Position numbers and translations under genes: made by a program. The notes under the pieces were generated by a model. That model had not been told where the DNA came from. It saw nothing but the letters and a program-made list of their open reading frames with translations, and did no database searches. A stretch of DNA of 64,000 nucleotides from Perna viridis (taxonomy: Eukaryota), in contig CM074512.1 in NCBI GenBank assembly GCA_037379345.1, positions 48,815,597 to 48,879,596 of the forward strand. Direction: 5' to 3'. This document shows, piece after piece, positions 1 through 64,000 of this stretch. Numbering within the stretch: position 1 is the stretch's first letter; every line of letters begins with the position of its first letter.

Positions 1-600
1 TAGACTTGATGGATATTTGCAAATTTAATTTGACTATTCGTACTATCAGAATCAAGGGGAAAAAGGCGAGATTTTCCATATCTTTTGGTAAATTGAGTTA
101 TAATTTCATGGAAATGCACTGAAAATGAACATTTAAGGGGCAGATAACTCTATCGAAAACTTCATTTTTTTAACGTTCTATTGAAAAAATTCTGGACATA
201 TGCAGTGATGCAGAGAGCAGATTATCTTTTCAAATAGAGAAAGCATCCTTGAGTAAAATTATGTATTGTCAGACGGTGGGTTTTTGATAAGCCTGTTTCT
301 CATTTTTCCGATATTTGCTAAACGAAGACTCGTAGAAGTATTTGACCTAATGCATATGTGAGGAGAAGATGTAAAATCACATTTATTTTTGTGTCTATCT
401 ATTTATATAAGTTGGTGTAGATTTCAATTGTGGTATATGCTCTAAAATAGTATTACCCATATTTAACACTCGACCAGCACTATCAAAGAAAACAAATTAT
501 GCACCCGATATCCATAAAACTAACTAATAATGATACAGATAAAACTGCACGATAATGATAAAAAAAATGTTGTAATTAATAATCTAAGTTTACCGACACT

Positions 601-681
601 CCGTTATTAACCGTTGCTTTACATCTGTACGCTCTAGATCTCCGTCATTAACCGTTGGTTTACATCTGTATGCTCTAGATC
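601..681. repeat. ~41-bp imperfect tandem duplication
   Basis: ccgttattaaccgttgctttacatctgtacgctctagatc followed by ccgtcattaaccgttggtttacatctgtatgctctagatc. Confidence 0.8.
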
Positions 682-1024
682 GACGTTCTCTCCAAAATTT
701 CTCGTCGTTGAGTGATGTCAATTTCGGAATTCGATATACTGCTTAGAGTTACTGTTGCACATAAAATATAAGTTAAACTCTTCTTTAATTATGATTCACC
801 ATTTCACAATAAAAACAATTAAATTTGAGAAGAGTTCGTAATGAAATTTACATTTTAAAATTCTCCAAAGATGAACCATTTTCAGACATTAAATTAATAA
901 ACCTCACCTTAAGATTGTCAAAGTTGGACTTCTGAGCTGCACTGTACTTGATCAAGTTACCATTGAACATGAAATGACCCTTTTCTCAACATCAGTAGAA
1001 ACCGGAGACAAGAATGACTTCAAC

Positions 1025-2763
1025 CTAGGACCTGTCAGATATAGCAGAACAACCATGATCCAAAGCCTCCTTAACAACAGTGAAAGTAAGATCTTCCTTC
1101 TGAAACACTCTACTAACCCTACAAACTAAACACATGACATCAGCCATAAAGTGTGAAACTGCCAGGAACTCAAAAGTAGAAATGAACTTAACAAGATCAC
1201 AAGCTATAATATTACCACCTTGCTCATCAGACAACAAACAACCAACTAGAATGTCAAAGTTTGACAACAGAGCCCCATCACTGCCTTCAAAGGACAACCA
1301 CCTTGTACCAAAGACCTCCTGAAACTTCTTCTCTGCCTTGTCAAAAATTACTGCCATTGATTTCAACTCTGCCATGTGTTTGCATGAATAATGGTAGTAC
1401 TTGTATATTTCATTCAGTGTACCCTGGTATTTTTTAAGGTATGGAACTGAGTGTGCTGCTTGTGATGCTGCTAGTGCTAGCCTGTGGGCTATACAATGTG
1501 ATTTTATAATGTATGGGTTTACTTCGGTGAAACGTGTAGACACACCTGATCTGATACCTGTCATGACATTTGCACCATCAGTAGCATTAGACATACATTT
1601 CTGAAAAGGAAGATTATACAATTTGAATACAGACTTAACACATTCAAAAATAGAATCAGCAGTACCAGAAGACAGTTCAGTGACAGATAAAAATCTTGTT
1701 ACACTTTGTCCATTTTTCAAATATCTAACATAAATCATAAGAGTCTTTTCTGTAGAACGGTCCGTAGACTCGTCTAACATTACACTAAAGAACGTAGAGT
1801 TTTTCAAATCAGATTTTATTTCATCTACACCAACTAAAGCTTCTTGGCATCTGGACTTGCGTATTTGGCATTCTTTGCCTTCTGAATGTTGGTGACACTT
1901 TCCACATTCTGCAAAAGAAAACAAAACATAAGATATTGTGTTTTGAAAAACAACAAAAACAAAAAAAATTTCCCGTAAGTGTCTCATATACATTTACTTT
2001 ACACTAAGTTGTTTTCCTGTTTTCATCGTTTATAAATTGAAATTTAAATGATTTTGTCTTTTCTGTCTTGAATCAGATATCGCTAGATAATTTTTAGATA
2101 CATTGTTTCATGAACATTTACTTCATACTATATACTATATATGTGTATCAAATTAAAATTTCTTTCTTTCAATTACACATTTTTTCGTGTTTTTTGTCTC
2201 ATGTACGTTTACTTTATATATCTTTTTATTTTATTAATAAATAATATAACTTCATATAAACTACCACGTACATGATGTATCAGAAGGTCATTCACTTGGG
2301 TGTACATTGAGTTGGGTAAGTTGTTGTTTTTGAGTGCGCTAGTAACATCTGACTCGTGTGTTTTATTGGCTGAAGTCACTCCTTGCTCAAATTCTGGCTT
2401 CATGGATTTGGACTGGACTGCCCGTTTATGATCAGCAGTGTTGATGTACTTCTGTATATTATCTTTTAGGAATGCGTTGTTTCTGATAGAAAATGTATTA
2501 GTAAGTCCAGCATCTTGGCAGTCACGGCAGTACATCACCCCATCTTTGTAGTATATGCATGGAAATATCTTTGACCACTCTGGTTTAAATTTTGACTTTA
2601 ATAGTCGATCACTGCGACTCTTTGTAGTAGTTGACTTTTGACCTTTAGGTACGTTGTCCTGTGACGACGAACTAAAATAGTTCGTAATGGCGGACATAGT
2701 TGCGATTCGAACTGTGATTGAAAAATCCAAACATCTTTTCATTTTAAATACATACGATGACAC
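1025..2763 (-). mobile_element. Degenerate hAT-superfamily DNA transposon (ZNF862/DUF4371-like transposase), C-terminally truncated, probable intron ~1909-2271
   Basis: ORF 1025-1993 has FSVMLDESTD, ATDGANVMTG, HCIAHRLAL and TRWLS motifs. ORF 2209-2763 has a TTF-zinc-finger-like FKPEW..YCRDC segment. There is a GTACGT donor and a TTTTCTTTTGCAG acceptor between them. Premature stop at 1025; TIRs not identified. Confidence 0.75.
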
Positions 2764-3475
2764 TTTGAGTACTTTGAGAACCTGTCACAGTGCTCAACAA
2801 ACAAATCATTACCGTTAATTAATTTGTTTGTCGGGATAATTAGCCTCAACCAGGTGATCAAGCAAGGTGTGATCAAAGGTGATGCAATCAAAACATTGGT
2901 CATGATTGTTAATTGTAAAACCCTAACTGGCTTGGGAAAGTTGTCAATCACGGGGTCCTGGGAACATCAGAGGCTTTTTTACAGATATTTTTTTTTTTTT
3001 GGGGGGGGGGGGGACCGAAATGTCAAGTGGCGAATCGTGCACGAGAAAAATTCGCCCCTTTCGAAAATCATTCGTTAATGGCGAAAATGGCAAGCGCTAG
3101 CTAAATCACATTAATAATGTTTTTAAACTAAGGAATTGTGTGAAGCATTTCTGAAAAGATTCTATCACTGTGTTCCTTGTGATCGATCTTTTATTCCATT
3201 GAAATCTTAATATGTATATTCTCCAAAATTTGTTATCAAGCATGTTTGCGATAGTACCGCATTGGTAACAACGAATTCACCCGACAGTTCTATGGGTTAA
3301 TGCAATGGACGCAGGGAAGACTAGTACACATGCCAACATTGTCGCAGAGGAAAATATTCCCCTCCACCTTTTGAAACTTCAATTCCTCAGATCATTATGG
3401 CAATTTCTACATATCTATGTTTGCTTCATCAAATGTCGCTGCCTTATTTTTTTAAGTTACGATAAAAACTCCAAG

Positions 3476-3521
3476 AAACAAAACAAAAAAATAAACAAAA
3501 ACAAAAACAAAAACAAAAACA

Positions 3522-3553
<32 letters not shown>
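3476..3553. repeat. (AAAAAC)n simple repeat
   Basis: Directly visible. Confidence 0.9.
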
Positions 3554-3697
3554 TTTAAACACGATGGCTCCGTTTTTAATCACAGAAAATATTTAGCTAT
3601 AAAGTTGATATCATGACATATATAATACCATGCATGCGAAGATACCGCATGGTTGGTCAACTGAATGCAGAATTATGGGGCTCTATAATCCACAAAC

Positions 3698-3948
3698 CTT
3701 TAGGTGGCATCTTGATTTCGGTCTTCAAATCCTCCATCCTCTCTAGCATTAGAGAAATACTATCATTCAACGAAGCCATGACCTGGTCTTGTACCACTTT
3801 GTCAATGTAGTGTCATGTCTATTGTCGCTGAAAGTACTGCATTCATACTGTCTAGAAGTGGCAGAGAAATGTCATTTCGGTTTTGCGGATACCCACTCGT
3901 CAATAGGACCAATGATAAAAACAACACTGTACAGTATTTCCACGCCAT
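3698..3948 (-). pseudogene. Frameshifted paralog of exon 1 of the C1q-domain gene
   Basis: Aligns with 10663-10936 (MAWKYCTVLFLSLVLLTSGYPQNRNDISLPLLD...). A 23-nt deletion after GACATGAC breaks the frame. Ends at an AAG|GTTTGT donor. Confidence 0.75.
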
Positions 3949-4917
3949 TCTTGAAAAAGTTTTGCATGAGAACTAAATTACTTACTTCTTACACCCAGCT
4001 TCACCGCCACTTATCTACAGGATCATGGGAAAATGACTTTAAAACATGAACGTTGGATCGTGTTACAGAATTTTTATTATTTATCTCGTAAATTGTTTCA
4101 AGAGTCGTACTAAATCGCCTTCTGTGTGCGATAGGAACCATTGATTGTTTAATTTAAAAGTAAATGATTGTTTCTTAGTTCTTTGATATCCTGTGTGAAG
4201 TCTTTCAATTTTGGACCACGAGCACATCTTTCAACTTATAATCAATGAGGGCGTTTTGTTGTTTTGTCCTCGATAAAACTAGATATTCAGCAGATTTACA
4301 AAGCGCTTGGGTTTCCAAAATTTATTGAAGTTTTTTGTATAAATGTTTTTTTCTTCAATCAAACTTAATGATTCTATTCTTCTACATTCTAAAGTCACCT
4401 TCCAATGTATTGAATTGGTATTTCAACTATGAAAAAATATATTATAAGAGTAGATTTTTTTTTCATGTGAATAACTTTTTTTCTAGAAATGACGAATTAC
4501 ATGATTTTTAAGTATAAATGTGTAATATGTATCAGACACCTTGATTCTTGTGTTTTCACCATTGTCCTCCTAATAAATAAAGAATTCCAGTGCCTGAACC
4601 GATAAACCAACAATTATAGAACCTGAGGACGCCATCCTAGTAAATGTAAATACAAAATAAAAATACCAAGAAGCAATTTATCGAGGTAGCATAACTTCCA
4701 TATGTAACGCAATATGGTTGTTAACATGCACGTATAACAGACCATGATCCTTCGTGTTCAACCGAAAACGATAGATAAATCAACAGATAATATTGATAAT
4801 GTTTGTTTATAAAATTTATTTAGACTTTCTTTAATGTCGCGATATCATACTATTAGATTAGGATTTGACCCCCGCGAAAATAACCCGATATACGGTAGTA
4901 TTTTATTTTTCTATTTC

Positions 4918-5327
4918 TCAAATCTTATATCCTGAAAATACTGAAGCAGATGCTGATCCCCACATAGCATCTAAATAAAAACCTTCATTGCTGTAAACTT
5001 TCAGGCTGATTTTTTCTCCTGCTTTCATTTTAACAACAACGGTTGACGAGCCTGTCATGCTATCGCCGACAGCATCATTGTCGACAACGTTTGCAGCAAT
5101 CATCTCCGAATCCTTAACAATGGCAGAAGTGAAATCCTTCCTCTCCTTCGAGAGGATTGTCCATGAAAAAACATACAGTCCGTCCTCCATGGCCGTGAAC
5201 TTCCCACTTGTGCCACTGTAGCATCCACCGACGTTCAGTTTTACATCATCAAAGACAATAACTGTATCGTGAGGAAGGTTTGTTTTGTCAGTTGTTATTC
5301 CGGCGAAAAATGCACACTTTTCATTGT
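4918..5327 (-). CDS. C1q-domain-containing protein, last exon (globular C1q domain)
   Basis: AFFA..., VIVFDDVKLNVGGCYSGTSGKFTA...GLYVFSW and SVFSGYKI motifs. Acceptor CTTTTTCTTGTAG, phase 1. AATAAA downstream at ~4815-4820. Confidence 0.9.
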
Positions 5328-5628
5328 CTACAAGAAAAAGCATGAATATTTTGAAAGGTAATCGTATAGAGAAGCGTCGATTTTAAATCCGCTAATGCAG
5401 GTTACCTTGCGTAGTTCGGGGAAGAATTGTTTGCTAAAACACCGTATATACCGTAAGACTAAAGGAATGGCATCATTTACAAATTTATACATATATTTTG
5501 TTAATTCATCGATATAATCACCGAGTTTTACATTGATAATTATTCGGCGTTGTATTATTTTTACTAACAAGAATACGCCCATTCAAGTATCATGAACATG
5601 CATGTATTGCCCCATTTATCAAGCGTAC

Positions 5629-5772
5629 CTTCTTCCTGTTTCTGTATTTCCTTGCCGTTGACCGTTTTCGTGCCATTTCTGGTGCATTCTACCACTGAAT
5701 TTATACCATTTATATCGTTGAACTTTTCGTTATCGATGTTTGAAAGGATAGTTGACACATTTGCTTTTAATG
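5629..5772 (-). CDS. C1q-domain-containing protein, middle exon (144 nt)
   Basis: Open frame with TTGACAG acceptor and G|GTACGC donor; phase 1-1, compatible with both neighbouring exons. Confidence 0.65.
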
Positions 5773-6038
5773 CTGTCAACATAAAATTGTATCAACGCAT
5801 CATTTTTACTGTAAAGTGGCAATGCACCTGTGCGGAGGTAAGTGTACAAATATTACAATTCTATTTTGAATTCAGGGGACGCCAACATCGACGTATATAT
5901 ATGGCGAAAATCGATTACAATTTGGGACGAAGTTAAGTAGGAAATAAACGAAAATCTCGGGACAACACCAATGAAAAAAAGAGAGAATGTCTGGAGAAAA
6001 AATGGAACTTTGCCCCCTGGACTGTTCAATATTTTTAG

Positions 6039-6558
6039 TTTATTTGTTTGTTTGTTGGGGTTTAACGTCCGAGCAGCAATATTTCAGCTATATTCAGACG
6101 ATGAACATGAAATTGATGATAAATGAACATGAAATGATGATGAAATGAAAGAGGGATTGGACACAAGGACAATAGGGTCGACAAATTTTGATTGCCACTG
6201 GAAATAGGGAGAGGTGGGTAGAGTCGGGCAATTTAGCCTCCTGTGGCGGAGCCCTATGGTTCCTACTCCGGGAGAATACCACAGTAGGGTTCTTTAACGT
6301 GCGAGGAACGTGGCATCTTTCCCAACACGGTGCACCACTATGGTTTGCGGTCAGGTTTTCCGTATTATAGCCTGACAACCCCAGCATGTAACACGCCAGG
6401 GGTACCCCATTCCACCACCTGGGGCACACATCCCAGTTGCTCTGTGGGCAGAGCGGCCTAGCCCCCGGCTAGGGTTCTGAGCACTATTTAGTCGCCCTTT
6501 ACGACAAGCTTAGCGCTGCTGCAGGCCAATTCTTTTAACACCCGGACCTGCACGGGGA
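6039..6558 (-). mobile_element. SINE-like non-autonomous retroposon in the C1qDC intron
   Basis: 13-bp TSD tcaatatttttag at 6026-6038 and 6559-6571; (CAAA)n tail at the minus-strand 3' end; GC-rich structured head. Confidence 0.75.
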
Positions 6559-9500
6559 TCAATATTTTTAGAGCGTTGGGCCGGTGCAATCGCATACTGG
6601 GCACATAGATATTTAATCCTCTTATATATGCAGCTGGGAAGAAAGATTTTTTTTTAGAATTGCACAAGTGCTGGACAGGAACTTTTAAAAATTAAATTGT
6701 TAAAAAAAAAAATCAACAAAAAATATACAAATAGGTAATTATGCAAGTACAGTAGGAATGGAACTGGAGCCTTATTTAACTTGCGTGCACTGATTTGAAA
6801 AAAAAAATAGGTAGGTATGTGTCTTAGTGCAAAACAATTTCAACAAAAAAAGATAAATTTGATGGTAAATGAATCTATTCAATGAAACTGGTATCAAATA
6901 TCCTCCTGGGCAACTAGTTTTTTTCTGCTGTAACTGTTTAGATTGGGCCTGAATTTTATTTTTGCAGATGGATCTGCTGAGTAGATAGATATTTTGAAAT
7001 GGACAGAAGAATGAAACTGGTCGGGAACCAGTACTTCGATAAATATTGAACTTGAACGATCCGTTATCAAATTAAGTTCCGTTTATTTTCTATAAAAAGC
7101 CTTTAAGTTAACCAAAAATGGATCTTATCGTACAAAACATCAAAACTGAAAAAAAGGTAAATTAAACAAATAAAAATCACTTCATAAATTTCGAATCCTT
7201 TTTTTTTTCTGTGTATCAAGATTTTTACAAAAAGTATTACAGTTAAATATTGGTAAACTACAGTTCAAGATCTCTCCAATTTTGTTTTATACTCTTTGCC
7301 GTAAGTACGCGAATTTTTGTACCGCAATTAGGCTTCTGGAACATGTTATGTTGAAGTCATCACTATAGAAGTAGTGAATGGTCGTCATTGTGAACTCGTG
7401 GATCGTTACTGTGCGAACCGATTTGTTAACCGTGTAACAGTTTTCCTTTCCTCTTTCGTCTACCCCGGACTTGACATTTTATTAGCAATTCTGCGGCTGT
7501 TTCTAGAAAAGCAAAGGACGGTTATCCTAGTGACGCACCTGGTCCATGCTCCCACATTTTTTTTTGCGGAGTTCGAGTTGCTCTTTGCTTTTGTTTCTTT
7601 ATATATGATATTTTCATCATTTCATGTTCTTTGTTGTGTGTGTATTTCCCCCTTTCTGTTCTTTATCCTTGGATTACTATAACGAGAATGGATATGGTGA
7701 ATATATAAAGAAACAACAACGCACTGGGATGAAAAATGTCAACTCAAGGCTACCCACGGGCCTTCAACGAACGACGATGAAACCCTTACACCACCGGGCA
7801 GACTGCAGTTTGCTCCATAGTAACATTATACATAGGTATATATACTCAAGCAACATACATGAGAACTGAAAGTGGAATTAAACAATACATACAGATGCCA
7901 GAAATTCCTGACTTCGGACGGGCACTAACAACGTGACGGGGTTAAATATATTTTGTTTGTTGATTTCTGATCGAATCATGGTTCCCTTGTTAACTCTTCT
8001 TTGTAAATGTTGAGTGACAGAGAAAAAAAAATCAACATCCAAACACATGATATTTTTTTTTAAATCTGACAAAATATCCTTCGCCTGTATTTATTTGATA
8101 TAATTAATTAACATAGGGACACGAAAAGCTACCAAAGTACATTTAAAGTTTGGCGTTTTTAATTAGAGAGAATCATTAAAAAAAATAAAAGAAAATGAAA
8201 ATTACGAAATGGGAGGAGCTACAATGAAACCTACCGTAGCGACCACCGTATTCGACAAGTACCTGTCTTAAAAGACTATGATAAAAATATCCACGTGTAG
8301 AGCATTCTATAGGCTAAAAACCACTAATTCCACTTCCCATAGGCTTCTATGCTAATTTCACAATATTCAATGGCTTCTCTGGACTTTACCTTAACTTTAA
8401 CCTGCAGATGACTATATATCAGCATGATTCTACATATGTCAGCTCACAATCCTCAGAATGGCATGTGGGGTTAGCAGACTTGCAGTGCAGTACTGGTCAC
8501 CGGAAGTGAAGGGTCTATAAATAGCATGGGAAATCCCAGTGTTTTCACAAGATAGGGGTATATTTAAAAATCATTATGGAGATTAGGCTTCACATCACAA
8601 GAAGCAAAATGCACCTATAAAATGTACAGAAATGTTTTTCCTTTCAGAAACTCTTTAAATTTTTAAAATAAGGTGAGAACTTTTTTCACAGCACTAAGAG
8701 GAACAGGGGTAATTTCTGCGTAGGACTATTTTTGCGTACGTTCCAAATGCTCATTGGTTGAATTGGTGGTCTGTAACCTATATGCAATTTACTCGTAATT
8801 AAAGACCACTTGTGGTTTTCACTCCCTTATAAGGTCACTCAAGACTGGTTAAATGACATTCAAACTGAAACAATTCTAAAAGTAAATAGTTATACGTACG
8901 TTATACACGTTTTCTTATGACGTTACGCACGCTATTGCGGGCACATTCGGTAACATCAGAATTCGACGATTGTCGACATTTTTCGTTTCTTGCTTGGCTT
9001 GCTTATTGAAACACGGGTACAGTAAAGCAAAATATACAATAATTTTTGATTGGTAGCAATTGAAACATCTTGAACATTTCTTAGAAAAAAACGAACTGAT
9101 TAATTAATTTGATTATCAGTACTACCGGTAAATTAAATTTGCACATGCATGTGCACCGCAGTGTGGAATGCAATCGCCACGTATATGCACACTCTGTCTA
9201 GAGAGGGAACATAGCAACTTTCTCCTGCGATAAGTTGAAATGTGCATTTTGATATACATGTACGATTTTATGTTACATCTACCAATAGCAGAATTTGGAC
9301 ATTTCACAACTTACTATTTCGATTGAAAGAGCTTTCTATTCATCAGAAAATCGCACTTTCATCAACGCCCAATAGATAGCCCTCATTGATTTTCATTTCA
9401 TTTGCGCATTTGCTTTTTCCAAAATAAAAAATATTTATGACCCCCCTTTTCTGCATTCATTTGATCTATTAGCATTCTGCTTTTCTATACCTTTTGAAAG

Positions 9501-10662
9501 TTCTGTCAACTCTATTTTGCGCTTCAGTCATTCTACTCCGATCGAATTCCTATAAACTATAAGAATTTATTCTATTCTTTTTTGGTTTATTCTTTCGTTT
9601 GTAAATGACACAAGTACAGATTTAGTCTATTTACATCCCTATGATTTCGATTTTTTTGTCTCTTTCAGTTGCATGTTCTATACTTGTAATTGCAGAGACG
9701 GGTATAAGTGTCTGGTGCATGTTATCTAAAGCGGAAATAATTTCCGTTTTATTTCCCCATTTCTCGATCGACGGAAAACGTTCCTAACGTTAAAAAAGTG
9801 AATGTTCGACAAATCGCTAGGCATTAGTTTTGCTCGAACTTTATCCGTTTTAAACAGTTTAAACCATTAAAAATGAAATATGTCTATTCCAAAGTGTATG
9901 TACAATTACAAAGTATCATTATTTCATAGAAGAAATTTCCAATTGATTGTAGAATTGCGTTGGAGCATGACATTTTCTCAACGAACCGGGAAAATATTGA
10001 CGTCTGACATTTCGCTAGACATTTTCAAAAAGACGTAACTTTTTTGTTTGTACTGAAAATTTTATCAAATGTCGACATAGAATTGCTGAAAGTATGTACA
10101 TTTTTAGGAAATATTAATTGGAAAAGAATATTGTGTAAATAAGTTCTTACATTAATAACAGAATTGATTACTGTACACTTTTAGAAATCTGACCATTTAC
10201 CAACACTTTCATTTTTGCATTGAATCCTGTTTTGCCTAAAACTAACGCAATTTCGATAATCCATGCAAAATTTGGCGAATTTCGTACCCTTTGCAATAGC
10301 GCAAGTCACTATTTTAGCTGACATACAGAATTTTGACGTTTTTTACGGGTTTTCGAAAGTTTAATTGATTATAAAGAATTAAAAGTACCATTTGTGACAA
10401 ATATTTAGAACTTATTATTTGTCCTGATTCCAGTAGTATACAGCTTTCACATAATCACAGTTTTGATTGTTAACAATATTCATTTAAAGTTTAGATAGGT
10501 GTGGTTTTTTTTTTTCAATACAGCCGCAATAGCGTGAGTAATGTCACTTTATTCACCAAAGATGAAGACAAATAAAAAAACAGCTTTAATTGATGCTGTG
10601 TCATATGGTTATTAGTTGACACAGATATTACATGCAGAAGTCTATTTGCTTAAATTATGAAC

Positions 10663-10945
10663 CTGTAAGTGACTCGACTTCAGTCTTCAAATCCTCCATC
10701 CTGTTGAACATCACAGAAACGCTATCATTCAACGAAGCCATGACCTGGTCCTTTACCACGTTGTCAATGTAGTCCTTAAGAGCTGTGTTTAGTTTGGTCA
10801 TGTCTATTGTGGCTGTCAATTCTGCATTCGCCGTTGTATCTAGAAGTGGCAGATAAATGTCATTTCGGTTTTGTGGGTAGCCATACGTCAACAGGACTAC
10901 TGATAATACCAATGTCGTATAGTATTCCCATGCCATTTTCGGCAT
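10663..10945 (-). CDS. C1q-domain-containing protein, first exon (signal peptide plus coiled coil); joined protein ~275 aa from ATG 10936
   Basis: MAWEYYTTLVLSVVLLTYG signal-peptide-like segment, heptad-like helix, phase-1 donor ACAG|GTTCAT in frame with the downstream exons. Confidence 0.7.
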
Positions 10946-11423
10946 TGTTGCATATGAACATCAAACTACTAACATCCGTCTTTATTGACAATTATCTATA
11001 TCTCTATAATTTGATGAAAAGATCACGACAAATTACGACAAATTACTTTTGTCAAATTTATTTTGAATTATAAATTTTAACATACGTATTTATGCAGCCA
11101 GTACAAGTATGGATACATATTGTTCGAGGGGTTCATATCCTTTGTTGCCGTTATGTTTCGAAATCCAGTGAAACTTGTCTAACCAGAACACTGAATCGTA
11201 CACAATCCCTTCTTGATCAGAAATCAGTTATCAGTTTTTTTTTTATAAAAATCAGACAAAAGGCGATTCATGTATATGTCAAAAACCAACCAACTTTATT
11301 TTAATTTTTATTCAGAAACACAAACAGACAACATAACCATTAATGGTGTGTCATTTGGTAGTTTGCACTTTTGAGACATTGTATGTATTGTAGGGACTGG
11401 TCCTTATTTCTTTACATTATAGA

Positions 11424-11503
11424 CGGGGGATAGCGCGAACGCAGTCCCCCACACTAAAAAATTGCGTACCCGAGTTGCCCACATTTGGGGCAATCGCAGG
11501 CTT
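11424..11503 (-). pseudogene. U1: U1 snRNA 3' fragment (nt 85-164), disrupted by truncated retrotransposon
   Basis: Identical to array U1; nt 51-84 missing. Confidence 0.9.
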
Positions 11504-12908
11504 TTTTTTTTCTTCTCCGAGATGCAAAAATTTAAATGTTTAGACAATAGAGCAATTAACTGTTTAAAACAGTTAACAGTGAAAATTATACTAACAACAC
11601 AATAGGAAATAGAGCACACTCGACAATGACATGTGAGTATATTTTTAGTGTTAATAAAACGTTCTATCAAACAATGAACAGAAAATATTTGAGGCTCTAA
11701 GCATTTAACACTGAACAGAAATAAGCTAAATGAAACACATCTTGTCACGTATAAAATGAAAACGGCAAATATAGAAAGTGAAAAATTACCAATAACACAT
11801 AATAATATACGATAATACAAAATAATAAACGAAAAGAGAAAAATACACCAATAGGTTGAGTAGTCCATGAACAGAAAGGCTATCAAAACAGGGGGGATAG
11901 AATAGTACTCATTGTCCATAATCATTCCGTTTCATTGTCGTTTAACTAACATCAACAGCTGTGTCCTCCGTGTTCTCCGGGGCTGTTATCAAAGAAGGGA
12001 GGAAAGGCTTCATTTCCATTTCCTCCAAATCATCACTACCACCATAATCATTGCACTCCGCCGCTCTTCGCTTCTTGGTTACAGACTCCTCTGTACCATG
12101 CCTCATCCCGCGCTTGTCTTGCGGGGAAGCCATACTCTCCTTCTCCTTCTCTTGCCCCCTCCCGCGCTTGTCTTGCGGGGGGCCCATACCTTCTTTATCC
12201 TGCCCCCTCCCGCGCTTGTCTTGCGGGGGGCCCATACTCTCTTTCTCCTGCCTCCTCCCGCGCCGGTCTTGCTGGGAAACCACATTCACCTCCTGCTCAT
12301 CTGAAACTCTTGCTGCAGCAGCATATGAGGGTTTTCCTTTACTTGGGCAGGTAGCCCTCTGATGACCCACCTCATTACATTTTAGACATAATGAGGGTCT
12401 CCCTCTCATGGTTACAAGTATCCGCCTTCCAGCAACAGTCACCTTGTACGGTACCTTATGAATATCAGAATCTGGCATTTCAACCAGATAATTAATGACA
12501 CCATTTTTTAACTTGGTGCCATCAATCACAGTGTCCTCAAAATCTTTCTTAATGATTTTTCCATAATTTTGTAGGAAATTGTCCACATAACAACTCTTCA
12601 TATGTAGAGGATACCAATGTATTCTAATGGCAACTTGTCTCTTATCTAAACGCTCGAAATGGTATAGACTTCCACCTGGAGCCTCAAAAGTTTGTCCCGT
12701 GCCCAAAGCATCAACTGTATCAGTGGAACTCAACCCAAGATACCAATCTCCACCCTCATCGCACTTATAAATAGCTGTAATCAATGAAGGATTAATGGTT
12801 CCTTTCAGCGCCTCAAGTACTTGTCCTCTGGTATTAAACCACTTTTTCCCAAAATTGACCTTCAGTGTTTTACTCACTGCGTCAGCATCCAAATACTCCA
12901 TTTTGATT
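11504..12908 (-). mobile_element. 3'-truncated type A Tx1-like element (ORF1 plus part of the inter-ORF region) with short poly(A)
   Basis: Matches 29002-30398 with a few substitutions; A10 tail (11502-11511, first 2 nt shared with U1); no ORF2. Confidence 0.92.
11942..12901 (-). CDS. Tx1-like ORF1 protein type A (319 aa, CCHC zinc knuckle)
   Basis: ATG in AAAATGG context; CLKCNEVGHQRATC knuckle; PSYAAAA motif; PPQDKRGRG repeats. Confidence 0.85.
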   Translation of the reverse strand: MEYLDADAVSKTLKVNFGKKWFNTRGQVLEALKGTINPSLITAIYKCDEGGDWYLGLSSTDTVDALGTGQTFEAPGGSLYHFERLDKRQVAIRIHWYPLHMKSCYVDNFLQNYGKIIKKDFEDTVIDGTKLKNGVINYLVEMPDSDIHKVPYKVTVAGRRILVTMRGRPSLCLKCNEVGHQRATCPSKGKPSYAAAARVSDEQEVNVVSQQDRRGRRQEKESMGPPQDKRGRGQDKEGMGPPQDKRGRGQEKEKESMASPQDKRGMRHGTEESVTKKRRAAECNDYGGSDDLEEMEMKPFLPSLITAPENTEDTAVDVS

Positions 12909-12958
12909 CTGGGGGAACCGCCTTTGTGATCACGGTATCCCCTGTACCAGGTAAGTAT
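12909..12958 (-). pseudogene. U1: U1 snRNA 5' fragment (nt 1-50) fused to retrotransposon
   Basis: ATACTTACCTGG...GGTTCCCCCAG followed by element sequence. Confidence 0.92.
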
Positions 12959-13632
12959 GCTGTAGCACTGTATCGCAGGGCGACTATTTTCAACGCATTT
13001 GTAGTTTTCTGGCGGTGCAATCAATACTTTATTATTGCAGAAAAATTCGTAGTTCATACGCAATGATGAATTGTTGTTGACAAGCACGCGGCAAGTATTT
13101 TTTGGCATCTTATTGATTTACAGAAATGTGAAAAATGCACAATTCAGTTCGATACTGAACAAATATGAAAACCGAAGAAAGTCTAATGTTTAGTAACTCA
13201 CTTTGTATACGTATGCCCAACCTTTTCCCCGTTGTGCTATAAGTGAAATAGCCGGGAAAATTCAGTCAGGATTGGCCCAGTAATTTATACTAAAACTGAG
13301 CTTTTTATCACATGAAGTTGGTTTTAATTACCAGTGCATTCATTCTAAAATAGATTTCAATTACTATCAATTTCAAATCCAGTCATACATACATACACTA
13401 ACATGCAGTCGCGCTCGCCAAGAAGTGCCGAAAAGTGTGAACAGTGTTGAACATATGGTAATACTGACACGTGTACATGCAGTTCTCAATTGTCATACAT
13501 GGGTATAAAAAGACAAAATCTGATTTACGGACACATATCGTAGGAAAAATAAACAAATTAAGCGTATTATTTACAGAAAAAGAAAAGCAATTTTAGTAAA
13601 TATAAGTAACAAAAATAACCACATGTTAATCG
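12959..13632. promoter_or_regulatory. 674-bp divergent promoter spacer between the U1 and 7SL 5' ends (representative of all units)
   Basis: PSE-like TTGCACCGCCAGAAAACT at about -62 to -45 of U1 (minus strand); TATA-like TAAATATAAG ~30 nt upstream of 7SL. Both assignments are based on position only. Confidence 0.55.
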
Positions 13633-13930
13633 GTTGGGAGTTGTGGCGTGCTCCTGTGATCCAGCTACTTGGAGACCAGAGTTGGCGGACGGTGTGAGGG
13701 CAGGAGTCCTGGTGGCAGGTGATCTATGTTGAGCGGGCGTCCGCACTAAGATCGGCATCAATATGGGCACACCGAGGGAGCTCAGTGTGACCAGGTTGTC
13801 TAAGGAGGGACGTACAGGCCCAGGGCGGAAACGCAGCAGGCAAAAGTCCCCGTGTCGATCAGTAGTGGGATCGCGCCTGTGAATAGACGCTTGTCAACAG
13901 CCTGTCCAATATAACTGGACTCGACTCTTT
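13633..13930 (+). ncRNA. 7SL: 7SL (SRP) RNA
   Basis: Alu-domain start GTTGGGAGTTGTGGCGTGCTCCTGT; TCCGCACTAAG.TCGGCATCAATATGG; helix 8 CCAGGGCGGAAACGCAGCAGG; GATCAGTAGTGGGATCGCGCCTGTGAATAG; ~298 nt ending in a T run. Confidence 0.95.
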
Positions 13931-13936
13931 TTTTTT
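13928..13936 (+). terminator. Pol III oligo-T terminator of 7SL (representative)
   Basis: T9 run at the 7SL 3' end. Confidence 0.85.
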
Positions 13937-14082
13937 CTTTCCCATACTAAAAAAACTAAAAAAAAAAATAAAAAAAATTCAATTAATACGAATCGTATCT
14001 CATCTGAGGAACCTGCAAGACGTCTCATATTTCAGAACATTTTCCTTCCCAAAATTTTCGCGCCGAGCATAGCTCGGCGTTT

Positions 14083-14086
14083 CACA

Positions 14087-14133
<47 letters not shown>
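14083..14133. repeat. (CA)n microsatellite in the spacer, variable in length among units (representative)
   Basis: Directly visible; preceded by hairpin CGCCGAGC-ATA-GCTCGGCG at 14061-14079. Confidence 0.95.
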
Positions 14134-14488
14134 ATCAAGCACTCAAGCACAAATATATATCAATATCAATATCAACATCCATCTCAAACATTTTCAATAC
14201 ACTTCCATACCATGTCAATACTCAAACATACAACCTACCTACCTACCTACAAACTATCTACATCTAACACTCTTTTTCCATTTATTCCACTCTCACCTCA
14301 GTCTCATCTATTCACTTACTAGTAAGCTTTTCTTTTCACACATAATCCACGCATCATCAACACAAACTTATACCACGCATGCATTTTCATTCAAATGTAG
14401 CCTGTCTAATTCATTATAAGAACACAAGTTGGCAGATTGATCATTGTATGCATTGTAGGGACTGGTCCTTATTTCTTTACATTATAGA

Positions 14489-14652
14489 CGGGGGATAGCG
14501 CGAACGCAGTCCCCCACACTAAAAAATTGCGTACCCGAGTTGCCCACATTTGGGGCAATCGCAGGCTTCAGCCTAACCGGAGTGCAATGGAAAGGCCTCG
14601 ACCTGGGGGAACCGCCTTTGTGATCACGGTATCCCCTGTACCAGGTAAGTAT
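14489..14652 (-). ncRNA. U1: U1 snRNA
   Basis: 164 nt; ATACTTACCTGG 5' end, SL-I loop GATCACAAAG, SL-II loop ATTGCAC, Sm-like AATTTTTTAG, SL-IV GGGGGACTGCGTTCGCGCTATCCCC. Confidence 0.97.
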
Positions 14653-15326
14653 GCTGTAGCACTGTATCGCAGGGCGACTATTTTCAACGCATTTGTAGTT
14701 TTCTGGCGGTGCAATCAATACTTTATTATTGCAGAAAAATTCGTAGTTCATACGCAATGATGAATTGTTGTTGACAAGCACGCGGCAAGTATTTTTTGGC
14801 ATCTTATTGATTTACAGAAATGTGAAAAATGCACAATTCAGTTCGATACTGAACAAATATGAAAACCGAAGAAAGTCTAATGTTTAGTAACTCACTTTGT
14901 ATACGTATGCCCAACCTTTTCCCCGTTGTGCTATAAGTGAAATAGCCGGGAAAATTCAGTCAGGATTGGCCCAGTAATTTATACTAAAACTGAGCTTTTT
15001 ATCACATGAAGTTGGTTTTAATTACCAGTGCATTCATTCTAAAATAGATTTCAATTACTATCAATTTCAAATCCAGTCATACATACATACACTAACATGC
15101 AGTCGCGCTCGCCAAGAAGTGCCGAAAAGTGTGAACAGTGTTGAACATATGGTAATACTGACACGTGTACATGCAGTTCTCAATTGTCATACATGGGTAT
15201 AAAAAGACAAAATCTGATTTACGGACACATATCGTAGGAAAAATAAACAAATTAAGCGTATTATTTACAGAAAAAGAAAAGCAATTTTAGTAAATATAAG
15301 TAACAAAAATAACCACATGTTAATCG

Positions 15327-15624
15327 GTTGGGAGTTGTGGCGTGCTCCTGTGATCCAGCTACTTGGAGACCAGAGTTGGCGGACGGTGTGAGGGCAGGAG
15401 TCCTGGTGGCAGGTGATCTATGTTGAGCGGGCGTCCGCACTAAGATCGGCATCAATATGGGCACACCGAGGGAGCTCAGTGTGACCAGGTTGTCTAAGGA
15501 GGGACGTACAGGCCCAGGGCGGAAACGCAGCAGGCAAAAGTCCCCGTGTCGATCAGTAGTGGGATCGCGCCTGTGAATAGACGCTTGTCAACAGCCTGTC
15601 CAATATAACTGGACTCGACTCTTT
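15327..15624 (+). ncRNA. 7SL: 7SL (SRP) RNA
   Basis: Array copy. Confidence 0.95.
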
Positions 15625-15780
15625 TTTTTTCTTTCCCATACTAAAAAAACTAAAAAAAAAAATAAAAAAAATTCAATTAATACGAATCGTATCTCATCTG
15701 AGGAACCTGCAAGACGTCTCATATTTCAGAACATTTTCCTTCCCAAAATTTTCGCGCCGAGCATAGCTCGGCGTTTCACA

Positions 15781-15823
<43 letters not shown>

Positions 15824-16178
15824 ATCAAGCACTCAAGCACAAATATATATCAATATCAATATCAACATCCATCTCAAACATTTTCAATACACTTCCATAC
15901 CATGTCAATACTCAAACATACAACCTACCTACCTACCTACAAACTATCTACATCTAACACTCTTTTTCCATTTATTCCACTCTCACCTCAGTCTCATCTA
16001 TTCACTTACTAGTAAGCTTTTCTTTTCACACATAATCCACGCATCATCAACACAAACTTATACCACGCATGCATTTTCATTCAAATGTAGCCTGTCTAAT
16101 TCATTATAAGAACACAAGTTGGCAGATTGATCATTGTATGCATTGTAGGGACTGGTCCTTATTTCTTTACATTATAGA

Positions 16179-16342
16179 CGGGGGATAGCGCGAACGCAGT
16201 CCCCCACACTAAAAAATTGCGTACCCGAGTTGCCCACATTTGGGGCAATCGCAGGCTTCAGCCTAACCGGAGTGCAATGGAAAGGCCTCGACCTGGGGGA
16301 ACCGCCTTTGTGATCACGGTATCCCCTGTACCAGGTAAGTAT
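16179..16342 (-). ncRNA. U1: U1 snRNA
   Basis: Array copy. Confidence 0.97.
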
Positions 16343-17016
16343 GCTGTAGCACTGTATCGCAGGGCGACTATTTTCAACGCATTTGTAGTTTTCTGGCGGT
16401 GCAATCAATACTTTATTATTGCAGAAAAATTCGTAGTTCATACGCAATGATGAATTGTTGTTGACAAGCACGCGGCAAGTATTTTTTGGCATCTTATTGA
16501 TTTACAGAAATGTGAAAAATGCACAATTCAGTTCGATACTGAACAAATATGAAAACCGAAGAAAGTCTAATGTTTAGTAACTCACTTTGTATACGTATGC
16601 CCAACCTTTTCCCCGTTGTGCTATAAGTGAAATAGCCGGGAAAATTCAGTCAGGATTGGCCCAGTAATTTATACTAAAACTGAGCTTTTTATCACATGAA
16701 GTTGGTTTTAATTACCAGTGCATTCATTCTAAAATAGATTTCAATTACTATCAATTTCAAATCCAGTCATACATACATACACTAACATGCAGTCGCGCTC
16801 GCCAAGAAGTGCCGAAAAGTGTGAACAGTGTTGAACATATGGTAATACTGACACGTGTACATGCAGTTCTCAATTGTCATACATGGGTATAAAAAGACAA
16901 AATCTGATTTACGGACACATATCGTAGGAAAAATAAACAAATTAAGCGTATTATTTACAGAAAAAGAAAAGCAATTTTAGTAAATATAAGTAACAAAAAT
17001 AACCACATGTTAATCG

Positions 17017-17314
17017 GTTGGGAGTTGTGGCGTGCTCCTGTGATCCAGCTACTTGGAGACCAGAGTTGGCGGACGGTGTGAGGGCAGGAGTCCTGGTGGC
17101 AGGTGATCTATGTTGAGCGGGCGTCCGCACTAAGATCGGCATCAATATGGGCACACCGAGGGAGCTCAGTGTGACCAGGTTGTCTAAGGAGGGACGTACA
17201 GGCCCAGGGCGGAAACGCAGCAGGCAAAAGTCCCCGTGTCGATCAGTAGTGGGATCGCGCCTGTGAATAGACGCTTGTCAACAGCCTGTCCAATATAACT
17301 GGACTCGACTCTTT
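17017..17314 (+). ncRNA. 7SL: 7SL (SRP) RNA
   Basis: Array copy. Confidence 0.95.
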
Positions 17315-17470
17315 TTTTTTCTTTCCCATACTAAAAAAACTAAAAAAAAAAATAAAAAAAATTCAATTAATACGAATCGTATCTCATCTGAGGAACCTGC
17401 AAGACGTCTCATATTTCAGAACATTTTCCTTCCCAAAATTTTCGCGCCGAGCATAGCTCGGCGTTTCACA

Positions 17471-17508
<38 letters not shown>

Positions 17509-17860
17509 AAGCACTCAAGCACAAATATATATCAATATCAATATCAACATCCATCTCAAACATTTTCAATACACTTCCATACCATGTCAATACTCAAACA
17601 TACAACCTACCTACCTACCTACAAACTATCTACATCTAACACTCTTTTTCCATTTATTCCACTCTCACCTCAGTCTCATCTATTCACTTACTAGTAAGCT
17701 TTTCTTTTCACACATAATCCACGCATCATCAACACAAACTTATACCACGCATGCATTTTCATTCAAATGTAGCCTGTCTAATTCATTATAAGAACACAAG
17801 TTGGCAGATTGATCATTGTATGCATTGTAGGGACTGGTCCTTATTTCTTTACATTATAGA

Positions 17861-18024
17861 CGGGGGATAGCGCGAACGCAGTCCCCCACACTAAAAAATT
17901 GCGTACCCGAGTTGCCCACATTTGGGGCAATCGCAGGCTTCAGCCTAACCGGAGTGCAATGGAAAGGCCTCGACCTGGGGGAACCGCCTTTGTGATCACG
18001 GTATCCCCTGTACCAGGTAAGTAT
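17861..18024 (-). ncRNA. U1: U1 snRNA
   Basis: Array copy. Confidence 0.97.
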
Positions 18025-18698
18025 GCTGTAGCACTGTATCGCAGAGCGACTATTTTCAACGCATTTGTAGTTTTCTGGCGGTGCAATCAATACTTTATTA
18101 TTGCAGAAAAATTCGTAGTTCATACGCAATGATGAATTGTTGTTGACAAGCACGCGGCAAGTATTTTTTGGCATCTTATTGATTTACAGAAATGTGAAAA
18201 ATGCACAATTCAGTTCGATACTGAACAAATATGAAAACCGAAGAAAGTCTAATGTTTAGTAACTCACTTTGTATACGTATGCCCAACCTTTTCCCCGTTG
18301 TGCTATAAGTGAAATAGCCGGGAAAATTCAGTCAGGATTGGCCCAGTAATTTATACTAAAACTGAGCTTTTTATCACATGAAGTTGGTTTTAATTACCAG
18401 TGCATTCATTCTAAAATAGATTTCAATTACTATCAATTTCAAATCCAGTCATACATACATACACTAACATGCAGTCGCGCTCGCCAAGAAGTGCCGAAAA
18501 GTGTGAACAGTGTTGAACATATGGTAATACTGACACGTGTACATGCAGTTCTCAATTGTCATACATGGGTATAAAAAGACAAAATCTGATTTACGGACAC
18601 ATATCGTAGGAAAAATAAACAAATTAAGCGTATTATTTACAGAAAAAGAAAAGCAATTTTAGTAAATATAAGTAACAAAAATAACCACATGTTAATCG

Positions 18699-18996
18699 GT
18701 TGGGAGTTGTGGCGTGCTCCTGTGATCCAGCTACTTGGAGACCAGAGTTGGCGGACGGTGTGAGGGCAGGAGTCCTGGTGGCAGGTGATCTATGTTGAGC
18801 GGGCGTCCGCACTAAGATCGGCATCAATATGGGCACACCGAGGGAGCTCAGTGTGACCAGGTTGTCTAAGGAGGGACGTACAGGCCCAGGGCGGAAACGC
18901 AGCAGGCAAAAGTCCCCGTGTCGATCAGTAGTGGGATCGCGCCTGTGAATAGACGCTTGTCAACAGCCTGTCCAATATAACTGGACTCGACTCTTT
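18699..18996 (+). ncRNA. 7SL: 7SL (SRP) RNA
   Basis: Array copy. Confidence 0.95.
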
Positions 18997-19152
18997 TTTT
19001 TTCTTTCCCATACTAAAAAAACTAAAAAAAAAAATAAAAAAAATTCAATTAATACGAATCGTATCTCATCTGAGGAACCTGCAAGACGTCTCATATTTCA
19101 GAACATTTTCCTTCCCAAAATTTTCGCGCCGAGCATAGCTCGGCGTTTCACA

Positions 19153-19207
<55 letters not shown>

Positions 19208-19562
19208 ATCAAGCACTCAAGCACAAATATATATCAATATCAATATCAACATCCATCTCAAACATTTTCAATACACTTCCATACCATGTCAATACTCAAA
19301 CATACAACCTACCTACCTACCTACAAACTATCTACATCTAACACTCTTTTTCCATTTATTCCACTCTCACCTCAGTCTCATCTATTCACTTACTAGTAAG
19401 CTTTTCTTTTCACACATAATCCACGCATCATCAACACAAACTTATACCACGCATGCATTTTCATTCAAATGTAGCCTGTCTAATTCATTATAAGAACACA
19501 AGTTGGCAGATTGATCATTGTATGCATTGTAGGGACTGGTCCTTATTTCTTTACATTATAGA

Positions 19563-19726
19563 CGGGGGATAGCGCGAACGCAGTCCCCCACACTAAAAAA
19601 TTGCGTACCCGAGTTGCCCACATTTGGGGCAATCGCAGGCTTCAGCCTAACCGGAGTGCAATGGAAAGGCCTCGACCTGGGGGAACCGCCTTTGTGATCA
19701 CGGTATCCCCTGTACCAGGTAAGTAT
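19563..19726 (-). ncRNA. U1: U1 snRNA
   Basis: Array copy. Confidence 0.97.
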
Positions 19727-20400
19727 GCTGTAGCACTGTATCGCAGGGCGACTATTTTCAACGCATTTGTAGTTTTCTGGCGGTGCAATCAATACTTTAT
19801 TATTGCAGAAAAATTCGTAGTTCATACGCAATGATGAATTGTTGTTGACAAGCACGCGGCAAGTATTTTTTGGCATCTTATTGATTTACAGAAATGTGAA
19901 AAATGCACAATTCAGTTCGATACTGAACAAATATGAAAACCGAAGAAAGTCTAATGTTTAGTAACTCACTTTGTATACGTATGCCCAACCTTTTCCCCGT
20001 TGTGCTATAAGTGAAATAGCCGGGAAAATTCAGTCAGGATTGGCCCAGTAATTTATACTAAAACTGAGCTTTTTATCACATGAAGTTGGTTTTAATTACC
20101 AGTGCATTCATTCTAAAATAGATTTCAATTACTATCAATTTCAAATCCAGTCATACATACATACACTAACATGCAGTCGCGCTCGCCAAGAAGTGCCGAA
20201 AAGTGTGAACAGTGTTGAACATATGGTAATACTGACACGTGTACATGCAGTTCTCAATTGTCATACATGGGTATAAAAAGACAAAATCTGATTTACGGAC
20301 ACATATCGTAGGAAAAATAAACAAATTAAGCGTATTATTTACAGAAAAAGAAAAGCAATTTTAGTAAATATAAGTAACAAAAATAACCACATGTTAATCG

Positions 20401-20698
20401 GTTGGGAGTTGTGGCGTGCTCCTGTGATCCAGCTACTTGGAGACCAGAGTTGGCGGACGGTGTGAGGGCAGGAGTCCTGGTGGCAGGTGATCTATGTTGA
20501 GCGGGCGTCCGCACTAAGATCGGCATCAATATGGGCACACCGAGGGAGCTCAGTGTGACCAGGTTGTCTAAGGAGGGACGTACAGGCCCAGGGCGGAAAC
20601 GCAGCAGGCAAAAGTCCCCGTGTCGATCAGTAGTGGGATCGCGCCTGTGAATAGACGCTTGTCAACAGCCTGTCCAATATAACTGGACTCGACTCTTT
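20401..20698 (+). ncRNA. 7SL: 7SL (SRP) RNA
   Basis: Array copy. Confidence 0.95.
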
Positions 20699-20854
20699 TT
20701 TTTTCTTTCCCATACTAAAAAAACTAAAAAAAAAAATAAAAAAAATTCAATTAATACGAATCGTATCTCATCTGAGGAACCTGCAAGACGTCTCATATTT
20801 CAGAACATTTTCCTTCCCAAAATTTTCGCGCCGAGCTTAGCTCGGCGTTTCACA

Positions 20855-20901
<47 letters not shown>

Positions 20902-21256
20902 ATCAAGCACTCAAGCACAAATATATATCAATATCAATATCAACATCCATCTCAAACATTTTCAATACACTTCCATACCATGTCAATACTCAAACATACA
21001 ACCTACCTACCTACCTACAAACTATCTACATCTAACACTCTTTTTCCATTTATTCCACTCTCACCTCAGTCTCATCTATTCACTTACTAGTAAGCTTTTC
21101 TTTTCACACATAATCCACGCATCATCAACACAAACTTATACCACGCATGCATTTTCATTCAAATGTAGCCTGTCTAATTCATTATAAGAACACAAGTTGG
21201 CAGATTGATCATTGTATGCATTGTAGGGACTGGTCCTTATTTCTTTACATTATAGA

Positions 21257-21420
21257 CGGGGGATAGCGCGAACGCAGTCCCCCACACTAAAAAATTGCGT
21301 ACCCGAGTTGCCCACATTTGGGGCAATCGCAGGCTTCAGCCTAACCGGAGTGCAATGGAAAGGCCTCGACCTGGGGGAACCGCCTTTGTGATCACGGTAT
21401 CCCCTGTACCAGGTAAGTAT
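21257..21420 (-). ncRNA. U1: U1 snRNA
   Basis: Array copy. Confidence 0.97.
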
Positions 21421-22094
21421 GCTGTAGCACTGTATCGCAGGGCGACTATTTTCAACGCATTTGTAGTTTTCTGGCGGTGCAATCAATACTTTATTATTGC
21501 AGAAAAATTCGTAGTTCATACGCAATGATGAATTGTTGTTGACAAGCACGCGGCAAGTATTTTTTGGCATCTTATTGATTTACAGAAATGTGAAAAATGC
21601 ACAATTCAGTTCGATACTGAACAAATATGAAAACCGAAGAAAGTCTAATGTTTAGTAACTCACTTTGTATACGTATGCCCAACCTTTTCCCCGTTGTGCT
21701 ATAAGTGAAATAGCCGGGAAAATTCAGTCAGGATTGGCCCAGTAATTTATACTAAAACTGAGCTTTTTATCACATGAAGTTGGTTTTAATTACCAGTGCA
21801 TTCATTCTAAAATAGATTTCAATTACTATCAATTTCAAATCCAGTCATACATACATACACTAACATGCAGTCGCGCTCGCCAAGAAGTGCCGAAAAGTGT
21901 GAACAGTGTTGAACATATGGTAATACTGACACGTGTACATGCAGTTCTCAATTGTCATACATGGGTATAAAAAGACAAAATCTGATTTACGGACACATAT
22001 CGTAGGAAAAATAAACAAATTAAGCGTATTATTTACAGAAAAAGAAAAGCAATTTTAGTAAATATAAGTAACAAAAATAACCACATGTTAATCG

Positions 22095-22392
22095 GTTGGG
22101 AGTTGTGGCGTGCTCCTGTGATCCAGCTACTTGGAGACCAGAGTTGGCGGACGGTGTGAGGGCAGGAGTCCTGGTGGCAGGTGATCTATGTTGAGCGGGC
22201 GTCCGCACTAAGATCGGCATCAATATGGGCACACCGAGGGAGCTCAGTGTGACCAGGTTGTCTAAGGAGGGACGTACAGGCCCAGGGCGGAAACGCAGCA
22301 GGCAAAAGTCCCCGTGTCGATCAGTAGTGGGATCGCGCCTGTGAATAGACGCTTGTCAACAGCCTGTCCAATATAACTGGACTCGACTCTTT
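22095..22392 (+). ncRNA. 7SL: 7SL (SRP) RNA
   Basis: Array copy. Confidence 0.95.
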
Positions 22393-22548
22393 TTTTTTCT
22401 TTCCCATACTAAAAAAACTAAAAAAAAAAATAAAAAAAATTCAATTAATACGAATCGTATCTCATCTGAGGAACCTGCAAGACGTCTCATATTTCAGAAC
22501 ATTTTCCTTCCCAAAATTTTCGCGCCGAGCTTAGCTCGGCGTTTCACA

Positions 22549-22609
<61 letters not shown>

Positions 22610-22964
22610 ATCAAGCACTCAAGCACAAATATATATCAATATCAATATCAACATCCATCTCAAACATTTTCAATACACTTCCATACCATGTCAATACTCA
22701 AACATACAACCTACCTACCTACCTACAAACTATCTACATCTAACACTCTTTTTCCATTTATTCCACTCTCACCTCAGTCTCATCTATTCACTTACTAGTA
22801 AGCTTTTCTTTTCACACATAATCCACGCATCATCAACACAAACTTATACCACGCATGCATTTTCATTCAAATGTAGCCTGTCTAATTCATTATAAGAACA
22901 CAAGTTGGCAGATTGATCATTGTATGCATTGTAGGGACTGGTCCTTATTTCTTTACATTATAGA

Positions 22965-23128
22965 CGGGGGATAGCGCGAACGCAGTCCCCCACACTAAAA
23001 AATTGCGTACCCGAGTTGCCCACATTTGGGGCAATCGCAGGCTTCAGCCTAACCGGAGTGCAATGGAAAGGCCTCGACCTGGGGGAACCGCCTTTGTGAT
23101 CACGGTATCCCCTGTACCAGGTAAGTAT
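22965..23128 (-). ncRNA. U1: U1 snRNA
   Basis: Array copy. Confidence 0.97.
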
Positions 23129-23802
23129 GCTGTAGCACTGTATCGCAGGGCGACTATTTTCAACGCATTTGTAGTTTTCTGGCGGTGCAATCAATACTTT
23201 ATTATTGCAGAAAAATTCGTAGTTCATACGCAATGATGAATTGTTGTTGACAAGCACGCGGCAAGTATTTTTTGGCATCTTATTGATTTACAGAAATGTG
23301 AAAAATGCACAATTCAGTTCGATACTGAACAAATATGAAAACCGAAGAAAGTCTAATGTTTAGTAACTCACTTTGTATACGTATGCCCAACCTTTTCCCC
23401 GTTGTGCTATAAGTGAAATAGCCGGGAAAATTCAGTCAGGATTGGCCCAGTAATTTATACTAAAACTGAGCTTTTTATCACATGAAGTTGGTTTTAATTA
23501 CCAGTGCATTCATTCTAAAATAGATTTCAATTACTATCAATTTCAAATCCAGTCATACATACATACACTAACATGCAGTCGCGCTCGCCAAGAAGTGCCG
23601 AAAAGTGTGAACAGTGTTGAACATATGGTAATACTGACACGTGTACATGCAGTTCTCAATTGTCATATATGGGTATAAAAAGACAAAATCTGATTTACGG
23701 ACACATATCGTAGGAAAAATAAACAAATTAAGCGTATTATTTACAGAAAAAGAAAAGCAATTTTAGTAAATATAAGTAACAAAAATAACCACATGTTAAT
23801 CG

Positions 23803-24100
23803 GTTGGGAGTTGTGGCGTGCTCCTGTGATCCAGCTACTTGGAGACCAGAGTTGGCGGACGGTGTGAGGGCAGGAGTCCTGGTGGCAGGTGATCTATGTT
23901 GAGCGGGCGTCCGCACTAAGATCGGCATCAATATGGGCACACCGAGGGAGCTCAGTGTGACCAGGTTGTCTAAGGAGGGACGTACAGGCCCAGGGCGGAA
24001 ACGCAGCAGGCAAAAGTCCCCGTGTCGATCAGTAGTGGGATCGCGCCTGTGAATAGACGCTTGTCAACAGCCTGTCCAATATAACTGGACTCGACTCTTT
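23803..24100 (+). ncRNA. 7SL: 7SL (SRP) RNA
   Basis: Array copy. Confidence 0.95.
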
Positions 24101-24256
24101 TTTTTTCTTTCCCATACTAAAAAAACTAAAAAAAAAAATAAAAAAAATTCAATTAATACGAATCGTATCTCATCTGAGGAACCTGCAAGACGTCTCATAT
24201 TTCAGAACATTTTCCTTCCCAAAATTTTCGCGCCGAGCTTAGCTCGGCGTTTCACA

Positions 24257-24315
<59 letters not shown>

Positions 24316-24670
24316 ATCAAGCACTCAAGCACAAATATATATCAATATCAATATCAACATCCATCTCAAACATTTTCAATACACTTCCATACCATGTCAA
24401 TACTCAAACATACAACCTACCTACCTACCTACAAACTATCTACATCTAACACTCTTTTTCCATTTATTCCACTCTCACCTCAGTCTCATCTATTCACTTA
24501 CTAGTAAGCTTTTCTTTTCACACATAATCCACGCATCATCAACACAAACTTATACCACGCATGCATTTTCATTCAAATGTAGCCTGTCTAATTCATTATA
24601 AGAACACAAGTTGGCAGATTGATCATTGTATGCATTGTAGGGACTGGTCCTTATTTCTTTACATTATAGA

Positions 24671-24795
24671 CGGGGGATAGCGCGAACGCAGTCCCCCACA
24701 CTAAAAAATTGCGTACCCGAGTTGCCCACATTTGGGGCAATCGCAGGCTTCAGCCTAACCGGAGTGCAATGGAAAGGCCTCGACCTGGGGGAACC
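24671..24795 (-). pseudogene. U1: U1 snRNA 3' fragment (nt 40-164) after insertion
   Basis: Resumes at GGTTCCCCCAG after the element poly(A). Confidence 0.92.
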
Positions 24796-25195
24796 TTTTT
24801 TTTTTTAATTTCAAAAATTTATTCAGTAAAACTTCATACGTAATACATGACAATAAATTAAAACATAAATATCACAGATAATACATTGTGCATGTATACA
24901 GATATGAATAATGTATGCATAAATATCAACTTTGTTATTGGTTAATGCAAGAAAGAACATTGGGATAAATAGTTATATCTCAAATCAATACATGATACAT
25001 AGGTATATAATACCTTCTGACACAACAAAACACCTGAAGAGAAAAAAATTCAAATGCCCTGTTATTATAGTACTCCTGTAAATTACAAGACGCCACCCTC
25101 CCATTAACTCAAATAGGGAAAAAATACAAAAATTAAAACTTAAGGGTACCTTAATAGAATCAAGTTAATAAACCTATTACTTCAAGACTTATAAC

Positions 25196-28100
25196 TCAGA
25201 AAAAAGTGATTTCTAAATCATCATCTTGTACTTTACAGAGTAAGTCACTTGAGCACCAAAACTCAGTGAACTTTAGTATTGGAAATCTATAAAAGTCAGC
25301 TTCAATACGTAATTTCAGCTGCTGTAAATAGAAAATATAAATATCATTTGGTAAAACATGTTTACCATCAAACTTTTTACTATTTCTTTTAATCCATACA
25401 GTTTTACAATATAAAGAAATCAACAATAATACCACACTTTTAGTTCTTCCAACAACATTAATATCTCTAAAAAGTATATGTTTATAATCTAAGGAAATAC
25501 TTCCATTAGATAAAGAGAATATCCAATTCTTAATAAGAACAAATAAGTTTTTGACATCCCTACATTCGCAAAATAAATGAATTAAAGTTTCCGGTTCTCT
25601 GGCACAAAAAGTACATCTATTAGACTTATACACATTATGATTAAATAATAAACTATTAGTAGGCAAAACATTATGCACTACTTTATAAATAACATCTCTA
25701 GAAAAGCGATCAATAAACTTATCAAATACATTTTTAAATACAATTCTAAAATCCACTCCAGGATTTTTTTCAACAACTTTAGGAACATAAATTTCCTTTT
25801 CTAATAGAACCTTATACAAAACTTTTGTAGTTACACCCCTTAGATCTACATCACTACACAATTTTAAATCAATTAAAGCATCAATACAACATCTATAAAA
25901 GGACGAAATGACCTCACTGTGAGGCATGTATAAAGATGTAAACAATTCATTATAAAATCGTAAAGAATAACCAGCCCAGTATATCGCATAATTGACAAAC
26001 TTTACCTGTCTATTGTTAATAATATCGGACAAGTGTTTCAAGCGTAACGCTTTTAACTTTAAATCGATATTCACAATATTCAAACCACCCTGACTTAAAT
26101 CTAAATATAAATTCTTACGACTAATCATTTCTACCTTATCATTCCATATAAACTTAAAAATACAACGTTGGAATTTAATTATCCAATGTTTAGACATCGG
26201 CACAACAGTACCTACATACCACAACTTAGATAAAGCACACGTATTTACAATAATTGATTTTTCTAATAAAGATAAACTTCTCAACCTCCATAATTTCAAG
26301 GTCTTTTCTAACTTAATAAAAATGGGATGCCATACATCATCCTGTGACAAATCATTACCACACTTAATACCTATTAATTTCATACTATCAACAAAATTTA
26401 TACCAAATCTATGATTTTCTTTTCTACATTTCCAAGCACCTAACCACATACCTTTTGTTTTATTTTTATTAAGCTTGGAACCTGAACCTTTACCAAATAA
26501 ATCAATCCAATATAAAAATTTATGTATACTTTTATCAGTAGTAACAATACCAGTACTATCATCGGCAAAAACAGATATTTTACAATTATCAACAGAACCA
26601 GGAATATTCATACCAATAATATCAGTATCGTTCACAACTTTACGAACAAAAGGTTCAAGACATAAAACATATAATAAAGGTGACAAACTACACCCTTGTT
26701 TGACAGATCTAGTGATCCGCACAGGGTCAGAAATAAAATTATTCACAATAACTGATGAAGACAAATCATGATATAAAATCTTGATCCATTTAATTAAATT
26801 CGGACCAAAATTAAATTTTTCTAAAACATTGAATAAAAAGGTATGATTAATACGATCAAATGCTTTCTCTTGATCAAGAGAAATGAAAGCACAATTAATA
26901 TTCTTCTGATTAACATAGTCAATAATGTTCCTATGTAAATGGGCATTGTCTAAAATACTTCTGCCCCTAACAGCACAAGTTTGATCAACACCAATAATTT
27001 TATCAGAAACTAAACCCATTCTATTACAAATAATTTTACTTAAAATCTTAACATCAATATTAATTAAACTAATAGGACGATAACATTTAACATCAAAATG
27101 TCTAGAAACATCTTTACAAATAAGAGATATATAACTTGTTCTTTGACTAACTGACAAAGTATTTTCATCAAAAATATTATCATACAAATTTAATAACAAA
27201 GGTGCAAAAATGTCAATAAATTTGACATAAAATTCTTTGGGCAGTCCATCAGGCCCCGGTGATTTATTGTTATCCATACCTTTAACAGAGTTAATAATTT
27301 CATCCTCAGTAATATTAGATTCACAAATATCTCTATCATCATTATCTAACATAGGTAAATCATCTAAGAAATATTTCATAACATCAAAATCAATAGCTTC
27401 CTCTTTAAATAAATCACTATAAAAGTTTTCAAATTGCTTAATAATATCGCAATGTTTTGTAAAAATACCATCATCATTTCTAATTTCACAAATATTTTTC
27501 TTTTTTCCTCTACGAACTTCCTTTTGGAAAAAATATTGACTCGGAAGTTCACTATTATCTAGTAAATTTGCTTTACTTCTAATTTGAGCACCTCTAAAAT
27601 CTTTAACATAATAATCTTTAATCTCATTCTTAAGTACATCAATTTGTTCTGAAAAATTACCTGGCGTTTTCTTTTCTAATTTACATAAATGAAAATATCG
27701 TTTCTCTAATTGTCTAATTACAGTATACTTAAGTTTATTTTTCTTTTTACAATAATCAATACAAAAGACCTTAATATTTTCTTTAAAATAATCCCACATA
27801 TCAATACACATATCTAAACCATCGATAAAGTTAATAAACCACTCTCGAAAAGAAATACAAAAAGCTCTATCGTCTAATATAGAGGTGTTTAATTTCCAAT
27901 AACCTTCACCTCTCTTTACATCAGTGTTATTTACAAACGATACATAAACACAATCATGATCAGAAAAAGCAAAAGGTAGAACGTCACAATTCTTAACAAA
28001 AGGTTTTAATTCACTAGAAAAGTACATGCAATCTAATCGACACGCAATATTATTACCCCGCCAGGTGACACATTTACAATTAGGATATAAATACCTATAA

Positions 28101-28696
28101 ACGTCACAAAGGTCAAAATCAGATACAATGGTTCTTAATTTGTCAACACCTGTAGTACCTAAATGGGGATTTCCCCCGATCTTATCAAGTTTTGGATCCA
28201 TAATACAATTAAAATCACCACCAAATATTTTACAATTCTGTGTCATTAGAAAAGGATATATATACTCAAAGAATTCTTTTCTATCACTACTATCATTAGG
28301 TGCATAAATATTAAACAATCTATACGGAACATTATCAATTTTAACATCAATAAATTGAAAACGTCCGTCTATATCTCTATGATATTTAACTACAACAAAA
28401 TCTATAGAATGAGAAATAAAAATAGCTGTTCCCCTACTTAAATTAGAACCGAAGTTCCAAAAACATCTATACATATGTAAGTATTTATCTAAAATCTTAC
28501 TTACTTTAGAATTCGAAACATGAGTTTCTTGTAAAAATAATATATCTATATATTTACGCAAACAAAATTGCTTCAATACATACTGACATTTCACATCTAA
28601 TAATCCATTAATATTCAAAGTAGCACAATTGATTATGTTTTCTTTTTCAGATAAAGTCGTAATAATATTGATAATTAAGAACGGTATATAACTCAA
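25196..28696 (-). CDS. ORF2: AP-like endonuclease, reverse transcriptase and C-terminal zinc finger (Tx1/L1 type); frame opens at TTG
   Basis: NINGL, LQETH, NIYAPN, GGDFN, SDHD; KSPGPDG, YRPISL, DQEKAFD, QGCSLSP, FADD; CTFC..ETLIHLFCEC. Confidence 0.95.
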   Translation of the reverse strand: MSYIPFLIINIITTLSEKENIINCATLNINGLLDVKCQYVLKQFCLRKYIDILFLQETHVSNSKVSKILDKYLHMYRCFWNFGSNLSRGTAIFISHSIDFVVVKYHRDIDGRFQFIDVKIDNVPYRLFNIYAPNDSSDRKEFFEYIYPFLMTQNCKIFGGDFNCIMDPKLDKIGGNPHLGTTGVDKLRTIVSDFDLCDVYRYLYPNCKCVTWRGNNIACRLDCMYFSSELKPFVKNCDVLPFAFSDHDCVYVSFVNNTDVKRGEGYWKLNTSILDDRAFCISFREWFINFIDGLDMCIDMWDYFKENIKVFCIDYCKKKNKLKYTVIRQLEKRYFHLCKLEKKTPGNFSEQIDVLKNEIKDYYVKDFRGAQIRSKANLLDNSELPSQYFFQKEVRRGKKKNICEIRNDDGIFTKHCDIIKQFENFYSDLFKEEAIDFDVMKYFLDDLPMLDNDDRDICESNITEDEIINSVKGMDNNKSPGPDGLPKEFYVKFIDIFAPLLLNLYDNIFDENTLSVSQRTSYISLICKDVSRHFDVKCYRPISLINIDVKILSKIICNRMGLVSDKIIGVDQTCAVRGRSILDNAHLHRNIIDYVNQKNINCAFISLDQEKAFDRINHTFLFNVLEKFNFGPNLIKWIKILYHDLSSSVIVNNFISDPVRITRSVKQGCSLSPLLYVLCLEPFVRKVVNDTDIIGMNIPGSVDNCKISVFADDSTGIVTTDKSIHKFLYWIDLFGKGSGSKLNKNKTKGMWLGAWKCRKENHRFGINFVDSMKLIGIKCGNDLSQDDVWHPIFIKLEKTLKLWRLRSLSLLEKSIIVNTCALSKLWYVGTVVPMSKHWIIKFQRCIFKFIWNDKVEMISRKNLYLDLSQGGLNIVNIDLKLKALRLKHLSDIINNRQVKFVNYAIYWAGYSLRFYNELFTSLYMPHSEVISSFYRCCIDALIDLKLCSDVDLRGVTTKVLYKVLLEKEIYVPKVVEKNPGVDFRIVFKNVFDKFIDRFSRDVIYKVVHNVLPTNSLLFNHNVYKSNRCTFCAREPETLIHLFCECRDVKNLFVLIKNWIFSLSNGSISLDYKHILFRDINVVGRTKSVVLLLISLYCKTVWIKRNSKKFDGKHVLPNDIYIFYLQQLKLRIEADFYRFPILKFTEFWCSSDLLCKVQDDDLEITFF

Positions 28697-29415
28697 AACG
28701 AATTAGCCAAATTATAATTACAGGTAACTTGCAAGAAATTAAATGTCTGGTTAGGGAAAAGAACAAAGAAACTAATTGCACTGTAAAAATCTAAATGTCC
28801 AAACAAAAGACAAAACACAGTAGATTTAAAAAATCTTTTGAAAATGCAACAGTATTTCAAACGGTCACAATGAAAGAATATGTAACGAAATTTTATCGTC
28901 TGCAAACAAAGATAAATTACAGGTAAGTTATAAACATTATGATAAGAAAAGTTTAAATACCTAAAGGAAGAAAATTGTTCAAGGTGAACTGATACAATAG
29001 ACTTCTCCGACATGCAAAAATTTAAATGTTTAGACAATAGAGCAATTAACTGTTTAAAACAGTTAACAGTGAAAATGATACTAACAAAACAATAGAAAAT
29101 AAAGCACACTCGACAATGACATGTGAGTATATTTTTAGTGTTAATAAAACGTTCTATCAAACAATGAACAGAAAATATTTGAGGCTCTAAGCATTTAACA
29201 CTGAACAGAAATAAGCTAAATGAAACACATCTTGTCACGTATAAAATGAAAACGGCAAATATAGAAAGTGAAAAATTACCAATAACACATAATAATATAC
29301 GATAATACAAAATAATAAACGAAAAGAGAAAAATACACCAATAGGTTGAGTAGTCCATGAACAGAAAGGCTATCAAAACAGGGGGGATAGAATAGTACTC
29401 ATTGTCCATAATCAT
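28693..29415 (-). CDS. Putative third ORF (240 aa, very hydrophobic) between ORF1 and ORF2
   Basis: ATG 16 nt after the ORF1 stop; fills the whole inter-ORF region; its TGA overlaps the ORF2 TTG. Confidence 0.45.
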   Translation of the reverse strand: MIMDNEYYSIPPVLIAFLFMDYSTYWCIFLFSFIILYYRILLCVIGNFSLSIFAVFILYVTRCVSFSLFLFSVKCLEPQIFSVHCLIERFINTKNILTCHCRVCFIFYCFVSIIFTVNCFKQLIALLSKHLNFCMSEKSIVSVHLEQFSSFRYLNFSYHNVYNLPVIYLCLQTIKFRYIFFHCDRLKYCCIFKRFFKSTVFCLLFGHLDFYSAISFFVLFPNQTFNFLQVTCNYNLANSF

Positions 29416-29431
29416 TCCGTTTCATTGTCGT

Positions 29432-30391
29432 TTAACTAACATCAACAGCTGTGTCCTCCGTGTTCTCCGGGGCTGTTATCAAAGAAGGGAGGAAAGGCTT
29501 CATTTCCATTTCCTCCAAATCATCACTACCACCATAATCATTGCACTCCGCCGCTCTTCGCTTCTTGGTTACAGACTCCTCTGTACCATGCCTCATCCCG
29601 CGCTTGTCTTGCGGGGAAGCCATACTCTCCTTCTCCTTCTCTTGCCCCCTCCCGCGCTTGTCTTGCGGGGGGCCCATACCTTCTTTATCCTGCCCCCTCC
29701 CGCGCTTGTCTTGCGGGGGGCCCATACTCTCTTTCTCCTGCCTCCTCCCGCGCTGGTCTTGCTGGGAAACCACATTCACCTCCTGCTCATCTGAAACTCT
29801 TGCTGCAGCAGCATATGAGGGTTTTCCTTTACTTGGGCAGGTAGCCCTCTGATGACCCACCTCATTACATTTTAGACATAATGAGGGTCTCCCTCTCATG
29901 GTTACAAGTATCCGCCTTCCAGCAACAGTCACCTTGTACGGTACCTTATGAACATCAGAATCTGGCATTTCAACCAGATAATTAATGACACCATTTTTTA
30001 ACTTGGTGCCATCAATCACAGTGTCCTCAAAATCTTTCTTAATGATTTTTCCATAATTTTGTAGGAAATTGTCCACATAACAACTCTTCATATGTAGAGG
30101 ATACCAATGTATTCTAATGGCAACTTGTCTCTTATCTAAACGCTCGAAATGGTATAGACTTCCACCTGGAGCCTCAAAAGTTTGTCCCGTGCCCAAAGCA
30201 TCAACTGTATCAGTGGAACTCAACCCAAGATACCAATCTCCACCCTCATCGCACTTATAAATAGCTGTAATCAATGAAGGATTAATGGTTCCTTTCAGCG
30301 CCTCAAGTACTTGTCCTCTGGTATTAAACCACTTTTTCCCAAAATTGACCTTCAGTGTTTTACTCACTGCGTCAGCATCCAAATACTCCAT
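29432..30391 (-). CDS. Tx1-like ORF1 protein type A (319 aa)
   Basis: CCHC knuckle CLKCNEVGHQRATC; ATG 7 nt inside the element. Confidence 0.88.
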   Translation of the reverse strand: MEYLDADAVSKTLKVNFGKKWFNTRGQVLEALKGTINPSLITAIYKCDEGGDWYLGLSSTDTVDALGTGQTFEAPGGSLYHFERLDKRQVAIRIHWYPLHMKSCYVDNFLQNYGKIIKKDFEDTVIDGTKLKNGVINYLVEMPDSDVHKVPYKVTVAGRRILVTMRGRPSLCLKCNEVGHQRATCPSKGKPSYAAAARVSDEQEVNVVSQQDQRGRRQEKESMGPPQDKRGRGQDKEGMGPPQDKRGRGQEKEKESMASPQDKRGMRHGTEESVTKKRRAAECNDYGGSDDLEEMEMKPFLPSLITAPENTEDTAVDVS

Positions 30392-30398
30392 TTTGATT

Positions 30399-30448
30399 CT
30401 GGGGGAACCGCCTTTGTGATCACGGTATCCCCTGTACCAGGTAAGTAT
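30399..30448 (-). pseudogene. U1: U1 snRNA 5' fragment (nt 1-50) fused to element
   Basis: Direct match. Confidence 0.92.
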
Positions 30449-31122
30449 GCTGTAGCACTGTATCGCAGGGCGACTATTTTCAACGCATTTGTAGTTTTCT
30501 GGCGGTGCAATCAATACTTTATTATTGCAGAAAAATTCGTAGTTCATACGCAATGATGAATTGTTGTTGACAAGCACGCGGCAAGTATTTTTTGGCATCT
30601 TATTGATTTACAGAAATGTGAAAAATGCACAATTCAGTTCGATACTGAACAAATATGAAAACCGAAGAAAGTCTAATGTTTAGTAACTCACTTTGTATAC
30701 GTATGCCCAACCTTTTCCCCGTTGTGCTATAAGTGAAATAGCCGGGAAAATTCAGTCAGGATTGGCCCAGTAATTTATACTAAAACTGAGCTTTTTATCA
30801 CATGAAGTTGGTTTTAATTACCAGTGCATTCATTCTAAAATAGATTTCAATTACTATCAATTTCAAATCCAGTCATACATACATACACTAACATGCAGTC
30901 GCGCTCGCCAAGAAGTGCCGAAAAGTGTGAACAGTGTTGAACATATGGTAATACTGACACGTGTACATGCAGTTCTCAATTGTCATACATGGGTATAAAA
31001 AGACAAAATCTGATTTACGGACACATATCGTAGGAAAAATAAACAAATTAAGCGTATTATTTACAGAAAAAGAAAAGCAATTTTAGTAAATATAAGTAAC
31101 AAAAATAACCACATGTTAATCG

Positions 31123-31420
31123 GTTGGGAGTTGTGGCGTGCTCCTGTGATCCAGCTACTTGGAGACCAGAGTTGGCGGACGGTGTGAGGGCAGGAGTCCT
31201 GGTGGCAGGTGATCTATGTTGAGCGGGCGTCCGCACTAAGATCGGCATCAATATGGGCACACCGAGGGAGCTCAGTGTGACCAGGTTGTCTAAGGAGGGA
31301 CGTACAGGCCCAGGGCGGAAACGCAGCAGGCAAAAGTCCCCGTGTCGATCAGTAGTGGGATCGCGCCTGTGAATAGACGCTTGTCAACAGCCTGTCCAAT
31401 ATAACTGGACTCGACTCTTT
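31123..31420 (+). ncRNA. 7SL: 7SL (SRP) RNA
   Basis: Array copy. Confidence 0.95.
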
Positions 31421-31576
31421 TTTTTTCTTTCCCATACTAAAAAAACTAAAAAAAAAAATAAAAAAAATTCAATTAATACGAATCGTATCTCATCTGAGGA
31501 ACCTGCAAGACGTCTCATATTTCAGAACATTTTCCTTCCCAAAATTTTCGCGCCGAGCTTAGCTCGGCGTTTCACA

Positions 31577-31635
<59 letters not shown>

Positions 31636-31990
31636 ATCAAGCACTCAAGCACAAATATATATCAATATCAATATCAACATCCATCTCAAACATTTTCAAT
31701 ACACTTCCATACCATGTCAATACTCAAACATACAACCTACCTACCTACCTACAAACTATCTACATCTAACACTCTTTTTCCATTTATTCCACTCTCACCT
31801 CAGTCTCATCTATTCACTTACTAGTAAGCTTTTCTTTTCACACATAATCCACGCATCATCAACACAAACTTATACCACGCATGCATTTTCATTCAAATGT
31901 AGCCTGTCTAATTCATTATAAGAACACAAGTTGGCAGATTGATCATTGTATGCATTGTAGGGACTGGTCCTTATTTCTTTACATTATAGA

Positions 31991-32154
31991 CGGGGGATAG
32001 CGCGAACGCAGTCCCCCACACTAAAAAATTGCGTACCCGAGTTGCCCACATTTGGGGCAATCGCAGGCTTCAGCCTAACCGGAGTGCAATGGAAAGGCCT
32101 CGACCTGGGGGAACCGCCTTTGTGATCACGGTATCCCCTGTACCAGGTAAGTAT
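31991..32154 (-). ncRNA. U1: U1 snRNA
   Basis: Array copy. Confidence 0.97.
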
Positions 32155-32828
32155 GCTGTAGCACTGTATCGCAGGGCGACTATTTTCAACGCATTTGTAG
32201 TTTTCTGGCGGTGCAATCAATACTTTATTATTGCAGAAAAATTCGTAGTTCATACGCAATGATGAATTGTTGTTGACAAGCACGCGGCAAGTATTTTTTG
32301 GCATCTTATTGATTTACAGAAATGTGAAAAATGCACAATTCAGTTCGATACTGAACAAATATGAAAACCGAAGAAAGTCTAATGTTTAGTAACTCACTTT
32401 GTATACGTATGCCCAACCTTTTCCCCGTTGTGCTATAAGTGAAATAGCCGGGAAAATTCAGTCAGGATTGGCCCAGTAATTTATACTAAAACTGAGCTTT
32501 TTATCACATGAAGTTGGTTTTAATTACCAGTGCATTCATTCTAAAATAGATTTCAATTACTATCAATTTCAAATCCAGTCATACATACATACACTAACAT
32601 GCAGTCGCGCTCGCCAAGAAGTGCCGAAAAGTGTGAACAGTGTTGAACATATGGTAATACTGACACGTGTACATGCAGTTCTCAATTGTCATACATGGGT
32701 ATAAAAAGACAAAATCTGATTTACGGACACATATCGTAGGAAAAATAAACAAATTAAGCGTATTATTTACAGAAAAAGAAAAGCAATTTTAGTAAATATA
32801 AGTAACAAAAATAACCACATGTTAATCG

Positions 32829-33126
32829 GTTGGGAGTTGTGGCGTGCTCCTGTGATCCAGCTACTTGGAGACCAGAGTTGGCGGACGGTGTGAGGGCAGG
32901 AGTCCTGGTGGCAGGTGATCTATGTTGAGCGGGCGTCCGCACTAAGATCGGCATCAATATGGGCACACCGAGGGAGCTCAGTGTGACCAGGTTGTCTAAG
33001 GAGGGACGTACAGGCCCAGGGCGGAAACGCAGCAGGCAAAAGTCCCCGTGTCGATCAGTAGTGGGATCGCGCCTGTGAATAGACGCTTGTCAACAGCCTG
33101 TCCAATATAACTGGACTCGACTCTTT
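32829..33126 (+). ncRNA. 7SL: 7SL (SRP) RNA (terminator variant TTTCTTTTTTT)
   Basis: Array copy. Confidence 0.95.
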
Positions 33127-33283
33127 CTTTTTTTCTTTCCCATACTAAAAAAACTAAAAAAAAAAAAAAAAAAATTCAATTAATACGAATCGTATCTCAT
33201 CTGAGGAACCTGCAAGACGTCTCATATTTCAGAACATTTTCCTTCCCAAAATTTTCGCGCCGAGCATAGCTCGGCGTTTCACA

Positions 33284-33341
<58 letters not shown>

Positions 33342-33697
33342 AAGCACTCAAGCACAAATATATATCAATATCAATATCAACATCCATCTCAAACATTTTC
33401 AATACACTTCCATACCATGTCAATACTCAAACATACAACCTACCTACCTACCTACCTACAAACTATCTACATCTAACACTCTTTTTCCATTTATTCCACT
33501 CTCACCTCAGTCTCATCTATTCACTTACTAGTAAGCTTTTCTTTTCACACATAATCCACGCATCATCAACACAAACTTATACCACGCATGCATTTTCATT
33601 CAAATGTAGCCTGTCTAATTCATTATAAGAACACAAGTTGGCAGATTGATCATTGTATGCATTGTAGGGACTGGTCCTTATTTCTTTACATTATAGA

Positions 33698-33861
33698 CGG
33701 GGGATAGCGCGAACGCAGTCCCCCACACTAAAAAATTGCGTACCCGAGTTGCCCACATTTGGGGCAATCGCAGGCTTCAGCCTAACCGGAGTGCAATGGA
33801 AAGGCCTCGACCTGGGGGAACCGCCTTTGTGATCACGGTATCCCCTGTACCAGGTAAGTAT
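33698..33861 (-). ncRNA. U1: U1 snRNA
   Basis: Array copy. Confidence 0.97.
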
Positions 33862-34535
33862 GCTGTAGCACTGTATCGCAGGGCGACTATTTTCAACGCA
33901 TTTGTAGTTTTCTGGCGGTGCAATCAATACTTTATTATTGCAGAAAAATTCGTAGTTCATACGCAATGATGAATTGTTGTTGACAAGCACGCGGCAAGTA
34001 TTTTTTGGCATCTTATTGATTTACAGAAATGTGAAAAATGCACAATTCAGTTCGATACTGAACAAATATGAAAACCGAAGAAAGTCTAATGTTTAGTAAC
34101 TCACTTTGTATACGTATGCCCAACCTTTTCCCCGTTGTGCTATAAGTGAAATAGCCGGGAAAATTCAGTCAGGATTGGCCCAGTAATTTATACTAAAACT
34201 GAGCTTTTTATCACATGAAGTTGGTTTTAATTACCAGTGCATTCATTCTAAAATAGATTTCAATTACTATCAATTTCAAATCCAGTCATACATACATACA
34301 CTAACATGCAGTCGCGCTCGCCAAGAAGTGCCGAAAAGTGTGAACAGTGTTGAACATATGGTAATACTGACACGTGTACATGCAGTTCTCAATTGTCATA
34401 CATGGGTATAAAAAGACAAAATCTGATTTACGGACACATATCGTAGGAAAAATAAACAAATTAAGCGTATTATTTACAGAAAAAGAAAAGCAATTTTAGT
34501 AAATATAAGTAACAAAAATAACCACATGTTAATCG

Positions 34536-34833
34536 GTTGGGAGTTGTGGCGTGCTCCTGTGATCCAGCTACTTGGAGACCAGAGTTGGCGGACGGTGTGA
34601 GGGCAGGAGTCCTGGTGGCAGGTGATCTATGTTGAGCGGGCGTCCGCACTAAGATCGGCATCAATATGGGCACACCGAGGGAGCTCAGTGTGACCAGGTT
34701 GTCTAAGGAGGGACGTACAGGCCCAGGGCGGAAACGCAGCAGGCAAAAGTCCCCGTGTCGATCAGTAGTGGGATCGCGCCTGTGAATAGACGCTTGTCAA
34801 CAGCCTGTCCAATATAACTGGACTCGACTCTTT
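34536..34833 (+). ncRNA. 7SL: 7SL (SRP) RNA
   Basis: Array copy. Confidence 0.95.
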
Positions 34834-34989
34834 TTTTTTCTTTCCCATACTAAAAAAACTAAAAAAAAAAATAAAAAAAATTCAATTAATACGAATCGTA
34901 TCTCATCTGAGGAACCTGCAAGACGTCTCATATTTCAGAACATTTTCCTTCCCAAAATTTTCGCGCCGAGCATAGCTCGGCGTTTCACA

Positions 34990-35034
<45 letters not shown>

Positions 35035-35389
35035 ATCAAGCACTCAAGCACAAATATATATCAATATCAATATCAACATCCATCTCAAACATTTTCAATA
35101 CACTTCCATACCATGTCAATACTCAAACATACAACCTACCTACCTACCTACAAACTATCTACATCTAACACTCTTTTTCCATTTATTCCACTCTCACCTC
35201 AGTCTCATCTATTCACTTACTAGTAAGCTTTTCTTTTCACACATAATCCACGCATCATCAACACAAACTTATACCACGCATGCATTTTCATTCAAATGTA
35301 GCCTGTCTAATTCATTATAAGAACACAAGTTGGCAGATTGATCATTGTATGCATTGTAGGGACTGGTCCTTATTTCTTTACATTATAGA

Positions 35390-35553
35390 CGGGGGATAGC
35401 GCGAACGCAGTCCCCCACACTAAAAAATTGCGTACCCGAGTTGCCCACATTTGGGGCAATCGCAGGCTTCAGCCTAACCGGAGTGCAATGGAAAGGCCTC
35501 GACCTGGGGGAACCGCCTTTGTGATCACGGTATCCCCTGTACCAGGTAAGTAT
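35390..35553 (-). ncRNA. U1: U1 snRNA
   Basis: Array copy. Confidence 0.97.
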
Positions 35554-36227
35554 GCTGTAGCACTGTATCGCAGGGCGACTATTTTCAACGCATTTGTAGT
35601 TTTCTGGCGGTGCAATCAATACTTTATTATTGCAGAAAAATTCGTAGTTCATACGCAATGATGAATTGTTGTTGACAAGCACGCGGCAAGTATTTTTTGG
35701 CATCTTATTGATTTACAGAAATGTGAAAAATGCACAATTCAGTTCGATACTGAACAAATATGAAAACCGAAGAAAGTCTAATGTTTAGTAACTCACTTTG
35801 TATACGTATGCCCAACCTTTTCCCCGTTGTGCTATAAGTGAAATAGCCGGGAAAATTCAGTCAGGATTGGCCCAGTAATTTATACTAAAACTGAGCTTTT
35901 TATCACATGAAGTTGGTTTTAATTACCAGTGCATTCATTCTAAAATAGATTTCAATTACTATCAATTTCAAATCCAGTCATACATACATACACTAACATG
36001 CAGTCGCGCTCGCCAAGAAGTGCCGAAAAGTGTGAACAGTGTTGAACATATGGTAATACTGACACGTGTACATGCAGTTCTCAATTGTCATACATGGGTA
36101 TAAAAAGACAAAATCTGATTTACGGACACATATCGTAGGAAAAATAAACAAATTAAGCGTATTATTTACAGAAAAAGAAAAGCAATTTTAGTAAATATAA
36201 GTAACAAAAATAACCACATGTTAATCG

Positions 36228-36525
36228 GTTGGGAGTTGTGGCGTGCTCCTGTGATCCAGCTACTTGGAGACCAGAGTTGGCGGACGGTGTGAGGGCAGGA
36301 GTCCTGGTGGCAGGTGATCTATGTTGAGCGGGCGTCCGCACTAAGATCGGCATCAATATGGGCACACCGAGGGAGCTCAGTGTGACCAGGTTGTCTAAGG
36401 AGGGACGTACAGGCCCAGGGCGGAAACGCAGCAGGCAAAAGTCCCCGTGTCGATCAGTAGTGGGATCGCGCCTGTGAATAGACGCTTGTCAACAGCCTGT
36501 CCAATATAACTGGACTCGACTCTTT
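36228..36525 (+). ncRNA. 7SL: 7SL (SRP) RNA
   Basis: Array copy. Confidence 0.95.
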
Positions 36526-36681
36526 TTTTTTCTTTCCCATACTAAAAAAACTAAAAAAAAAAATAAAAAAAATTCAATTAATACGAATCGTATCTCATCT
36601 GAGGAACCTGCAAGACGTCTCATATTTCAGAACATTTTCCTTCCCAAAATTTTCGCGCCGAGCATAGCTCGGCGTTTCACA

Positions 36682-36726
<45 letters not shown>

Positions 36727-37081
36727 ATCAAGCACTCAAGCACAAATATATATCAATATCAATATCAACATCCATCTCAAACATTTTCAATACACTTCCA
36801 TACCATGTCAATACTCAAACATACAACCTACCTACCTACCTACAAACTATCTACATCTAACACTCTTTTTCCATTTATTCCACTCTCACCTCAGTCTCAT
36901 CTATTCACTTACTAGTAAGCTTTTCTTTTCACACATAATCCACGCATCATCAACACAAACTTATACCACGCATGCATTTTCATTCAAATGTAGCCTGTCT
37001 AATTCATTATAAGAACACAAGTTGGCAGATTGATCATTGTATGCATTGTAGGGACTGGTCCTTATTTCTTTACATTATAGA

Positions 37082-37206
37082 CGGGGGATAGCGCGAACGC
37101 AGTCCCCCACACTAAAAAATTGCGTACCCGAGTTGCCCACATTTGGGGCAATCGCAGGCTTCAGCCTAACCGGAGTGCAATGGAAAGGCCTCGACCTGGG
37201 GGAACC
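37082..37206 (-). pseudogene. U1: U1 snRNA 3' fragment (nt 40-164) after insertion
   Basis: Direct match. Confidence 0.92.
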
Positions 37207-37610
37207 TTTTTTTTTTTTTTAATTTCAAACAATTTATTCAGTAAAACTTCATACGTAATACATGACAATAAATTAAAACATAAATATCACAGATAATACA
37301 TTGTGCATGTATACAGATATGAATAATGTATGCATAAATATCAACTTTGTTATTGGTTAATGCAAGAAAGAACATTGGGATAAATAGTTATATCTCAAAT
37401 CAATACATGATACATAGGTATATAATACCTTCTGACACAACAAAACATCTGAAGAGAAAAAAATTCAAATGCCCTGTTATTATAGTACTCCTGTAAATTA
37501 CAAGACGCCACCCTCCCATTAACTCAAATAGGGAAAAAATACAAAAATTAAAACTTAAGGGTACCTTAATAGAATCAAGTTAATAAACCTATTACTTCAA
37601 GACTTATAAC

Positions 37611-40600
37611 TCAGAAAAAAGTGATTTCTAAATCATCATCTTGTACTTTACAGAGTAAGTCACTTGAGCACCAAAACTCAGTGAACTTTAGTATTGGAAA
37701 TCTATAAAAGTCAGCTTCAATACGTAATTTCAGCTGCTGTAAATAGAAAATATAAATATCATTTGGTAAAACATGTTTACCATCAAACTTTTTACTATTT
37801 CTTTTAATCCATACAGTTTTACAATATAAAGAAATCAACAATAATACCACACTTTTAGTTCTTCCAACAACATTAATATCTCTAAAAAGTATATGTTTAT
37901 AATCTAAGGAAATACTTCCATTAGATAAAGAGAATATCCAATTCTTAATAAGAACAAATAAATTTTTGACATCCCTACATTCGCAAAATAAATGAATTAA
38001 AGTTTCCGGTTCTCTGGCACAAAAAGTACATCTATTAGACTTATACACATTATGATTAAATAATAAACTATTAGTAGGCAAAACATTATGCACTACTTTA
38101 TAAATAACATCTCTAGAAAAGCGATCAAGAAACTTATCAAATACATTTTTAAATACAATTCTAAAATCCACTCCAGGATTTTTTTCAACAACTTTAGGAA
38201 CATAAATTTCCTTTTCTAATAGAACCTTATACAAAACTTTTGTAGTTACACCCCTTAGATCTACATCACTACACAATTTTAAATCAATTAAAGCATCAAT
38301 ACAACATCTATAAAAGGACGAAATGACCTCACTGTGAGGCATGTTTAAAGATGTAAACAATTCATTATAAAATCGTAAAGAATAACCAGCCCAGTATATC
38401 GCATAATTGACAAACTTTACCTGTCTATTGTTAATAATATCGGACAAGTGTTTCAAGCGTAACGCTTTTAACTTTAAATCGATATTCACAATATTCAAAC
38501 CACCCTGACTAAAATCTAAATATAAATTCTTACGACTAATCATTTCTACCTTATCATTCCATATAAACTTAAAAATACAACGTTGGAATTTAATTATCCA
38601 ATGTTTAGACATCGGCACAACAGTACCTACATACCACAACTTAGATAAAGCACACGTATTTACAATAATTGATTTTTCTAATAAAGATAAACTTCTCAAC
38701 CTCCATAATTTCAAGGTCTTTTCTAACTTAATAAAAATGGGATGCCATACATCATCCTGTGACAAATCATTACCACACTTAATACCTATTAATTTCATAC
38801 TATCAACAAAATTTATACCAAATCTATGATTTTCTTTTCTACATTTCCAAGCACCTAACCACATACCTTTTGTTTTATTTTTATTAAGCTTGGAACCTGA
38901 ACCTTTACCAAATAAATCAATCCAATATAAAAATTTATGTATACTTTTATCAGTAGTAACAATACCAGCACTATCATCGGCAAAAACAGATATTTTACAA
39001 TTATCAACAGAACCAGGAATATTCATACCAATAATATCAGTATCGTTCACAACTTTGCGCACAAAAGGTTCAAGACATAAAACATATAATAAAGGTGACA
39101 AACTACACCCTTGTTTGACAGATCTAGTGATCCGTACAGGATCAGAAATAAAATTATTCACAATAACTGATGAAGACAAATCATGATATAAAATCTTGAT
39201 CCATTTAATTAAATTCGGACCAAAATTAAATTTTTCTAAAACATTGAATAAAAAGGTATGATTAATACGATCAAATGCTTTCTCTTGATCAAGAGAAATG
39301 AAAGCACAATTAATATTCTTCTGATTAACATAGTCAATAATGTTCCTATGTAAATGGGCATTGTCTAAAATACTTCTGCCCCTAACAGCACAAGTTTGAT
39401 CAACACCAATAATTTTATCAGAAACTAAACCCATTCTATTACAAATAATTTTACTTAAAATCTTAACATCAATATTAATTAAACTAATAGGACGATAACA
39501 TTTAACATCAAAATGTCTAGAAACGTCTTTACAAATAAGAGATATATAACTTGTTCTTTGACTAACTGACAAAGTATTTTCATCAAAAATATTATCATAC
39601 AAATTTAATAACAAAGGTGCAAAAATGTCAATAAATTTGACATAAAATTCTTTGGGCAGTCCATCAGGTCCCGGTGATTTATTGTTATCCATACCTTTAA
39701 CAGAGTTAATAATTTCATCCTCAGTAATATTTGATTCACAAACATCTCTATCATCATTATCTAACATAGGTAAATCATCTAAGAAATATTTCATAACATC
39801 AAAATCAATAGCTTCCTCTTTAAATAAATCACTATAAAAGTTTTCAAATTGCTTAATAATATCGCAATGTTTTGTAAAAATACCATCATCATTTCTAATT
39901 TCACAAATATTTTTCTTTTTACCTCTACGAACTTCCTTTTGGAAAAAATATTGACTCGGAAGTTCACTATTATCTAGTAAATTTGCTTTACTTCTAATTT
40001 GAGCACCTCTAAAATCTTTAACATAATAATCTTTAATCTCATTCTTAAGTACATCAATTTGTTCTGAAAAATTACCTGGCATTTTCTTTTCTAATTTACA
40101 TAAATGAAAATATCGTTTCTCTAATTGTCTAATCACTGTATACTTAAGTTTATTTTTCTTTTTACAATAATCAATACAAAAGACCTTAATATTTTCTTTA
40201 AAATAATCCCACATATCAATACACATATCTAAACCATCGATAAAGTTAATAAACCACTCTCGAAAAGAAATACAAAAAGCTCTATCGTCTAATATAGAGG
40301 TGTTTAATTTCCAATAACCTTCACCTCTCTTCACATCAGTGTTATTGGCAAACGATATATGAACACAATCATGATCAGAAAAAGCAAAAGGTAGAACGTC
40401 ACAATTCTTAACAAAAGGTTTTAATTCATTAGAAAAGTACATGCGATCTAATCGACACGCAATATTATTACCCCGCCAGGTGACACATTTACAATTAGGA
40501 TATAAATACCTATAAACGTCACAAAGGTCAAAATCAGATACAATGGTTCTTAATTTATCAACACCTGTAGTACCTAAATGGGGATTTCCCCCGATCTTAT

Positions 40601-41069
40601 CAAGTTTTGGATCCATAATACAATTAAAATCACCACCAAATATTTTACAATTCTGTGTCATTAGAAAAGGATATATATACTCAAAGAAATCTTTTCTATC
40701 ACTACTATCATTAGGAGCATAAATATTAAACAATCTATACGGAACATTATCAATTTTAACATCAATAAATTGAAAACGTCCGTCTATATCTCTATGATAT
40801 TTCACTACAACAAAATCTATAGAATGAGAAATAAAAATAGCTGTTCCCCTACTTAAATTAGAACCGAAGTTCCAAAAACATCTATATAATTCAAAATAAG
40901 TATTTAAGTCATTACTTATAATGGAGTTTGAAACATGCGTTTCTTGCAAAAACAAAATATCTACATGTTTACGCAAACAAAAATCTCTTAGTGCGTACTG
41001 ACACTTTACATCAAGTAACCCATTACAATTCAAAGTTGCAATATTCAATAAATTATCAATGTTTGTCAC
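37611..41069 (-). CDS. ORF2 (APE endonuclease-RT-zinc finger), type B; no ATG, first near-cognate start GTG
   Basis: Same motifs as type A; CRLDRMY. Confidence 0.95.
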   Translation of the reverse strand: MTNIDNLLNIATLNCNGLLDVKCQYALRDFCLRKHVDILFLQETHVSNSIISNDLNTYFELYRCFWNFGSNLSRGTAIFISHSIDFVVVKYHRDIDGRFQFIDVKIDNVPYRLFNIYAPNDSSDRKDFFEYIYPFLMTQNCKIFGGDFNCIMDPKLDKIGGNPHLGTTGVDKLRTIVSDFDLCDVYRYLYPNCKCVTWRGNNIACRLDRMYFSNELKPFVKNCDVLPFAFSDHDCVHISFANNTDVKRGEGYWKLNTSILDDRAFCISFREWFINFIDGLDMCIDMWDYFKENIKVFCIDYCKKKNKLKYTVIRQLEKRYFHLCKLEKKMPGNFSEQIDVLKNEIKDYYVKDFRGAQIRSKANLLDNSELPSQYFFQKEVRRGKKKNICEIRNDDGIFTKHCDIIKQFENFYSDLFKEEAIDFDVMKYFLDDLPMLDNDDRDVCESNITEDEIINSVKGMDNNKSPGPDGLPKEFYVKFIDIFAPLLLNLYDNIFDENTLSVSQRTSYISLICKDVSRHFDVKCYRPISLINIDVKILSKIICNRMGLVSDKIIGVDQTCAVRGRSILDNAHLHRNIIDYVNQKNINCAFISLDQEKAFDRINHTFLFNVLEKFNFGPNLIKWIKILYHDLSSSVIVNNFISDPVRITRSVKQGCSLSPLLYVLCLEPFVRKVVNDTDIIGMNIPGSVDNCKISVFADDSAGIVTTDKSIHKFLYWIDLFGKGSGSKLNKNKTKGMWLGAWKCRKENHRFGINFVDSMKLIGIKCGNDLSQDDVWHPIFIKLEKTLKLWRLRSLSLLEKSIIVNTCALSKLWYVGTVVPMSKHWIIKFQRCIFKFIWNDKVEMISRKNLYLDFSQGGLNIVNIDLKLKALRLKHLSDIINNRQVKFVNYAIYWAGYSLRFYNELFTSLNMPHSEVISSFYRCCIDALIDLKLCSDVDLRGVTTKVLYKVLLEKEIYVPKVVEKNPGVDFRIVFKNVFDKFLDRFSRDVIYKVVHNVLPTNSLLFNHNVYKSNRCTFCAREPETLIHLFCECRDVKNLFVLIKNWIFSLSNGSISLDYKHILFRDINVVGRTKSVVLLLISLYCKTVWIKRNSKKFDGKHVLPNDIYIFYLQQLKLRIEADFYRFPILKFTEFWCSSDLLCKVQDDDLEITFF

Positions 41070-41201
41070 GATGTGTATATAGAGTATTTACAACTGAAAC
41101 AACATAAACAAAATACCTTAAAAATTATCAAGGTATTTCAAAAAGTATTTAGAAAATAACTCAATGAAGAAAATTTAAATATCTGACTAATTACAATCAT
41201 G

Positions 41202-41636
41202 CTAATTACAGGTGAAGAATACAAATTTCAACAGGTAAGATATCGGTAGAAATTTAAATGACCAAACAAAAGCAAAAATCTTTAAATGCCCAGACAATAG
41301 AAGAAACGTTAACATCTGGATAATTACAATCAAAAATTTCAGTGCATTAAAGGTAACAAACGGAAAGGTGAAAATCAAAGATGAGTTTAAATCTCTTAGC
41401 AATAGAGAAGTAAAACTATCGTAAAATCTAATCACCAGCCAATTAACACTATAGAAAAAGTGAACTGTAAAAAGTAAAAAGAATAAAAGAGTTACTAAAC
41501 ATATTAATACAAGTAATAGATTACTATTACAAAAACTGGTTTTAAACCCAAAAAAATAAACATTAAACAGATTGCAAGCAATCCGAGATAAATAAACAAT
41601 CGAAATCAAAATCGTTAATCTAAATTCAAAGTCCAT
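41202..41636 (-). CDS. Putative third ORF type B (144 aa, hydrophobic)
   Basis: ATG 47 nt after the ORF1 stop; C-terminal LLLSGHL..TCN resembles type A LLFGHL..TCN. Confidence 0.4.
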   Translation of the reverse strand: MDFEFRLTILISIVYLSRIACNLFNVYFFGFKTSFCNSNLLLVLICLVTLLFFLLFTVHFFYSVNWLVIRFYDSFTSLLLRDLNSSLIFTFPFVTFNALKFLIVIIQMLTFLLLSGHLKIFAFVWSFKFLPISYLLKFVFFTCN

Positions 41637-41683
41637 GGGCGTATTCAGTCAGTTTAGGGGGATTATAACTATACCAAAGTCCA

Positions 41684-42655
41684 TTAACAGTCCGCGTCTA
41701 CATCAATTGCTTCCTCTTCAGGGTTTCTCATTCCCGGTGGAATTAAAAGTGGCCTCTCTAAAGCTTCTTTCTTCACCCTCTTCTCAACGTCTGGTTGTTC
41801 CTTGTTGTCATCTCTGGCTCTTTTAGCATCAGTACCTCGGTCCCTGGAGTAGGAACCTTCACTGCTATATTCAGTACCTCGGCCCTCCTCCACGGGACCT
41901 TCACTGCCGGTTGATACATCAGTGCCCGATCGGGCACCTTCATCACTAGTCGGTACATCGGATCCCTGGGTGGATCCTTCACCGCTGGTTGGTACATCAG
42001 ACCCCTCCTGGGATCCTTCACCACTCGTTGTTGACTCGGTGCTCGGCTGAGCACTTTCATCGCGTCTAGGTCGCCGACTAGTCGCCGCTGCCTTGCCACA
42101 TTTGGCTCTCACATGACCAAATTCTCCACACTTAAGGCATTGAGCTTGCCTTCCTGCAACGGTAATCAAGACATCCCTACCATAAATTTTAGCTCGGTAT
42201 GGCAAACTGCTATATTGACTGTCGGTTGAATACATTTTCCCAGAAACTACACCAGTTTTATACGTAACCTCTTCGAAGGTGTCAGTATCATGCCTCAGTG
42301 CAACCTCACTTCCGTATTTTCTTAGTCCCTCTTTCAACAGGTCTAGTTTTAAGTGCATTGGGAACCAATGCACTTTAAAACGAACTAAACGCCTATCTAT
42401 CCGGCTAAAGAAGAGTGGAACTCCTTTCGCCTGGAAAGACCGCTCCATCGTAAGCCTCTCTACTGTGAGTGGGTGTTTGAAGGAAACAAACCAGTCACCA
42501 TCTTCACCACACTTGTAGACGGCGTCTATCTCGTCACCATTGACTACTTCCTTCAAATATGGTATAACTTCACGTTGAGTAAACAATCTCTTCTTCAAAC
42601 CAATTGCCAACCGGAGAGTCCTACCGGACACACTTCCATCTACATAGTGGTCCAT
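41684..42655 (-). CDS. Tx1-like ORF1 protein type B (323 aa)
   Basis: CLKCGEFGHVRAKC knuckle; VYKCGEDGDWF and VHWFPMH homologous to type A; EGS..GSDVPTS repeats. Confidence 0.88.
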   Translation of the reverse strand: MDHYVDGSVSGRTLRLAIGLKKRLFTQREVIPYLKEVVNGDEIDAVYKCGEDGDWFVSFKHPLTVERLTMERSFQAKGVPLFFSRIDRRLVRFKVHWFPMHLKLDLLKEGLRKYGSEVALRHDTDTFEEVTYKTGVVSGKMYSTDSQYSSLPYRAKIYGRDVLITVAGRQAQCLKCGEFGHVRAKCGKAAATSRRPRRDESAQPSTESTTSGEGSQEGSDVPTSGEGSTQGSDVPTSDEGARSGTDVSTGSEGPVEEGRGTEYSSEGSYSRDRGTDAKRARDDNKEQPDVEKRVKKEALERPLLIPPGMRNPEEEAIDVDADC

Positions 42656-42709
42656 TCTGGTAAATAAGGGATTCCTCACGGAATACACCTTATGTATGAG
42701 TACAGAGGA

Positions 42710-42764
42710 TCGACCTGGGGGAACCGCCTTTGTGATCACGGTATCCCCTGTACCAGGTAAGTAT
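42710..42764 (-). pseudogene. U1: U1 snRNA 5' fragment (nt 1-55) fused to element
   Basis: Direct match. Confidence 0.92.
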
Positions 42765-43438
42765 GCTGTAGCACTGTATCGCAGGGCGACTATTTTCAAC
42801 GCATTTGTAGTTTTCTGGCGGTGCAATCAATACTTTATTATTGCAGAAAAATTCGTAGTTCATACGCAATGATGAATTGTTGTTGACAAGCACGCGGCAA
42901 GTATTTTTTGGCATCTTATTGATTTACAGAAATGTGAAAAATGCACAATTCAGTTCGATACTGAACAAATATGAAAACCGAAGAAAGTCTAATGTTTAGT
43001 AACTCACTTTGTATACGTATGCCCAACCTTTTCCCCGTTGTGCTATAAGTGAAATAGCCGGGAAAATTCAGTCAGGATTGGCCCAGTAATTTATACTAAA
43101 ACTGAGCTTTTTATCACATGAAGTTGGTTTTAATTACCAGTGCATTCATTCTAAAATAGATTTCAATTACTATCAATTTCAAATCCAGTCATACATACAT
43201 ACACTAACATGCAGTCGCGCTCGCCAAGAAGTGCCGAAAAGTGTGAACAGTGTTGAACATATGGTAATACTGACACGTGTACATGCAGTTCTCAATTGTC
43301 ATACATGGGTATAAAAAGACAAAATCTGATTTACGGACACATATCGTAGGAAAAATAAACAAATTAAGCGTATTATTTACAGAAAAAGAAAAGCAATTTT
43401 AGTAAATATAAGTAACAAAAATAACCACATGTTAATCG

Positions 43439-43736
43439 GTTGGGAGTTGTGGCGTGCTCCTGTGATCCAGCTACTTGGAGACCAGAGTTGGCGGACGGTG
43501 TGAGGGCAGGAGTCCTGGTGGCAGGTGATCTATGTTGAGCGGGCGTCCGCACTAAGATCGGCATCAATATGGGCACACCGAGGGAGCTCAGTGTGACCAG
43601 GTTGTCTAAGGAGGGACGTACAGGCCCAGGGCGGAAACGCAGCAGGCAAAAGTCCCCGTGTCGATCAGTAGTGGGATCGCGCCTGTGAATAGACGCTTGT
43701 CAACAGCCTGTCCAATATAACTGGACTCGACTCTTT
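43439..43736 (+). ncRNA. 7SL: 7SL (SRP) RNA
   Basis: Array copy. Confidence 0.95.
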
Positions 43737-43892
43737 TTTTTTCTTTCCCATACTAAAAAAACTAAAAAAAAAAATAAAAAAAATTCAATTAATACGAATC
43801 GTATCTCATCTGAGGAACCTGCAAGACGTCTCATATTTCAGAACATTTTCCTTCCCAAAATTTTCGCGCCGAGCATAGCTCGGCGTTTCACA

Positions 43893-43959
<67 letters not shown>

Positions 43960-44318
43960 ATCAAGCACTCAAGCACAAATATATATCAATATCAATATCA
44001 ACATCCATCTCAAACATTTTCAATACACTTCCATACCATGTCAATACTCAAACATACAACCTACCTACCTACCTACCTACAAACTATCTACATCTAACAC
44101 TCTTTTTCCATTTATTCCACTCTCACCTCAGTCTCATCTATTCACTTACTAGTAAGCTTTTCTTTTCACACATAATCCACGCATCATCAACACAAACTTA
44201 TACCACGCATGCATTTTCATTCAAATGTAGCCTGTCTAATTCATTATAAGAACACAAGTTGGCAGTTTGATCATTGTATGCATTGTAGGGACTGGTCCTT
44301 ATTTCTTTACATTATAGA

Positions 44319-44482
44319 CGGGGGATAGCGCGAACGCAGTCCCCCACACTAAAAAATTGCGTACCCGAGTTGCCCACATTTGGGGCAATCGCAGGCTTCA
44401 GCCTAACCGGAGTGCAATGGAAAGGCCTCGACCTGGGGGAACCGCCTTTGTGATCACGGTATCCCCTGTACCAGGTAAGTAT
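44319..44482 (-). ncRNA. U1: U1 snRNA
   Basis: Array copy. Confidence 0.97.
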
Positions 44483-45156
44483 GCTGTAGCACTGTATCGC
44501 AGGGCGACTATTTTCAACGCATTTGTAGTTTTCTGGCGGTGCAATCAATACTTTATTATTGCAGAAAAATTCGTAGTTCATACGCAATGATGAATTGTTG
44601 TTGACAAGCACGCGGCAAGTATTTTTTGGCATCTTATTGATTTACAGAAATGTGAAAAATGCACAATTCAGTTCGATACTGAACAAATATGAAAACCGAA
44701 GAAAGTCTAATGTTTAGTAACTCACTTTGTATACGTATGCCCAACCTTTTCCCCGTTGTGCTATAAGTGAAATAGCCGGGAAAATTCAGTCAGGATTGGC
44801 CCAGTAATTTATACTAAAACTGAGCTTTTTATCACATGAAGTTGGTTTTAATTACCAGTGCATTCATTCTAAAATAGATTTCAATTACTATCAATTTCAA
44901 ATCCAGTCATACATACATACACTAACATGCAGTCGCGCTCGCCAAGAAGTGCCGAAAAGTGTGAACAGTGTTGAACATATGGTAATACTGACACGTGTAC
45001 ATGCAGTTCTCAATTGTCATATATGGGTATAAAAAGACAAAATCTGATTTACGGACACATATCGTAGGAAAAATAAACAAATTAAGCGTATTATTTACAG
45101 AAAAAGAAAAGCAATTTTAGTAAATATAAGTAACAAAAATAACCACATGTTAATCG

Positions 45157-45454
45157 GTTGGGAGTTGTGGCGTGCTCCTGTGATCCAGCTACTTGGAGAC
45201 CAGAGTTGGCGGACGGTGTGAGGGCAGGAGTCCTGGTGGCAGGTGATCTATGTTGAGCGGGCGTCCGCACTAAGATCGGCATCAATATGGGCACACCGAG
45301 GGAGCTCAGTGTGACCAGGTTGTCTAAGGAGGGACGTACAGGCCCAGGGCGGAAACGCAGCAGGCAAAAGTCCCCGTGTCGATCAGTAGTGGGATCGCGC
45401 CTGTGAATAGACGCTTGTCAACAGCCTGTCCAATATAACTGGACTCGACTCTTT
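45157..45454 (+). ncRNA. 7SL: 7SL (SRP) RNA
   Basis: Array copy. Confidence 0.95.
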
Positions 45455-45610
45455 TTTTTTCTTTCCCATACTAAAAAAACTAAAAAAAAAAATAAAAAAA
45501 ATTCAATTAATACGAATCGTATCTCATCTGAGGAACCTGCAAGACGTCTCATATTTCAGAACATTTTCCTTCCCAAAATTTTCGCGCCGAGCATAGCTCG
45601 GCGTTTCACA

Positions 45611-45663
<53 letters not shown>

Positions 45664-46018
45664 ATCAAGCACTCAAGCACAAATATATATCAATATCAAT
45701 ATCAACATCCATCTCAAACATTTTCAATACACTTCCATACCATGTCAATACTCAAACATACAACCTACCTACCTACCTACAAACTATCTACATCTAACAC
45801 TCTTTTTCCATTTATTCCACTCTCACCTCAGTCTCATCTATTCACTTACTAGTAAGCTTTTCTTTTCACACATAATCCACGCATCATCAACACAAACTTA
45901 TACCACGCATGCATTTTCATTCAAATGTAGCCTGTCTAATTCATTATAAGAACACAAGTTGGCAGATTGATCATTGTATGCATTGTAGGGACTGGTCCTT
46001 ATTTCTTTACATTATAGA

Positions 46019-46182
46019 CGGGGGATAGCGCGAACGCAGTCCCCCACACTAAAAAATTGCGTACCCGAGTTGCCCACATTTGGGGCAATCGCAGGCTTCA
46101 GCCTAACCGGAGTGCAATGGAAAGGCCTCGACCTGGGGGGACCGCCTTTGTGATCACGGTATCCCCTGTACCAGGTAAGTAT
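46019..46182 (-). ncRNA. U1: U1 snRNA (U43C variant)
   Basis: Array copy with a>g at 46140. Confidence 0.95.
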
Positions 46183-46856
46183 GCTGTAGCACTGTATCGC
46201 AGGGCGACTATTTTCAACGCATTTGTAGTTTTCTGGCGGTGCAATCAATACTTTATTATTGCAGAAAAATTCGTAGTTCATACGCAATGATGAATTGTTG
46301 TTGACAAGCACGCGGCAAGTATTTTTTGGCATCTTATTGATTTACAGAAATGTGAAAAATGCACAATTCAGTTCGATACTGAACAAATATGAAAACCGAA
46401 GAAAGTCTAATGTTTAGTAACTCACTTTGTATACGTATGCCCAACCTTTTCCCCGTTGTGCTATAAGTGAAATAGCCGGGAAAATTCAGTCAGGATTGGC
46501 CCAGTAATTTATACTAAAACTGAGCTTTTTATCACATGAAGTTGGTTTTAATTACCAGTGCATTCATTCTAAAATAGATTTCAATTACTATCAATTTCAA
46601 ATCCAGTCATACATACATACACTAACATGCAGTCGCGCTCGCCAAGAAGTGCCGAAAAGTGTGAACAGTGTTGAACATATGGTAATACTGACACGTGTAC
46701 ATGCAGTTCTCAATTGTCATACATGGGTATAAAAAGACAAAATCTGATTTACGGACACATATCGTAGGAAAAATAAACAAATTAAGCGTATTATTTACAG
46801 AAAAAGAAAAGCAATTTTAGTAAATATAAGTAACAAAAATAACCACATGTTAATCG

Positions 46857-47154
46857 GTTGGGAGTTGTGGCGTGCTCCTGTGATCCAGCTACTTGGAGAC
46901 CAGAGTTGGCGGACGGTGTGAGGGCAGGAGTCCTGGTGGCAGGTGATCTATGTTGAGCGGGCGTCCGCACTAAGATCGGCATCAATATGGGCACACCGAG
47001 GGAGCTCAGTGTGACCAGGTTGTCTAAGGAGGGACGTACAGGCCCAGGGCGGAAACGCAGCAGGCAAAAGTCCCCGTGTCGATCAGTAGTGGGATCGCGC
47101 CTGTGAATAGACGCTTGTCAACAGCCTGTCCAATATAACTGGACTCGACTCTTT
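46857..47154 (+). ncRNA. 7SL: 7SL (SRP) RNA
   Basis: Array copy. Confidence 0.95.
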
Positions 47155-47310
47155 TTTTTTCTTTCCCATACTAAAAAAACTAAAAAAAAAAATAAAAAAA
47201 ATTCAATTAATACGAATCGTATCTCATCTGAGGAACCTGCAAGACGTCTCATATTTCAGAACATTTTCCTTCCCAAAATTTTCGCGCCGAGCATAGCTCG
47301 GCGTTTCACA

Positions 47311-47355
<45 letters not shown>

Positions 47356-47710
47356 ATCAAGCACTCAAGCACAAATATATATCAATATCAATATCAACAT
47401 CCATCTCAAACATTTTCAATACACTTCCATACCATGTCAATACTCAAACATACAACCTACCTACCTACCTACAAACTATCTACATCTAACACTCTTTTTC
47501 CATTTATTCCACTCTCACCTCAGTCTCATCTATTCACTTACTAGTAAGCTTTTCTTTTCACACATAATCCACGCATCATCAACACAAACTTATACCACGC
47601 ATGCATTTTCATTCAAATGTAGCCTGTCTAATTCATTATAAGAACACAAGTTGGCAGATTGATCATTGTATGCATTGTAGGGACTGGTCCTTATTTCTTT
47701 ACATTATAGA

Positions 47711-47834
47711 CGGGGGATAGCGCGAACGCAGTCCCCCACACTAAAAAATTGCGTACCCGAGTTGCCCACATTTGGGGCAATCGCAGGCTTCAGCCTAACC
47801 GGAGTGCAATGGAAAGGCCTCGACCTGGGGGAAC
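47711..47834 (-). pseudogene. U1: U1 snRNA 3' fragment (nt 41-164) after insertion
   Basis: Direct match. Confidence 0.92.
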
Positions 47835-48240
47835 TTTTTTTTTTTTTTTTAATTTCAAACAATTTATTCAGTAAAACTTCATACGTAATACATGACAATA
47901 AATTAAAACATAAATATCACAGATAATACATTGTGCATGTATACAGATATGAATAATGTATGCATAAATATCAACTTTGTTATTGGTTAATGCAAGAAAG
48001 AACATTGGGATAAATAGTTATATCTCAAATCAATACATGATACATAGGTATATAATACCTTCTGACACAACAAAACACCTGAAGAGAAAAAAATTCAAAT
48101 GCCCTGTTATTATAGTACTCCTGTAAATTACAAGACGCCACCCTCCCATTAACTCAAATAGGGAAAAAATACAAAAATTAAAACTTAAGGGTACCTTAAT
48201 AGAATCAAGTTAATAAACCTATTACTTCAAGACTTATAAC

Positions 48241-51200
48241 TCAGAAAAAAGTGATTTCTAAATCATCATCTTGTACTTTACAGAGTAAGTCACTTGAGCA
48301 CCAAAACTCAGTGAACTTTAGTATTGGAAATCTATAAAAGTCAGCTTCAATACGTAATTTCAGCTGCTGTAAATAGAAAATATAAATATCATTTGGTAAA
48401 ACATGTTTACCATCAAACTTTTTACTATTTCTTTTAATCCATACAGTTTTACAATATAAAGAAATCAACAATAATACCACACTTTTAGTTCTTCCAACAA
48501 CATTAATATCTCTAAAAAGTATATGTTTATAATCTAAGGAAATACTTCCATTAGATAAAGAGAATATCCAATTCTTAATAAGAACAAATAAGTTTTTGAC
48601 ATCCCTACATTCGCAAAATAAATGAATTAAAGTTTCCGGTTCTCTGGCACAAAAAGTACATCTATTAGACTTATACACATTATGATTAAATAATAAACTA
48701 TTAGTAGGCAAAACATTATGCACTACTTTATAAATAACATCTCTAGAAAAGCGATCAATAAACTTATCAAATACATTTTTAAATACAATTCTAAAATCCA
48801 CTCCAGGATTTTTTTCAACAACTTTAGGAACATAAATTTCCTTTTCTAATAGAACCTTATACAAAACTTTTGTAGTTACACCCCTTAGATCTACATCACT
48901 ACACAATTTTAAATCAATTAAAGCATCAATACAACATCTATAAAAGGACGAAATGACCTCACTGTGAGGCATGTATAAAGATGTAAACAATTCATTATAA
49001 AATCGTAAAGAATAACCAGCCCAGTATATCGCATAATTGACAAACTTTACCTGTCTATTGTTAATAATATCGGACAAGTGTTTCAAGCGTAACGCTTTTA
49101 ACTTTAAATCGATATTCACAATATTCAAACCACCCTGACTTAAATCTAAATATAAATTCTTACGACTAATCATTTCTACCTTATCATTCCATATAAACTT
49201 AAAAATACAACGTTGGAATTTAATTATCCAATGTTTAGACATCGGCACAACAGTACCTACATACCACAACTTAGATAAAGCACACGTATTTACAATAATT
49301 GATTTTTCTAATAAAGATAAACTTCTCAACCTCCATAATTTCAAGGTCTTTTCTAACTTAATAAAAATGGGATGCCATACATCATCCTGTGACAAATCAT
49401 TACCACACTTAATACCTATTAATTTCATACTATCAACAAAATTTATACCAAATCTATGATTTTCTTTTCTACATTTCCAAGCACCTAACCACATACCTTT
49501 TGTTTTATTTTTATTAAGCTTGGAACCTGAACCTTTACCAAATAAATCAATCCAATATAAAAATTTATGTATACTTTTATCAGTAGTAACAATACCAGTA
49601 CTATCATCGGCAAAAACAGATATTTTACAATTATCAACAGAACCAGGAATATTCATACCAATAATATCAGTATCGTTCACAACTTTACGAACAAAAGGTT
49701 CAAGACATAAAACATATAATAAAGGTGACAAACTACACCCTTGTTTGACAGATCTAGTGATCCGCACAGGGTCAGAAATAAAATTATTCACAATAACTGA
49801 TGAAGACAAATCATGATATAAAATCTTGATCCATTTAATTAAATTCGGACCAAAATTAAATTTTTCTAAAACATTGAATAAAAAGGTATGATTAATACGA
49901 TCAAATGCTTTCTCTTGATCAAGAGAAATGAAAGCACAATTAATATTCTTCTGATTAACATAGTCAATAATGTTCCTATGTAAATGGGCATTGTCTAAAA
50001 TACTTCTGCCCCTAACAGCACAAGTTTGATCAACACCAATAATTTTATCAGAAACTAAACCCATTCTATTACAAATAATTTTACTTAAAATCTTAACATC
50101 AATATTAATTAAACTAATAGGACGATAACATTTAACATCAAAATGTCTAGAAACATCTTTACAAATAAGAGATATATAACTTGTTCTTTGACTAACTGAC
50201 AAAGTATTTTCATCAAAAATATTATCATACAAATTTAATAACAAAGGTGCAAAAATGTCAATAAATTTGACATAAAATTCTTTGGGCAGTCCATCAGGCC
50301 CCGGTGATTTATTGTTATCCATACCTTTAACAGAGTTAATAATTTCATCCTCAGTAATATTAGATTCACAAATATCTCTATCATCATTATCTAACATAGG
50401 TAAATCATCTAAGAAATATTTCATAACATCAAAATCAATAGCTTCCTCTTTAAATAAATCACTATAAAAGTTTTCAAATTGCTTAATAATATCGCAATGT
50501 TTTGTAAAAATACCATCATCATTTCTAATTTCACAAATATTTTTCTTTTTTCCTCTACGAACTTCCTTTTGGAAAAAATATTGACTCGGAAGTTCACTAT
50601 TATCTAGTAAATTTGCTTTACTTCTAATTTGAGCACCTCTAAAATCTTTAACATAATAATCTTTAATCTCATTCTTAAGTACATCAATTTGTTCTGAAAA
50701 ATTACCTGGCGTTTTCTTTTCTAATTTACATAAATGAAAATATCGTTTCTCTAATTGTCTAATTACAGTATACTTAAGTTTATTTTTCTTTTTACAATAA
50801 TCAATACAAAAGACCTTAATATTTTCTTTAAAATAATCCCACATATCAATACACATATCTAAACCATCGATAAAGTTAATAAACCACTCTCGAAAAGAAA
50901 TACAAAAAGCTCTATCGTCTAATATAGAGGTGTTTAATTTCCAATAACCTTCACCTCTCTTTACATCAGTGTTATTTACAAACGATACATAAACACAATC
51001 ATGATCAGAAAAAGCAAAAGGTAGAACGTCACAATTCTTAACAAAAGGTTTTAATTCACTAGAAAAGTACATGCAATCTAATCGACACGCAATATTATTA
51101 CCCCGCCAGGTGACACATTTACAATTAGGATATAAATACCTATAAACGTCACAAAGGTCAAAATCAGATACAATGGTTCTTAATTTGTCAACACCTGTAG

Positions 51201-51741
51201 TACCTAAATGGGGATTTCCCCCGATCTTATCAAGTTTTGGATCCATAATACAATTAAAATCACCACCAAATATTTTACAATTCTGTGTCATTAGAAAAGG
51301 ATATATATACTCAAAGAATTCTTTTCTATCACTACTATCATTAGGTGCATAAATATTAAACAATCTATACGGAACATTATCAATTTTAACATCAATAAAT
51401 TGAAAACGTCCGTCTATATCTCTATGATATTTAACTACAACAAAATCTATAGAATGAGAAATAAAAATAGCTGTTCCCCTACTTAAATTAGAACCGAAGT
51501 TCCAAAAACATCTATACATATGTAAGTATTTATCTAAAATCTTACTTACTTTAGAATTCGAAACATGAGTTTCTTGTAAAAATAATATATCTATATATTT
51601 ACGCAAACAAAATTGCTTCAATACATACTGACATTTCACATCTAATAATCCATTAATATTCAAAGTAGCACAATTGATTATGTTTTCTTTTTCAGATAAA
51701 GTCGTAATAATATTGATAATTAAGAACGGTATATAACTCAA
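48241..51741 (-). CDS. ORF2 (APE endonuclease-RT-zinc finger), type A
   Basis: Same protein as 25196-28696. Confidence 0.95.
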   Translation of the reverse strand: MSYIPFLIINIITTLSEKENIINCATLNINGLLDVKCQYVLKQFCLRKYIDILFLQETHVSNSKVSKILDKYLHMYRCFWNFGSNLSRGTAIFISHSIDFVVVKYHRDIDGRFQFIDVKIDNVPYRLFNIYAPNDSSDRKEFFEYIYPFLMTQNCKIFGGDFNCIMDPKLDKIGGNPHLGTTGVDKLRTIVSDFDLCDVYRYLYPNCKCVTWRGNNIACRLDCMYFSSELKPFVKNCDVLPFAFSDHDCVYVSFVNNTDVKRGEGYWKLNTSILDDRAFCISFREWFINFIDGLDMCIDMWDYFKENIKVFCIDYCKKKNKLKYTVIRQLEKRYFHLCKLEKKTPGNFSEQIDVLKNEIKDYYVKDFRGAQIRSKANLLDNSELPSQYFFQKEVRRGKKKNICEIRNDDGIFTKHCDIIKQFENFYSDLFKEEAIDFDVMKYFLDDLPMLDNDDRDICESNITEDEIINSVKGMDNNKSPGPDGLPKEFYVKFIDIFAPLLLNLYDNIFDENTLSVSQRTSYISLICKDVSRHFDVKCYRPISLINIDVKILSKIICNRMGLVSDKIIGVDQTCAVRGRSILDNAHLHRNIIDYVNQKNINCAFISLDQEKAFDRINHTFLFNVLEKFNFGPNLIKWIKILYHDLSSSVIVNNFISDPVRITRSVKQGCSLSPLLYVLCLEPFVRKVVNDTDIIGMNIPGSVDNCKISVFADDSTGIVTTDKSIHKFLYWIDLFGKGSGSKLNKNKTKGMWLGAWKCRKENHRFGINFVDSMKLIGIKCGNDLSQDDVWHPIFIKLEKTLKLWRLRSLSLLEKSIIVNTCALSKLWYVGTVVPMSKHWIIKFQRCIFKFIWNDKVEMISRKNLYLDLSQGGLNIVNIDLKLKALRLKHLSDIINNRQVKFVNYAIYWAGYSLRFYNELFTSLYMPHSEVISSFYRCCIDALIDLKLCSDVDLRGVTTKVLYKVLLEKEIYVPKVVEKNPGVDFRIVFKNVFDKFIDRFSRDVIYKVVHNVLPTNSLLFNHNVYKSNRCTFCAREPETLIHLFCECRDVKNLFVLIKNWIFSLSNGSISLDYKHILFRDINVVGRTKSVVLLLISLYCKTVWIKRNSKKFDGKHVLPNDIYIFYLQQLKLRIEADFYRFPILKFTEFWCSSDLLCKVQDDDLEITFF

Positions 51742-52460
51742 AACGAATTAGCCAAATTATAATTACAGGTAACTTGCAAGAAATTAAATGTCTGGTTAGG
51801 GAAAAGAACAAAGAAACTAATTGCACTGTAAAAATCTAAATGTCCAAACAAAAGACAAAACACAGTAGATTTAAAAAATCTTTTGAAAATGCAACAGTAT
51901 TTCAAACGGTCACAATGAAAGAATATGTAACGAAATTTTATCGTCTGCAAACAAAGATAAATTACAGGTAAGTTATAAACATTATGATAAGAAAAGTTTA
52001 AATACCTAAAGGAAGAAAATTGTTCAAGGTGAACTGATACAATAGACTTCTCCGACATGCAAAAATTTAAATGTTTAGACAATAGAGCAATTAACTGTTT
52101 AAAACAGTTAACAGTGAAAATGATACTAACAAAACAATAGAAAATAAAGCACACTCGACAATGACATGTGAGTATATTTTTAGTGTTAATAAAACGTTCT
52201 ATCAAACAATGAACAGAAAATATTTGAGGCTCTAAGCATTTAACACTGAACAGAAATAAGCTAAATGAAACACATCTTGTCACGTATAAAATGAAAACGG
52301 CAAATATAGAAAGTGAAAAATTACCAATAACACATAATAATATACGATAATACAAAATAATAAACGAAAAGAGAAAAATACACCAATAGGTTGAGTAGTC
52401 CATGAACAGAAAGGCTATCAAAACAGGGGGGATAGAATAGTTCTCATTGTCCATAATCAT
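51738..52460 (-). CDS. Putative third ORF (240 aa, hydrophobic)
   Basis: As 28693-29415, with one Y>N difference. Confidence 0.45.
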   Translation of the reverse strand: MIMDNENYSIPPVLIAFLFMDYSTYWCIFLFSFIILYYRILLCVIGNFSLSIFAVFILYVTRCVSFSLFLFSVKCLEPQIFSVHCLIERFINTKNILTCHCRVCFIFYCFVSIIFTVNCFKQLIALLSKHLNFCMSEKSIVSVHLEQFSSFRYLNFSYHNVYNLPVIYLCLQTIKFRYIFFHCDRLKYCCIFKRFFKSTVFCLLFGHLDFYSAISFFVLFPNQTFNFLQVTCNYNLANSF

Positions 52461-52476
52461 TCCGTTTCATTGTCGT

Positions 52477-53436
52477 TTAACTAACATCAACAGCTGTGTC
52501 CTCCGTGTTCTCCGGGGCTGTTATCAAAGAAGGGAGGAAAGGCTTCATTTCCATTTCCTCCAAATCATCACTACCACCATAATCATTGCACTCCGCCGCT
52601 CTTCGCTTCTTGGTTACAGACTCCTCTGTACCATGCCTCATCCCGCGCTTGTCTTGCGGGGAAGCCATACTCTCCTTCTCCTTCTCTTGCCCCCTCCCGC
52701 GCTTGTCTTGCGGGGGGCCCATACCTTCTTTATCCTGCCCCCTCCCGCGCTTGTCTTGCGGGGGGCCCATACTCTCTTTCTCCTGCCTCCTCCCGCGCTG
52801 GTCTTGCTGGGAAACCACATTCACCTCCTGCTCATCTGAAACTCTTGCTGCAGCAGCATATGAGGGTTTTCCTTTACTTGGGCAGGTAGCCCTCTGATGA
52901 CCCACCTCATTACATTTTAGACATAATGAGGGTCTCCCTCTCATGGTTACAAGTATCCGCCTTCCAGCAACAGTCACCTTGTACGGTACCTTATGAACAT
53001 CAGAATCTGGCATTTCAACCAGATAATTAATGACACCATTTTTTAACTTGGTGCCATCAATCACAGTGTCCTCAAAATCTTTCTTAATGATTTTTCCATA
53101 ATTTTGTAGGAAATTGTCCACATAACAACTCTTCATATGTAGAGGATACCAATGTATTCTAATGGCAACTTGTCTCTTATCTAAACGCTCGAAATGGTAT
53201 AGACTTCCACCTGGAGCCTCAAAAGTTTGTCCCGTGCCCAAAGCATCAACTGTATCAGTGGAACTCAACCCAAGATACCAATCTCCACCCTCATCGCACT
53301 TATAAATAGCTGTAATCAATGAAGGATTAATGGTTCCTTTCAGCGCCTCAAGTACTTGTCCTCTGGTATTAAACCACTTTTTCCCAAAATTGACCTTCAG
53401 TGTTTTACTCACTGCGTCAGCATCCAAATACTCCAT
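52477..53436 (-). CDS. Tx1-like ORF1 protein type A (319 aa)
   Basis: As 29432-30391. Confidence 0.88.
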   Translation of the reverse strand: MEYLDADAVSKTLKVNFGKKWFNTRGQVLEALKGTINPSLITAIYKCDEGGDWYLGLSSTDTVDALGTGQTFEAPGGSLYHFERLDKRQVAIRIHWYPLHMKSCYVDNFLQNYGKIIKKDFEDTVIDGTKLKNGVINYLVEMPDSDVHKVPYKVTVAGRRILVTMRGRPSLCLKCNEVGHQRATCPSKGKPSYAAAARVSDEQEVNVVSQQDQRGRRQEKESMGPPQDKRGRGQDKEGMGPPQDKRGRGQEKEKESMASPQDKRGMRHGTEESVTKKRRAAECNDYGGSDDLEEMEMKPFLPSLITAPENTEDTAVDVS

Positions 53437-53443
53437 TTTGATT

Positions 53444-53493
53444 CTGGGGGAACCGCCTTTGTGATCACGGTATCCCCTGTACCAGGTAAGTAT
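53444..53493 (-). pseudogene. U1: U1 snRNA 5' fragment (nt 1-50) fused to element
   Basis: Direct match. Confidence 0.92.
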
Positions 53494-54167
53494 GCTGTAG
53501 CACTGTATCGCAGGGCGACTATTTTCAACGCATTTGTAGTTTTCTGGCGGTGCAATCAATACTTTATTATTGCAGAAAAATTCGTAGTTCATACGCAATG
53601 ATGAATTGTTGTTGACAAGCACGCGGCAAGTATTTTTTGGCATCTTATTGATTTACAGAAATGTGAAAAATGCACAATTCAGTTCGATACTGAACAAATA
53701 TGAAAACCGAAGAAAGTCTAATGTTTAGTAACTCACTTTGTATACGTATGCCCAACCTTTTCCCCGTTGTGCTATAAGTGAAATAGCCGGGAAAATTCAG
53801 TCAGGATTGGCCCAGTAATTTATACTAAAACTGAGCTTTTTATCACATGAAGTTGGTTTTAATTACCAGTGCATTCATTCTAAAATAGATTTCAATTACT
53901 ATCAATTTCAAATCCAGTCATACATACATACACTAACATGCAGTCGCGCTCGCCAAGAAGTGCCGAAAAGTGTGAACAGTGTTGAACATATGGTAATACT
54001 GACACGTGTACATGCAGTTCTCAATTGTCATACATGGGTATAAAAAGACAAAATCTGATTTACGGACACATATCGTAGGAAAAATAAACAAATTAAGCGT
54101 ATTATTTACAGAAAAAGAAAAGCAATTTTAGTAAATATAAGTAACAAAAATAACCACATGTTAATCG

Positions 54168-54465
54168 GTTGGGAGTTGTGGCGTGCTCCTGTGATCCAGC
54201 TACTTGGAGACCAGAGTTGGCGGACGGTGTGAGGGCAGGAGTCCTGGTGGCAGGTGATCTATGTTGAGCGGGCGTCCGCACTAAGATCGGCATCAATATG
54301 GGCACACCGAGGGAGCTCAGTGTGACCAGGTTGTCTAAGGAGGGACGTACAGGCCCAGGGCGGAAACGCAGCAGGCAAAAGTCCCCGTGTCGATCAGTAG
54401 TGGGATCGCGCCTGTGAATAGACGCTTGTCAACAGCCTGTCCAATATAACTGGACTCGACTCTTT
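54168..54465 (+). ncRNA. 7SL: 7SL (SRP) RNA
   Basis: Array copy. Confidence 0.95.
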
Positions 54466-54622
54466 TTTTTTCTTTCCCATACTAAAAAAACTAAAAAAAA
54501 AAATAAAAAAAATTCAATTAATACGAATCGTATCTCATCTGAGGAACCTGCAAGACGTCTCATATTTCAGAACATTTTCCTTCCCAAAATTTTCGCGCCG
54601 AGCATAGCTCGGCGTTTCACAC

Positions 54623-54654
<32 letters not shown>

Positions 54655-55009
54655 ATCAAGCACTCAAGCACAAATATATATCAATATCAATATCAACATC
54701 CATCTCAAACATTTTCAATACACTTCCATACCATGTCAATACTCAAACATACAACCTACCTACCTACCTACAAACTATCTACATCTAACACTCTTTTTCC
54801 ATTTATTCCACTCTCACCTCAGTCTCATCTATTCACTTACTAGTAAGCTTTTCTTTTCACACATAATCCACGCATCATCAACACAAACTTATACCACGCA
54901 TGCATTTTCATTCAAATGTAGCCTGTCTAATTCATTATAAGAACACAAGTTGGCAGATTGATCATTGTATGCATTGTAGGGACTGGTCCTTATTTCTTTA
55001 CATTATAGA

Positions 55010-55173
55010 CGGGGGATAGCGCGAACGCAGTCCCCCACACTAAAAAATTGCGTACCCGAGTTGCCCACATTTGGGGCAATCGCAGGCTTCAGCCTAACCG
55101 GAGTGCAATGGAAAGGCCTCGACCTGGGGGAACCGCCTTTGTGATCACGGTATCCCCTGTACCAGGTAAGTAT
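55010..55173 (-). ncRNA. U1: U1 snRNA
   Basis: Array copy. Confidence 0.97.
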
Positions 55174-55847
55174 GCTGTAGCACTGTATCGCAGGGCGACT
55201 ATTTTCAACGCATTTGTAGTTTTCTGGCGGTGCAATCAATACTTTATTATTGCAGAAAAATTCGTAGTTCATACGCAATGATGAATTGTTGTTGACAAGC
55301 ACGCGGCAAGTATTTTTTGGCATCTTATTGATTTACAGAAATGTGAAAAATGCACAATTCAGTTCGATACTGAACAAATATGAAAACCGAAGAAAGTCTA
55401 ATGTTTAGTAACTCACTTTGTATACGTATGCCCAACCTTTTCCCCGTTGTGCTATAAGTGAAATAGCCGGGAAAATTCAGTCAGGATTGGCCCAGTAATT
55501 TATACTAAAACTGAGCTTTTTATCACATGAAGTTGGTTTTAATTACCAGTGCATTCATTCTAAAATAGATTTCAATTACTATCAATTTCAAATCCAGTCA
55601 TACATACATACACTAACATGCAGTCGCGCTCGCCAAGAAGTGCCGAAAAGTGTGAACAGTGTTGAACATATGGTAATACTGACACGTGTACATGCAGTTC
55701 TCAATTGTCATACATGGGTATAAAAAGACAAAATCTGATTTACGGACACATATCGTAGGAAAAATAAACAAATTAAGCGTATTATTTACAGAAAAAGAAA
55801 AGCAATTTTAGTAAATATAAGTAACAAAAATAACCACATGTTAATCG

Positions 55848-56145
55848 GTTGGGAGTTGTGGCGTGCTCCTGTGATCCAGCTACTTGGAGACCAGAGTTGG
55901 CGGACGGTGCGAGGGCAGGAGTCCTGGTGGCAGGTGATCTATGTTGAGCGGGCGTCCGCACTAAGATCGGCATCAATATGGGCACACCGAGGGAGCTCAG
56001 TGTGACCAGGTTGTCTAAGGAGGGACGTACAGGCCCAGGGCGGAAACGCAGCAGGCAAAAGTCCCCGTGTCGATCAGTAGTGGGATCGCGCCTGTGAATA
56101 GACGCTTGTCAACAGCCTGTCCAATATAACTGGACTCGACTCTTT
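55848..56145 (+). ncRNA. 7SL: 7SL (SRP) RNA (t>c at 55910)
   Basis: Array copy. Confidence 0.95.
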
Positions 56146-56301
56146 TTTTTTCTTTCCCATACTAAAAAAACTAAAAAAAAAAATAAAAAAAATTCAATTA
56201 ATACGAATCGTATCTCATCTGAGGAACCTGCAAGACGTCTCATATTTCAGAACATTTTCCTTCCCAAAATTTTCGCGCCGAGCATAGCTCGGCGTTTCAC
56301 A

Positions 56302-56352
<51 letters not shown>

Positions 56353-56707
56353 ATCAAGCACTCAAGCACAAATATATATCAATATCAATATCAACATCCA
56401 TCTCAAACATTTTCAATACACTTCCATACCATGTCAATACTCAAACATACAACCTACCTACCTACCTACAAACTATCTACATCTAACACTCTTTTTCCAT
56501 TTATTCCACTCTCACCTCAGTCTCATCTATTCACTTACTAGTAAGCTTTTCTTTTCACACATAATCCACGCATCATCAACACAAACTTATACCACGCATG
56601 CATTTTCATTCAAATGTAGCCTGTCTAATTCATTATAAGAACACAAGTTGGCAGATTGATCATTGTATGCATTGTAGGGACTGGTCCTTATTTCTTTACA
56701 TTATAGA

Positions 56708-56871
56708 CGGGGGATAGCGCGAACGCAGTCCCCCACACTAAAAAATTGCGTACCCGAGTTGCCCACATTTGGGGCAATCGCAGGCTTCAGCCTAACCGGA
56801 GTGCAATGGAAAGGCCTCGACCTGGGGGAACCGCCTTTGTGATCACGGTATCCCCTGTACCAGGTAAGTAT
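56708..56871 (-). ncRNA. U1: U1 snRNA
   Basis: Array copy. Confidence 0.97.
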
Positions 56872-57545
56872 GCTGTAGCACTGTATCGCAGGGCGACTAT
56901 TTTCAACGCATTTGTAGTTTTCTGGCGGTGCAATCAATACTTTATTATTGCAGAAAAATTCGTAGTTCATACGCAATGATGAATTGTTGTTGACAAGCAC
57001 GCGGCAAGTATTTTTTGGCATCTTATTGATTTACAGAAATGTGAAAAATGCACAATTCAGTTCGATACTGAACAAATATGAAAACCGAAGAAAGTCTAAT
57101 GTTTAGTAACTCACTTTGTATACGTATGCCCAACCTTTTCCCCGTTGTGCTATAAGTGAAATAGCCGGGAAAATTCAGTCAGGATTGGCCCAGTAATTTA
57201 TACTAAAACTGAGCTTTTTATCACATGAAGTTGGTTTTAATTACCAGTGCATTCATTCTAAAATAGATTTCAATTACTATCAATTTCAAATCCAGTCATA
57301 CATACATACACTAACATGCAGTCGCGCTCGCCAAGAAGTGCCGAAAAGTGTGAACAGTGTTGAACATATGGTAATACTGACACGTGTACATGCAGTTCTC
57401 AATTGTCATACATGGGTATAAAAAGACAAAATCTGATTTACGGACACATATCGTAGGAAAAATAAACAAATTAAGCGTATTATTTACAGAAAAAGAAAAG
57501 CAATTTTAGTAAATATAAGTAACAAAAATAACCACATGTTAATCG

Positions 57546-57843
57546 GTTGGGAGTTGTGGCGTGCTCCTGTGATCCAGCTACTTGGAGACCAGAGTTGGCG
57601 GACGGTGTGAGGGCAGGAGTCCTGGTGGCAGGTGATCTATGTTGAGCGGGCGTCCGCACTAAGATCGGCATCAATATGGGCACACCGAGGGAGCTCAGTG
57701 TGACCAGGTTGTCTAAGGAGGGACGTACAGGCCCAGGGCGGAAACGCAGCAGGCAAAAGTCCCCGTGTCGATCAGTAGTGGGATCGCGCCTGTGAATAGA
57801 CGCTTGTCAACAGCCTGTCCAATATAACTGGACTCGACTCTTT
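57546..57843 (+). ncRNA. 7SL: 7SL (SRP) RNA
   Basis: Array copy. Confidence 0.95.
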
Positions 57844-58000
57844 TTTTTTCTTTCCCATACTAAAAAAACTAAAAAAAAAAATAAAAAAAATTCAATTAAT
57901 ACGAATCGTATCTCATCTGAGGAACCTGCAAGACGTCTCATATTTCAGAACATTTTCCTTCCCAAAATTTTCGCGCCGAGCATAGCTCGGCGTTTCACAC

Positions 58001-58032
<32 letters not shown>

Positions 58033-58387
58033 ATCAAGCACTCAAGCACAAATATATATCAATATCAATATCAACATCCATCTCAAACATTTTCAATACA
58101 CTTCCATACCATGTCAATACTCAAACATACAACCTACCTACCTACCTACAAACTATCTACATCTAACACTCTTTTTCCATTTATTCCACTCTCACCTCAG
58201 TCTCATCTATTCACTTACTAGTAAGCTTTTCTTTTCACACATAATCCACGCATCATCAACACAAACTTATACCACGCATGCATTTTCATTCAAATGTAGC
58301 CTGTCTAATTCATTATAAGAACACAAGTTGGCAGATTGATCATTGTATGCATTGTAGGGACTGGTCCTTATTTCTTTACATTATAGA

Positions 58388-58551
58388 CGGGGGATAGCGC
58401 GAACGCAGTCCCCCACACTAAAAAATTGCGTACCCGAGTTGCCCACATTTGGGGCAATCGCAGGCTTCAGCCTAACCGGAGTGCAATGGAAAGGCCTCGA
58501 CCTGGGGGAACCGCCTTTGTGATCACGGTATCCCCTGTACCAGGTAAGTAT
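58388..58551 (-). ncRNA. U1: U1 snRNA
   Basis: Array copy. Confidence 0.97.
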
Positions 58552-59225
58552 GCTGTAGCACTGTATCGCAGGGCGACTATTTTCAACGCATTTGTAGTTT
58601 TCTGGCGGTGCAATCAATACTTTATTATTGCAGAAAAATTCGTAGTTCATACGCAATGATGAATTGTTGTTGACAAGCACGCGGCAAGTATTTTTTGGCA
58701 TCTTATTGATTTACAGAAATGTGAAAAATGCACAATTCAGTTCGATACTGAACAAATATGAAAACCGAAGAAAGTCTAATGTTTAGTAACTCACTTTGTA
58801 TACGTATGCCCAACCTTTTCCCCGTTGTGCTATAAGTGAAATAGCCGGGAAAATTCAGTCAGGATTGGCCCAGTAATTTATACTAAAACTGAGCTTTTTA
58901 TCACATGAAGTTGGTTTTAATTACCAGTGCATTCATTCTAAAATAGATTTCAATTACTATCAATTTCAAATCCAGTCATACATACATACACTAACATGCA
59001 GTCGCGCTCGCCAAGAAGTGCCGAAAAGTGTGAACAGTGTTGAACATATGGTAATACTGACACGTGTACATGCAGTTCTCAATTGTCATACATGGGTATA
59101 AAAAGACAAAATCTGATTTACGGACACATATCGTAGGAAAAATAAACAAATTAAGCGTATTATTTACAGAAAAAGAAAAGCAATTTTAGTAAATATAAGT
59201 AACAAAAATAACCACATGTTAATCG

Positions 59226-59523
59226 GTTGGGAGTTGTGGCGTGCTCCTGTGATCCAGCTACTTGGAGACCAGAGTTGGCGGACGGTGTGAGGGCAGGAGT
59301 CCTGGTGGCAGGTGATCTATGTTGAGCGGGCGTCCGCACTAAGATCGGCATCAATATGGGCACACCGAGGGAGCTCAGTGTGACCAGGTTGTCTAAGGAG
59401 GGACGTACAGGCCCAGGGCGGAAACGCAGCAGGCAAAAGTCCCCGTGTCGATCAGTAGTGGGATCGCGCCTGTGAATAGACGCTTGTCAACAGCCTGTCC
59501 AATATAACTGGACTCGACTCTTT
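59226..59523 (+). ncRNA. 7SL: 7SL (SRP) RNA
   Basis: Array copy. Confidence 0.95.
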
Positions 59524-59680
59524 TTTTTTCTTTCCCATACTAAAAAAACTAAAAAAAAAAATAAAAAAAATTCAATTAATACGAATCGTATCTCATCTGA
59601 GGAACCTGCAAGACGTCTCATATTTCAGAACATTTTCCTTCCCAAAATTTTCGCGCCGAGCATAGCTCGGCGTTTCACAC

Positions 59681-59712
<32 letters not shown>

Positions 59713-60067
59713 ATCAAGCACTCAAGCACAAATATATATCAATATCAATATCAACATCCATCTCAAACATTTTCAATACACTTCCATACCATGTCAATAC
59801 TCAAACATACAACCTACCTACCTACCTACAAACTATCTACATCTAACACTCTTTTTCCATTTATTCCACTCTCACCTCAGTCTCATCTATTCACTTACTA
59901 GTAAGCTTTTCTTTTCACACATAATCCACGCATCATCAACACAAACTTATACCACGCATGCATTTTCATTCAAATGTAGCCTGTCTAATTCATTATAAGA
60001 ACACAAGTTGGCAGATTGATCATTGTATGCATTGTAGGGACTGGTCCTTATTTCTTTACATTATAGA

Positions 60068-60231
60068 CGGGGGATAGCGCGAACGCAGTCCCCCACACTA
60101 AAAAATTGCGTACCCGAGTTGCCCACATTTGGGGCAATCGCAGGCTTCAGCCTAACCGGAGTGCAATGGAAAGGCCTCGACCTGGGGGAACCGCCTTTGT
60201 GATCACGGTATCCCCTGTACCAGGTAAGTAT
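60068..60231 (-). ncRNA. U1: U1 snRNA
   Basis: Array copy. Confidence 0.97.
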
Positions 60232-60905
60232 GCTGTAGCACTGTATCGCAGAGCGACTATTTTCAACGCATTTGTAGTTTTCTGGCGGTGCAATCAATAC
60301 TTTATTATTGCAGAAAAATTCGTAGTTCATACGCAATGATGAATTGTTGTTGACAAGCACGCGGCAAGTATTTTTTGGCATCTTATTGATTTACAGAAAT
60401 GTGAAAAATGCACAATTCAGTTCGATACTGAACAAATATGAAAACCGAAGAAAGTCTAATGTTTAGTAACTCACTTTGTATACGTATGCCCAACCTTTTC
60501 CCCGTTGTGCTATAAGTGAAATAGCCGGGAAAATTCAGTCAGGATTGGCCCAGTAATTTATACTAAAACTGAGCTTTTTATCACATGAAGTTGGTTTTAA
60601 TTACCAGTGCATTCATTCTAAAATAGATTTCAATTACTATCAATTTCAAATCCAGTCATACATACATACACTAACATGCAGTCGCGCTCGCCAAGAAGTG
60701 CCGAAAAGTGTGAACAGTGTTGAACATATGGTAATACTGACACGTGTACATGCAGTTCTCAATTGTCATACATGGGTATAAAAAGACAAAATCTGATTTA
60801 CGGACACATATCGTAGGAAAAATAAACAAATTAAGCGTATTATTTACAGAAAAAGAAAAGCAATTTTAGTAAATATAAGTAACAAAAATAACCACATGTT
60901 AATCG

Positions 60906-61203
60906 GTTGGGAGTTGTGGCGTGCTCCTGTGATCCAGCTACTTGGAGACCAGAGTTGGCGGACGGTGTGAGGGCAGGAGTCCTGGTGGCAGGTGATCTAT
61001 GTTGAGCGGGCGTCCGCACTAAGATCGGCATCAATATGGGCACACCGAGGGAGCTCAGTGTGACCAGGTTGTCTAAGGAGGGACGTACAGGCCCAGGGCG
61101 GAAACGCAGCAGGCAAAAGTCCCCGTGTCGATCAGTAGTGGGATCGCGCCTGTGAATAGACGCTTGTCAACAGCCTGTCCAATATAACTGGACTCGACTC
61201 TTT
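60906..61203 (+). ncRNA. 7SL: 7SL (SRP) RNA
   Basis: Array copy. Confidence 0.95.
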
Positions 61204-61359
61204 TTTTTTCTTTCCCATACTAAAAAAACTAAAAAAAAAAATAAAAAAAATTCAATTAATACGAATCGTATCTCATCTGAGGAACCTGCAAGACGTCTCA
61301 TATTTCAGAACATTTTCCTTCCCAAAATTTTCGCGCCGAGCTTAGCTCGGCGTTTCACA

Positions 61360-61406
<47 letters not shown>

Positions 61407-61761
61407 ATCAAGCACTCAAGCACAAATATATATCAATATCAATATCAACATCCATCTCAAACATTTTCAATACACTTCCATACCATGTCAATACTCAAAC
61501 ATACAACCTACCTACCTACCTACAAACTATCTACATCTAACACTCTTTTTCCATTTATTCCACTCTCACCTCAGTCTCATCTATTCACTTACTAGTAAGC
61601 TTTTCTTTTCACACATAATCCACGCATCATCAACACAAACTTATACCACGCATGCATTTTCATTCAAATGTAGCCTGTCTAATTCATTATAAGAACACAA
61701 GTTGGCAGATTGATCATTGTATGCATTGTAGGGACTGGTCCTTATTTCTTTACATTATAGA

Positions 61762-61925
61762 CGGGGGATAGCGCGAACGCAGTCCCCCACACTAAAAAAT
61801 TGCGTACCCGAGTTGCCCACATTTGGGGCAATCGCAGGCTTCAGCCTAACCGGAGTGCAATGGAAAGGCCTCGACCTGGGGGAACCGCCTTTGTGATCAC
61901 GGTATCCCCTGTACCAGGTAAGTAT
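61762..61925 (-). ncRNA. U1: U1 snRNA
   Basis: Array copy. Confidence 0.97.
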
Positions 61926-62597
61926 GCTGTAGCACTGTATCGCAGGGCGACTATTTTCAACGCATTTGTAGTTTTCTGGCGGTGCAATCAATACTTTATT
62001 ATTGCAGAAAAATTCGTAGTTCATACGCAATGATGAATTGTTGTTGACAAGCACGCGGCAAGTATTTTTTGGCATCTTATTGATTTACAGAAATGTGAAA
62101 AATGCACAATTCAGTTCGATACTGAACAAATATGAAAACCGAAGAAAGTCTAATGTTTAGTAACTCACTTTGTATACGTATGCCCAACCTTTTCCCCGTT
62201 GTGCTATAAGTGAAATAGCCGGGAAAATTCAGTCAGGATTGGCCCAGTAATTTATACTAAAACTGAGCTTTTTATCACATGAAGTTGGTTTTAATTACCA
62301 GTGCATTCATTCTAAAATAGATTTCAATTACTATCAATTTCAAATCCAGTCATACATACATACACTAACATGCAGTCGCGCTCGCCAAGAAGTGCCGAAA
62401 AGTGTGAACAGTGTTGAACATATGGTAATACTGACACGTGTACATGCAGTTCTCAATTGTCATACATGGGTATAAAAAGACAAAATCTGATTTACGGACA
62501 CATATCGTAGGAAAAATAAACAAATTAAGCGTATTATTTACAGAAAAAGAAAAGCAATTTTAAAATATAAGTAACAAAAATAACCACATGTTAATCG

Positions 62598-62895
62598 GTT
62601 GGGAGTTGTGGCGTGCTCCTGTGATCCAGCTACTTGGAGACCAGAGTTGGCGGACGGTGTGAGGGCAGGAGTCCTGGTGGCAGGTGATCTATGTTGAGCG
62701 GGCGTCCGCACTAAGATCGGCATCAATATGGGCACACCGAGGGAGCTCAGTGTGACCAGGTTGTCTAAGGAGGGACGTACAGGCCCAGGGCGGAAACGCA
62801 GCAGGCAAAAGTCCCCGTGTCGATCAGTAGTGGGATCGCGCCTGTGAATAGACGCTTGTCAACAGCCTGTCCAATATAACTGGACTCGACTCTTT
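62598..62895 (+). ncRNA. 7SL: 7SL (SRP) RNA
   Basis: Array copy. Confidence 0.95.
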
Positions 62896-63054
62896 TTTTT
62901 TCTTTCCCATACTAAAAAAACTAAAAAAAAAAATAAAAAAAATTCAATTAATACGAATCGTATCTCATCTGAGGAACCTGCAAGACGTCTCATATTTCAG
63001 AACACATTTTCCTTCCCAAAATTTTCGCGCCGAGCATAGCTCGGCGTTTCACAC

Positions 63055-63086
<32 letters not shown>

Positions 63087-63441
63087 ATCAAGCACTCAAG
63101 CACAAATATATATCAATATCAATATCAACATCCATCTCAAACATTTTCAATACACTTCCATACCATGTCAATACTCAAACATACAACCTACCTACCTACC
63201 TACAAACTATCTACATCTAACACTCTTTTTCCATTTATTCCACTCTCACCTCAGTCTCATCTATTCACTTACTAGTAAGCTTTTCTTTTCACACATAATC
63301 CACGCATCATCAACACAAACTTATACCACGCATGCATTTTCATTCAAATGTAGCCTGTCTAATTCATTATAAGAACACAAGTTGGCAGATTGATCATTGT
63401 ATGCATTGTAGGGACTGGTCCTTATTTCTTTACATTATAGA

Positions 63442-63605
63442 CGGGGGATAGCGCGAACGCAGTCCCCCACACTAAAAAATTGCGTACCCGAGTTGCCCAC
63501 ATTTGGGGCAATCGCAGGCTTCAGCCTAACCGGAGTGCAATGGAAAGGCCTCGACCTGGGGGAACCGCCTTTGTGATCACGGTATCCCCTGTACCAGGTA
63601 AGTAT
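63442..63605 (-). ncRNA. U1: U1 snRNA
   Basis: Array copy. Confidence 0.97.
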
Positions 63606-64000
63606 GCTGTAGCACTGTATCGCAGGGCGACTATTTTCAACGCATTTGTAGTTTTCTGGCGGTGCAATCAATACTTTATTATTGCAGAAAAATTCGTAGT
63701 TCATACGCAATGATGAATTGTTGTTGACAAGCACGCGGCAAGTATTTTTTGGCATCTTATTGATTTACAGAAATGTGAAAAATGCACAATTCAGTTCGAT
63801 ACTGAACAAATATGAAAACCGAAGAAAGTCTAATGTTTAGTAACTCACTTTGTATACGTATGCCCAACCTTTTCCCCGTTGTGCTATAAGTGAAATAGCC
63901 GGGAAAATTCAGTCAGGATTGGCCCAGTAATTTATACTAAAACTGAGCTTTTTATCACATGAAGTTGGTTTTAATTACCAGTGCATTCATTCTAAAATAG

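Follow-up and report, generated by a model that had tools for sequence, protein, structure and literature searches.

A highly uniform tandem array of head-to-head U1 snRNA and variant 7SL RNA genes, entered by a LINE in U1, in Perna viridis

We analysed a stretch of 64,000 nucleotides from Perna viridis (the window), which holds a tandem repeat of U1 snRNA genes and 7SL (SRP) RNA genes in head-to-head arrangement, with units far more alike inside the array than to other loci. A preliminary description had counted at least 20 near-identical divergent units. Rfam matches together with a unit comparison bear this out, with 20 units in the window and 27 in total; the array ends 10.7 kb past the window edge (G000:C2:48890258). 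The Rfam models gave 20 full-length Metazoa_SRP matches on the plus strand (271–274.5 bits, cut-off 70) and 20 U1 matches on the minus strand, 17 intact (146–148.5 bits) and three partial (77–81 bits, cut-off 69.5). A U1 5' end is located on the opposite strand upstream of every 7SL gene (20/20). By family, U1 would be transcribed by Pol II and 7SL by Pol III. The U1 gene matches RF00003 over its full length (148.5 bits versus 69.5) and has the 5' splice-site pairing end and the Sm site. The gene of about 298 nt, proposed earlier to be 7SL, indeed matches the metazoan SRP covariance model at full length (274.5 bits versus 70). For the coordinates of all features see Table 1.

Table 1. Features of the U1/7SL array in the window (positions are those of the window).
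Feature	Position	Strand	Remarks
U1/7SL tandem array	11377..64000	.	unit about 1.68–1.72 kb
U1 3' remnant, nt 85–164, left array edge	11424..11503	-	
Deleted LINE copy, subfamily A	11504..12908	-	first 1397 bases with ORF1, then short A-run
U1 nt 1–50 at head of deleted LINE copy	12909..12958	-	
First 7SL (SRP RNA) gene, array-type variant, then T-run	13633..13930	+	RF00017, 274.5 bits
(CA)n microsatellite between 7SL and U1 3' ends	14083..14133	+	
First intact U1 snRNA gene	14489..14652	-	16 further intact copies in window
Head-to-head spacer, example copy	14653..15326	.	674 bp
Predicted snRNA-type (PSE-like) U1 promoter	14699..14735	-	TCTGC at -83, ACC at -58
TATA-like box, 7SL -36	15291..15300	+	consensus match only
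Other 19 7SL genes, starts	15327, 17017, 18699, 20401, 22095, 23803, 31123, 32829, 34536, 36228, 43439, 45157, 46857, 54168, 55848, 57546, 59226, 60906, 62598	+	
LINE copy A1 (subfamily A, full length), inside U1	24796..30398	-	11-bp target duplication (U1 nt 40–50), poly(A)
A1 ORF1	29432-30391	-	
A1 ORF2 open frame	25196-28702	-	AP endonuclease, RT, zf-RVT
Full-length LINE, subfamily B, in U1	37207..42709	-	16-bp target duplication (U1 nt 40–55)
LINE copy A2 (subfamily A, full length), inside U1	47835..53443	-	10-bp target duplication

Each of the 27 units shows 0–2 substitutions, plus a variable (CA)n tract whose length differences explain most of the variation in unit length. The plus-strand open reading frames of 150–186 aa in the units are frames spanning this microsatellite. 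Outside the array, identity drops to ~90% between a unit and a decayed orphan pair at C2:63.6 Mb, and to 84% between the array 7SL and the solitary 7SL gene on C1. The spacer, first described as invariant at 674 bp, has this length in 19 of 20 copies (672 bp in the other) but is near-invariant rather than invariant, 15 of the 20 being identical and four having one substitution. Similarly, the array is present over the whole range initially assigned to it and extends beyond, yet it is interrupted by a retrotransposon in four of the 20 U1 genes. Co-amplification of U1 and 7SL, as proposed in the preliminary description, is supported by the uniformity of the units and by the fact that 27 of the 29 full-length 7SL genes found genome-wide sit in this array. 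Its uniformity would be maintained by unequal crossover or gene conversion.

Such a locus might be an assembly artefact, or the 7SL copy a pseudogene or SINE riding in a U1 repeat. Units 20–26, with equal microsatellite length and 0–1 substitutions, are so alike that the exact count may hinge on the assembly. Contigs from outside the assembly, however, link the parts. A single contig covers the U1 5' part, the spacer and 7SL in X1, a possible source of the assembly, and again in X7, which comes from another study. In X11 (other study) the same parts are joined stepwise by two overlapping contigs, and X10 (other study) contains U1-spacer and spacer-7SL contigs. The unit contigs of X1 and X10 are tens of times deeper than the flank contigs. 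RNA reads from three runs (X21–X23; X15–X20, at 0.14–0.18 of words, were left out) place U1 on one strand and 7SL mostly on the opposite strand in all three, the U1 reads being not separable among this array, C1 and C9. The full-length 7SL match, compensatory changes and RNA reads speak against a pseudogene. We regard the array as virtually certain to be real, and the artefact or pseudogene explanation, barely credible by now, as largely refuted already.

The arrayed 7SL is a structurally intact variant and a divergent paralogue. It covers RF00017 model positions 1–299, Alu and S domains included, with 101 of 120 model pairs standard and is followed by a T-run, and array-type reads are present in all three RNA runs (tissue not specified). 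A comparison with the C1 gene resulted in 250 of 297 identical positions (16% divergence), leaving 47 diagnostic ones. Thirty of 119 model pairs differ between the two; 21 of these are paired in both, nine by two-sided change. In the orphan copy five of six changed pairs are broken. A single metagenome 7SL (n = 1) agrees with the solitary gene at 28 resolved sites and with the array at 11, which suggests that it is the array type that was derived. This was the one locus returned by an exact-pattern scan of the metagenome contigs; it is cut at the 7SL 5' end, has no U1 downstream and does not bear on the linkage either way.

It is quite likely that U1 and 7SL were co-amplified with separate promoters. 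In each of the seven other Pol II snRNA promoters, TTTGC lies at -82 to -84 and ACC at -57 to -59. The best site of the spacer faces U1, shows the same spacing and has one mismatch in the upstream block. A profile of the seven promoters, which is modest in leave-one-out (two of seven not below the 5% level) and blind to distal enhancers, scored this site at 16.1 and the 7SL side at -5.6, the 99th percentile of 842 flank windows being 10.0. An arrayed-versus-solitary promoter signature (A versus T after TGC; five versus three genes, post hoc) was discarded, as it failed on solitary U4.

The preliminary description suggested shared upstream elements. In its full form this would make the spacer one regulatory unit coupling Pol II (U1) and Pol III (7SL), with the linkage under selection. 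The fixed divergent orientation agrees with this, as does the orphan pair at C2:63.6 Mb, where both genes and both proximal spacer ends are kept and ~390 bp of the spacer middle are lost. This pair also indicates that the U1-7SL linkage predates the present homogenisation. The single promoter-like site of the spacer, however, faces U1. A search of the spacer for octamer and CRE motifs gave nothing for the 7SL side, the octamer being absent, and an upstream alignment of the arrayed 7SL with solitary 7SL or U6 gave similarity no better than shuffles. Moreover, the U1 array on C9 lacks 7SL and the C1 7SL gene lacks U1 (10 kb examined). Two variable sites fall in the spacer and four in the shorter tail-to-tail stretch. 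These numbers are too small to reveal added constraint, and conservation of the spacer does not clearly exceed that of the remaining unit. We consider a shared regulatory spacer improbable, and sharing of upstream elements found no support. In the favoured scenario of separate promoters, U1 and 7SL would have come to adjoin and then been amplified jointly, each predicted to retain its own promoter.

The interrupting retrotransposon is an APE-type, Tx1/Keno-like LINE located at U1 nt 39–55. ORF1 contains a zinc knuckle and ORF2 an AP endonuclease, an RT and a C-terminal zinc domain; poly(A) and a target duplication complete the element. Among solved relatives, L1 ORF2p ranks best (E 8e-71). The two subfamilies have a common ORF2 and different ORF1s: between A and B the 3' 3.85 kb are 98% identical, ORF1 just 29%. 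Copies A1 and A2 differ by two substitutions. In the deleted copy U1 nt 51–84 are gone together with the rest of the element. The 3' end of the LINE joins U1 at nt 40–41 in every case. Among the close insertions with readable junction, 8 of 11 are at U1 nt 39–55 and three in a different arrayed family, where they occupy a similar motif. The latter argue against exclusive use of U1; that the LINE is U1-targeted is nevertheless very likely.

The start of ORF1 is the first AUG behind U1 nt 1–50 or 1–55, which makes transcription from the U1 promoter likely. The LINE would thereby be made as a U1-headed RNA and inserted by target-primed reverse transcription. We consider its use of the U1 promoter probable. 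The three RNA runs contained very few element reads and no U1-LINE joint reads.

Related LINEs occur in other snRNA arrays of this genome, with 58–67% ORF2 identity and different snRNA targets. A sister element in U2 (67% ORF2 identity) has its 3' junction at nt 37. In a FastTree phylogeny employing 41 of the 120 listed database matches, the elements from U1, U2, U4 and U5 form one clade with seven database proteins (SH-like support 100). The distance from ACC to the insertion site is 97 for U1, 93 for U2, 96 for U4, 96 for both C8 insertions and 101 for the C9 family; the U5 site is at nt 52. Targeting may be by sequence alone rather than by position relative to the promoter. The unannotated arrayed RNA on C8 and C9 gave weak and inconsistent fold z-scores (-0.9 to -3.0 versus mononucleotide shuffles). 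No named Tx1 or Keno proteins were present among the 120 database matches listed or the 10 clusters examined. From its anatomy and the traits of the family we assign the U1 LINE tentatively to Tx1.

Comparable elements are Keno, of the Tx1 clade and with an AP endonuclease, which resides in U2 snRNA genes, along with Utopia (U2) and Dada-U1 (PMC4494074, PMC4640811, PMC8869645). In PMC4640811 the snRNA-targeting elements are limited to Keno and Utopia (both U2) plus Dada-U1 and Dada-U6, Dada being a DNA transposon, and a figure legend of PMC4494074 includes a U5 target among the Tx1 families. Keno resembles our LINE in having AP endonuclease and RT, poly(A) and an insertion point that is fixed and close to the snRNA gene's 5' end. 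The LINE is not Keno proper, as its target is U1, with relatives in U4 and U5, and U2 holds a sister element. A partial literature search, with Repbase outside it, returned no published U1- or U4-targeting LINE. A single genome whose closely related LINE endonucleases differ in their snRNA targets offers a compact system for studying changes in target specificity.

The same partial search found no published U1-7SL repeat unit, in agreement with the preliminary description, which knew of none. The unit is a new pairing among Pol II/Pol III gene linkages. Repeats of 5S rDNA with snRNA genes, as cited in PMC6204057, are U1-5S in Asellus aquaticus, U2-5S in Crassostrea and U1/U2/U5-5S in Solea senegalensis. 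There too, each tandem unit pairs an snRNA gene of the Pol II type with a Pol III partner, and a microsatellite is named in the Crassostrea title. In contrast to those cited repeats, the Pol III partner here is 7SL, a divergent paralogue, and not 5S. A trypanosome cluster likewise contains U1 and 7SL at one locus. According to PMC2695483, however, that is a single Pol III-transcribed cluster of 13 genes with tRNAs, whereas here a two-gene unit is repeated in tandem.

Arrays exist in this genome for each of the five major snRNAs. The 56 U1 5' ends comprise 27 in this array, 27 on C9, one orphan and one solitary gene. A clustered variant together with a distinct solitary gene is found for 7SL (84%), for U2 (at least 46 on C12 and two singles, 92%, with 15 diagnostic positions) and weakly for U4 (34 arrayed and one solitary, four differences), but not for U1 of this array, which is identical to the solitary U1 on C1. 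RNase P RNA and MRP RNA have two genes each (82% and 90% identical, respectively).

Zebrafish has 67 clustered maternal SRP RNA genes versus one somatic gene (bioRxiv 10.1101/869651), a published exception to the earlier remark that 7SL is usually low-copy. Its maternal RNase P RNA is 80% identical (10.1101/869651), its U1 pair has 11 differences and its snRNA repeats are broken by retrotransposons (10.1101/858944). Both papers term this maternal/somatic RNA system unique. Perna viridis is similar in its clustered variants with a solitary gene, its dissimilar second RNase P RNA gene and its retrotransposon-interrupted snRNA repeats. It differs in being an invertebrate, in the distance between the 7SL types (16% versus 7% in zebrafish), in having 7SL in one repeat unit with U1, and in the identity of arrayed and solitary U1.

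By analogy with the zebrafish layout, the array may be the high-output egg/early-embryo equivalent of the U1 and 7SL genes that stand singly elsewhere in the genome. We give such an egg or embryo bias an even chance; the identity of arrayed and solitary U1, unlike zebrafish pairs, and the array-type 7SL reads in three of three runs of unspecified tissue are points against it. The same two observations, and the arraying of all five major snRNAs, would suit an ordinary housekeeping array, co-amplified through drift and concerted evolution and expressed in all tissues, with the solitary genes as leftover or minor copies. According to PMC6204057, small-RNA genes have repeatedly become linked in repeats and lost such linkage again. 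This explanation is less easily reconciled with two 7SL types persisting at 16% divergence with compensatory changes, or with the fact that U2, RNase P and MRP likewise come in two types. A weak hint in the same direction is that array-type 7SL is shallower than U1 in all three runs (highest bins 2.97, 6.73 and 11 versus 5.52, 48.2 and 19; library type and tissue not specified). We judge the housekeeping array rather unlikely and lean slightly towards the complete scenario of a homogenised, co-amplified array of 27 U1/variant-7SL units serving as egg/embryo-type counterpart of the solitary genes.

More tentatively, and with somewhat less than even confidence, Perna viridis could be an invertebrate with a zebrafish-style dual RNA set, in which an egg-type SRP RNA, 16% off the body type, was amplified with U1. 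In addition, one LINE lineage would have spread across arrayed U1, U2, U4, U5 and an unannotated arrayed RNA family, landing ~37–52 bases behind snRNA-type starts and being read from their promoters. If the arrayed, diverged 7SL and the solitary 7SL do form a dual system, maternal/somatic RNAs of the zebrafish type extend to invertebrates. The 47 diagnostic 7SL positions make this checkable in RNA datasets already available for eggs and tissues.

Rfam searches of the window identified 20 full-length metazoan SRP RNA (7SL) genes, all on the plus strand, together with 20 minus-strand matches to U1. Upstream of every 7SL gene lies a U1 5' end at a distance of 674 bp (672 bp in one case), and the spacers are identical in 15 of the 20 units. 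Over the complete array of 27 units, U1 nt 1–39, the spacer, 7SL and the tail-to-tail part differ by only 0–2 substitutions, indels aside; differences in unit length stem chiefly from a (CA)n tract. The preliminary description had noted at least 20 near-identical units of divergent U1 and 7SL genes; this is borne out, and the 7SL gene fits the metazoan SRP model. Its invariant 674-bp spacer is near-invariant in length and sequence. A fragment of approximately 63 bp of spacer with the first 123 bases of an array-type 7SL was observed at 5185–5370 of a separate locus (L008, G000:C2:47.14 Mb). The features of the genome assembly (G000) discussed here are collected in the table.

Arrayed and related loci in the P. 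viridis assembly (C, contigs; L, loci)
Feature	Location	Details
U1/7SL array	window 11377 to G000:C2:48890258	27 7SL genes, 27 U1 5' ends
Second U1 array	G000:C9:30.014–30.063 Mb (L004, L005, L019–L021)	27 5' ends; 1071-bp unit; without 7SL
LINE relative in U4 genes	L029–L030, G000:C5:23.83–23.84 Mb	duplication ~22 bp (U4 nt 38–59)
Keno-like LINEs in U2 array	L028 and L035, G000:C12:15.12–15.30 Mb	two lineages, ORF1 65% identical
Tandem LINE copies in U5 array	L031, G000:C12:3.59 Mb	
Tandem gene family, no annotation	L024–L026 (G000:C8:43.54–43.57 Mb), G000:C8:44.53–44.62 Mb, L027 (G000:C9:13.95 Mb)	
RNase P RNA, two genes	within L039–L042	82% identical; each single at own locus
RNase MRP RNA, two genes	within L039–L042	90% identical; each single at own locus

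The U1 5' part, spacer and 7SL are joined on one 1005-base contig of sequencing run X1, from which the assembly may derive, and on one 983-base contig of X7, which belongs to a different study. The same joining spans two contigs in X11 and several in X10. Unit contigs reach a depth of 2441 in X1 (four flank contigs: 59–75) and 2592 in X10 (flank contigs: 31–35). In X1, a pair of allelic contigs at 5197 suggests that the flank contigs represent single haplotypes; this would correspond to roughly 20 (X1) and 40 (X10) units per haploid set, and otherwise to about twice as many. Contig depth does not equal copy number, and these values agree with the 27 units in order of size alone. Across three RNA runs (X21–X23) of this organism, the first mates of U1 reads map to the plus strand and 7SL reads mostly to the minus strand, as expected of divergent genes in stranded libraries. 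The U1 reads may originate from other U1 loci as well; the 7SL reads, placed at 95% likeness, are array-type in all three runs. The U1-7SL array is real, expressed and homogenised. At window 31168 (7SL nt 46), 18 of 20 sense reads of X23 carry an A>G change that is found in 1/6 reads of X21 and 0/3 of X22 and is absent from both the C1 7SL and the decayed orphan copy described below; it may reflect an array-wide allele in the X23 individual or editing.

In line with the preliminary description, no earlier account of a U1-7SL repeat unit was found in print among papers free of subscription. In trypanosomes, the available part of PMC2695483 places U1 and 7SL together in a single Pol III cluster, whereas those of P. 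viridis form repeat units in a tandem array. Linkages of 5S with snRNA genes occur in an isopod, oysters and sole, as cited in the accessible text of PMC6204057. U1-7SL is a new pairing within this known kind of linked repeat.

All seven other Pol II snRNA genes used as reference (two U1, three U2, U4 and U5) contain TTTGC at −82 to −84 and ACC at −57 to −59. Scanning the 674-bp spacer with a profile of these genes gave a single strong site, located at −58 relative to U1, with a score of 16.1; the 99th percentile of 842 flank windows was 10.0. No other site on the two strands exceeds 6.0, and at the equivalent distance the score on the 7SL side is −5.6. Leave-one-out scores ranged from 4.4 to 15.7, with two of the seven not below the 5% level; in a solitary U4 gene, found after the profile was built, ACC lies at −58 and TTTG at −83. 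Upstream of 7SL there is a TATA-like box at −36 and nothing else promoter-like, and the region showed no likeness beyond shuffles to the upstream regions of solitary 7SL or U6. One site facing U1 and none on the 7SL side point to separate proximal promoters as the most likely arrangement, judged by sequence. Shared upstream elements, as suggested earlier, find no support in the orientation of the sole strong snRNA-type site, although a distal element may exist.

A LINE that we label as Tx1-type by its anatomy has disrupted four of the array's 27 U1 genes. Three copies are full length (5.5–5.6 kb) with poly(A) tails, an open ORF1 (zinc knuckle) and an open ORF2 (AP endonuclease, RT, zf-RVT); the fourth, at the left edge of the array, is a deleted copy. 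Target duplications comprise 10, 11 and 16 bp, starting at U1 nt 40 or 41. Two subfamilies, A and B, are 98% identical over the 3' 3.85 kb and switch sequence near the ORF2 start, their ORF1s being 29% identical. Both also occupy the identical site in the second U1 array, which carries a two-base compensatory U1 variant and an unrelated ~3.2 kb insertion built of 1.34-kb repeats. Among all 37 candidates, each of which was scored, 11 are close insertions whose junction could be read: eight lie in U1 and three, all 5'-truncated, in the C8/C9 tandem gene family; this count omits a decayed B-type fragment behind a C9 U1 fragment and a 67–82% relative on C11 with unassigned target. The first AUG beyond U1 nt 1–50 (A) or 1–55 (B) opens ORF1 and lies 7 (A) or 54 (B) bases inside the element; the U1 promoter ahead of it is undamaged. 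In the simplest reading, the LINE transcript would be headed by U1 and driven from the U1 promoter; the three RNA runs contained no reads showing such a transcript.

The C8/C9 family has units of ~995 and 970 bp (837 candidates, 40 of them scored) with an snRNA-type promoter motif, a TATA box and a ~150-base conserved region. Its target sequence resembles the U1 site, and it is a secondary target of the U1 LINE. No Rfam match was obtained up to E = 1, and the family is a candidate new small RNA.

The U2, U4 and U5 arrays contain relatives of the LINE, whose 3' junctions fall at nt 37 (U2), 38 (U4) and ~52 (U5). In a FastTree analysis of 46 rows, the U1, U2, U4 and U5 elements form one group with seven database proteins (support 100). 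The limpet Patella caerulea, at 41% identity, is the sole eukaryote named among the protein matches listed; its 11 copies carry adjoining locus tags. Additional mollusc Tx1 families with specific targets are present in Repbase, and an element aimed at U1 may already have an entry there. A U4-targeting LINE was not found in the literature searched. For 2015, the available text of PMC4640811 limits its list of elements that target snRNA genes to Keno, Utopia, Dada-U1 and Dada-U6; a U5 target is named in the accessible part of PMC4494074, and the corresponding portions of PMC8869645 and PMC12274263 name no further ones.

The main interest of the array lies in this U1-targeted LINE and in its divergent 7SL. 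The genome contains at least 29 full-length 7SL genes: 27 in the array, one on C1, and a decayed orphan at C2:63.6 Mb paired with a decayed U1. Array and C1 types (each >270 bits) have 250 of 297 positions in common. They differ in 30 model pairs, of which 21 are paired in both, nine by two-sided change, whereas five of six changed pairs are broken in the orphan. Judged by this retained pairing, structural selection has maintained both types. An unrelated metagenome 7SL matches C1 at 28 sites and the array at 11. In zebrafish, 67 clustered SRP RNA genes are active in eggs before one solitary gene takes over, and a maternal RNase P RNA is 80% identical (available part of 10.1101/869651); maternal snRNA types are clustered and somatic types dispersed according to the accessible text of 10.1101/858944, which also cites variants regulated by stage in sea urchin, Xenopus and Drosophila. 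P. viridis likewise has array plus solitary gene(s) for U1, U4 and U2, and two dissimilar genes each for RNase P and MRP RNA, a likeness of gene layout. However, arrayed and solitary U1 are identical in sequence, and array-type 7SL occurs in all three RNA runs. By analogy, the divergent arrayed 7SL of this invertebrate is a candidate for an SRP RNA of the egg type.

Outside the array, window 6043–6557, ~7440–7680 and 8310–8780 contain interspersed repeats of very high copy (summed contig depth up to millions), which are possibly SINE-like. On the minus strand we observed a C1q-domain ORF (window 4918–5382) and a weak DUF4371 match (1025–2784) within what looks like a decayed transposase, presumably of hAT type.

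Follow-up and report, generated by a model that had tools for sequence, protein, structure and literature searches.

An L1-group LINE with an APE endonuclease inserts at nt 40 of the U1 snRNA genes of this genome, and each of its two subtypes joins its 5' end to U1 at a fixed position of its own; the likely route to that junction is transcription from the U1 promoter followed by pairing of the U1 leader with the cut target. The window, by which we mean the whole stretch of 64,000 nucleotides analyzed, lies on contig C2 of a 723-Mb animal genome assembly, and the support for the leader idea is stronger outside it than inside.

Insertions in two U1 arrays

From 11377 to 64000 the window is a tandem array of ~1.7-kb units, each with a 7SL gene on the plus strand and a U1 gene on the minus strand, and the array runs ~11 kb beyond the window. 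There are 20 7SL genes in the window, with the U1 genes on the opposite strand. A census by exact match of the intact 164-nt U1 to the minus strand gave 21 U1 5' ends, four of which (4/21) are interrupted by a LINE, always in the U1 sense direction. The 7SL and U1 genes stand back to back within one tandem unit (window 13633-63605), and an orphan unit occurs at C2:63.6 Mb. A lone U1 at L080:4687-4850 (G000:C1:30.32 Mb) has the window allele, lacks the array flanks and is followed by an A-rich stretch; it may be a retrocopy. Elsewhere in the window, minus-strand open frames at 1025-2784 have weak, below cut-off matches to DUF4371 and zf-C17orf113 and are probably a decayed DNA-transposon gene.

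The four inserted copies all lie on the minus strand. Copy A2 (24796-30398) is a full-length type A element of 5603 nt with ORF1 (30391-29432), an ORF2 frame (28702-25196) and poly(A); it stands between exact matches to U1 nt 1-50 upstream (30399-30448) and nt 40-164 downstream (24671-24795), and its target duplication is 11 nt (U1 nt 40-50). Copy A3 (47835-53443), also full-length type A, is 99.96% identical to A2 and stands between exact U1 nt 1-50 (53444-53493) and nt 41-164 (47711-47834). The type B copy (37207-42709; 5503 nt) has a 54-nt UTR, ORF1 at 42655-41684 (323 aa) and an ORF2 frame at 41087-37611; exact U1 nt 1-55 precedes it (42710-42764), exact nt 40-164 follows it (37082-37206), and the duplication is 16 nt (U1 nt 40-55). 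The shortest, copy A1 (11512-12908), is the first 1397 nt of type A, namely a 7-nt UTR, ORF1 (12901-11942; 319 aa) and part of the spacer, with no ORF2. Upstream of it is an exact match to U1 nt 1-50 (12909-12958), the putative leader; downstream come 10 A on the element strand (11502-11511), eight of them untemplated by the element and two of which could be U1 nt 85-86, and then U1 nt 85-164 (11424-11503), in the last unit of the array. The sequence-only reading had placed the end of U1 nt 1-50 at 12909, 30399 and 53444, with the same element start next to each, and the type B junctions at nt 55 and nt 40; all of this is correct, the type B junctions falling at 42710 and 37206. So are the nucleotides it gave for the resumption of U1 after type A, nt 85-87, 40 and 41; they lie at 11503 (nt 85, ambiguous over 85-87 because the AA at nt 85-86 adjoins the A tail), 24795 (nt 40) and 47834 (nt 41).

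A second U1 array, on contig C9, has its own spacer and promoter flank. It contains a full type A copy (5' junction nt 50, 3' junction nt 40), a type B copy (5' nt 55, 3' nt 40) that has lost 2.9 kb, an old, 93%-identical type A 5' end that joins at nt 50, and a truncated copy ending at nt 40, plus degenerate pieces. Window and C9 copies of each subtype are 99.4-99.7% identical. At G000:C9:30043426-30050518 a head-to-tail pair consists of a truncated copy's tail, U1 nt 40-50 and a full type A copy, in that order.

Over the two arrays, every type A 5' end found in the genome lies at nt 50 (5/5) and both intact type B 5' ends lie at nt 55 (2/2). The 3' junctions in U1 are at nt 40 in five of seven cases, with one at nt 41 and one at nt 85-87. 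The sequence-only reading had expected that a collection of junction pairs would show 5' junctions fixed per subtype and variable 3' junctions; among the assembly copies the first expectation was borne out and the second was not, the 3' variability coming down to A1 and the 3' site being essentially fixed. Matches to the element's 3' end number 11 genome-wide: six distinct copies in U1 arrays, four in a related non-U1 repeat and a distant one at C11.

The element and its sister families

ORF2 encodes an N-terminal APE endonuclease, a reverse transcriptase and a C-terminal zf-RVT domain (Pfam Exo_endo_phos, RVT_1 and zf-RVT, all above cut-off), and its best solved relative is human L1 ORF2p (E 8e-71, versus 1e-15 for R2). 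ORF1 (319 aa in type A, 323 aa in type B) has a CCHC knuckle, read from the sequence. With this APE-RT-zinc ORF2, an ORF1, a poly(A) tail, target duplication and 5'-truncated copies, the element belongs to the L1 group of non-LTR retrotransposons. It also shows sequence-specific insertion in multicopy genes, a trait of the Tx1 clade, while its target in the window is U1 and not the U2 snRNA that is the Keno target. We call it Keno/Tx1-like, a provisional name based on anatomy and targets and not on phylogeny; among the matches listed (120 of 1406 homologues) none is a protein named as Tx1 or Keno.

The ORF1 proteins of types A and B are only 29% identical. Their ORF2 genes have 98% DNA identity from type A nt 1774 onward, with differences mostly before about nt 2000, and the two types also differ over the first ~60 endonuclease residues. 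The 5' UTR is 7 nt in type A and 54 nt in type B; with the ORF1 start codon 7 nt past the junction, type A has no room for a promoter upstream of ORF1. In both U1 subtypes ORF2 (25196-28702 and 37611-41087, minus strand) has no AUG near its start, the first Met being residue 77 and 143, and is preceded by 600-730 nt of T-rich spacer, while the U2 and U4 sisters described below have a Met near the ORF2 start; non-AUG initiation or splicing is possible for the U1 subtypes.

An endonuclease search of the genome found close relatives at three other places, in U2, U4 and U5 genes. Across the sister families ORF2 is 58-67% identical, the U2-targeting sister being 67% identical to the U1 element. In the U2 family, all 11 matches to the junction pattern are element 5' ends at U2 nt 23 (against 67 matches to the intact pattern, only a few of which were read), and the 3' junction is at nt 37 in eight of 11. 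The result is a fixed 13-nt target deletion, common to two ORF1 subtypes that are 67% alike. These 11 copies are partly duplicates and represent ~3 lineages; five are near-identical and spaced at 8.6 kb. The U4 sister is present as two copies in a U4 snRNA array (G000:C5:23.83-23.84 Mb; L076, L077); its duplication is 22 nt long, and the ORF2 frames, both open, measure 1162 and 1134 aa. We rejected its leader SNPs as evidence of transfer because the two copies carry different SNPs. The U5 sister is present as broken copies with two ORF1 types, with duplications of 20 nt and, if the 3' site is common, 15 nt. Inheritance of the junction would predict just this combination: 3' sites that are fixed, and 5' junctions that are constant within a lineage but differ between lineages, from -13 to +22.

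Swapping of ORF1 onto a shared ORF2 recurs, with two ORF1 types in each of the U1 family, the U2 family (G000:C12:15.12-15.31 Mb) and the U5 locus (L079); in the U1 family the breakpoint falls inside the endonuclease N-terminus. Many further intact LINE ORF2 frames of 1300-1313 aa, at ~30% identity, are clustered 6-30 kb apart on several contigs and may be another site-specific family. For relatives in metagenome contigs, 75 pattern matches yielded none that was confirmed.

Fixing of the 5' junction

Copies that lost their 5' ends, and with them any leader, serve as a control. Two such 5'-truncated copies lie on C8 in a non-U1 repeat, at an insertion site similar to U1 nt 40-53. The first, which begins within the spacer of type A and carries its endonuclease, shows a duplication of 13-17 nt (the range reflects a 4-nt microhomology); the other shows a duplication of 14-16 nt. 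Both fit the 16 nt of type B and neither fits the 11 nt of full-length type A, so that full-length type A differs from the truncated copies and type B does not. That full-length type A has a shorter duplication than leaderless copies favors leader-guided joining, and the comparison, made on two copies at a different target and with mobilization in trans possible, points to a second cut near +16, which in type A would be shortened through pairing. On C9 there is a third short copy, older than these, with an apparent duplication of 43-47 nt, which may be a local tandem duplication. The duplication count omits the truncated C9 copy (its 5' end runs directly into spacer), the degenerate 5' end of type B on C9, and two copies in which no duplication was read, a long one at C9:13.95 Mb and the one on C11. 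The second target itself (G000:C8:44.51-44.61 Mb, L106-L111; C8:43.55 Mb) is a tandem unit of ~1 kb in which a TATA box precedes a short stretch that looks like a gene; it has 644 pattern matches genome-wide and no credible match in Rfam, and is possibly an undescribed small-RNA gene array.

Two positions at which the U1 arrays have different alleles, nt 18 and nt 46, serve as natural markers; nt 46 lies inside the duplicated stretch. All 19 of the C9 genes printed have A18 and T46. The window copies have G18/C46 in 4/4, whereas T46 is found in all three C9 copies with a readable 5' side (and on the 3' side where present) and A18 in the one that is clean there. The presence of both subtypes in both arrays at such high identity implies at least two inter-array moves. 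Transfer of a SNP from the U1 leader into the target had been predicted, yet every readable copy has the local allele: at least two moves and no transfers, an outcome that random mismatch repair would also yield about one time in four. The leader thus seems to pair with the target and not to overwrite it; the local alleles argue against overwriting, and only weakly against pairing, in which a mismatch can be resolved either way.

Leader-bearing copies outside U1 genes were absent among 56 U1 5' matches (54 in the two arrays and two orphan U1 genes with no element). Raw RNA reads on the element are few (23 and 118 placed, few of them sense), none of those listed spans a junction, and the depth is too low for junctions, splicing or early poly(A); the RNA data neither show nor exclude a U1-element chimeric transcript. 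We also compared leader-UTR folding with 300 shuffles in eight cases, with two measures each. Only C9 type B and two U2 cases stand out. The UTR of the U2 family folds back on the U2 leader (equaled by 1/300 and 11/300 shuffles). Type B begins with 10 nt that are exactly complementary to nt 12-21 of the C9 allele of U1 (1/300 shuffles), which suggests a C9 origin of type B, although its window copy still has local alleles. Folding with the leader is not outstanding for the window's own type B (206 and 175 of 300), and the type A, U4 and U5 UTRs show no gain (196, 248, 279 and 264 of 300 shuffles).

We propose the following route. The U1 promoter would drive transcription of the element, giving a cDNA with the U1 leader at its end. 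The endonuclease would nick the bottom strand at nt 39/40 and prime on the poly(A), and a cut of the top strand ~16 nt downstream would leave a 3' overhang of U1 nt 40-55. The cDNA leader would then pair with this overhang, unpaired ends would be trimmed and the second strand would be made; type A would pair only to nt 50, leaving an 11-nt duplication, and type B to nt 55. A 5' junction that is inherited rather than remade, with the target's own top strand surviving, fits the local alleles. What this keeps of the sequence-only reading is a 5' junction set by the U1 leader, fixed per subtype and, in type A, giving a duplication shorter than in leaderless copies; its A1 exhibit, variable 3' site and SNP transfer are given up. 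It had further held that the leader, instead of a staggered second cut, sets the duplication length, but the agreement of type B's 16 nt with the truncated copies indicates that a second cut probably exists and that the leader only trims.

Copy A1 was central to that earlier argument. The claimed target loss of 34-36 bp (U1 nt 51-84/86) is present; as evidence of mechanism it is ambiguous, A1 being an ORF1-only piece whose 3' end fits later deletion at least as well. It stops at element nt 1397, where 8-10 A follow that full-length copies lack there, and is without 4.2 kb of element. Its junction falls on the only AAG of U1 nt 41-164 (nt 85-87). An AAG, made up of the tail and G40, is likewise present at a normal junction, and deleting 47 nt from one AAG to the other yields exactly the A1 sequence. 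One contig of run X5, with five A1 alleles (one of them in no other assembled copy), continues unbroken past the A1 end; contigs show presence and not absence, and this one shows that a longer relative of A1 exists. Against A2 and A3, A1 has five alleles in common with the C9 type A copy, which rules out that it is a plain duplicate of the present A2 or A3 and implies more than one lineage; one further A1 allele is common to A2 alone. Every route to A1 requires a pair of rare steps, the first being either early polyadenylation or a large deletion and the second either off-site priming or a small deletion. We lean toward A1 having begun as an ordinary nt-40 insertion that later lost U1 nt 41-87, and A1 is too ambiguous to carry the leader argument. 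Half-L1 (HAL1) elements consist of a 5' end, ORF1 and an A tail with no ORF2; A1 has this outline, but is a single copy among five type A 5' matches and not a family.

The most serious alternative to leader-guided joining, in our view unlikely, dispenses with leader pairing: proteins of each subtype (or a 5' RNA signal) would determine where the second cut falls, +11 or +16, and the target would supply both copies of the duplication. This would account for the local nt 46 alleles in all readable copies of both arrays; it could draw on the differences between types A and B in ORF1 and the endonuclease N-terminus, and has a parallel in R1B lineages whose duplications of 8, 11, 13 and 14 bp were interpreted as cleavage shifts (PMC2718515). 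However, the truncated copy with the type A endonuclease duplicates 13-17 nt rather than 11, the 7-nt UTR implies an RNA that would start in U1, and the sister families span -13 to +22 with ORF2 proteins that are 58-67% identical.

We regard as improbable the stronger leader model of the sequence-only reading, in which the cDNA leader invades the upstream target and takes its place without any second cut at a set position, and in which A1 is a direct product of priming at nt 85 of U1 that deleted 34-36 bp. In favor of this model, the A tail of A1 is clean and its 5' junction lies exactly at nt 50, and the U2 sister is an example, within this group, of a fixed deletion upstream of the nick. Yet U1 nt 85 is unlike the sites used in U1 and in the C8 target (GGTT or GGTG, 4-5 nt, C(A/T)GGTC), and the A1 junction sits on that sole AAG, which repeats the tail plus G40 of a normal junction. 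Later deletions are common in these families (the 3' end is gone from two of 11 U2 copies, and 2.9 kb from type B on C9), no SNP was transferred, and neither AATAAA nor ATTAAA occurs near element nt 1397. It is very improbable that array turnover or gene conversion simply copied one insertion and its junctions. Such copying has signs in its favor: A2 and A3 differ by one substitution and one indel over 5.6 kb, the five U2-family copies repeat at their regular spacing, and the A1 allele common only to A2 looks like conversion. But the same junctions recur in the 93%-identical copy and in the C9 array, whose promoter flank is distinct and whose particular U1 alleles stand on both sides of the insertion; since in addition the lineages differ and the spacer variants of A2 and A3 differ on both sides, a fixed junction is unlikely to stem from a single copied insertion.

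Relation to known elements

R1 elements carry an APE endonuclease. The sequence-only reading had contrasted its element with R2 as being of the APE type; that contrast loses its force, leader joining having already been proposed for R1A (PMC2718515). Full-length R1A copies of the Drosophila melanogaster group have a fixed 9-bp deletion, ascribed to upstream target sequence on the RNA, and truncated copies have duplications, so that R1A resembles the U1 LINE in a uniform full-length 5' junction beside different duplications in truncated copies; it differs in its 28S rRNA target and in leaders found at off-target insertions, of which we found none for the U1 LINE (PMC2718515). Also unlike R1A, the U1 LINE has its junction inside the duplication (+11, +16), and only in the U2 sister does it lie upstream of the nick. 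For R2, leader-guided uniform 5' junctions have been proposed, with injection data cited, and ribozyme cleavage occurs inside the upstream 28S sequence (PMC3774820); like the U1 LINE, R2 has uniform 5' junctions, with deletions or duplications proposed to be inherited via the RNA leader (PMC3774820, PMC6895275). R2 differs in having a restriction-like endonuclease and a ribozyme-made 5' end, where the U1 LINE leader would be the natural U1 transcript start. The leader mechanism itself is therefore not new, having been proposed for R2 and R1A (PMC3774820, PMC2718515).

Tx1 elements in U2 (Keno) and in U5 have been described and, like the U1 LINE, are APE LINEs in snRNA genes (PMC4494074); our U2 sister inserts at nt 36/37, within the stretch given in the Utopia paper for the surroundings of the site that Keno and Utopia have in common (PMC4640811). 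Unlike those families, the element of the window targets U1, and another sister targets U4. The crocodilian Tx1-Mar and SINEU gained U1/U2 heads by template switching and insert in a Mariner element (PMC4494074); they share U1-derived 5' sequence with the U1 LINE, which inserts in U1 itself. We found no U1- or U4-specific LINE in literature searches of sources other than Repbase, subscription papers and the supplements of PMC4494074, which may list one, and a 2015 paper lists no LINE for U1 (PMC4640811).

A broader picture is conceivable, although we hold it to be rather doubtful: one LINE lineage may have spread over U1, U2, U4 and U5 of a single genome by dispensing with a promoter of its own. 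Three roles would then fall to the 5' end of the snRNA, those of promoter product, 5'-junction anchor and folded part of the RNA, UTRs would evolve to pair with it, and the leader alone would set a geometry running from -13 to +22. The joining of LINE 5' ends is still described as poorly understood, above all for APE-type elements (PMC6895275). Here two subtypes that hardly differ in ORF2 and share their first nick have different fixed 5' junctions, with marker alleles 4 and 9 nt from the junction; with such subtypes and markers in two arrays, the choice between leader and second cut is directly testable. A LINE specific to U1 or U4 would widen the known target range of LINEs.

What the first reader, a model, noticed from the sequence alone, without database searches (positions are those of the whole stretch)
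24785..53453. U1 snRNA-specific Tx1-like retrotransposon family, apparently active
Seen: three full-length APE-RT elements with uninterrupted ORFs (24796-30398, 37207-42709, 47835-53443). All are co-oriented with U1, and their poly(A) joins U1 at nt 40, 40 and 41, at the 3' strand of stem-loop I. Tails are A11, A14 and A16; duplications are 11, 16 and 10 bp. With the truncated copy, 4 of 21 U1 loci are occupied, while none of the 20 7SL genes or the spacers is. Established: Tx1-clade elements include sequence-specific families (Keno in U2 snRNA, Mutsu in 5S rDNA, Dewa in tRNA arrays). Inference: this is a U1-specific APE endonuclease family, and the differing 3' junctions indicate independent recent TPRT events. 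I cannot check whether a U1-targeting relative is already catalogued.
Basis: partly seen in the sequence, partly recalled or inferred. Interest (0 to 1): 0.88.

Follow-up and report, generated by a model that had tools for sequence, protein, structure and literature searches.

The report
LINE retrotransposon targeting U1 snRNA genes
A young, transcribed jumping gene of a mussel-like animal inserts at one exact nucleotide of the U1 spliceosomal RNA gene. It belongs to a set of closely related elements that have divided the U1, U2, U4 and U5 gene arrays among themselves, so it is a new target for a known kind of element, not a new kind.

Summary
Three full-length APE+RT elements, plus one shortened copy, sit in 4 of the 21 U1 genes of a U1/7SL array. 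All are co-oriented with U1. Their poly(A) abuts U1 nt 40, 40 and 41, and the duplications are 11, 16 and 10 bp.

Genome-wide, the same family also occupies a second U1 array on another chromosome at the same nucleotide, and there the duplication carries that array's own U1 variant. These are therefore independent insertions.

The family is not strictly U1-specific. Two young copies and some older ones lie at one fixed site of an unidentified snRNA-like tandem gene ("X") that shares GGC|GGTT with the U1 site.

Relatives at 60-67% ORF2 identity sit in U2, U5 and U4 genes, both in other species and in this genome's own arrays. More distant relatives sit at the canonical Keno U2 site, in 5S and in tRNA. 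This places the family in a Keno-like branch of the Tx1 clade.

U1-targeting relatives also exist in other organisms, at nt 40 and nt 37, and they do not form one clade.

Copies differ by 0.02-0.3%, their ORFs are intact, and stranded RNA-seq reads cover the element.

No paper I could search reports a U1-targeting non-LTR element. My verdict is a new variant of a known kind.

The parts
12909..64000 (-). U1 (- strand) / 7SL (+ strand) tandem array with a unit of about 1.7 kb. This is the target array, and it runs on beyond the window's end.
   Evidence: Rfam hits. U1 word counts. Units are near-identical apart from a (CA)n tract. More U1 genes lie past the window's end.
24796..30398 (-). E1, a full-length element of 5603 nt including its A11 tail. 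ORF1 is 29432-30391, the open spacer frame is 28693-29415, and ORF2 is 25196-28696.
24785..24795 (-). 3' copy of the E1 target duplication, GGTTCCCCCAG (U1 nt 40-50). The 5' copy is at 30399-30409.
30399..30448 (-). U1 nt 1-50 directly upstream of E1. The ORF1 ATG begins 7 nt after U1 nt 50. This is the probable transcribed leader.
   Evidence: Sequence. One contig of run X10 spans 29698-30428 across this junction.
37207..42709 (-). E2, a full-length recombinant element of 5503 nt with an A14 tail. ORF1 is 41684-42655 and ORF2 is 37611-41069. The 16-bp duplication lies at 37191-37206 and 42710-42725.
47835..53443 (-). E3, a full-length element with an A16 tail that differs from E1 by 1 substitution. 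ORF1 is 52477-53436 and ORF2 is 48241-51741. The 10-bp duplication lies at 47825-47834 and 53444-53453.
11424..12958 (-). E0, the shortened copy. It consists of U1 nt 1-50 (12909-12958), element nt 1-1397 (11512-12908), A10 (11502-11511) and U1 nt 87-164 (11424-11501). The array ends about 45 nt further on.

Best explanation
This is a young, probably still mobile, non-LTR retrotransposon of the Tx1 clade, from a Keno-like branch whose members each parasitise one snRNA gene family.

Inferred mechanism, by analogy with Tx1L and R1Bm (not shown here): the APE-type endonuclease nicks the antisense strand of the U1 gene between nt 39 and 40, and the polyadenylated element RNA is then reverse-transcribed from that nick.

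Full-length copies carry a 5' junction that is fixed for each subfamily: U1 nt 50 for the E1 type and nt 55 for the E2 type. They have almost no 5' UTR. I therefore think the element is transcribed from the U1 promoter as a U1(1-50)-element RNA, and that this leader guides 5' joining by homology with the target. This step is inferred.

The enzyme's site is short. The same family also uses GGC|GGTT in an unidentified snRNA-like tandem gene, X.

Sister families in the same genome occupy the U2, U4 and U5 arrays.
For: Same 3' junction in many separate copies:
- E1, E2 and E3 in the window.
- A full copy, a 5'-truncated copy and an internally deleted E2-type copy in the C9 U1 array. Their duplications match the local U1 variant, GGTTCCTCCAG.

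Family features and age:
- Domain architecture is APE + RT + zf-RVT, and ORF1 carries a CCHC knuckle.
- The best solved relative is human L1 ORF2p, E = 5e-71.
- Copies are 99.4-99.98% alike, ORFs are intact and poly(A) tails are pure. An AATAAA signal lies about 13-14 nt before the tail.

Relatives and their targets:
- U2: P0001, P0004 and P0007, at 61-67% ORF2 identity.
- U5: P0002, P0003 and P0014.
- U4: L065.
- U1 nt 40: L059/L140. U1 nt 37: P0012.
- Canonical Keno U2 site at nt 39, 5S and tRNA in more distant kin (PMC4640811).
- In this genome, by coordinates: the 67% family lies inside the U2 array on C12. The 60% family lies between split U4 halves on C5. A 61% fragment lies about 8 kb from the nearest listed gene of the U5 array on C12.

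Leader model:
- The 5' junction is specific to each subfamily and is the same on two chromosomes.
- E0 keeps the nt-50 5' junction although its 3' junction is at nt 87.
- Copies in X lack their 5' end, and so any leader. Their duplications are about 17 bp.

RNA:
- In RNA-seq run X21, 11 of 11 reads lie in one orientation and are at least 99% alike.
- Run X16, from the same study, holds a 3835-nt contig over ORF2 and the 3' UTR.
- A contig of run X10 crosses the U1(21-50)/ORF1 junction.
Against: - No new insertion, and no site that is filled in some animals and empty in others, was shown.
- E1 and E3 could be one insertion copied by unequal crossing-over.
- Expression is low, about 1 read per million in X21.
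- The two contig-only runs are only guessed to be RNA, so the chimeric U1-element RNA is not proven.
- ORF2 lacks an AUG in this genome's copies, whereas relatives have one. How ORF2 is translated is unknown.
- The family also hits X, so 'U1-specific' is too narrow.
- Endonuclease specificity was not tested biochemically.
- Placement in the Tx1 clade rests on what relatives target, not on named reference sequences.
Confidence: 0.82

Rival explanations
1. One or very few ancient insertions were spread through the arrays by unequal crossing-over and gene conversion. On this reading the copy pattern says little about target specificity or present activity.
For: - The array units are almost identical.
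- E1 and E3 differ by 1 substitution and share the same 5' junction.
- In another species, tandem copies are joined by identical A8+GGTCTC linkers, which looks like duplication.
Against: - Copies lie on three chromosomes.
- The C9 duplications carry the C9 U1 variant on both sides.
- Tail lengths differ between copies: A8, A9, A11, A14, A16 and A20.
- The 5' truncation points differ, and two copies sit in the unrelated gene X, each with its own duplication of about 17 bp.
- Unrelated species show the same site.
Confidence: 0.07
2. The clade finds its targets through the snRNA-gene transcription apparatus or promoter-proximal chromatin, not mainly through a DNA word read by the endonuclease. 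The exact nucleotide would then be a secondary preference.
For: - Relatives use U1, U2, U4, U5 and X, genes that share promoter type but not sequence.
- All sites lie about 36-53 nt from the known or predicted RNA start: U1 nt 37-40, U2 nt 36-39, U5 about nt 45-50, U4 about nt 53, and X about nt 43 counted from its TATA box. These positions are my own counting.
- X has a conserved PSE-like block plus a TATA box.
Against: - Each lineage's junction is exact to the nucleotide, and U1 and X share GGC|GGTT at the nick.
- A second element was inserted into the U1(1-50) stub upstream of a resident copy. That stub keeps the word but is no longer a normal gene.
- Sequence-specific cleavage is the established mechanism for Tx1L and R1Bm endonucleases (cited in PMC8869645 and PMC1919474).
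Confidence: 0.1
3. X, not U1, is the family's original target, and U1 was gained recently because it carries the same GGCGGTT word.
For: - The older copy at 91% identity, and a relative at 67-82% identity, lie in X-like genes on C9 (13.9 Mb) and C11.
- X also carries the U2-like word CTGGTCTTATCAG. The duplication in X ends at TCTTA, where U2-targeting relatives also end theirs.
Against: - Degraded E1-type and E2-type ORF1 fragments at 82-93% identity lie at the edge of the C9 U1 array, so residence in U1 is also old.
- Full-length copies are seen only in U1.
- Relatives at 46-65% identity in other organisms already use U1.
Confidence: 0.15

Closest known systems
Keno (Tx1-clade, APE-type non-LTR retrotransposon specific for U2 snRNA genes; Kojima & Fujiwara 2004, as cited in PMC4494074 and PMC4640811)
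   Same: - Same protein architecture, and both insert co-oriented inside an Sm-class snRNA gene.
- The closest relatives found (61-67% ORF2 identity) sit in U2.
- More distant kin (31-33%) sit at the canonical Keno site, with U2 resuming at nt 39.
   Different: - The target is U1 nt 39|40, plus the X gene, not U2.
- The close U2-targeting relatives use nt 36, not nt 39.
Tx1L of Xenopus laevis and other target-specific Tx1 families (Mutsu in 5S, Dewa at tRNA, Kibi/Koshi in microsatellites, Tx1-Mar in a Mariner element)
   Same: - APE endonuclease with sequence-specific insertion.
- Relatives at about 30% identity were found next to 5S and tRNA.
- Some crocodilian Tx1 families carry U1- or U2-derived 5' heads (PMC4494074), as the leader model here would predict.
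   Different: - None of the targets listed in the papers I could read is U1. PMC4494074 figure 3 lists U2, U5, 5S, satellites, microsatellites and transposons.
Dada-U1 (DNA transposons inserted in U1 snRNA genes of zebrafish; PMC3706591)
   Same: Also uses multicopy U1 genes as a safe haven, at one fixed site and in one orientation.
   Different: - It is a DNA transposon with a DDE-type transposase and a 6-bp duplication (GCGAAT).
- It uses a different site in U1 and a different mechanism.
R2, R1 and Utopia (rDNA- or U2-specific non-LTR elements)
   Same: - Precise 3' junctions with more variable 5' junctions.
- Tandem insertions.
- Expression by co-transcription with the host gene (known for R2), as proposed here for the U1 leader.
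   Different: - R2 and Utopia use a restriction-like endonuclease.
- R1 is an APE element of another clade.

Membership tests
Tx1 clade of non-LTR retrotransposons | ORF2 with an N-terminal APE endonuclease, a reverse transcriptase and a C-terminal zinc-binding motif | tested here: met
   Pfam matches: Exo_endo_phos at residues 25-247, RVT_1 at 537-751 and zf-RVT at 1000-1048. Human L1 ORF2p aligns over residues 22-887, E = 5e-71. This architecture is shared with the L1 clade, so it does not separate the two.
Tx1 clade of non-LTR retrotransposons | RT phylogeny groups the element with named Tx1 references (Tx1L, Keno, Mutsu, Dewa) | not testable with these tools
   No Repbase or Dfam sequences were on hand. 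Indirect support only: in my trees the family groups with unnamed elements inserted at the Keno U2 site, in 5S and in tRNA.
Tx1 clade of non-LTR retrotransposons | Target-sequence preference or specificity | tested here: met
   At least six 3' junctions fall at U1 nt 40/41 on two chromosomes, and two fall at one fixed site of X.
Tx1 clade of non-LTR retrotransposons | ORF1 with an RNA-binding domain followed by a CCHC zinc knuckle | tested here: inconclusive
   The knuckle CLKCNEVGHQRATC (E1) or CLKCGEFGHVRAKC (E2) is visible in the translations. No Pfam or NCBIfam model matched ORF1.
Keno (U2-specific family) | Insertion in U2 snRNA genes, with U2 resuming at nt 39 | tested here: not met
   The 3' flank is U1 nt 40 or 41 in all window copies. 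It should therefore not be filed as Keno, although its nearest relatives are U2-targeting.
Currently active LINE family | Intact ORFs, near-identical copies, transcripts, and polymorphic or new insertions | tested here: inconclusive
   ORFs are intact and copies are 99.7-99.98% alike. Sense-oriented RNA-seq reads exist. Polymorphism or de novo insertion was not tested, and ORF2 has no AUG.

The most novel reading that the evidence does not exclude
One LINE clade has radiated across all the Sm-class spliceosomal snRNA genes (U1, U2, U4, U5, plus an undescribed snRNA-like gene X), switching targets repeatedly and reaching U1 at least twice.

It does so because it is tethered to snRNA-type transcription units, with all sites lying about 36-53 nt from the RNA start. 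The endonuclease would only fine-tune the nucleotide.

The elements would be expressed as snRNA-leader fusion RNAs from the host gene's promoter.
Probability: 0.15. Interest if true: 0.85.

Novelty: new variant of a known kind. Interest (0 to 1): 0.6.

Why it matters
Site-specific LINEs are studied as safe-harbour parasites and, increasingly, as templates for programmable gene insertion.

This case gives a natural series of closely related APE endonucleases, 60-67% identical. Each is aimed at a different short site, in U1, U2, U4, U5 or X, and four of the families live side by side in one genome. Such a series is a good data set for working out which residues set target choice.

It also adds U1 to the published list of snRNA genes used by retrotransposons. 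[quoted passage not shown]

The shortened copy E0, and the 5' junctions fixed for each subfamily, are unusually clean genomic evidence that the 5' end is joined through a host-gene leader carried on the RNA.

The second target, X, points to a highly repeated small-RNA gene that no Rfam family matches.

Tried and rejected
- Identity of X: Rfam gave no match on the X unit at E <= 1, so X stays unidentified. A spliced-leader RNA reading was considered, but I saw no convincing donor or Sm site.
Their targets are inferred from coordinates only.
- Protein Atlas and NCBIfam added nothing.
- Endonuclease-only tree: it is unresolved. Holding the two closest U1-targeting lineages together is rejected on the whole ORF2 (p = 0.009), though that group was named after the tree had been seen. 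It is not rejected on the endonuclease part alone (p = 0.10).
- CWGGTC as part of the recognised site: U1 and X share this word downstream of the nick. I dropped it because a second insertion into the U1(1-50) stub upstream of a resident element lacks it.
- E1/E3 independence from their flanks: inconclusive.
- Run X22: almost all of its reads were ordinary U1 snRNA reads overlapping the 50-nt leader, so they are not junction evidence.
Full report
**What is in the window.**
Rfam finds 20 7SL genes on the + strand. It also finds 17 intact U1 genes and three 3' U1 remnants on the - strand, in a 1.7-kb repeat. Exact words of U1 give 21 U1 5' ends and 20 U1 3' parts. Three insertions of 5.5-5.6 kb, all on the - strand and co-oriented with U1, interrupt three U1 genes.

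Reading the junctions:
- E1 (24796-30398) ends in A11, followed by U1 from nt 40. It is preceded by U1 nt 1-50, so nt 40-50 are duplicated.
- E2 (37207-42709) ends in A14 and then U1 nt 40. It is preceded by U1 nt 1-55, a 16-bp duplication.
- E3 (47835-53443) ends in A16 and then U1 nt 41, with a 10-bp duplication.

ORF1 and ORF2 have no internal stops. ORF2 carries Exo_endo_phos, RVT_1 and zf-RVT.

- E2 is a recombinant. From about position 1925 to the 3' end it is 98-100% identical to E1. Upstream, identity drops sharply to 64-72% and then to the unalignable, and its ORF1 is 29% identical to E1's.
- ORF2 has no ATG in E1/E3, where the frame opens at a TTG. In E2 a GTG stands where relatives have ATG.
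- The fourth copy, E0, is not a simple fragment. It is U1 nt 1-50, element nt 1-1397, A10, then U1 nt 87-164. That is the structure expected from a prematurely polyadenylated RNA. It has the usual nt-50 5' junction but a different 3' junction.

**Genome-wide census.**
A search with the 3' UTR found about ten 3' ends. Besides the three in the window:
- A second U1 array lies on C9 (30.01-30.06 Mb, 1.07-kb unit, no 7SL). It holds a full E1-type copy and a 5'-truncated copy placed head-to-tail in front of it (A20 + GGTTCCTCCAG + element start). It also holds an internally deleted E2-type copy with the same nt-55 5' junction, and a 368-nt 5' fragment.
- All C9 junctions are at nt 40, and the duplicated bases carry the C9-specific U1 variant (C46T). 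These are insertions made in place, not copies moved from C2.
- Degraded ORF1 fragments of both types (82-93% identity) lie at the edge of that array, so the association with U1 is old.

**The family is not U1-only.**
- Two young, 5'-truncated copies (99.4% identity to E1, one with a complete ORF2) lie on C8 in a 996-bp tandem repeat with several hundred units.
- Rfam does not recognise the unit even at E <= 1.
- The insertion point is ...TGTGGC|GGTTTTTGCTGGTCTTATCAG, with a 17-bp duplication. The U1 site is ...AAAGGC|GGTTCCCCCAGGTCGAGG, so both share GGC|GGTT.
- A 91%-identical older copy lies at the same position of a related 970-bp array on C9 (13.9 Mb). A 67-82% relative on C11 abuts a similar sequence.
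- The two arrays are about 74% alike. They share a PSE-like block plus a TATA box upstream and a chain of hairpins. I call this gene X, an unidentified snRNA-like gene.

**Relatives and their targets.**
Protein search found relatives at 61-69% ORF2 identity, and many at 30-46%. I read their contigs:

| Relative | ORF2 identity | Target |
|---|---|---|
| P0001, P0004, P0007 | 61-67% | U2, poly(A)\|GTATCTGTTCTTATC |
| P0002, P0003 | 62-63% | U5 |
| P0014 | 51% | U5 |
| L065 | 34% | U4 |
| L066, L068, L069 | 31-33% | U2 resuming at nt 39 |
| L080 | 30% | 5S |
| L078 | 30% | tRNA |

U2 resuming at nt 39 is the published Keno/Utopia site (PMC4640811).

U1 is used elsewhere too:
- In L059, U1 is broken after nt 45. 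In L140, which carries P0006 of the same lineage (64-65% identity), tandem copies are joined by A8+GGTCTC. The 3' junction is therefore again at nt 40.
- In P0012 (46%), poly(A) abuts U1 nt 37.

In this genome, by coordinates only:
- The 67% family lies inside the U2 array on C12.
- The 60% family lies between split U4 halves in the U4 array on C5.
- A 61% fragment lies about 8 kb from the nearest listed gene of the U5 array on C12.

**Phylogeny.**
- ORF2 trees put the window's family in a fully supported 11-member group of U1-, U2- and U5-targeting elements. Its nearest neighbours are P0005 (target unknown) and P0001 (U2). The other nt-40 U1 lineage pairs with a U2-targeting element.
- Holding the U1-targeting elements together is rejected: p = 0.009 for the two close lineages, and p about 1e-89 when P0011 and P0012 are included.
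- These groups were named after the tree had been seen. Recombination such as that in E2 could also blur the signal, and the endonuclease part alone is not decisive.
- At least 8 target changes are needed for 6 target states among 17 labelled rows.
- Target switching among snRNA genes is therefore frequent in this branch.

**Mechanism.**
Shown:
- The 3' junction is exact.
- Poly(A) tails vary in length, and an AATAAA signal lies about 13-14 nt before them.
- Duplications are present.
- There are 5' truncations, and a tandem second insertion into the U1(1-50) stub of a resident copy. That insertion suggests that nothing beyond nt 50 is needed for nicking, although unequal crossing-over between occupied units could also make such a tandem.

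Inferred: target-primed reverse transcription from an endonuclease nick at 39|40 on the antisense strand.

The 5' junction is constant within a subfamily across chromosomes: nt 50 for the E1 type, nt 55 for the E2 type and nt 45 for the L059 type. It stays at nt 50 in E0 even though E0's 3' junction is at nt 87. Leaderless truncated copies in X have duplications of about 17 bp. ORF1 starts 7 nt after U1 nt 50.

I read this as follows. The element has no promoter of its own and is transcribed from the U1 promoter. The U1 leader on the RNA or cDNA then sets the 5' junction by homology. Two other first-reader notes on this window propose the same (s1-766532, s1-766562); my evidence agrees with them but does not prove it.

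**Activity.**
- E1 and E3 differ by 1 substitution in 5603 nt. E1 and the C9 copy differ by 15 in 5599.
- About 20 public runs from 11 studies of the same organism hold most of the element's words.
- In raw RNA-seq run X21, 11 reads lie on the element, all at least 99% alike and all in one orientation. That orientation is the sense strand under the usual stranded-library convention.
- Run X16, from the same study, has a 3835-nt contig over ORF2 and the 3' UTR.
- Run X10 tiles nearly the whole element, and one of its contigs runs from ORF1 into U1 nt 21-50. X10 also holds the internally deleted C9 copy.
- X10 and X16 are only guessed to be RNA, and expression in X21 is low.
- No insertion polymorphism was tested.

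**Literature.**
The papers I could search list these Tx1 targets: U2, U5, 5S, tRNA spacers, satellites, microsatellites and transposons (PMC4494074, PMC3706591). A 2015 paper states that, for snRNA genes, only Keno and Utopia (U2), Dada-U1 and Dada-U6 had been reported (PMC4640811). Searches for a U1-targeting non-LTR element found nothing later. Repbase and Dfam could not be consulted.

**Verdict.**
This is a real, young, site-specific LINE family. It represents a new target (U1, plus X) for a known kind of element, and it is embedded in a set of sister families that divide the snRNA genes among themselves. Other agents' notes call the organism a mussel-like bivalve; I did not test that.

Noticed in passing
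L030:1400-1640 (G000 C8 about 44.62 Mb); also L020, L022: Gene X is a tandem small-RNA-like gene in arrays of 996 and 970 bp, with several hundred units on C8 and C9. It has a conserved PSE-like block plus a TATA box and four hairpins. It matches no Rfam family at E <= 1. Its identity is unknown.
   Followed up: partly
window 28693-29415 (-), and the same position in E2, L054-L059, L139 and L140: The T-rich spacer between ORF1 and ORF2 carries one long open frame of 130-240 codons in every relative. It runs from about the ORF1 stop to about the ORF2 start. Its N-terminal motif (IPP..M..DYDF.LRL..KC) is weakly conserved. It could be a third ORF or a coupling device for ORF2 translation.
   Followed up: partly
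window 28680-28700 and 41050-41075 (-): ORF2 has no AUG in this genome's copies: TTG in E1/E3 and GTG in E2. All six relatives that I checked start ORF2 with ATG.
   Followed up: partly
G000 C12:15.13-15.30 Mb, C5:23.81-23.84 Mb, C12:3.60-3.68 Mb: The U2, U4 and U5 tandem arrays of the same genome hold, or in the case of U5 adjoin, sister families at 67%, 60% and 61% ORF2 identity. This was seen from coordinates only, because the sequence could not be fetched.
   Followed up: partly
L071 (JAAUXV010022918.1) 540-600 and 5815-5916: A distant Tx1-like element (34% identity) carries a U1-derived 5' head. It is followed by poly(A)|GTGATCACTAAGGCG and then another U1-headed copy. This appears to be a separate U1-associated lineage with a junction near U1 nt 26.
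   Followed up: no
L065 6230-6400: A relative at 34% identity is inserted in a U4 snRNA gene (...|TATTGCTGATTGAAAACTTTTGCC). I found no paper listing U4 as a Tx1 target.
   Followed up: no
window 3711-3988 and 10673-10976: Direct repeats of about 280 bp, 75-86% alike and 6.98 kb apart, lie left of the array. They may be the ends of another mobile element.
   Followed up: no
window, each array unit: Array units differ almost only in the length of a (CA)n tract (about 0-19 repeats) and a few SNPs. Neighbouring units tend to share variants.
   Followed up: partly
window 25226/28085 joint (run X10): The internally deleted E2-type copy of the C9 array (2858 nt missing, AAAT filler) is present at depth 21 in a run that may be RNA. 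The deleted copy may therefore be transcribed.
   Followed up: no

Follow-up and report, generated by a model that had tools for sequence, protein, structure and literature searches.

The window analysed here, a 64,000-nt stretch of Perna viridis DNA, is a tandem array of U1 snRNA genes (minus strand) and 7SL RNA genes (plus strand) with a unit of ~1.7 kb; from 12900 to 64000 the array is mixed, with the two genes on opposite strands and a CA microsatellite in each unit. Four non-LTR elements, all in U1 genes and all in sense orientation, were recognised: two full copies of type A, one copy of type B and one ORF1-only copy of type A, and we refer to these U1-targeting window elements as U1A (type A) and U1B (type B). 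A ~17.5-kb block carrying one type A element is present twice in the window, which also contains a broken transposase-like gene (1025-2742, weak DUF4371 and zf-C17orf113 matches) and a C1q-domain exon (4918-5343).

The type A element described here lies on the minus strand and starts at 30398, directly after nt 50 of U1 (U1 nt 1-50, 30399..30448). Only 7 nt of element sequence precede the ORF1 start at 30391, and transcription from the U1 promoter is therefore likely. Because the element begins at 30398 and ORF1 at 30391, the 388-aa ORF1 called earlier was too long; ORF1 (29432..30391) encodes 319 aa with one CCHC zinc knuckle (C-x2-C-x4-H-x4-C) read in the sequence, and its Pfam matches fell below the cut-off. 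An 8-codon ORF in the ORF1 frame (29399..29425, minus strand) begins 6 nt past the ORF1 stop and ends with a UGA over the start of the 240-codon frame described below; its last three codons are also the last three of ORF1 in L047, a U1-targeting relative from another organism. ORF2 (25196..28696, minus strand) encodes an APE endonuclease (PF03372), a reverse transcriptase (PF00078) and a zf-RVT domain (PF13966), and its first AUG, at 28474, lies inside the endonuclease. The 3'UTR (24796..25195, minus strand) contains AATAAA and a poly-A tail and is followed by U1 from nt 40, giving an 11-bp target duplication; within it, at 25040-25095, a variant form of the CATTTAAAT motif lies next to a short palindrome complementary to CCTGTAA in the spacer.

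The type B element, also on the minus strand, has an ORF1 of 323 aa (41684..42655) with ~30-35% identity to that of type A, an 11-codon ORF (41649..41684) whose AUG overlaps the ORF1 stop (UAAUG), two successive spacer frames, leg 1 (41202..41636, 144 codons, in the frame of the 11-codon ORF) and leg 2 (41066..41200, its AUG 1 nt past the leg-1 stop), and an ORF2 (37611..41069) that is 99.1% identical to that of type A beyond the first 200 nt compared. Between 37611-42710 and 25196-30398, the two types share ORF2 and differ in ORF1, the spacer and those first 200 nt; such swapping of the 5' module recurs, since the U2 and U5 families likewise have two 5' variants. In the ORF1-only copy (11500-12910), an A-run is joined to the 3' half of U1 and part of U1 is missing, which would reflect either a deletion or the insertion in trans of an RNA that was polyadenylated prematurely. 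A short recurring insertion interrupts many decayed copies of these elements (L021-L028). An ORF2 with APE, reverse transcriptase and a C-terminal zinc-binding domain, multicopy snRNA targets (U1, with U2, U4 and U5 in sister families), a poly-A tail and target duplications of 11 and 16 bp are Tx1-type traits; we describe the elements as Tx1-like LINEs, a label based on these domain and target features and on the call of the first-pass annotation, our tree having been built from elements other than the named Tx1 ones.

Open frames in the spacers of long-spacer elements

The spacer of type A contains a 240-codon ATG-initiated frame on the minus strand (28693..29415). As the first-pass annotation had reported, its ATG lies 16 nt after the ORF1 stop and its stop overlaps the ORF2 frame, falling within the 10 nt with which the ORF2 open frame begins (28702-28693). 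Its length was reached by none of 5,000 dinucleotide shuffles and none of 5,000 second-order Markov samples, and ORF length in the equally U-rich 3'UTR, used as a control, was at chance (955/5,000). The annotation had read the frame as either an accessory membrane protein or a 'ribosome bridge' delivering ribosomes to ORF2; for brevity we call it the bridge frame.

The further claim, that substitutions have left the frame open in each of the three type A copies, did not hold up. The three-copy argument is weak because two copies (28693..29415 and 51738..52460, both on the minus strand and within the duplicated block) differ by one base and the third stops at codon 138: the frame of the ORF1-only copy (11404-11925) retains a 3'-truncated bridge (11512..11925, minus strand) and takes its last 35 residues from the A-run, U1 and flank. 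An additional full type A copy, on contig C9, has an open frame with six differences, all six non-synonymous, and the type A frame lacks codon-position bias.

In type B, the 144-codon frame that had been noted is beyond chance (0/5,000 shuffles for ATG-initiated and 3/5,000 for stop-to-stop frames), but the C-terminus said to resemble that of type A is not significantly similar (blastp E 7.7); the apparent likeness arises because two nucleotide motifs are read in different frames. Leg 1 ends 115 nt short of the ORF2 start, and leg 2, which follows on, has 44 codons in the C9 copy and in one run contig, where it ends with a UGA over an ORF2-frame GUG (GUGA). In the window copy, leg 2 is interrupted by a stop at its codon 21 (41138-41140), and in the C9 copy leg 1 is frameshifted, both legs being open only in the run contig and all legs together in none of the type B copies of this assembly. 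The AUG upstream of the type B ORF2 (41105) meets a stop at codon 6.

Relatives were sought in the same genome by endonuclease search, with 150 of 459 candidates scored and 36 stretches read, and in a metagenome set of 60 loci, of which the 31 with enough upstream DNA were read. Close sister families in the same genome target U2 (with two 5' variants, U2v1 and U2v2), U4 and U5, and have spanning frames of 205, 219, 149 and 166 codons, respectively; one genome accordingly holds sister families for the U1, U2, U4 and U5 genes (L011-L017, L018-L019, L024), and the U1-targeting L047 comes from elsewhere. A distant family, L043 (29% identity), has a 469-codon frame; five of the family's 12 copies keep this frame whole (455-479 codons), and all 12 have a broken ORF2. 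Among the 31 metagenome loci, bridges were found in two, L047 (172 codons) and L048 from another organism (two chained frames of 229 and 241 codons), and in most of the rest ORF1 and ORF2 abut or are decayed. All nine long-spacer elements (U1A, U1B, U2v1, U2v2, U4, U5, L047, L043 and L048) hold an open frame of 142-469 codons inside the spacer, and in each the observed length within the spacer proper was reached by 0-2 of 2,000 shuffles; in U1B and L048 the spacer is covered by chained frames rather than by a single one. A tree of 19 ORF2s, which did not include U5 and U1B, places the long-spacer elements in two clades (support 100/100 and 98/97) and the abutting families outside both.

Six spacer-less families (L031-L036) have abutting ORF1 and ORF2. 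By contrast, no frame spans the ~700-nt spacer in two L1-like families, that of L046 (none of five copies) and that of L037. They keep only frames of 42 and 89 codons (seen at L116-L120 and L108-L111) whose terminal UAAUG lies on the start of ORF2, and all but one of their copies are decayed or truncated. The spacers of the decayed copies L042 and L045 contain no frame of at least 95 codons. No relative was found in the viral contigs searched, and the prokaryote genomes searched gave bacterial endonucleases only (17 loci, unused).

Evidence of expression is thin: ~19% of one raw RNA run gave 11 reads on the element. The RNA depth listed is all first-mate-plus, which in most stranded libraries is the element's sense strand, with no joints listed. 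Contigs from runs only guessed to be RNA cross both junctions unspliced and were not counted as expression. Removal of the spacer by splicing was considered and rejected, as no such joint occurs in the RNA reads and contigs at their thin coverage and, by eye, no usable 3' splice site precedes the ORF2 frame.

Selection on the frame and character of its peptide

The bridges of U2v1 and U2v2, compared over 135 codons after removal of the first 12 and the identical last 42, have a dN/dS of 0.75 (CI 0.43-1.4; neutral simulation median 0.78), and those of U5 and its truncated copy U5b 0.85 (0.46-1.75) over 65 codons, compared with 0.18 for ORF1 and 0.25-0.26 for ORF2; these are the two informative pairs, both with wide intervals, the U4 pair being identical and the distant-family pair having nine differences only. 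The frames stayed open through 73 substitutions in the U2 pair and 64 in the U5 pair, for which the neutral odds are 0.07-0.09 and 0.04-0.07, or ~0.004 for both pairs jointly, and the sole internal indel in the bridge pairs is 12 nt long. Neutral-like dN/dS together with the absence of stops argues that openness is selected and the sequence barely. The frame is a real and selected feature of this Tx1-like lineage.

The hydrophobic look of the type A frame, previously taken as a sign of a membrane protein, comes about because the strand is 46% U: 95.6% of 500 shuffles are equally or more hydrophobic and the other two frames score higher, which bears out the accompanying caveat that a U-rich strand by itself yields hydrophobic translations. 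Kyte-Doolittle windows revealed no hydrophobic segments beyond compositional expectation. Between families, the bridge peptides show no similarity (best E 0.26 in an 11-sequence database), protein searches using the bridge as query returned only near-identical alleles of the same families (one match among 230 candidates and five in a representative library), a Pfam scan of 10 bridge peptides produced no match, and an Atlas search (best score 0.84, recognition 778) provided a lead at most.

A fast-evolving hydrophobic peptide might nevertheless matter by its character, either as a nascent chain tethering the element RNA to the ER in cis or as a small accessory membrane protein. Small membrane proteins of viruses evolve rapidly, and the changes between U2v1 and U2v2 preserve hydropathy better than neutral ones (P 0.002-0.009, an effect confined to the bridge frame among the three frames), with 15 of the 73 falling at codon position 2; each snRNA-clade frame has 1-3 hydrophobic windows, and the frames of U1A, L047 and L048 start with the same few residues. 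We nonetheless consider a role of this kind unlikely because hydrophobicity is at or below that of shuffles, the L048 frames are not hydrophobic, hydropathy conservation was not found in U5/U5b, similarity does not extend between families, a single-sequence AlphaFold model is uninformative on fold (pLDDT 51, pTM 0.34), and such a peptide leaves the position of the stops on the ORF2 start unexplained. Of the two functions first proposed, the accessory membrane protein is mostly unsupported, and the ribosome bridge is supported by the open frames in nine elements, the stop at the ORF2 start and the near-neutral amino acids. Hydropathy conservation in one of two pairs keeps a weak role for the peptide alive.

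RNA motifs and junctions

The type A spacer contains a nucleotide module (28720..28800, minus strand) with RRCATTTA(A)AT-like sequences at -103 and -51 and TYACCTK at -32 from the bridge stop, and further copies at 29029 and 28926. Both motifs were defined after seeing the data. Depending on the frame, motif 1 (RRCATTTAAAT-like) translates as HLNF or AFKC and motif 2 (TYACCTK) as TC or LPV. Across the snRNA clade, a copy of motif 1 lies 78-121 nt and motif 2 11-98 nt upstream of the bridge stop; TYACCTK is enriched over shuffles in six of seven spacers (P up to 0.03), L043 and L048 having no copy, and the RRCATTTAAAT-like motif is not significantly enriched in most single spacers. This position suggests a restart signal, and the conservation of nucleotide motifs in the spacer would suggest a job for the RNA itself. 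Copies of TYACCTK cluster before ORF2, at 28926, 28727, 41238 and 41215 in the window and also in L011, L018, L024 and L047. The motif resembles the 5' end of U1 and would correspond to a strong splice donor on the antisense strand.

Pairing with the host 18S rRNA was sought for these regions. Near helix 26, placed where we presume it to lie in the host 18S, no 6-mer has a complement in at least five of six junction regions, and the UGGGA core of TURBS was not found in these junctions. Pairing of the motif itself with 18S was not accepted: the TYCACCT and TTTACCT forms match host 18S positions 913 and 1797, but the CTYACCT forms do not. At the other end, the bridges have a repeat containing GGAC as a 5' landmark; it folds only to a 4-bp stem, without compensatory change. 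The 14 nt from the second AUG of the type A bridge (29396..29409, minus strand) are identical to those at the first bridge AUG of L048 (L048:1402-1415), which belongs to the other clade.

These motifs could also belong to a different arrangement, in which translation of the spacer protects the RNA (from nonsense-mediated decay or U-rich decay elements) or unfolds it, while ORF2 has an initiation mechanism of its own, such as an IRES located in the motif module. That arrangement would likewise predict frames that stay open as their amino acids change neutrally, the module lies directly upstream of ORF2, and in silico prediction places IRESs in most long vertebrate L1 spacers (PMC5381506). However, the RNA continues for over 3.5 kb past the bridge stop, a stretch in which decay signals would presumably persist; elongating ribosomes would pass through the IRES; no Rfam IRES family, including the dicistrovirus-type IGR IRES, matched at gathering score in the window or the sister loci; and the NUGA overlap would not be needed. 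We regard protection with separate initiation as quite improbable.

The bridge stop and the ORF2 start lie close together in different configurations: AUGA (an overlap) in U2, AUGAGUGA in U4, a stop 25 nt after the AUG in U5, UAA-C-AUG in L047 and AUG-5 nt-UGA in L043, such that the stop-start distance is at most 25 nt in all five junctions with an AUG. A NUG overlap occurs in U1A (UUGA) and in leg 2 of U1B (GUGA), a NUGA pattern that was noticed after the fact. In U1A, the UUGA (28693..28696, minus strand) places the bridge stop over an ORF2-frame UUG, a predicted non-AUG restart site whose position matches that of the L047 AUG, the UUG lying 21 codons and the AUG 20 codons before a conserved motif; in all four type A copies, which share the same 1168-codon ORF2 frame, no AUG precedes the endonuclease. 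L048 has its stop just before the endonuclease and no AUG until residue 151. The ORF1-side junction is loose, with the first bridge AUG placed anywhere between 56 nt upstream and ~62 nt downstream of the ORF1 stop: U1B and U4 show overlaps, four elements have AUGs up to 56 nt upstream of the stop, and four have them 16-62 nt downstream of it.

If ribosomes entered ORF2 from the bridge (and ORF1) by frameshifting or readthrough, giving a fusion protein, the three ORF2s without an AUG at the junction would be explained; the final bridge frame and the ORF2 open frame share 10-65 nt, and in U2v1 the bridge is in frame with ORF1 past one stop. The frame of ORF2 relative to the bridge is -1 in three cases and +1 in five, however, and therefore no single frameshift fits and stop-restart fits better than programmed frameshifting; by eye there is no common slippery site, and for most ORF2s the junction itself provides an AUG. 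A fusion thus appears very unlikely. It is scarcely credible that the frame arose by chance on a U-rich strand, although such strands do lengthen ORFs and make them hydrophobic, or that it is a relic without present role; this reading has been largely refuted already by the shuffles, the 3'UTR control, the sister families (nine of nine elements) and the joint neutral odds.

A probable ribosome bridge and known systems

We conclude that the frame is probably a ribosome bridge, by which ribosomes would cross the spacer and restart on ORF2. Ribosomes leaving ORF1 would restart on the bridge frame, traverse the U-rich spacer by translating it, terminate atop the ORF2 start and restart there (termination-reinitiation); ORF2 would then begin at UUG in type A and at GUG in type B, the upstream motifs may help to hold the ribosome, and the bridge peptide would be largely a by-product. 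The open frames, the stop positions, the near-neutral dN/dS and the motifs 11-121 nt upstream of the stop are direct observations, and from these sequence features we infer that the bridge frame is translated and that ORF2 is made by termination-reinitiation.

Keno, a Tx1-clade site-specific non-LTR retrotransposon of U2 snRNA genes, is alike in its APE-RT-zinc ORF2, knuckle ORF1, poly-A tail and sense insertion in multicopy snRNA genes (PMC4494074). It differs in that the elements here target U1, with U2, U4 and U5 sisters in one genome, and have a long open third frame and an AUG-less ORF2, none of which is mentioned for Keno in the portion of that report consulted (PMC4494074). The window elements, in U1, lack the U2 insertion of the Keno family; the sisters L011-L015 are in U2, a correspondence with Keno that holds for the target gene.

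Coupling of the ORF2 start to an upstream stop is known from SART1, which uses UAAUG (PMC5972666), and ORF2 termination-reinitiation has been proposed for human L1 (reviewed in PMC5972666 and PMC3894237). In those elements, however, ORF1 itself lies upstream across a gap of 0-63 nt, whereas here a separate frame of 140-470 codons extends over 440-1470 nt and would need at least two restarts. Stop-restart in LINEs is therefore not new, and what these sequences appear to add is a variant with a long spanning bridge frame. Calicivirus reinitiation tolerates non-AUG restart codons, and the TURBS of caliciviruses and influenza B virus resemble the present junctions in stop-start overlap, non-AUG tolerance and conserved motifs upstream of the stop (PMC5972666), but here neither a UGGGA core nor helix-26 pairing was found and the upstream ORF has no conserved product. 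Vertebrate L1 elements with long inter-ORF regions are alike in having spacers of several hundred nucleotides, T-rich in fish, for which IRES and reinitiation are debated (PMC5381506, PMC4072516); in the megabat L1, with a 445-nt spacer, spacer AUGs help, their removal having lowered retrotransposition ~3.3-fold (PMC4072516). In the open-access literature searched, which excludes Repbase Reports, we found no report of a long frame selected only to stay open.

A broader proposition, to which we assign slightly less than an even chance, is that LINEs of at least two clades use sequence-agnostic bridge ORFs that are selected only for openness, with 2-4 stop-restart steps, NUGA-type junctions (AUG, UUG, GUG) and an undescribed upstream RNA signal. 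ORF2 translation across long spacers is a stated puzzle, for which an IRES is the favoured guess (PMC5381506, PMC4072516, PMC3894237) and reinitiation was called improbable by one review (PMC3894237). There is a warning here for annotation: a U-rich strand may retain a long hydrophobic ORF for the sake of being translated rather than for a protein, and the start of the type A ORF2 would be misplaced by 74 codons. The elements offer a testable alternative to an IRES, together with natural variants in the form of AUG, UUG and GUG junctions, one- and two-leg bridges and broken alleles. If the ribosome bridge is real, these elements would contain a coding frame whose product is ribosome transit, which would answer how ORF2 arises across spacers of hundreds of bases.

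What the first reader, a model, noticed from the sequence alone, without database searches (positions are those of the whole stretch)
30389..30448. Promoterless element hijacks the U1 promoter: chimeric U1(1-50)-ORF1 mRNA
Seen: type A has only 7 nt (AATCAAA) between U1 nt 50 and the ORF1 ATG, and type B only 54 nt, leaving no room for an L1-style internal promoter. U1 nt 1-55 contain no ATG, so the first AUG from the U1 start site is the ORF1 start, in strong context (AAAAUGG / AGAAUGG). The element ends with AATAAA plus poly(A). Inference: it is transcribed from the host Pol II snRNA promoter as an mRNA whose 5'UTR is the U1 splice-site-pairing end plus an intact stem-loop I (the U1-70K binding site) but with no Sm site. 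This parallels R2 co-transcription with rDNA, and the leader might recruit U1-70K or steer the RNP back to U1 loci.
Basis: partly seen in the sequence, partly recalled or inferred. Interest (0 to 1): 0.85.

Follow-up and report, generated by a model that had tools for sequence, protein, structure and literature searches.

The report
Retrotransposon borrowing the U1 gene promoter
A jumping gene sits at one exact spot inside U1 spliceosomal RNA genes with almost no leader of its own, so it most likely uses the U1 gene's promoter and first 50-55 bases as its mRNA leader; this strategy is already known from related elements in other small-RNA genes, and only the U1 target appears to be new.

Summary
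The window is a tandem array of 1.7 kb units, each with an SRP RNA gene and a U1 gene. Four of its 21 U1 genes carry a non-LTR retrotransposon in the sense orientation: three of type A (one 3'-cut) and one of type B.

- **Type A:** starts right after U1 nt 50, with the ORF1 ATG 7 nt later.
- **Type B:** starts after U1 nt 55, with the ATG 54 nt later.
- **Shared features:** no upstream ATG, AATAAA plus poly(A), and 11 or 16 bp target duplications.
- **Junctions and promoter:** the same two 5' junctions recur in a second U1 array on another chromosome. No copy has a longer 5' end. The 600 nt upstream of interrupted units is identical to intact units.
- **RNA evidence:** two probable RNA runs from different studies each hold a contig running from ORF1 30 nt into the U1 leader, which is the k-mer limit. 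Neither has a contig on the U1 upstream region.
- **Relatives:** sister families sit, also in sense, near the 5' ends of U2, U4 and U5 genes.

Co-transcription from the U1 promoter is therefore the best reading (about 0.6). The start site was not mapped, and the U1-70K and homing ideas are untested. The element is a Keno-like element with a new target, and its strategy is the known one of R2 and SLACS.

The parts
30449..31122 (-). U1 upstream region, shared with the divergent SRP RNA gene that starts at 31123 (+). This is the presumed Pol II snRNA-type promoter driving the element.
   Evidence: 600 nt upstream of all four interrupted U1 units has 0 mismatches to an intact unit. A PSE-like motif lies at about -89 to -68 (30516-30537), at the same distance as in U1 (C9), U2 and U4 genes; it is the weakest match in this array.
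30399..30448 (-). U1 snRNA nt 1-50, comprising the 5' splice-site-pairing end and stem-loop I. Proposed 5' leader of the chimeric mRNA. Nt 40-50 (30399-30409) form the upstream copy of the target duplication.
   Evidence: Contigs in X1 and X3 cover 30399-30428 joined to ORF1.
30392..30398 (-). The element's own 5' UTR in type A, 7 nt (AATCAAA).
   Evidence: The same 5' end is seen at 53443, 12908, C9:30044919 and, in an old copy at 93% identity, C9:30063005.
29432..30391 (-). ORF1 of type A, 319 aa, with one CCHC zinc knuckle and a C-terminal repeat region.
   Evidence: 29% aa identity to type B ORF1 over the full length.
28697..29431 (-). AT-rich spacer between ORF1 and ORF2. It contains a 240-aa ORF that looks non-coding.
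   Evidence: No Pfam match and a low-complexity F/L/I-rich translation.
25196..28696 (-). ORF2: AP-type endonuclease, reverse transcriptase and a zf-RVT zinc-binding domain. There is no in-frame ATG ahead of the endonuclease domain.
   Evidence: Pfam PF03372, PF00078 and PF13966. Sequence.
24796..25195 (-). 3' UTR with AATAAA (24818-24823) and an A11 tail (24796-24806).
24671..24795 (-). U1 nt 40-164 downstream of the element. Nt 40-50 (24785-24795) form the second copy of the 11-bp target duplication.
37207..42709 (-). Type B element. It has a 54-nt 5' UTR (42656-42709), ORF1 with ATG at 42655 and stop at 41684, ORF2 at 37611-41069, and an A14 tail.
   Evidence: 98.2% nt identity to type A over ORF2 and the 3' UTR; the first ~1.7-1.8 kb (ORF1 and most of the spacer) gives no DNA-level match.
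42710..42764 (-). U1 nt 1-55 preceding type B. The 16-bp target duplication is nt 40-55.
47835..53443 (-). Second full type A copy. It is preceded by U1 nt 1-50 (53444-53493), has an A16 tail, and its 3' junction lies at U1 nt 41.
   Evidence: It differs from the first copy by 2 mismatches.
11502..12958 (-). 3'-cut type A copy: U1 nt 1-50, element nt 1-1397, then A10, joined to U1 nt 87. U1 nt 51-86 are missing.

Best explanation
**What it is.** A site-specific non-LTR retrotransposon of the L1/Tx1 type. It has an ORF1 with a CCHC knuckle, an ORF2 with AP-endonuclease, RT and zinc domains, and a poly(A) tail. Its endonuclease nicks the bottom strand of U1 genes between nt 39 and 40.

**Why it needs the host promoter.** It always lies in the same sense as U1 and has essentially no 5' UTR of its own: 7 nt in type A and 54 nt in type B.

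**Proposed mechanism.** Its mRNA is most likely started by RNA polymerase II at U1 +1 from the host's PSE-type snRNA promoter. That gives an RNA whose 5' UTR is U1 nt 1-50/55 and whose first AUG opens ORF1. The RNA is ended by the element's own AATAAA/poly(A) signal.

**What is inferred, not shown.**
- Without an Sm site, the RNA should keep an m7G cap and behave as an mRNA.
- The leader probably also serves as homology that fixes the 5' junction when the cDNA is joined to a new U1 gene.

**What is shown.** The anatomy, the site specificity, the invariant junctions, the intact promoter, and RNA-run contigs that cross the junction.
For: 1. **Junction anatomy.** Confirmed.
2. **No longer 5' end anywhere.** Searches of the whole 723 Mb genome with the first ~500 nt of each type found no copy with a longer 5' end.
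3. **Same boundaries at separate loci.**
   - The type A boundary (U1 nt 50 | AATCA) recurs three times in the C2 array, with different tails and 3' junctions.
   - It also recurs at C9:30063005, in an old copy at 93% identity behind a diverged U1.
   - It also recurs at C9:30044919. That copy follows another copy's tail plus the 11-nt target remnant rather than a whole U1 leader.
   - The type B boundary (nt 55) recurs on C2 and C9.
4. **Junction is inherited per subfamily.** The A and B ORF2s match at 98.2% nt identity over ORF2 and the 3' UTR, yet keep different, subfamily-specific 5' junctions. This fits a junction inherited with a leader-bearing RNA better than one remade by second-strand cleavage.
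5. **The 3'-cut copy.** It has the exact nt-50 5' junction although its 3' junction is at U1 nt 87.
6. **Promoter intact.** 600 nt upstream of the interrupted units is identical to intact units.
7. **RNA runs.** Runs X1 and X3, from two studies, have contig sets of the size of transcriptomes. Each holds a 731-nt contig covering 29698-30428. That is ORF1, the 7 nt, and exactly 30 nt of U1, which is the most a k=31 graph can keep before meeting intact U1. Neither run has a contig on 30449-30800, although that DNA is about 5 times more abundant in the genome than the element.
8. **No ribozyme.** No self-cleaving ribozyme or other Rfam family matches the 5' region at E<=1, so the leader is probably retained.
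9. **Sister families.** A 100%-supported clade sits in sense near the 5' ends of U2 (after nt 23-51), U4 (after nt 59) and U5, with 5' UTRs of about 25-90 nt.
10. **Principle in the literature.** PMC4494074 states that a transcribed target removes the need for a promoter and that co-transcription strengthens targeting.
Against: - **Start site not seen.** Contigs cannot show RNA ends.
- **RNA status is a guess.** X1 and X3 are RNA only by the tool's guess plus my argument from the missing promoter contigs.
- **Raw reads uninformative.** The one raw RNA run (X23) laid 3 reads, none crossing the junction.
- **Genomic-looking contig.** X4 holds a U1-variant contig that includes upstream DNA, so some runs carry DNA or read-through.
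- **Human snRNA genes argue against long transcripts.** Pol II leaves U1 within about 900 bp, and CPSF-73 is not recruited (PMC3874203). A 5.6 kb polyadenylated RNA from such a promoter is therefore not a given.
- **Weak sequence arguments.** The missing upstream ATG and the good start context are no better than chance. The U2 sister family has four upstream ATGs.
- **Promoter-less copies exist.** One full type A copy (C9:30044919) follows another copy's poly(A) plus 11 nt, not a U1 promoter. A relative forms head-to-tail arrays. Copies without a directly adjacent snRNA promoter therefore persist.
Confidence: 0.62

Rival explanations
1. The element has its own downstream (internal) promoter within the first part of ORF1, as insect jockey- or I-type elements do. 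It starts at or near element nt 1, and the U1 leader is only flanking DNA.
For: Internal promoters of non-LTR elements can lie downstream of +1 (my own knowledge). Head-to-tail copies without an adjacent U1 promoter exist. 5' UTRs differ in length and sequence among the families.
Against: Contigs in X1 and X3 carry 30 nt of U1 joined to the element, so at least some RNA starts upstream of element nt 1. A 7-nt 5' UTR or less would be very poor for AUG recognition. No conserved 5' motif is shared by types A and B or by the U2, U4 and U5 families; this was judged by eye, not by a formal motif search.
Confidence: 0.12
2. The junction-crossing RNA is incidental. It comes from read-through or pervasive transcription of the array, or from upstream element copies, or from DNA in the libraries. 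There is no dedicated use of the U1 promoter, and the copies in the window may currently be silent.
For: The raw RNA run X23 is almost empty over the stretch. X4 holds a U1-variant contig with upstream and downstream flanks. The RNA status of X1 and X3 is a guess.
Against: In X1 and X3 the multicopy U1 upstream region has no contig, while ORF1 has word depth 12-17. This argues against both DNA carry-over and read-through from upstream. The same contig appears in two studies.
Confidence: 0.16
3. The copies are relics spread by unequal crossing-over within the arrays. The identical junctions reflect duplication rather than repeated insertion, so they say nothing about transcription.
For: The two full type A copies in the window differ by only 2 of 5654 nt and lie in identical units. 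The two U4 copies are 9.8 kb apart in one array.
Against: Tails and 3' junctions differ between copies: A11 at nt 40, A16 at nt 41, and A10 at nt 87. Copies on C2, C9 and C8 are 99.2-99.7% identical. The C8 copy sits in a non-U1 site with its own 17-bp duplication. The full-length window copies have open ORFs.
Confidence: 0.1

Closest known systems
Keno (Tx1-clade, AP-endonuclease non-LTR retrotransposons in U2 snRNA genes; Kojima and Fujiwara 2004, as described in PMC4494074 and PMC4640811)
   Same: AP-endonuclease, RT and zinc-domain ORF2, a poly(A) tail, and sense insertion at one site of a Pol II snRNA gene. The nearest relatives of the U1 family are U2-gene elements whose 3' flank begins at GTATCTG. 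That matches the region of the Keno/Utopia target strings quoted in PMC4640811.
   Different: The target is U1 (nt 39/40), not U2. In 2015 the only snRNA-gene transposons listed as reported were Keno and Utopia (U2), Dada-U1 and Dada-U6 (PMC4640811). I found no later paper on a U1-targeting non-LTR element in the held library. Placement against named Keno/Tx1 sequences could not be tested.
R2 (28S rDNA element co-transcribed with the rRNA precursor)
   Same: A promoterless, site-specific element expressed through the host gene's promoter. Upstream target sequence on the RNA is thought to guide precise 5' joining (PMC4494074, citing Eickbush 2000/2010 and Fujimoto 2004).
   Different: R2 has a restriction-like endonuclease, is made by Pol I, and frees itself with an HDV-like ribozyme. 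Here the endonuclease is AP-type and the promoter is Pol II snRNA-type. No ribozyme match was found. With the AUG only 7 nt inside the element, the host leader must stay on as the 5' UTR.
SLACS / CZAR / CRE (elements in spliced-leader RNA genes of trypanosomatids)
   Same: They insert in sense a few nucleotides into a Pol II small-RNA gene, between nt 11 and 12 of the mini-exon (PMC5814959). From my own memory of Patrick et al. 2008, which I could not read here, SLACS RNA starts at +1 of the interrupted SL RNA gene. That makes it the closest functional precedent.
   Different: A different clade with a restriction-like endonuclease, in protists. The host leader is only 11 nt, carries no structured protein-binding stem-loop, and there is no poly(A)-type 3' end of the L1 kind.
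Dada-U1 (DNA transposons in U1 genes of zebrafish; PMC3706591)
   Same: U1 snRNA genes are used as a safe multicopy target.
   Different: A DDE-type DNA transposon with 6-bp duplications at a different U1 site, and with no RNA intermediate or promoter borrowing.

Membership tests
Target-specific AP-endonuclease non-LTR retrotransposon (L1/Tx1 group, Keno-like) | ORF2 with an N-terminal AP-type endonuclease followed by a reverse transcriptase | tested here: met
   PF03372 (E 1.5e-10 in A, 1.3e-13 in B) and PF00078 (E about 2-4e-32) in both types.
Target-specific AP-endonuclease non-LTR retrotransposon (L1/Tx1 group, Keno-like) | C-terminal zinc-binding domain after the RT, and an ORF1 with a CCHC knuckle | tested here: met
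   PF13966 zf-RVT. A CX2CX4HX4C motif is read directly in both ORF1 translations.
Target-specific AP-endonuclease non-LTR retrotransposon (L1/Tx1 group, Keno-like) | Poly(A) tail, target-site duplication and 5'-truncated copies (target-primed reverse transcription) | tested here: met
   Tails of A10-A20; duplications of 11, 16 and 17 bp; 5'-cut copies on C9 and C8.
Target-specific AP-endonuclease non-LTR retrotransposon (L1/Tx1 group, Keno-like) | Repeated insertion at one site of a multicopy sequence | tested here: met
   3' junction at U1 nt 40 (once at nt 41) in arrays on C2 and C9. One off-target copy sits at a site sharing GGC|GGTT.
Target-specific AP-endonuclease non-LTR retrotransposon (L1/Tx1 group, Keno-like) | RT phylogeny places it with named Tx1/Keno reference elements | not testable with these tools
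   No named Repbase references were available. A quick ML tree only shows a 100%-supported clade with U2-, U4- and U5-gene elements. The careful tree search did not finish.
Promoterless elements co-transcribed with their target gene (R2-like strategy) | Sense orientation inside a transcribed host gene, downstream of its promoter | tested here: met
   All U1, U2, U4 and U5 family copies are in sense, 23-59 nt from the snRNA 5' end where the 5' junction could be read (U1, U2, U4).
Promoterless elements co-transcribed with their target gene (R2-like strategy) | Chimeric host-element transcript starting at the host gene's start site | tested here: inconclusive
   Contigs in two probable RNA runs cross the junction by 30 nt, and those runs hold no upstream contig. 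RNA ends cannot be read from contigs.
Promoterless elements co-transcribed with their target gene (R2-like strategy) | Self-cleaving ribozyme that removes the host leader (R2 proper) | tested here: not met
   No ribozyme family at gathering score in the window, nor at E<=1 in 29400-30700. The element works like R2 in promoter use but is not an R2-type element.
SLACS/CZAR/CRE group | Restriction-like endonuclease C-terminal to the RT | tested here: not met
   The endonuclease is AP-type and N-terminal. This is a functional analogue only.

The most novel reading that the evidence does not exclude
One clade of Keno-like elements has spread over the Pol II spliceosomal snRNA genes (U1, U2, U4, U5). 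It always lands in sense within the first 23-59 nt where that was read. The snRNA promoter plus 5' leader then serves three purposes: as promoter, as capped 5' UTR (m7G is kept because the Sm site is left behind), and as the homology arm that sets an inherited, subfamily-specific 5' junction. On this reading a PSE-type promoter routinely yields a 5.6 kb polyadenylated mRNA in this animal. The U1 stem-loop I on that mRNA might additionally bind U1-70K.
Probability: 0.35. Interest if true: 0.65.

Novelty: new member of a known kind. Interest (0 to 1): 0.5.

Why it matters
**If the start site is confirmed**, this would be a natural case of a metazoan snRNA-type Pol II promoter producing a long, polyadenylated, translated mRNA. 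Work on human snRNA genes suggests such promoters are ill-suited to that.

**It would also give a compact system for two questions.** One is what decides between Integrator/3'-box processing and cleavage/polyadenylation. The other is how an RNA-borne host leader fixes the 5' junction of a LINE.

**For transposon biology**, it adds U1, and in the same genome U4, to the list of snRNA genes targeted by non-LTR elements. It also shows target switching within one clade.

It is not a new principle. R2, SLACS/CZAR and Keno already embody it.

Tried and rejected
- **Ribozyme at the 5' junction (R2 model).** No Rfam match.
- **Longer 5' UTR copies elsewhere in the genome.** None found. The C8 copies are 5'-cut.
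- **The 240-aa ORF between ORF1 and ORF2 as a third gene.** It has no Pfam match and a low-complexity translation, so I treat it as spacer.
- **The 388-aa ORF starting at 30598 as the true ORF1.** Its first 69 codons read through the U1 promoter and leader, in a different U1 frame from type B. I rejected it as a chance open frame.
- **'First AUG' as a family-wide rule.** Rejected. The U2 family has four upstream ATGs, and both U4 copies have an ATG in the leader.
- **Naming the clade from databases.** The protein search and the Atlas gave no Tx1 or Keno names.
- **Papers on SLACS transcription and on U1 promoters driving protein-coding genes.** They could not be retrieved. Those points rest on my own knowledge and are marked as such.
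- **The careful tree search.** It did not finish, so only the quick tree is reported.

Full report
**Setting.**
- Rfam finds 20 SRP RNA genes (+) and 20 U1 genes (-) in the window, in units of about 1.7 kb. Three of the U1 hits are weak, shortened matches next to large gaps in the array.
- A motif search finds 21 U1 5' ends. Seventeen continue as intact U1. Four continue into foreign sequence after nt 50 (three cases) or nt 55 (one case).
- The window is C2:48815597-48879596 of a 723 Mb animal genome.

**The observation.**
- On the minus strand, U1 +1 is at 30448 and U1 nt 50 at 30399. The 7 nt AATCAAA follow, then an ATG at 30391 opens a 319-codon frame.
- At the other end, AATAAA (24818-24823) and an A11 tail are followed by U1 from nt 40, which gives an 11-bp target duplication.
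- Type B (37207-42709) follows U1 nt 55. It has 54 nt before its ATG (42655), an A14 tail and a 16-bp duplication.
- Neither leader (57 and 109 nt) has an ATG before ORF1. Stem-loop I is predicted in the type A chimeric leader; in type B only its inner helix is predicted.
Two of its arguments are weak, however:
  - An ATG-free leader of this length is expected by chance in about 0.4 and 0.2 of cases (my estimate).
  - The sister U2 family has four upstream ATGs.

**What the element is.**
- ORF2 carries an AP-type endonuclease, a reverse transcriptase and a zf-RVT zinc domain.
- ORF1 has a CCHC knuckle.
- Between the two lies about 735 nt of AT-rich spacer. Its 240-aa ORF looks non-coding.
- ORF2 has no in-frame ATG ahead of the endonuclease.
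- Types A and B are 98.2% identical over ORF2 and the 3' UTR. Their ORF1 regions have no DNA-level match and encode proteins only 29% identical.

**Is the short 5' end real or a truncation?**
- Searching the whole genome with the first ~500 nt of each type found no copy with more 5' sequence.
- A second U1 array lies on C9. Its units are 1.07 kb, carry no SRP gene, and have a U1 with two differences, at nt 18 and nt 46. It holds these copies:
  - a type B copy after U1 nt 55;
  - an old type A copy (93% identity) after nt 50 of a diverged U1;
  - a full type A copy lying head-to-tail behind a 5'-cut copy, joined by a poly(A) tail plus the 11-nt target.
- Copies in the window differ in tail length and 3' junction: A11 at nt 40, A16 at nt 41, A10 at nt 87. 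They are therefore not all array duplicates.
- A 5'-cut copy on C8 sits in a non-U1 site that shares GGC|GGTT with the U1 target, and it has its own 17-bp duplication.

**The leader as part of the RNA.**
- A and B have nearly the same endonuclease yet keep different, subfamily-constant 5' junctions (nt 50 versus nt 55).
- The 3'-cut copy at 11502-12958 has the normal nt-50 5' junction although its tail abuts U1 nt 87.
- Both facts are most simply explained if the RNA template carries the U1 leader and the cDNA end pairs with the target's U1 5' part. This is the model proposed for R2, as cited in PMC4494074.
- This is inference from few copies. On C9 the leaders carry the local U1 variant, so the leader is not simply transduced unchanged.

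**Promoter.**
- The 600 nt upstream of all four interrupted units has no mismatch to an intact unit.
- A motif resembling ATTTTGCAnAGAAA lies about 70-90 nt upstream of U1 (C9), U2 and U4 genes. A weaker version lies in the C2 U1 units. I take it as the likely PSE, but did not test it.

**RNA evidence.**
- The index listed no run on record as RNA that holds the stretch. Fourteen holders were guessed to be RNA.
- In X1 and X3, from two studies, a 731-nt contig covers 29698-30428: ORF1, the 7 nt and exactly 30 nt of U1. A k=31 assembly must break there, because U1 nt 21-50 are shared with intact U1.
- Neither run has any contig on 30449-30800. That DNA is present in every unit of the array, so the runs are not DNA, and read-through from upstream is at most rare.
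- This places the start of the junction-bearing RNA between U1 nt 1 and about nt 20, consistent with U1 +1. Contigs cannot show ends.
- The raw RNA run X23 laid three reads. One of them is an intact-U1 read, so X23 decides nothing.
- X4 holds a genomic-looking U1-variant contig, and I did not use it for this argument.

**Relatives.**
- ORF2 DNA searches found families at 72-76% identity in this genome.
  - One family sits in a U2 array (C12). The element follows U2 nt 23, has about 80 nt of its own 5' UTR, and its 3' flank starts at GTATCTG.
  - Another sits in a U4 array (C5). The element follows U4 nt 59, has a 26-nt UTR, and makes a duplication of about 21 bp.
- Protein relatives at 61-66% identity on metagenome contigs lie in U2 genes (L024, L026) and U5 genes (L025, L032). 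One forms head-to-tail arrays with a 13-nt UTR (L033).
- A quick ML tree joins all nine in a 100%-supported clade, with the U1 family sister to this genome's U2 family. The careful search did not finish.
- All are in sense and near the snRNA 5' end. Sense orientation, a 5'-proximal site and a short UTR are thus a trait of the clade, which fits promoter borrowing.

**Comparison with known systems.**
- Kojima (PMC4494074) describes Keno in U2 genes and Tx1 families in U5 genes. The paper states that a transcribed target makes a promoter unnecessary and that co-transcription can strengthen targeting.
- PMC4640811 (2015) lists only Keno, Utopia, Dada-U1 and Dada-U6 as reported snRNA-gene transposons. 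I found no later paper on a U1- or U4-targeting non-LTR element. Repbase could not be consulted.
- CZAR and SLACS insert between nt 11 and 12 of the spliced-leader exon (PMC5814959). That SLACS RNA starts at the SL gene's +1 is my recollection of Patrick et al. 2008 and was not read here.
- Unlike R2, no ribozyme is detectable. With the AUG 7 nt in, the host leader must remain as the 5' UTR.

**Caveat from snRNA biology.**
- In human cells Pol II leaves U1 genes within about 900 bp, and CPSF-73 is not recruited (PMC3874203). A 5.6 kb polyadenylated product is therefore not self-evident.
- I recall a report that mouse U1 promoters can drive protein-coding genes (Bartlett et al. 1996) but could not retrieve it.

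**Verdict.**
- Use of the U1 promoter is the best explanation (0.62), but the start site is unmapped.
- The U1-70K and homing ideas are untested.
- The element is a new member (U1 target) of a known kind, using a known strategy. Interest is moderate.

Noticed in passing
G000 C12:15.13-15.30 Mb (L021, L023, L027-L030) and C5:23.83 Mb (L022, L031): Sister families at 72-76% nt identity in ORF2 interrupt U2 and U4 snRNA gene arrays in the same genome, also in sense. I found no U4-targeting non-LTR element in the papers searched.
   Followed up: partly
L022:7661-7724 and L031: Both element-bearing U4 5' fragments read CGATGAGG where neighbouring intact U4 genes read CGATAAGG, which creates an upstream ATG. 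Either this is a variant carried with the element's leader or the two copies are array duplicates.
   Followed up: no
L018:2600-2650 and 6750-6790 (G000 C8:43.55 Mb): A 5'-cut type A copy lies outside any U1 gene, with a 17-bp duplication (GGTTTTTGCTGGTCTTA). The site shares GGC|GGTT with the U1 target, which hints at the bases the endonuclease reads. Rfam gives no match for the host sequence.
   Followed up: partly
window 40860-42709 versus 28600-30398: Types A and B share ORF2 and the 3' UTR at 98.2% nt identity, but their ORF1 proteins are only 29% identical. This suggests a recombinational swap of the 5' module.
   Followed up: partly
window 28560-28700 and 41000-41070: ORF2 has no in-frame ATG before the endonuclease domain in either type, and it follows about 0.6-0.7 kb of AT-rich spacer. 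Its translation must use an unconventional start.
   Followed up: no
window 11424-12958: A copy holding only the first 1397 nt of type A, then A10, is joined to U1 nt 87. It looks like the insertion of a prematurely ended RNA. No AATAAA lies just upstream of the end point.
   Followed up: partly
L003:1440-1510 (G000 C9:30044860-30044930) and L033 (metagenome contig): Head-to-tail element copies are joined by a poly(A) tail plus only the short target remnant: 11 nt here and 12 nt in L033. In L033 this repeats at least four times with a 5.25 kb period.
   Followed up: partly
G000 C9:30.025-30.063 Mb (L011, L015, L012, L016): A second U1 array has 1.07 kb units without SRP genes. Its U1 differs from the window's at nt 18 and nt 46, and its upstream region is unrelated apart from the PSE-like motif.
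   Followed up: partly
window 30399-30514, run X4: A 556-nt contig holds an intact U1 variant with changes at -2 and -5 and a different, shorter upstream region. This points to a third kind of U1 locus, present in that run as RNA or DNA.
   Followed up: no
window 1-11400: The array ends at about 11400. The flanking 11 kb holds unrelated ORFs of up to 322 aa, which I did not examine.
   Followed up: no
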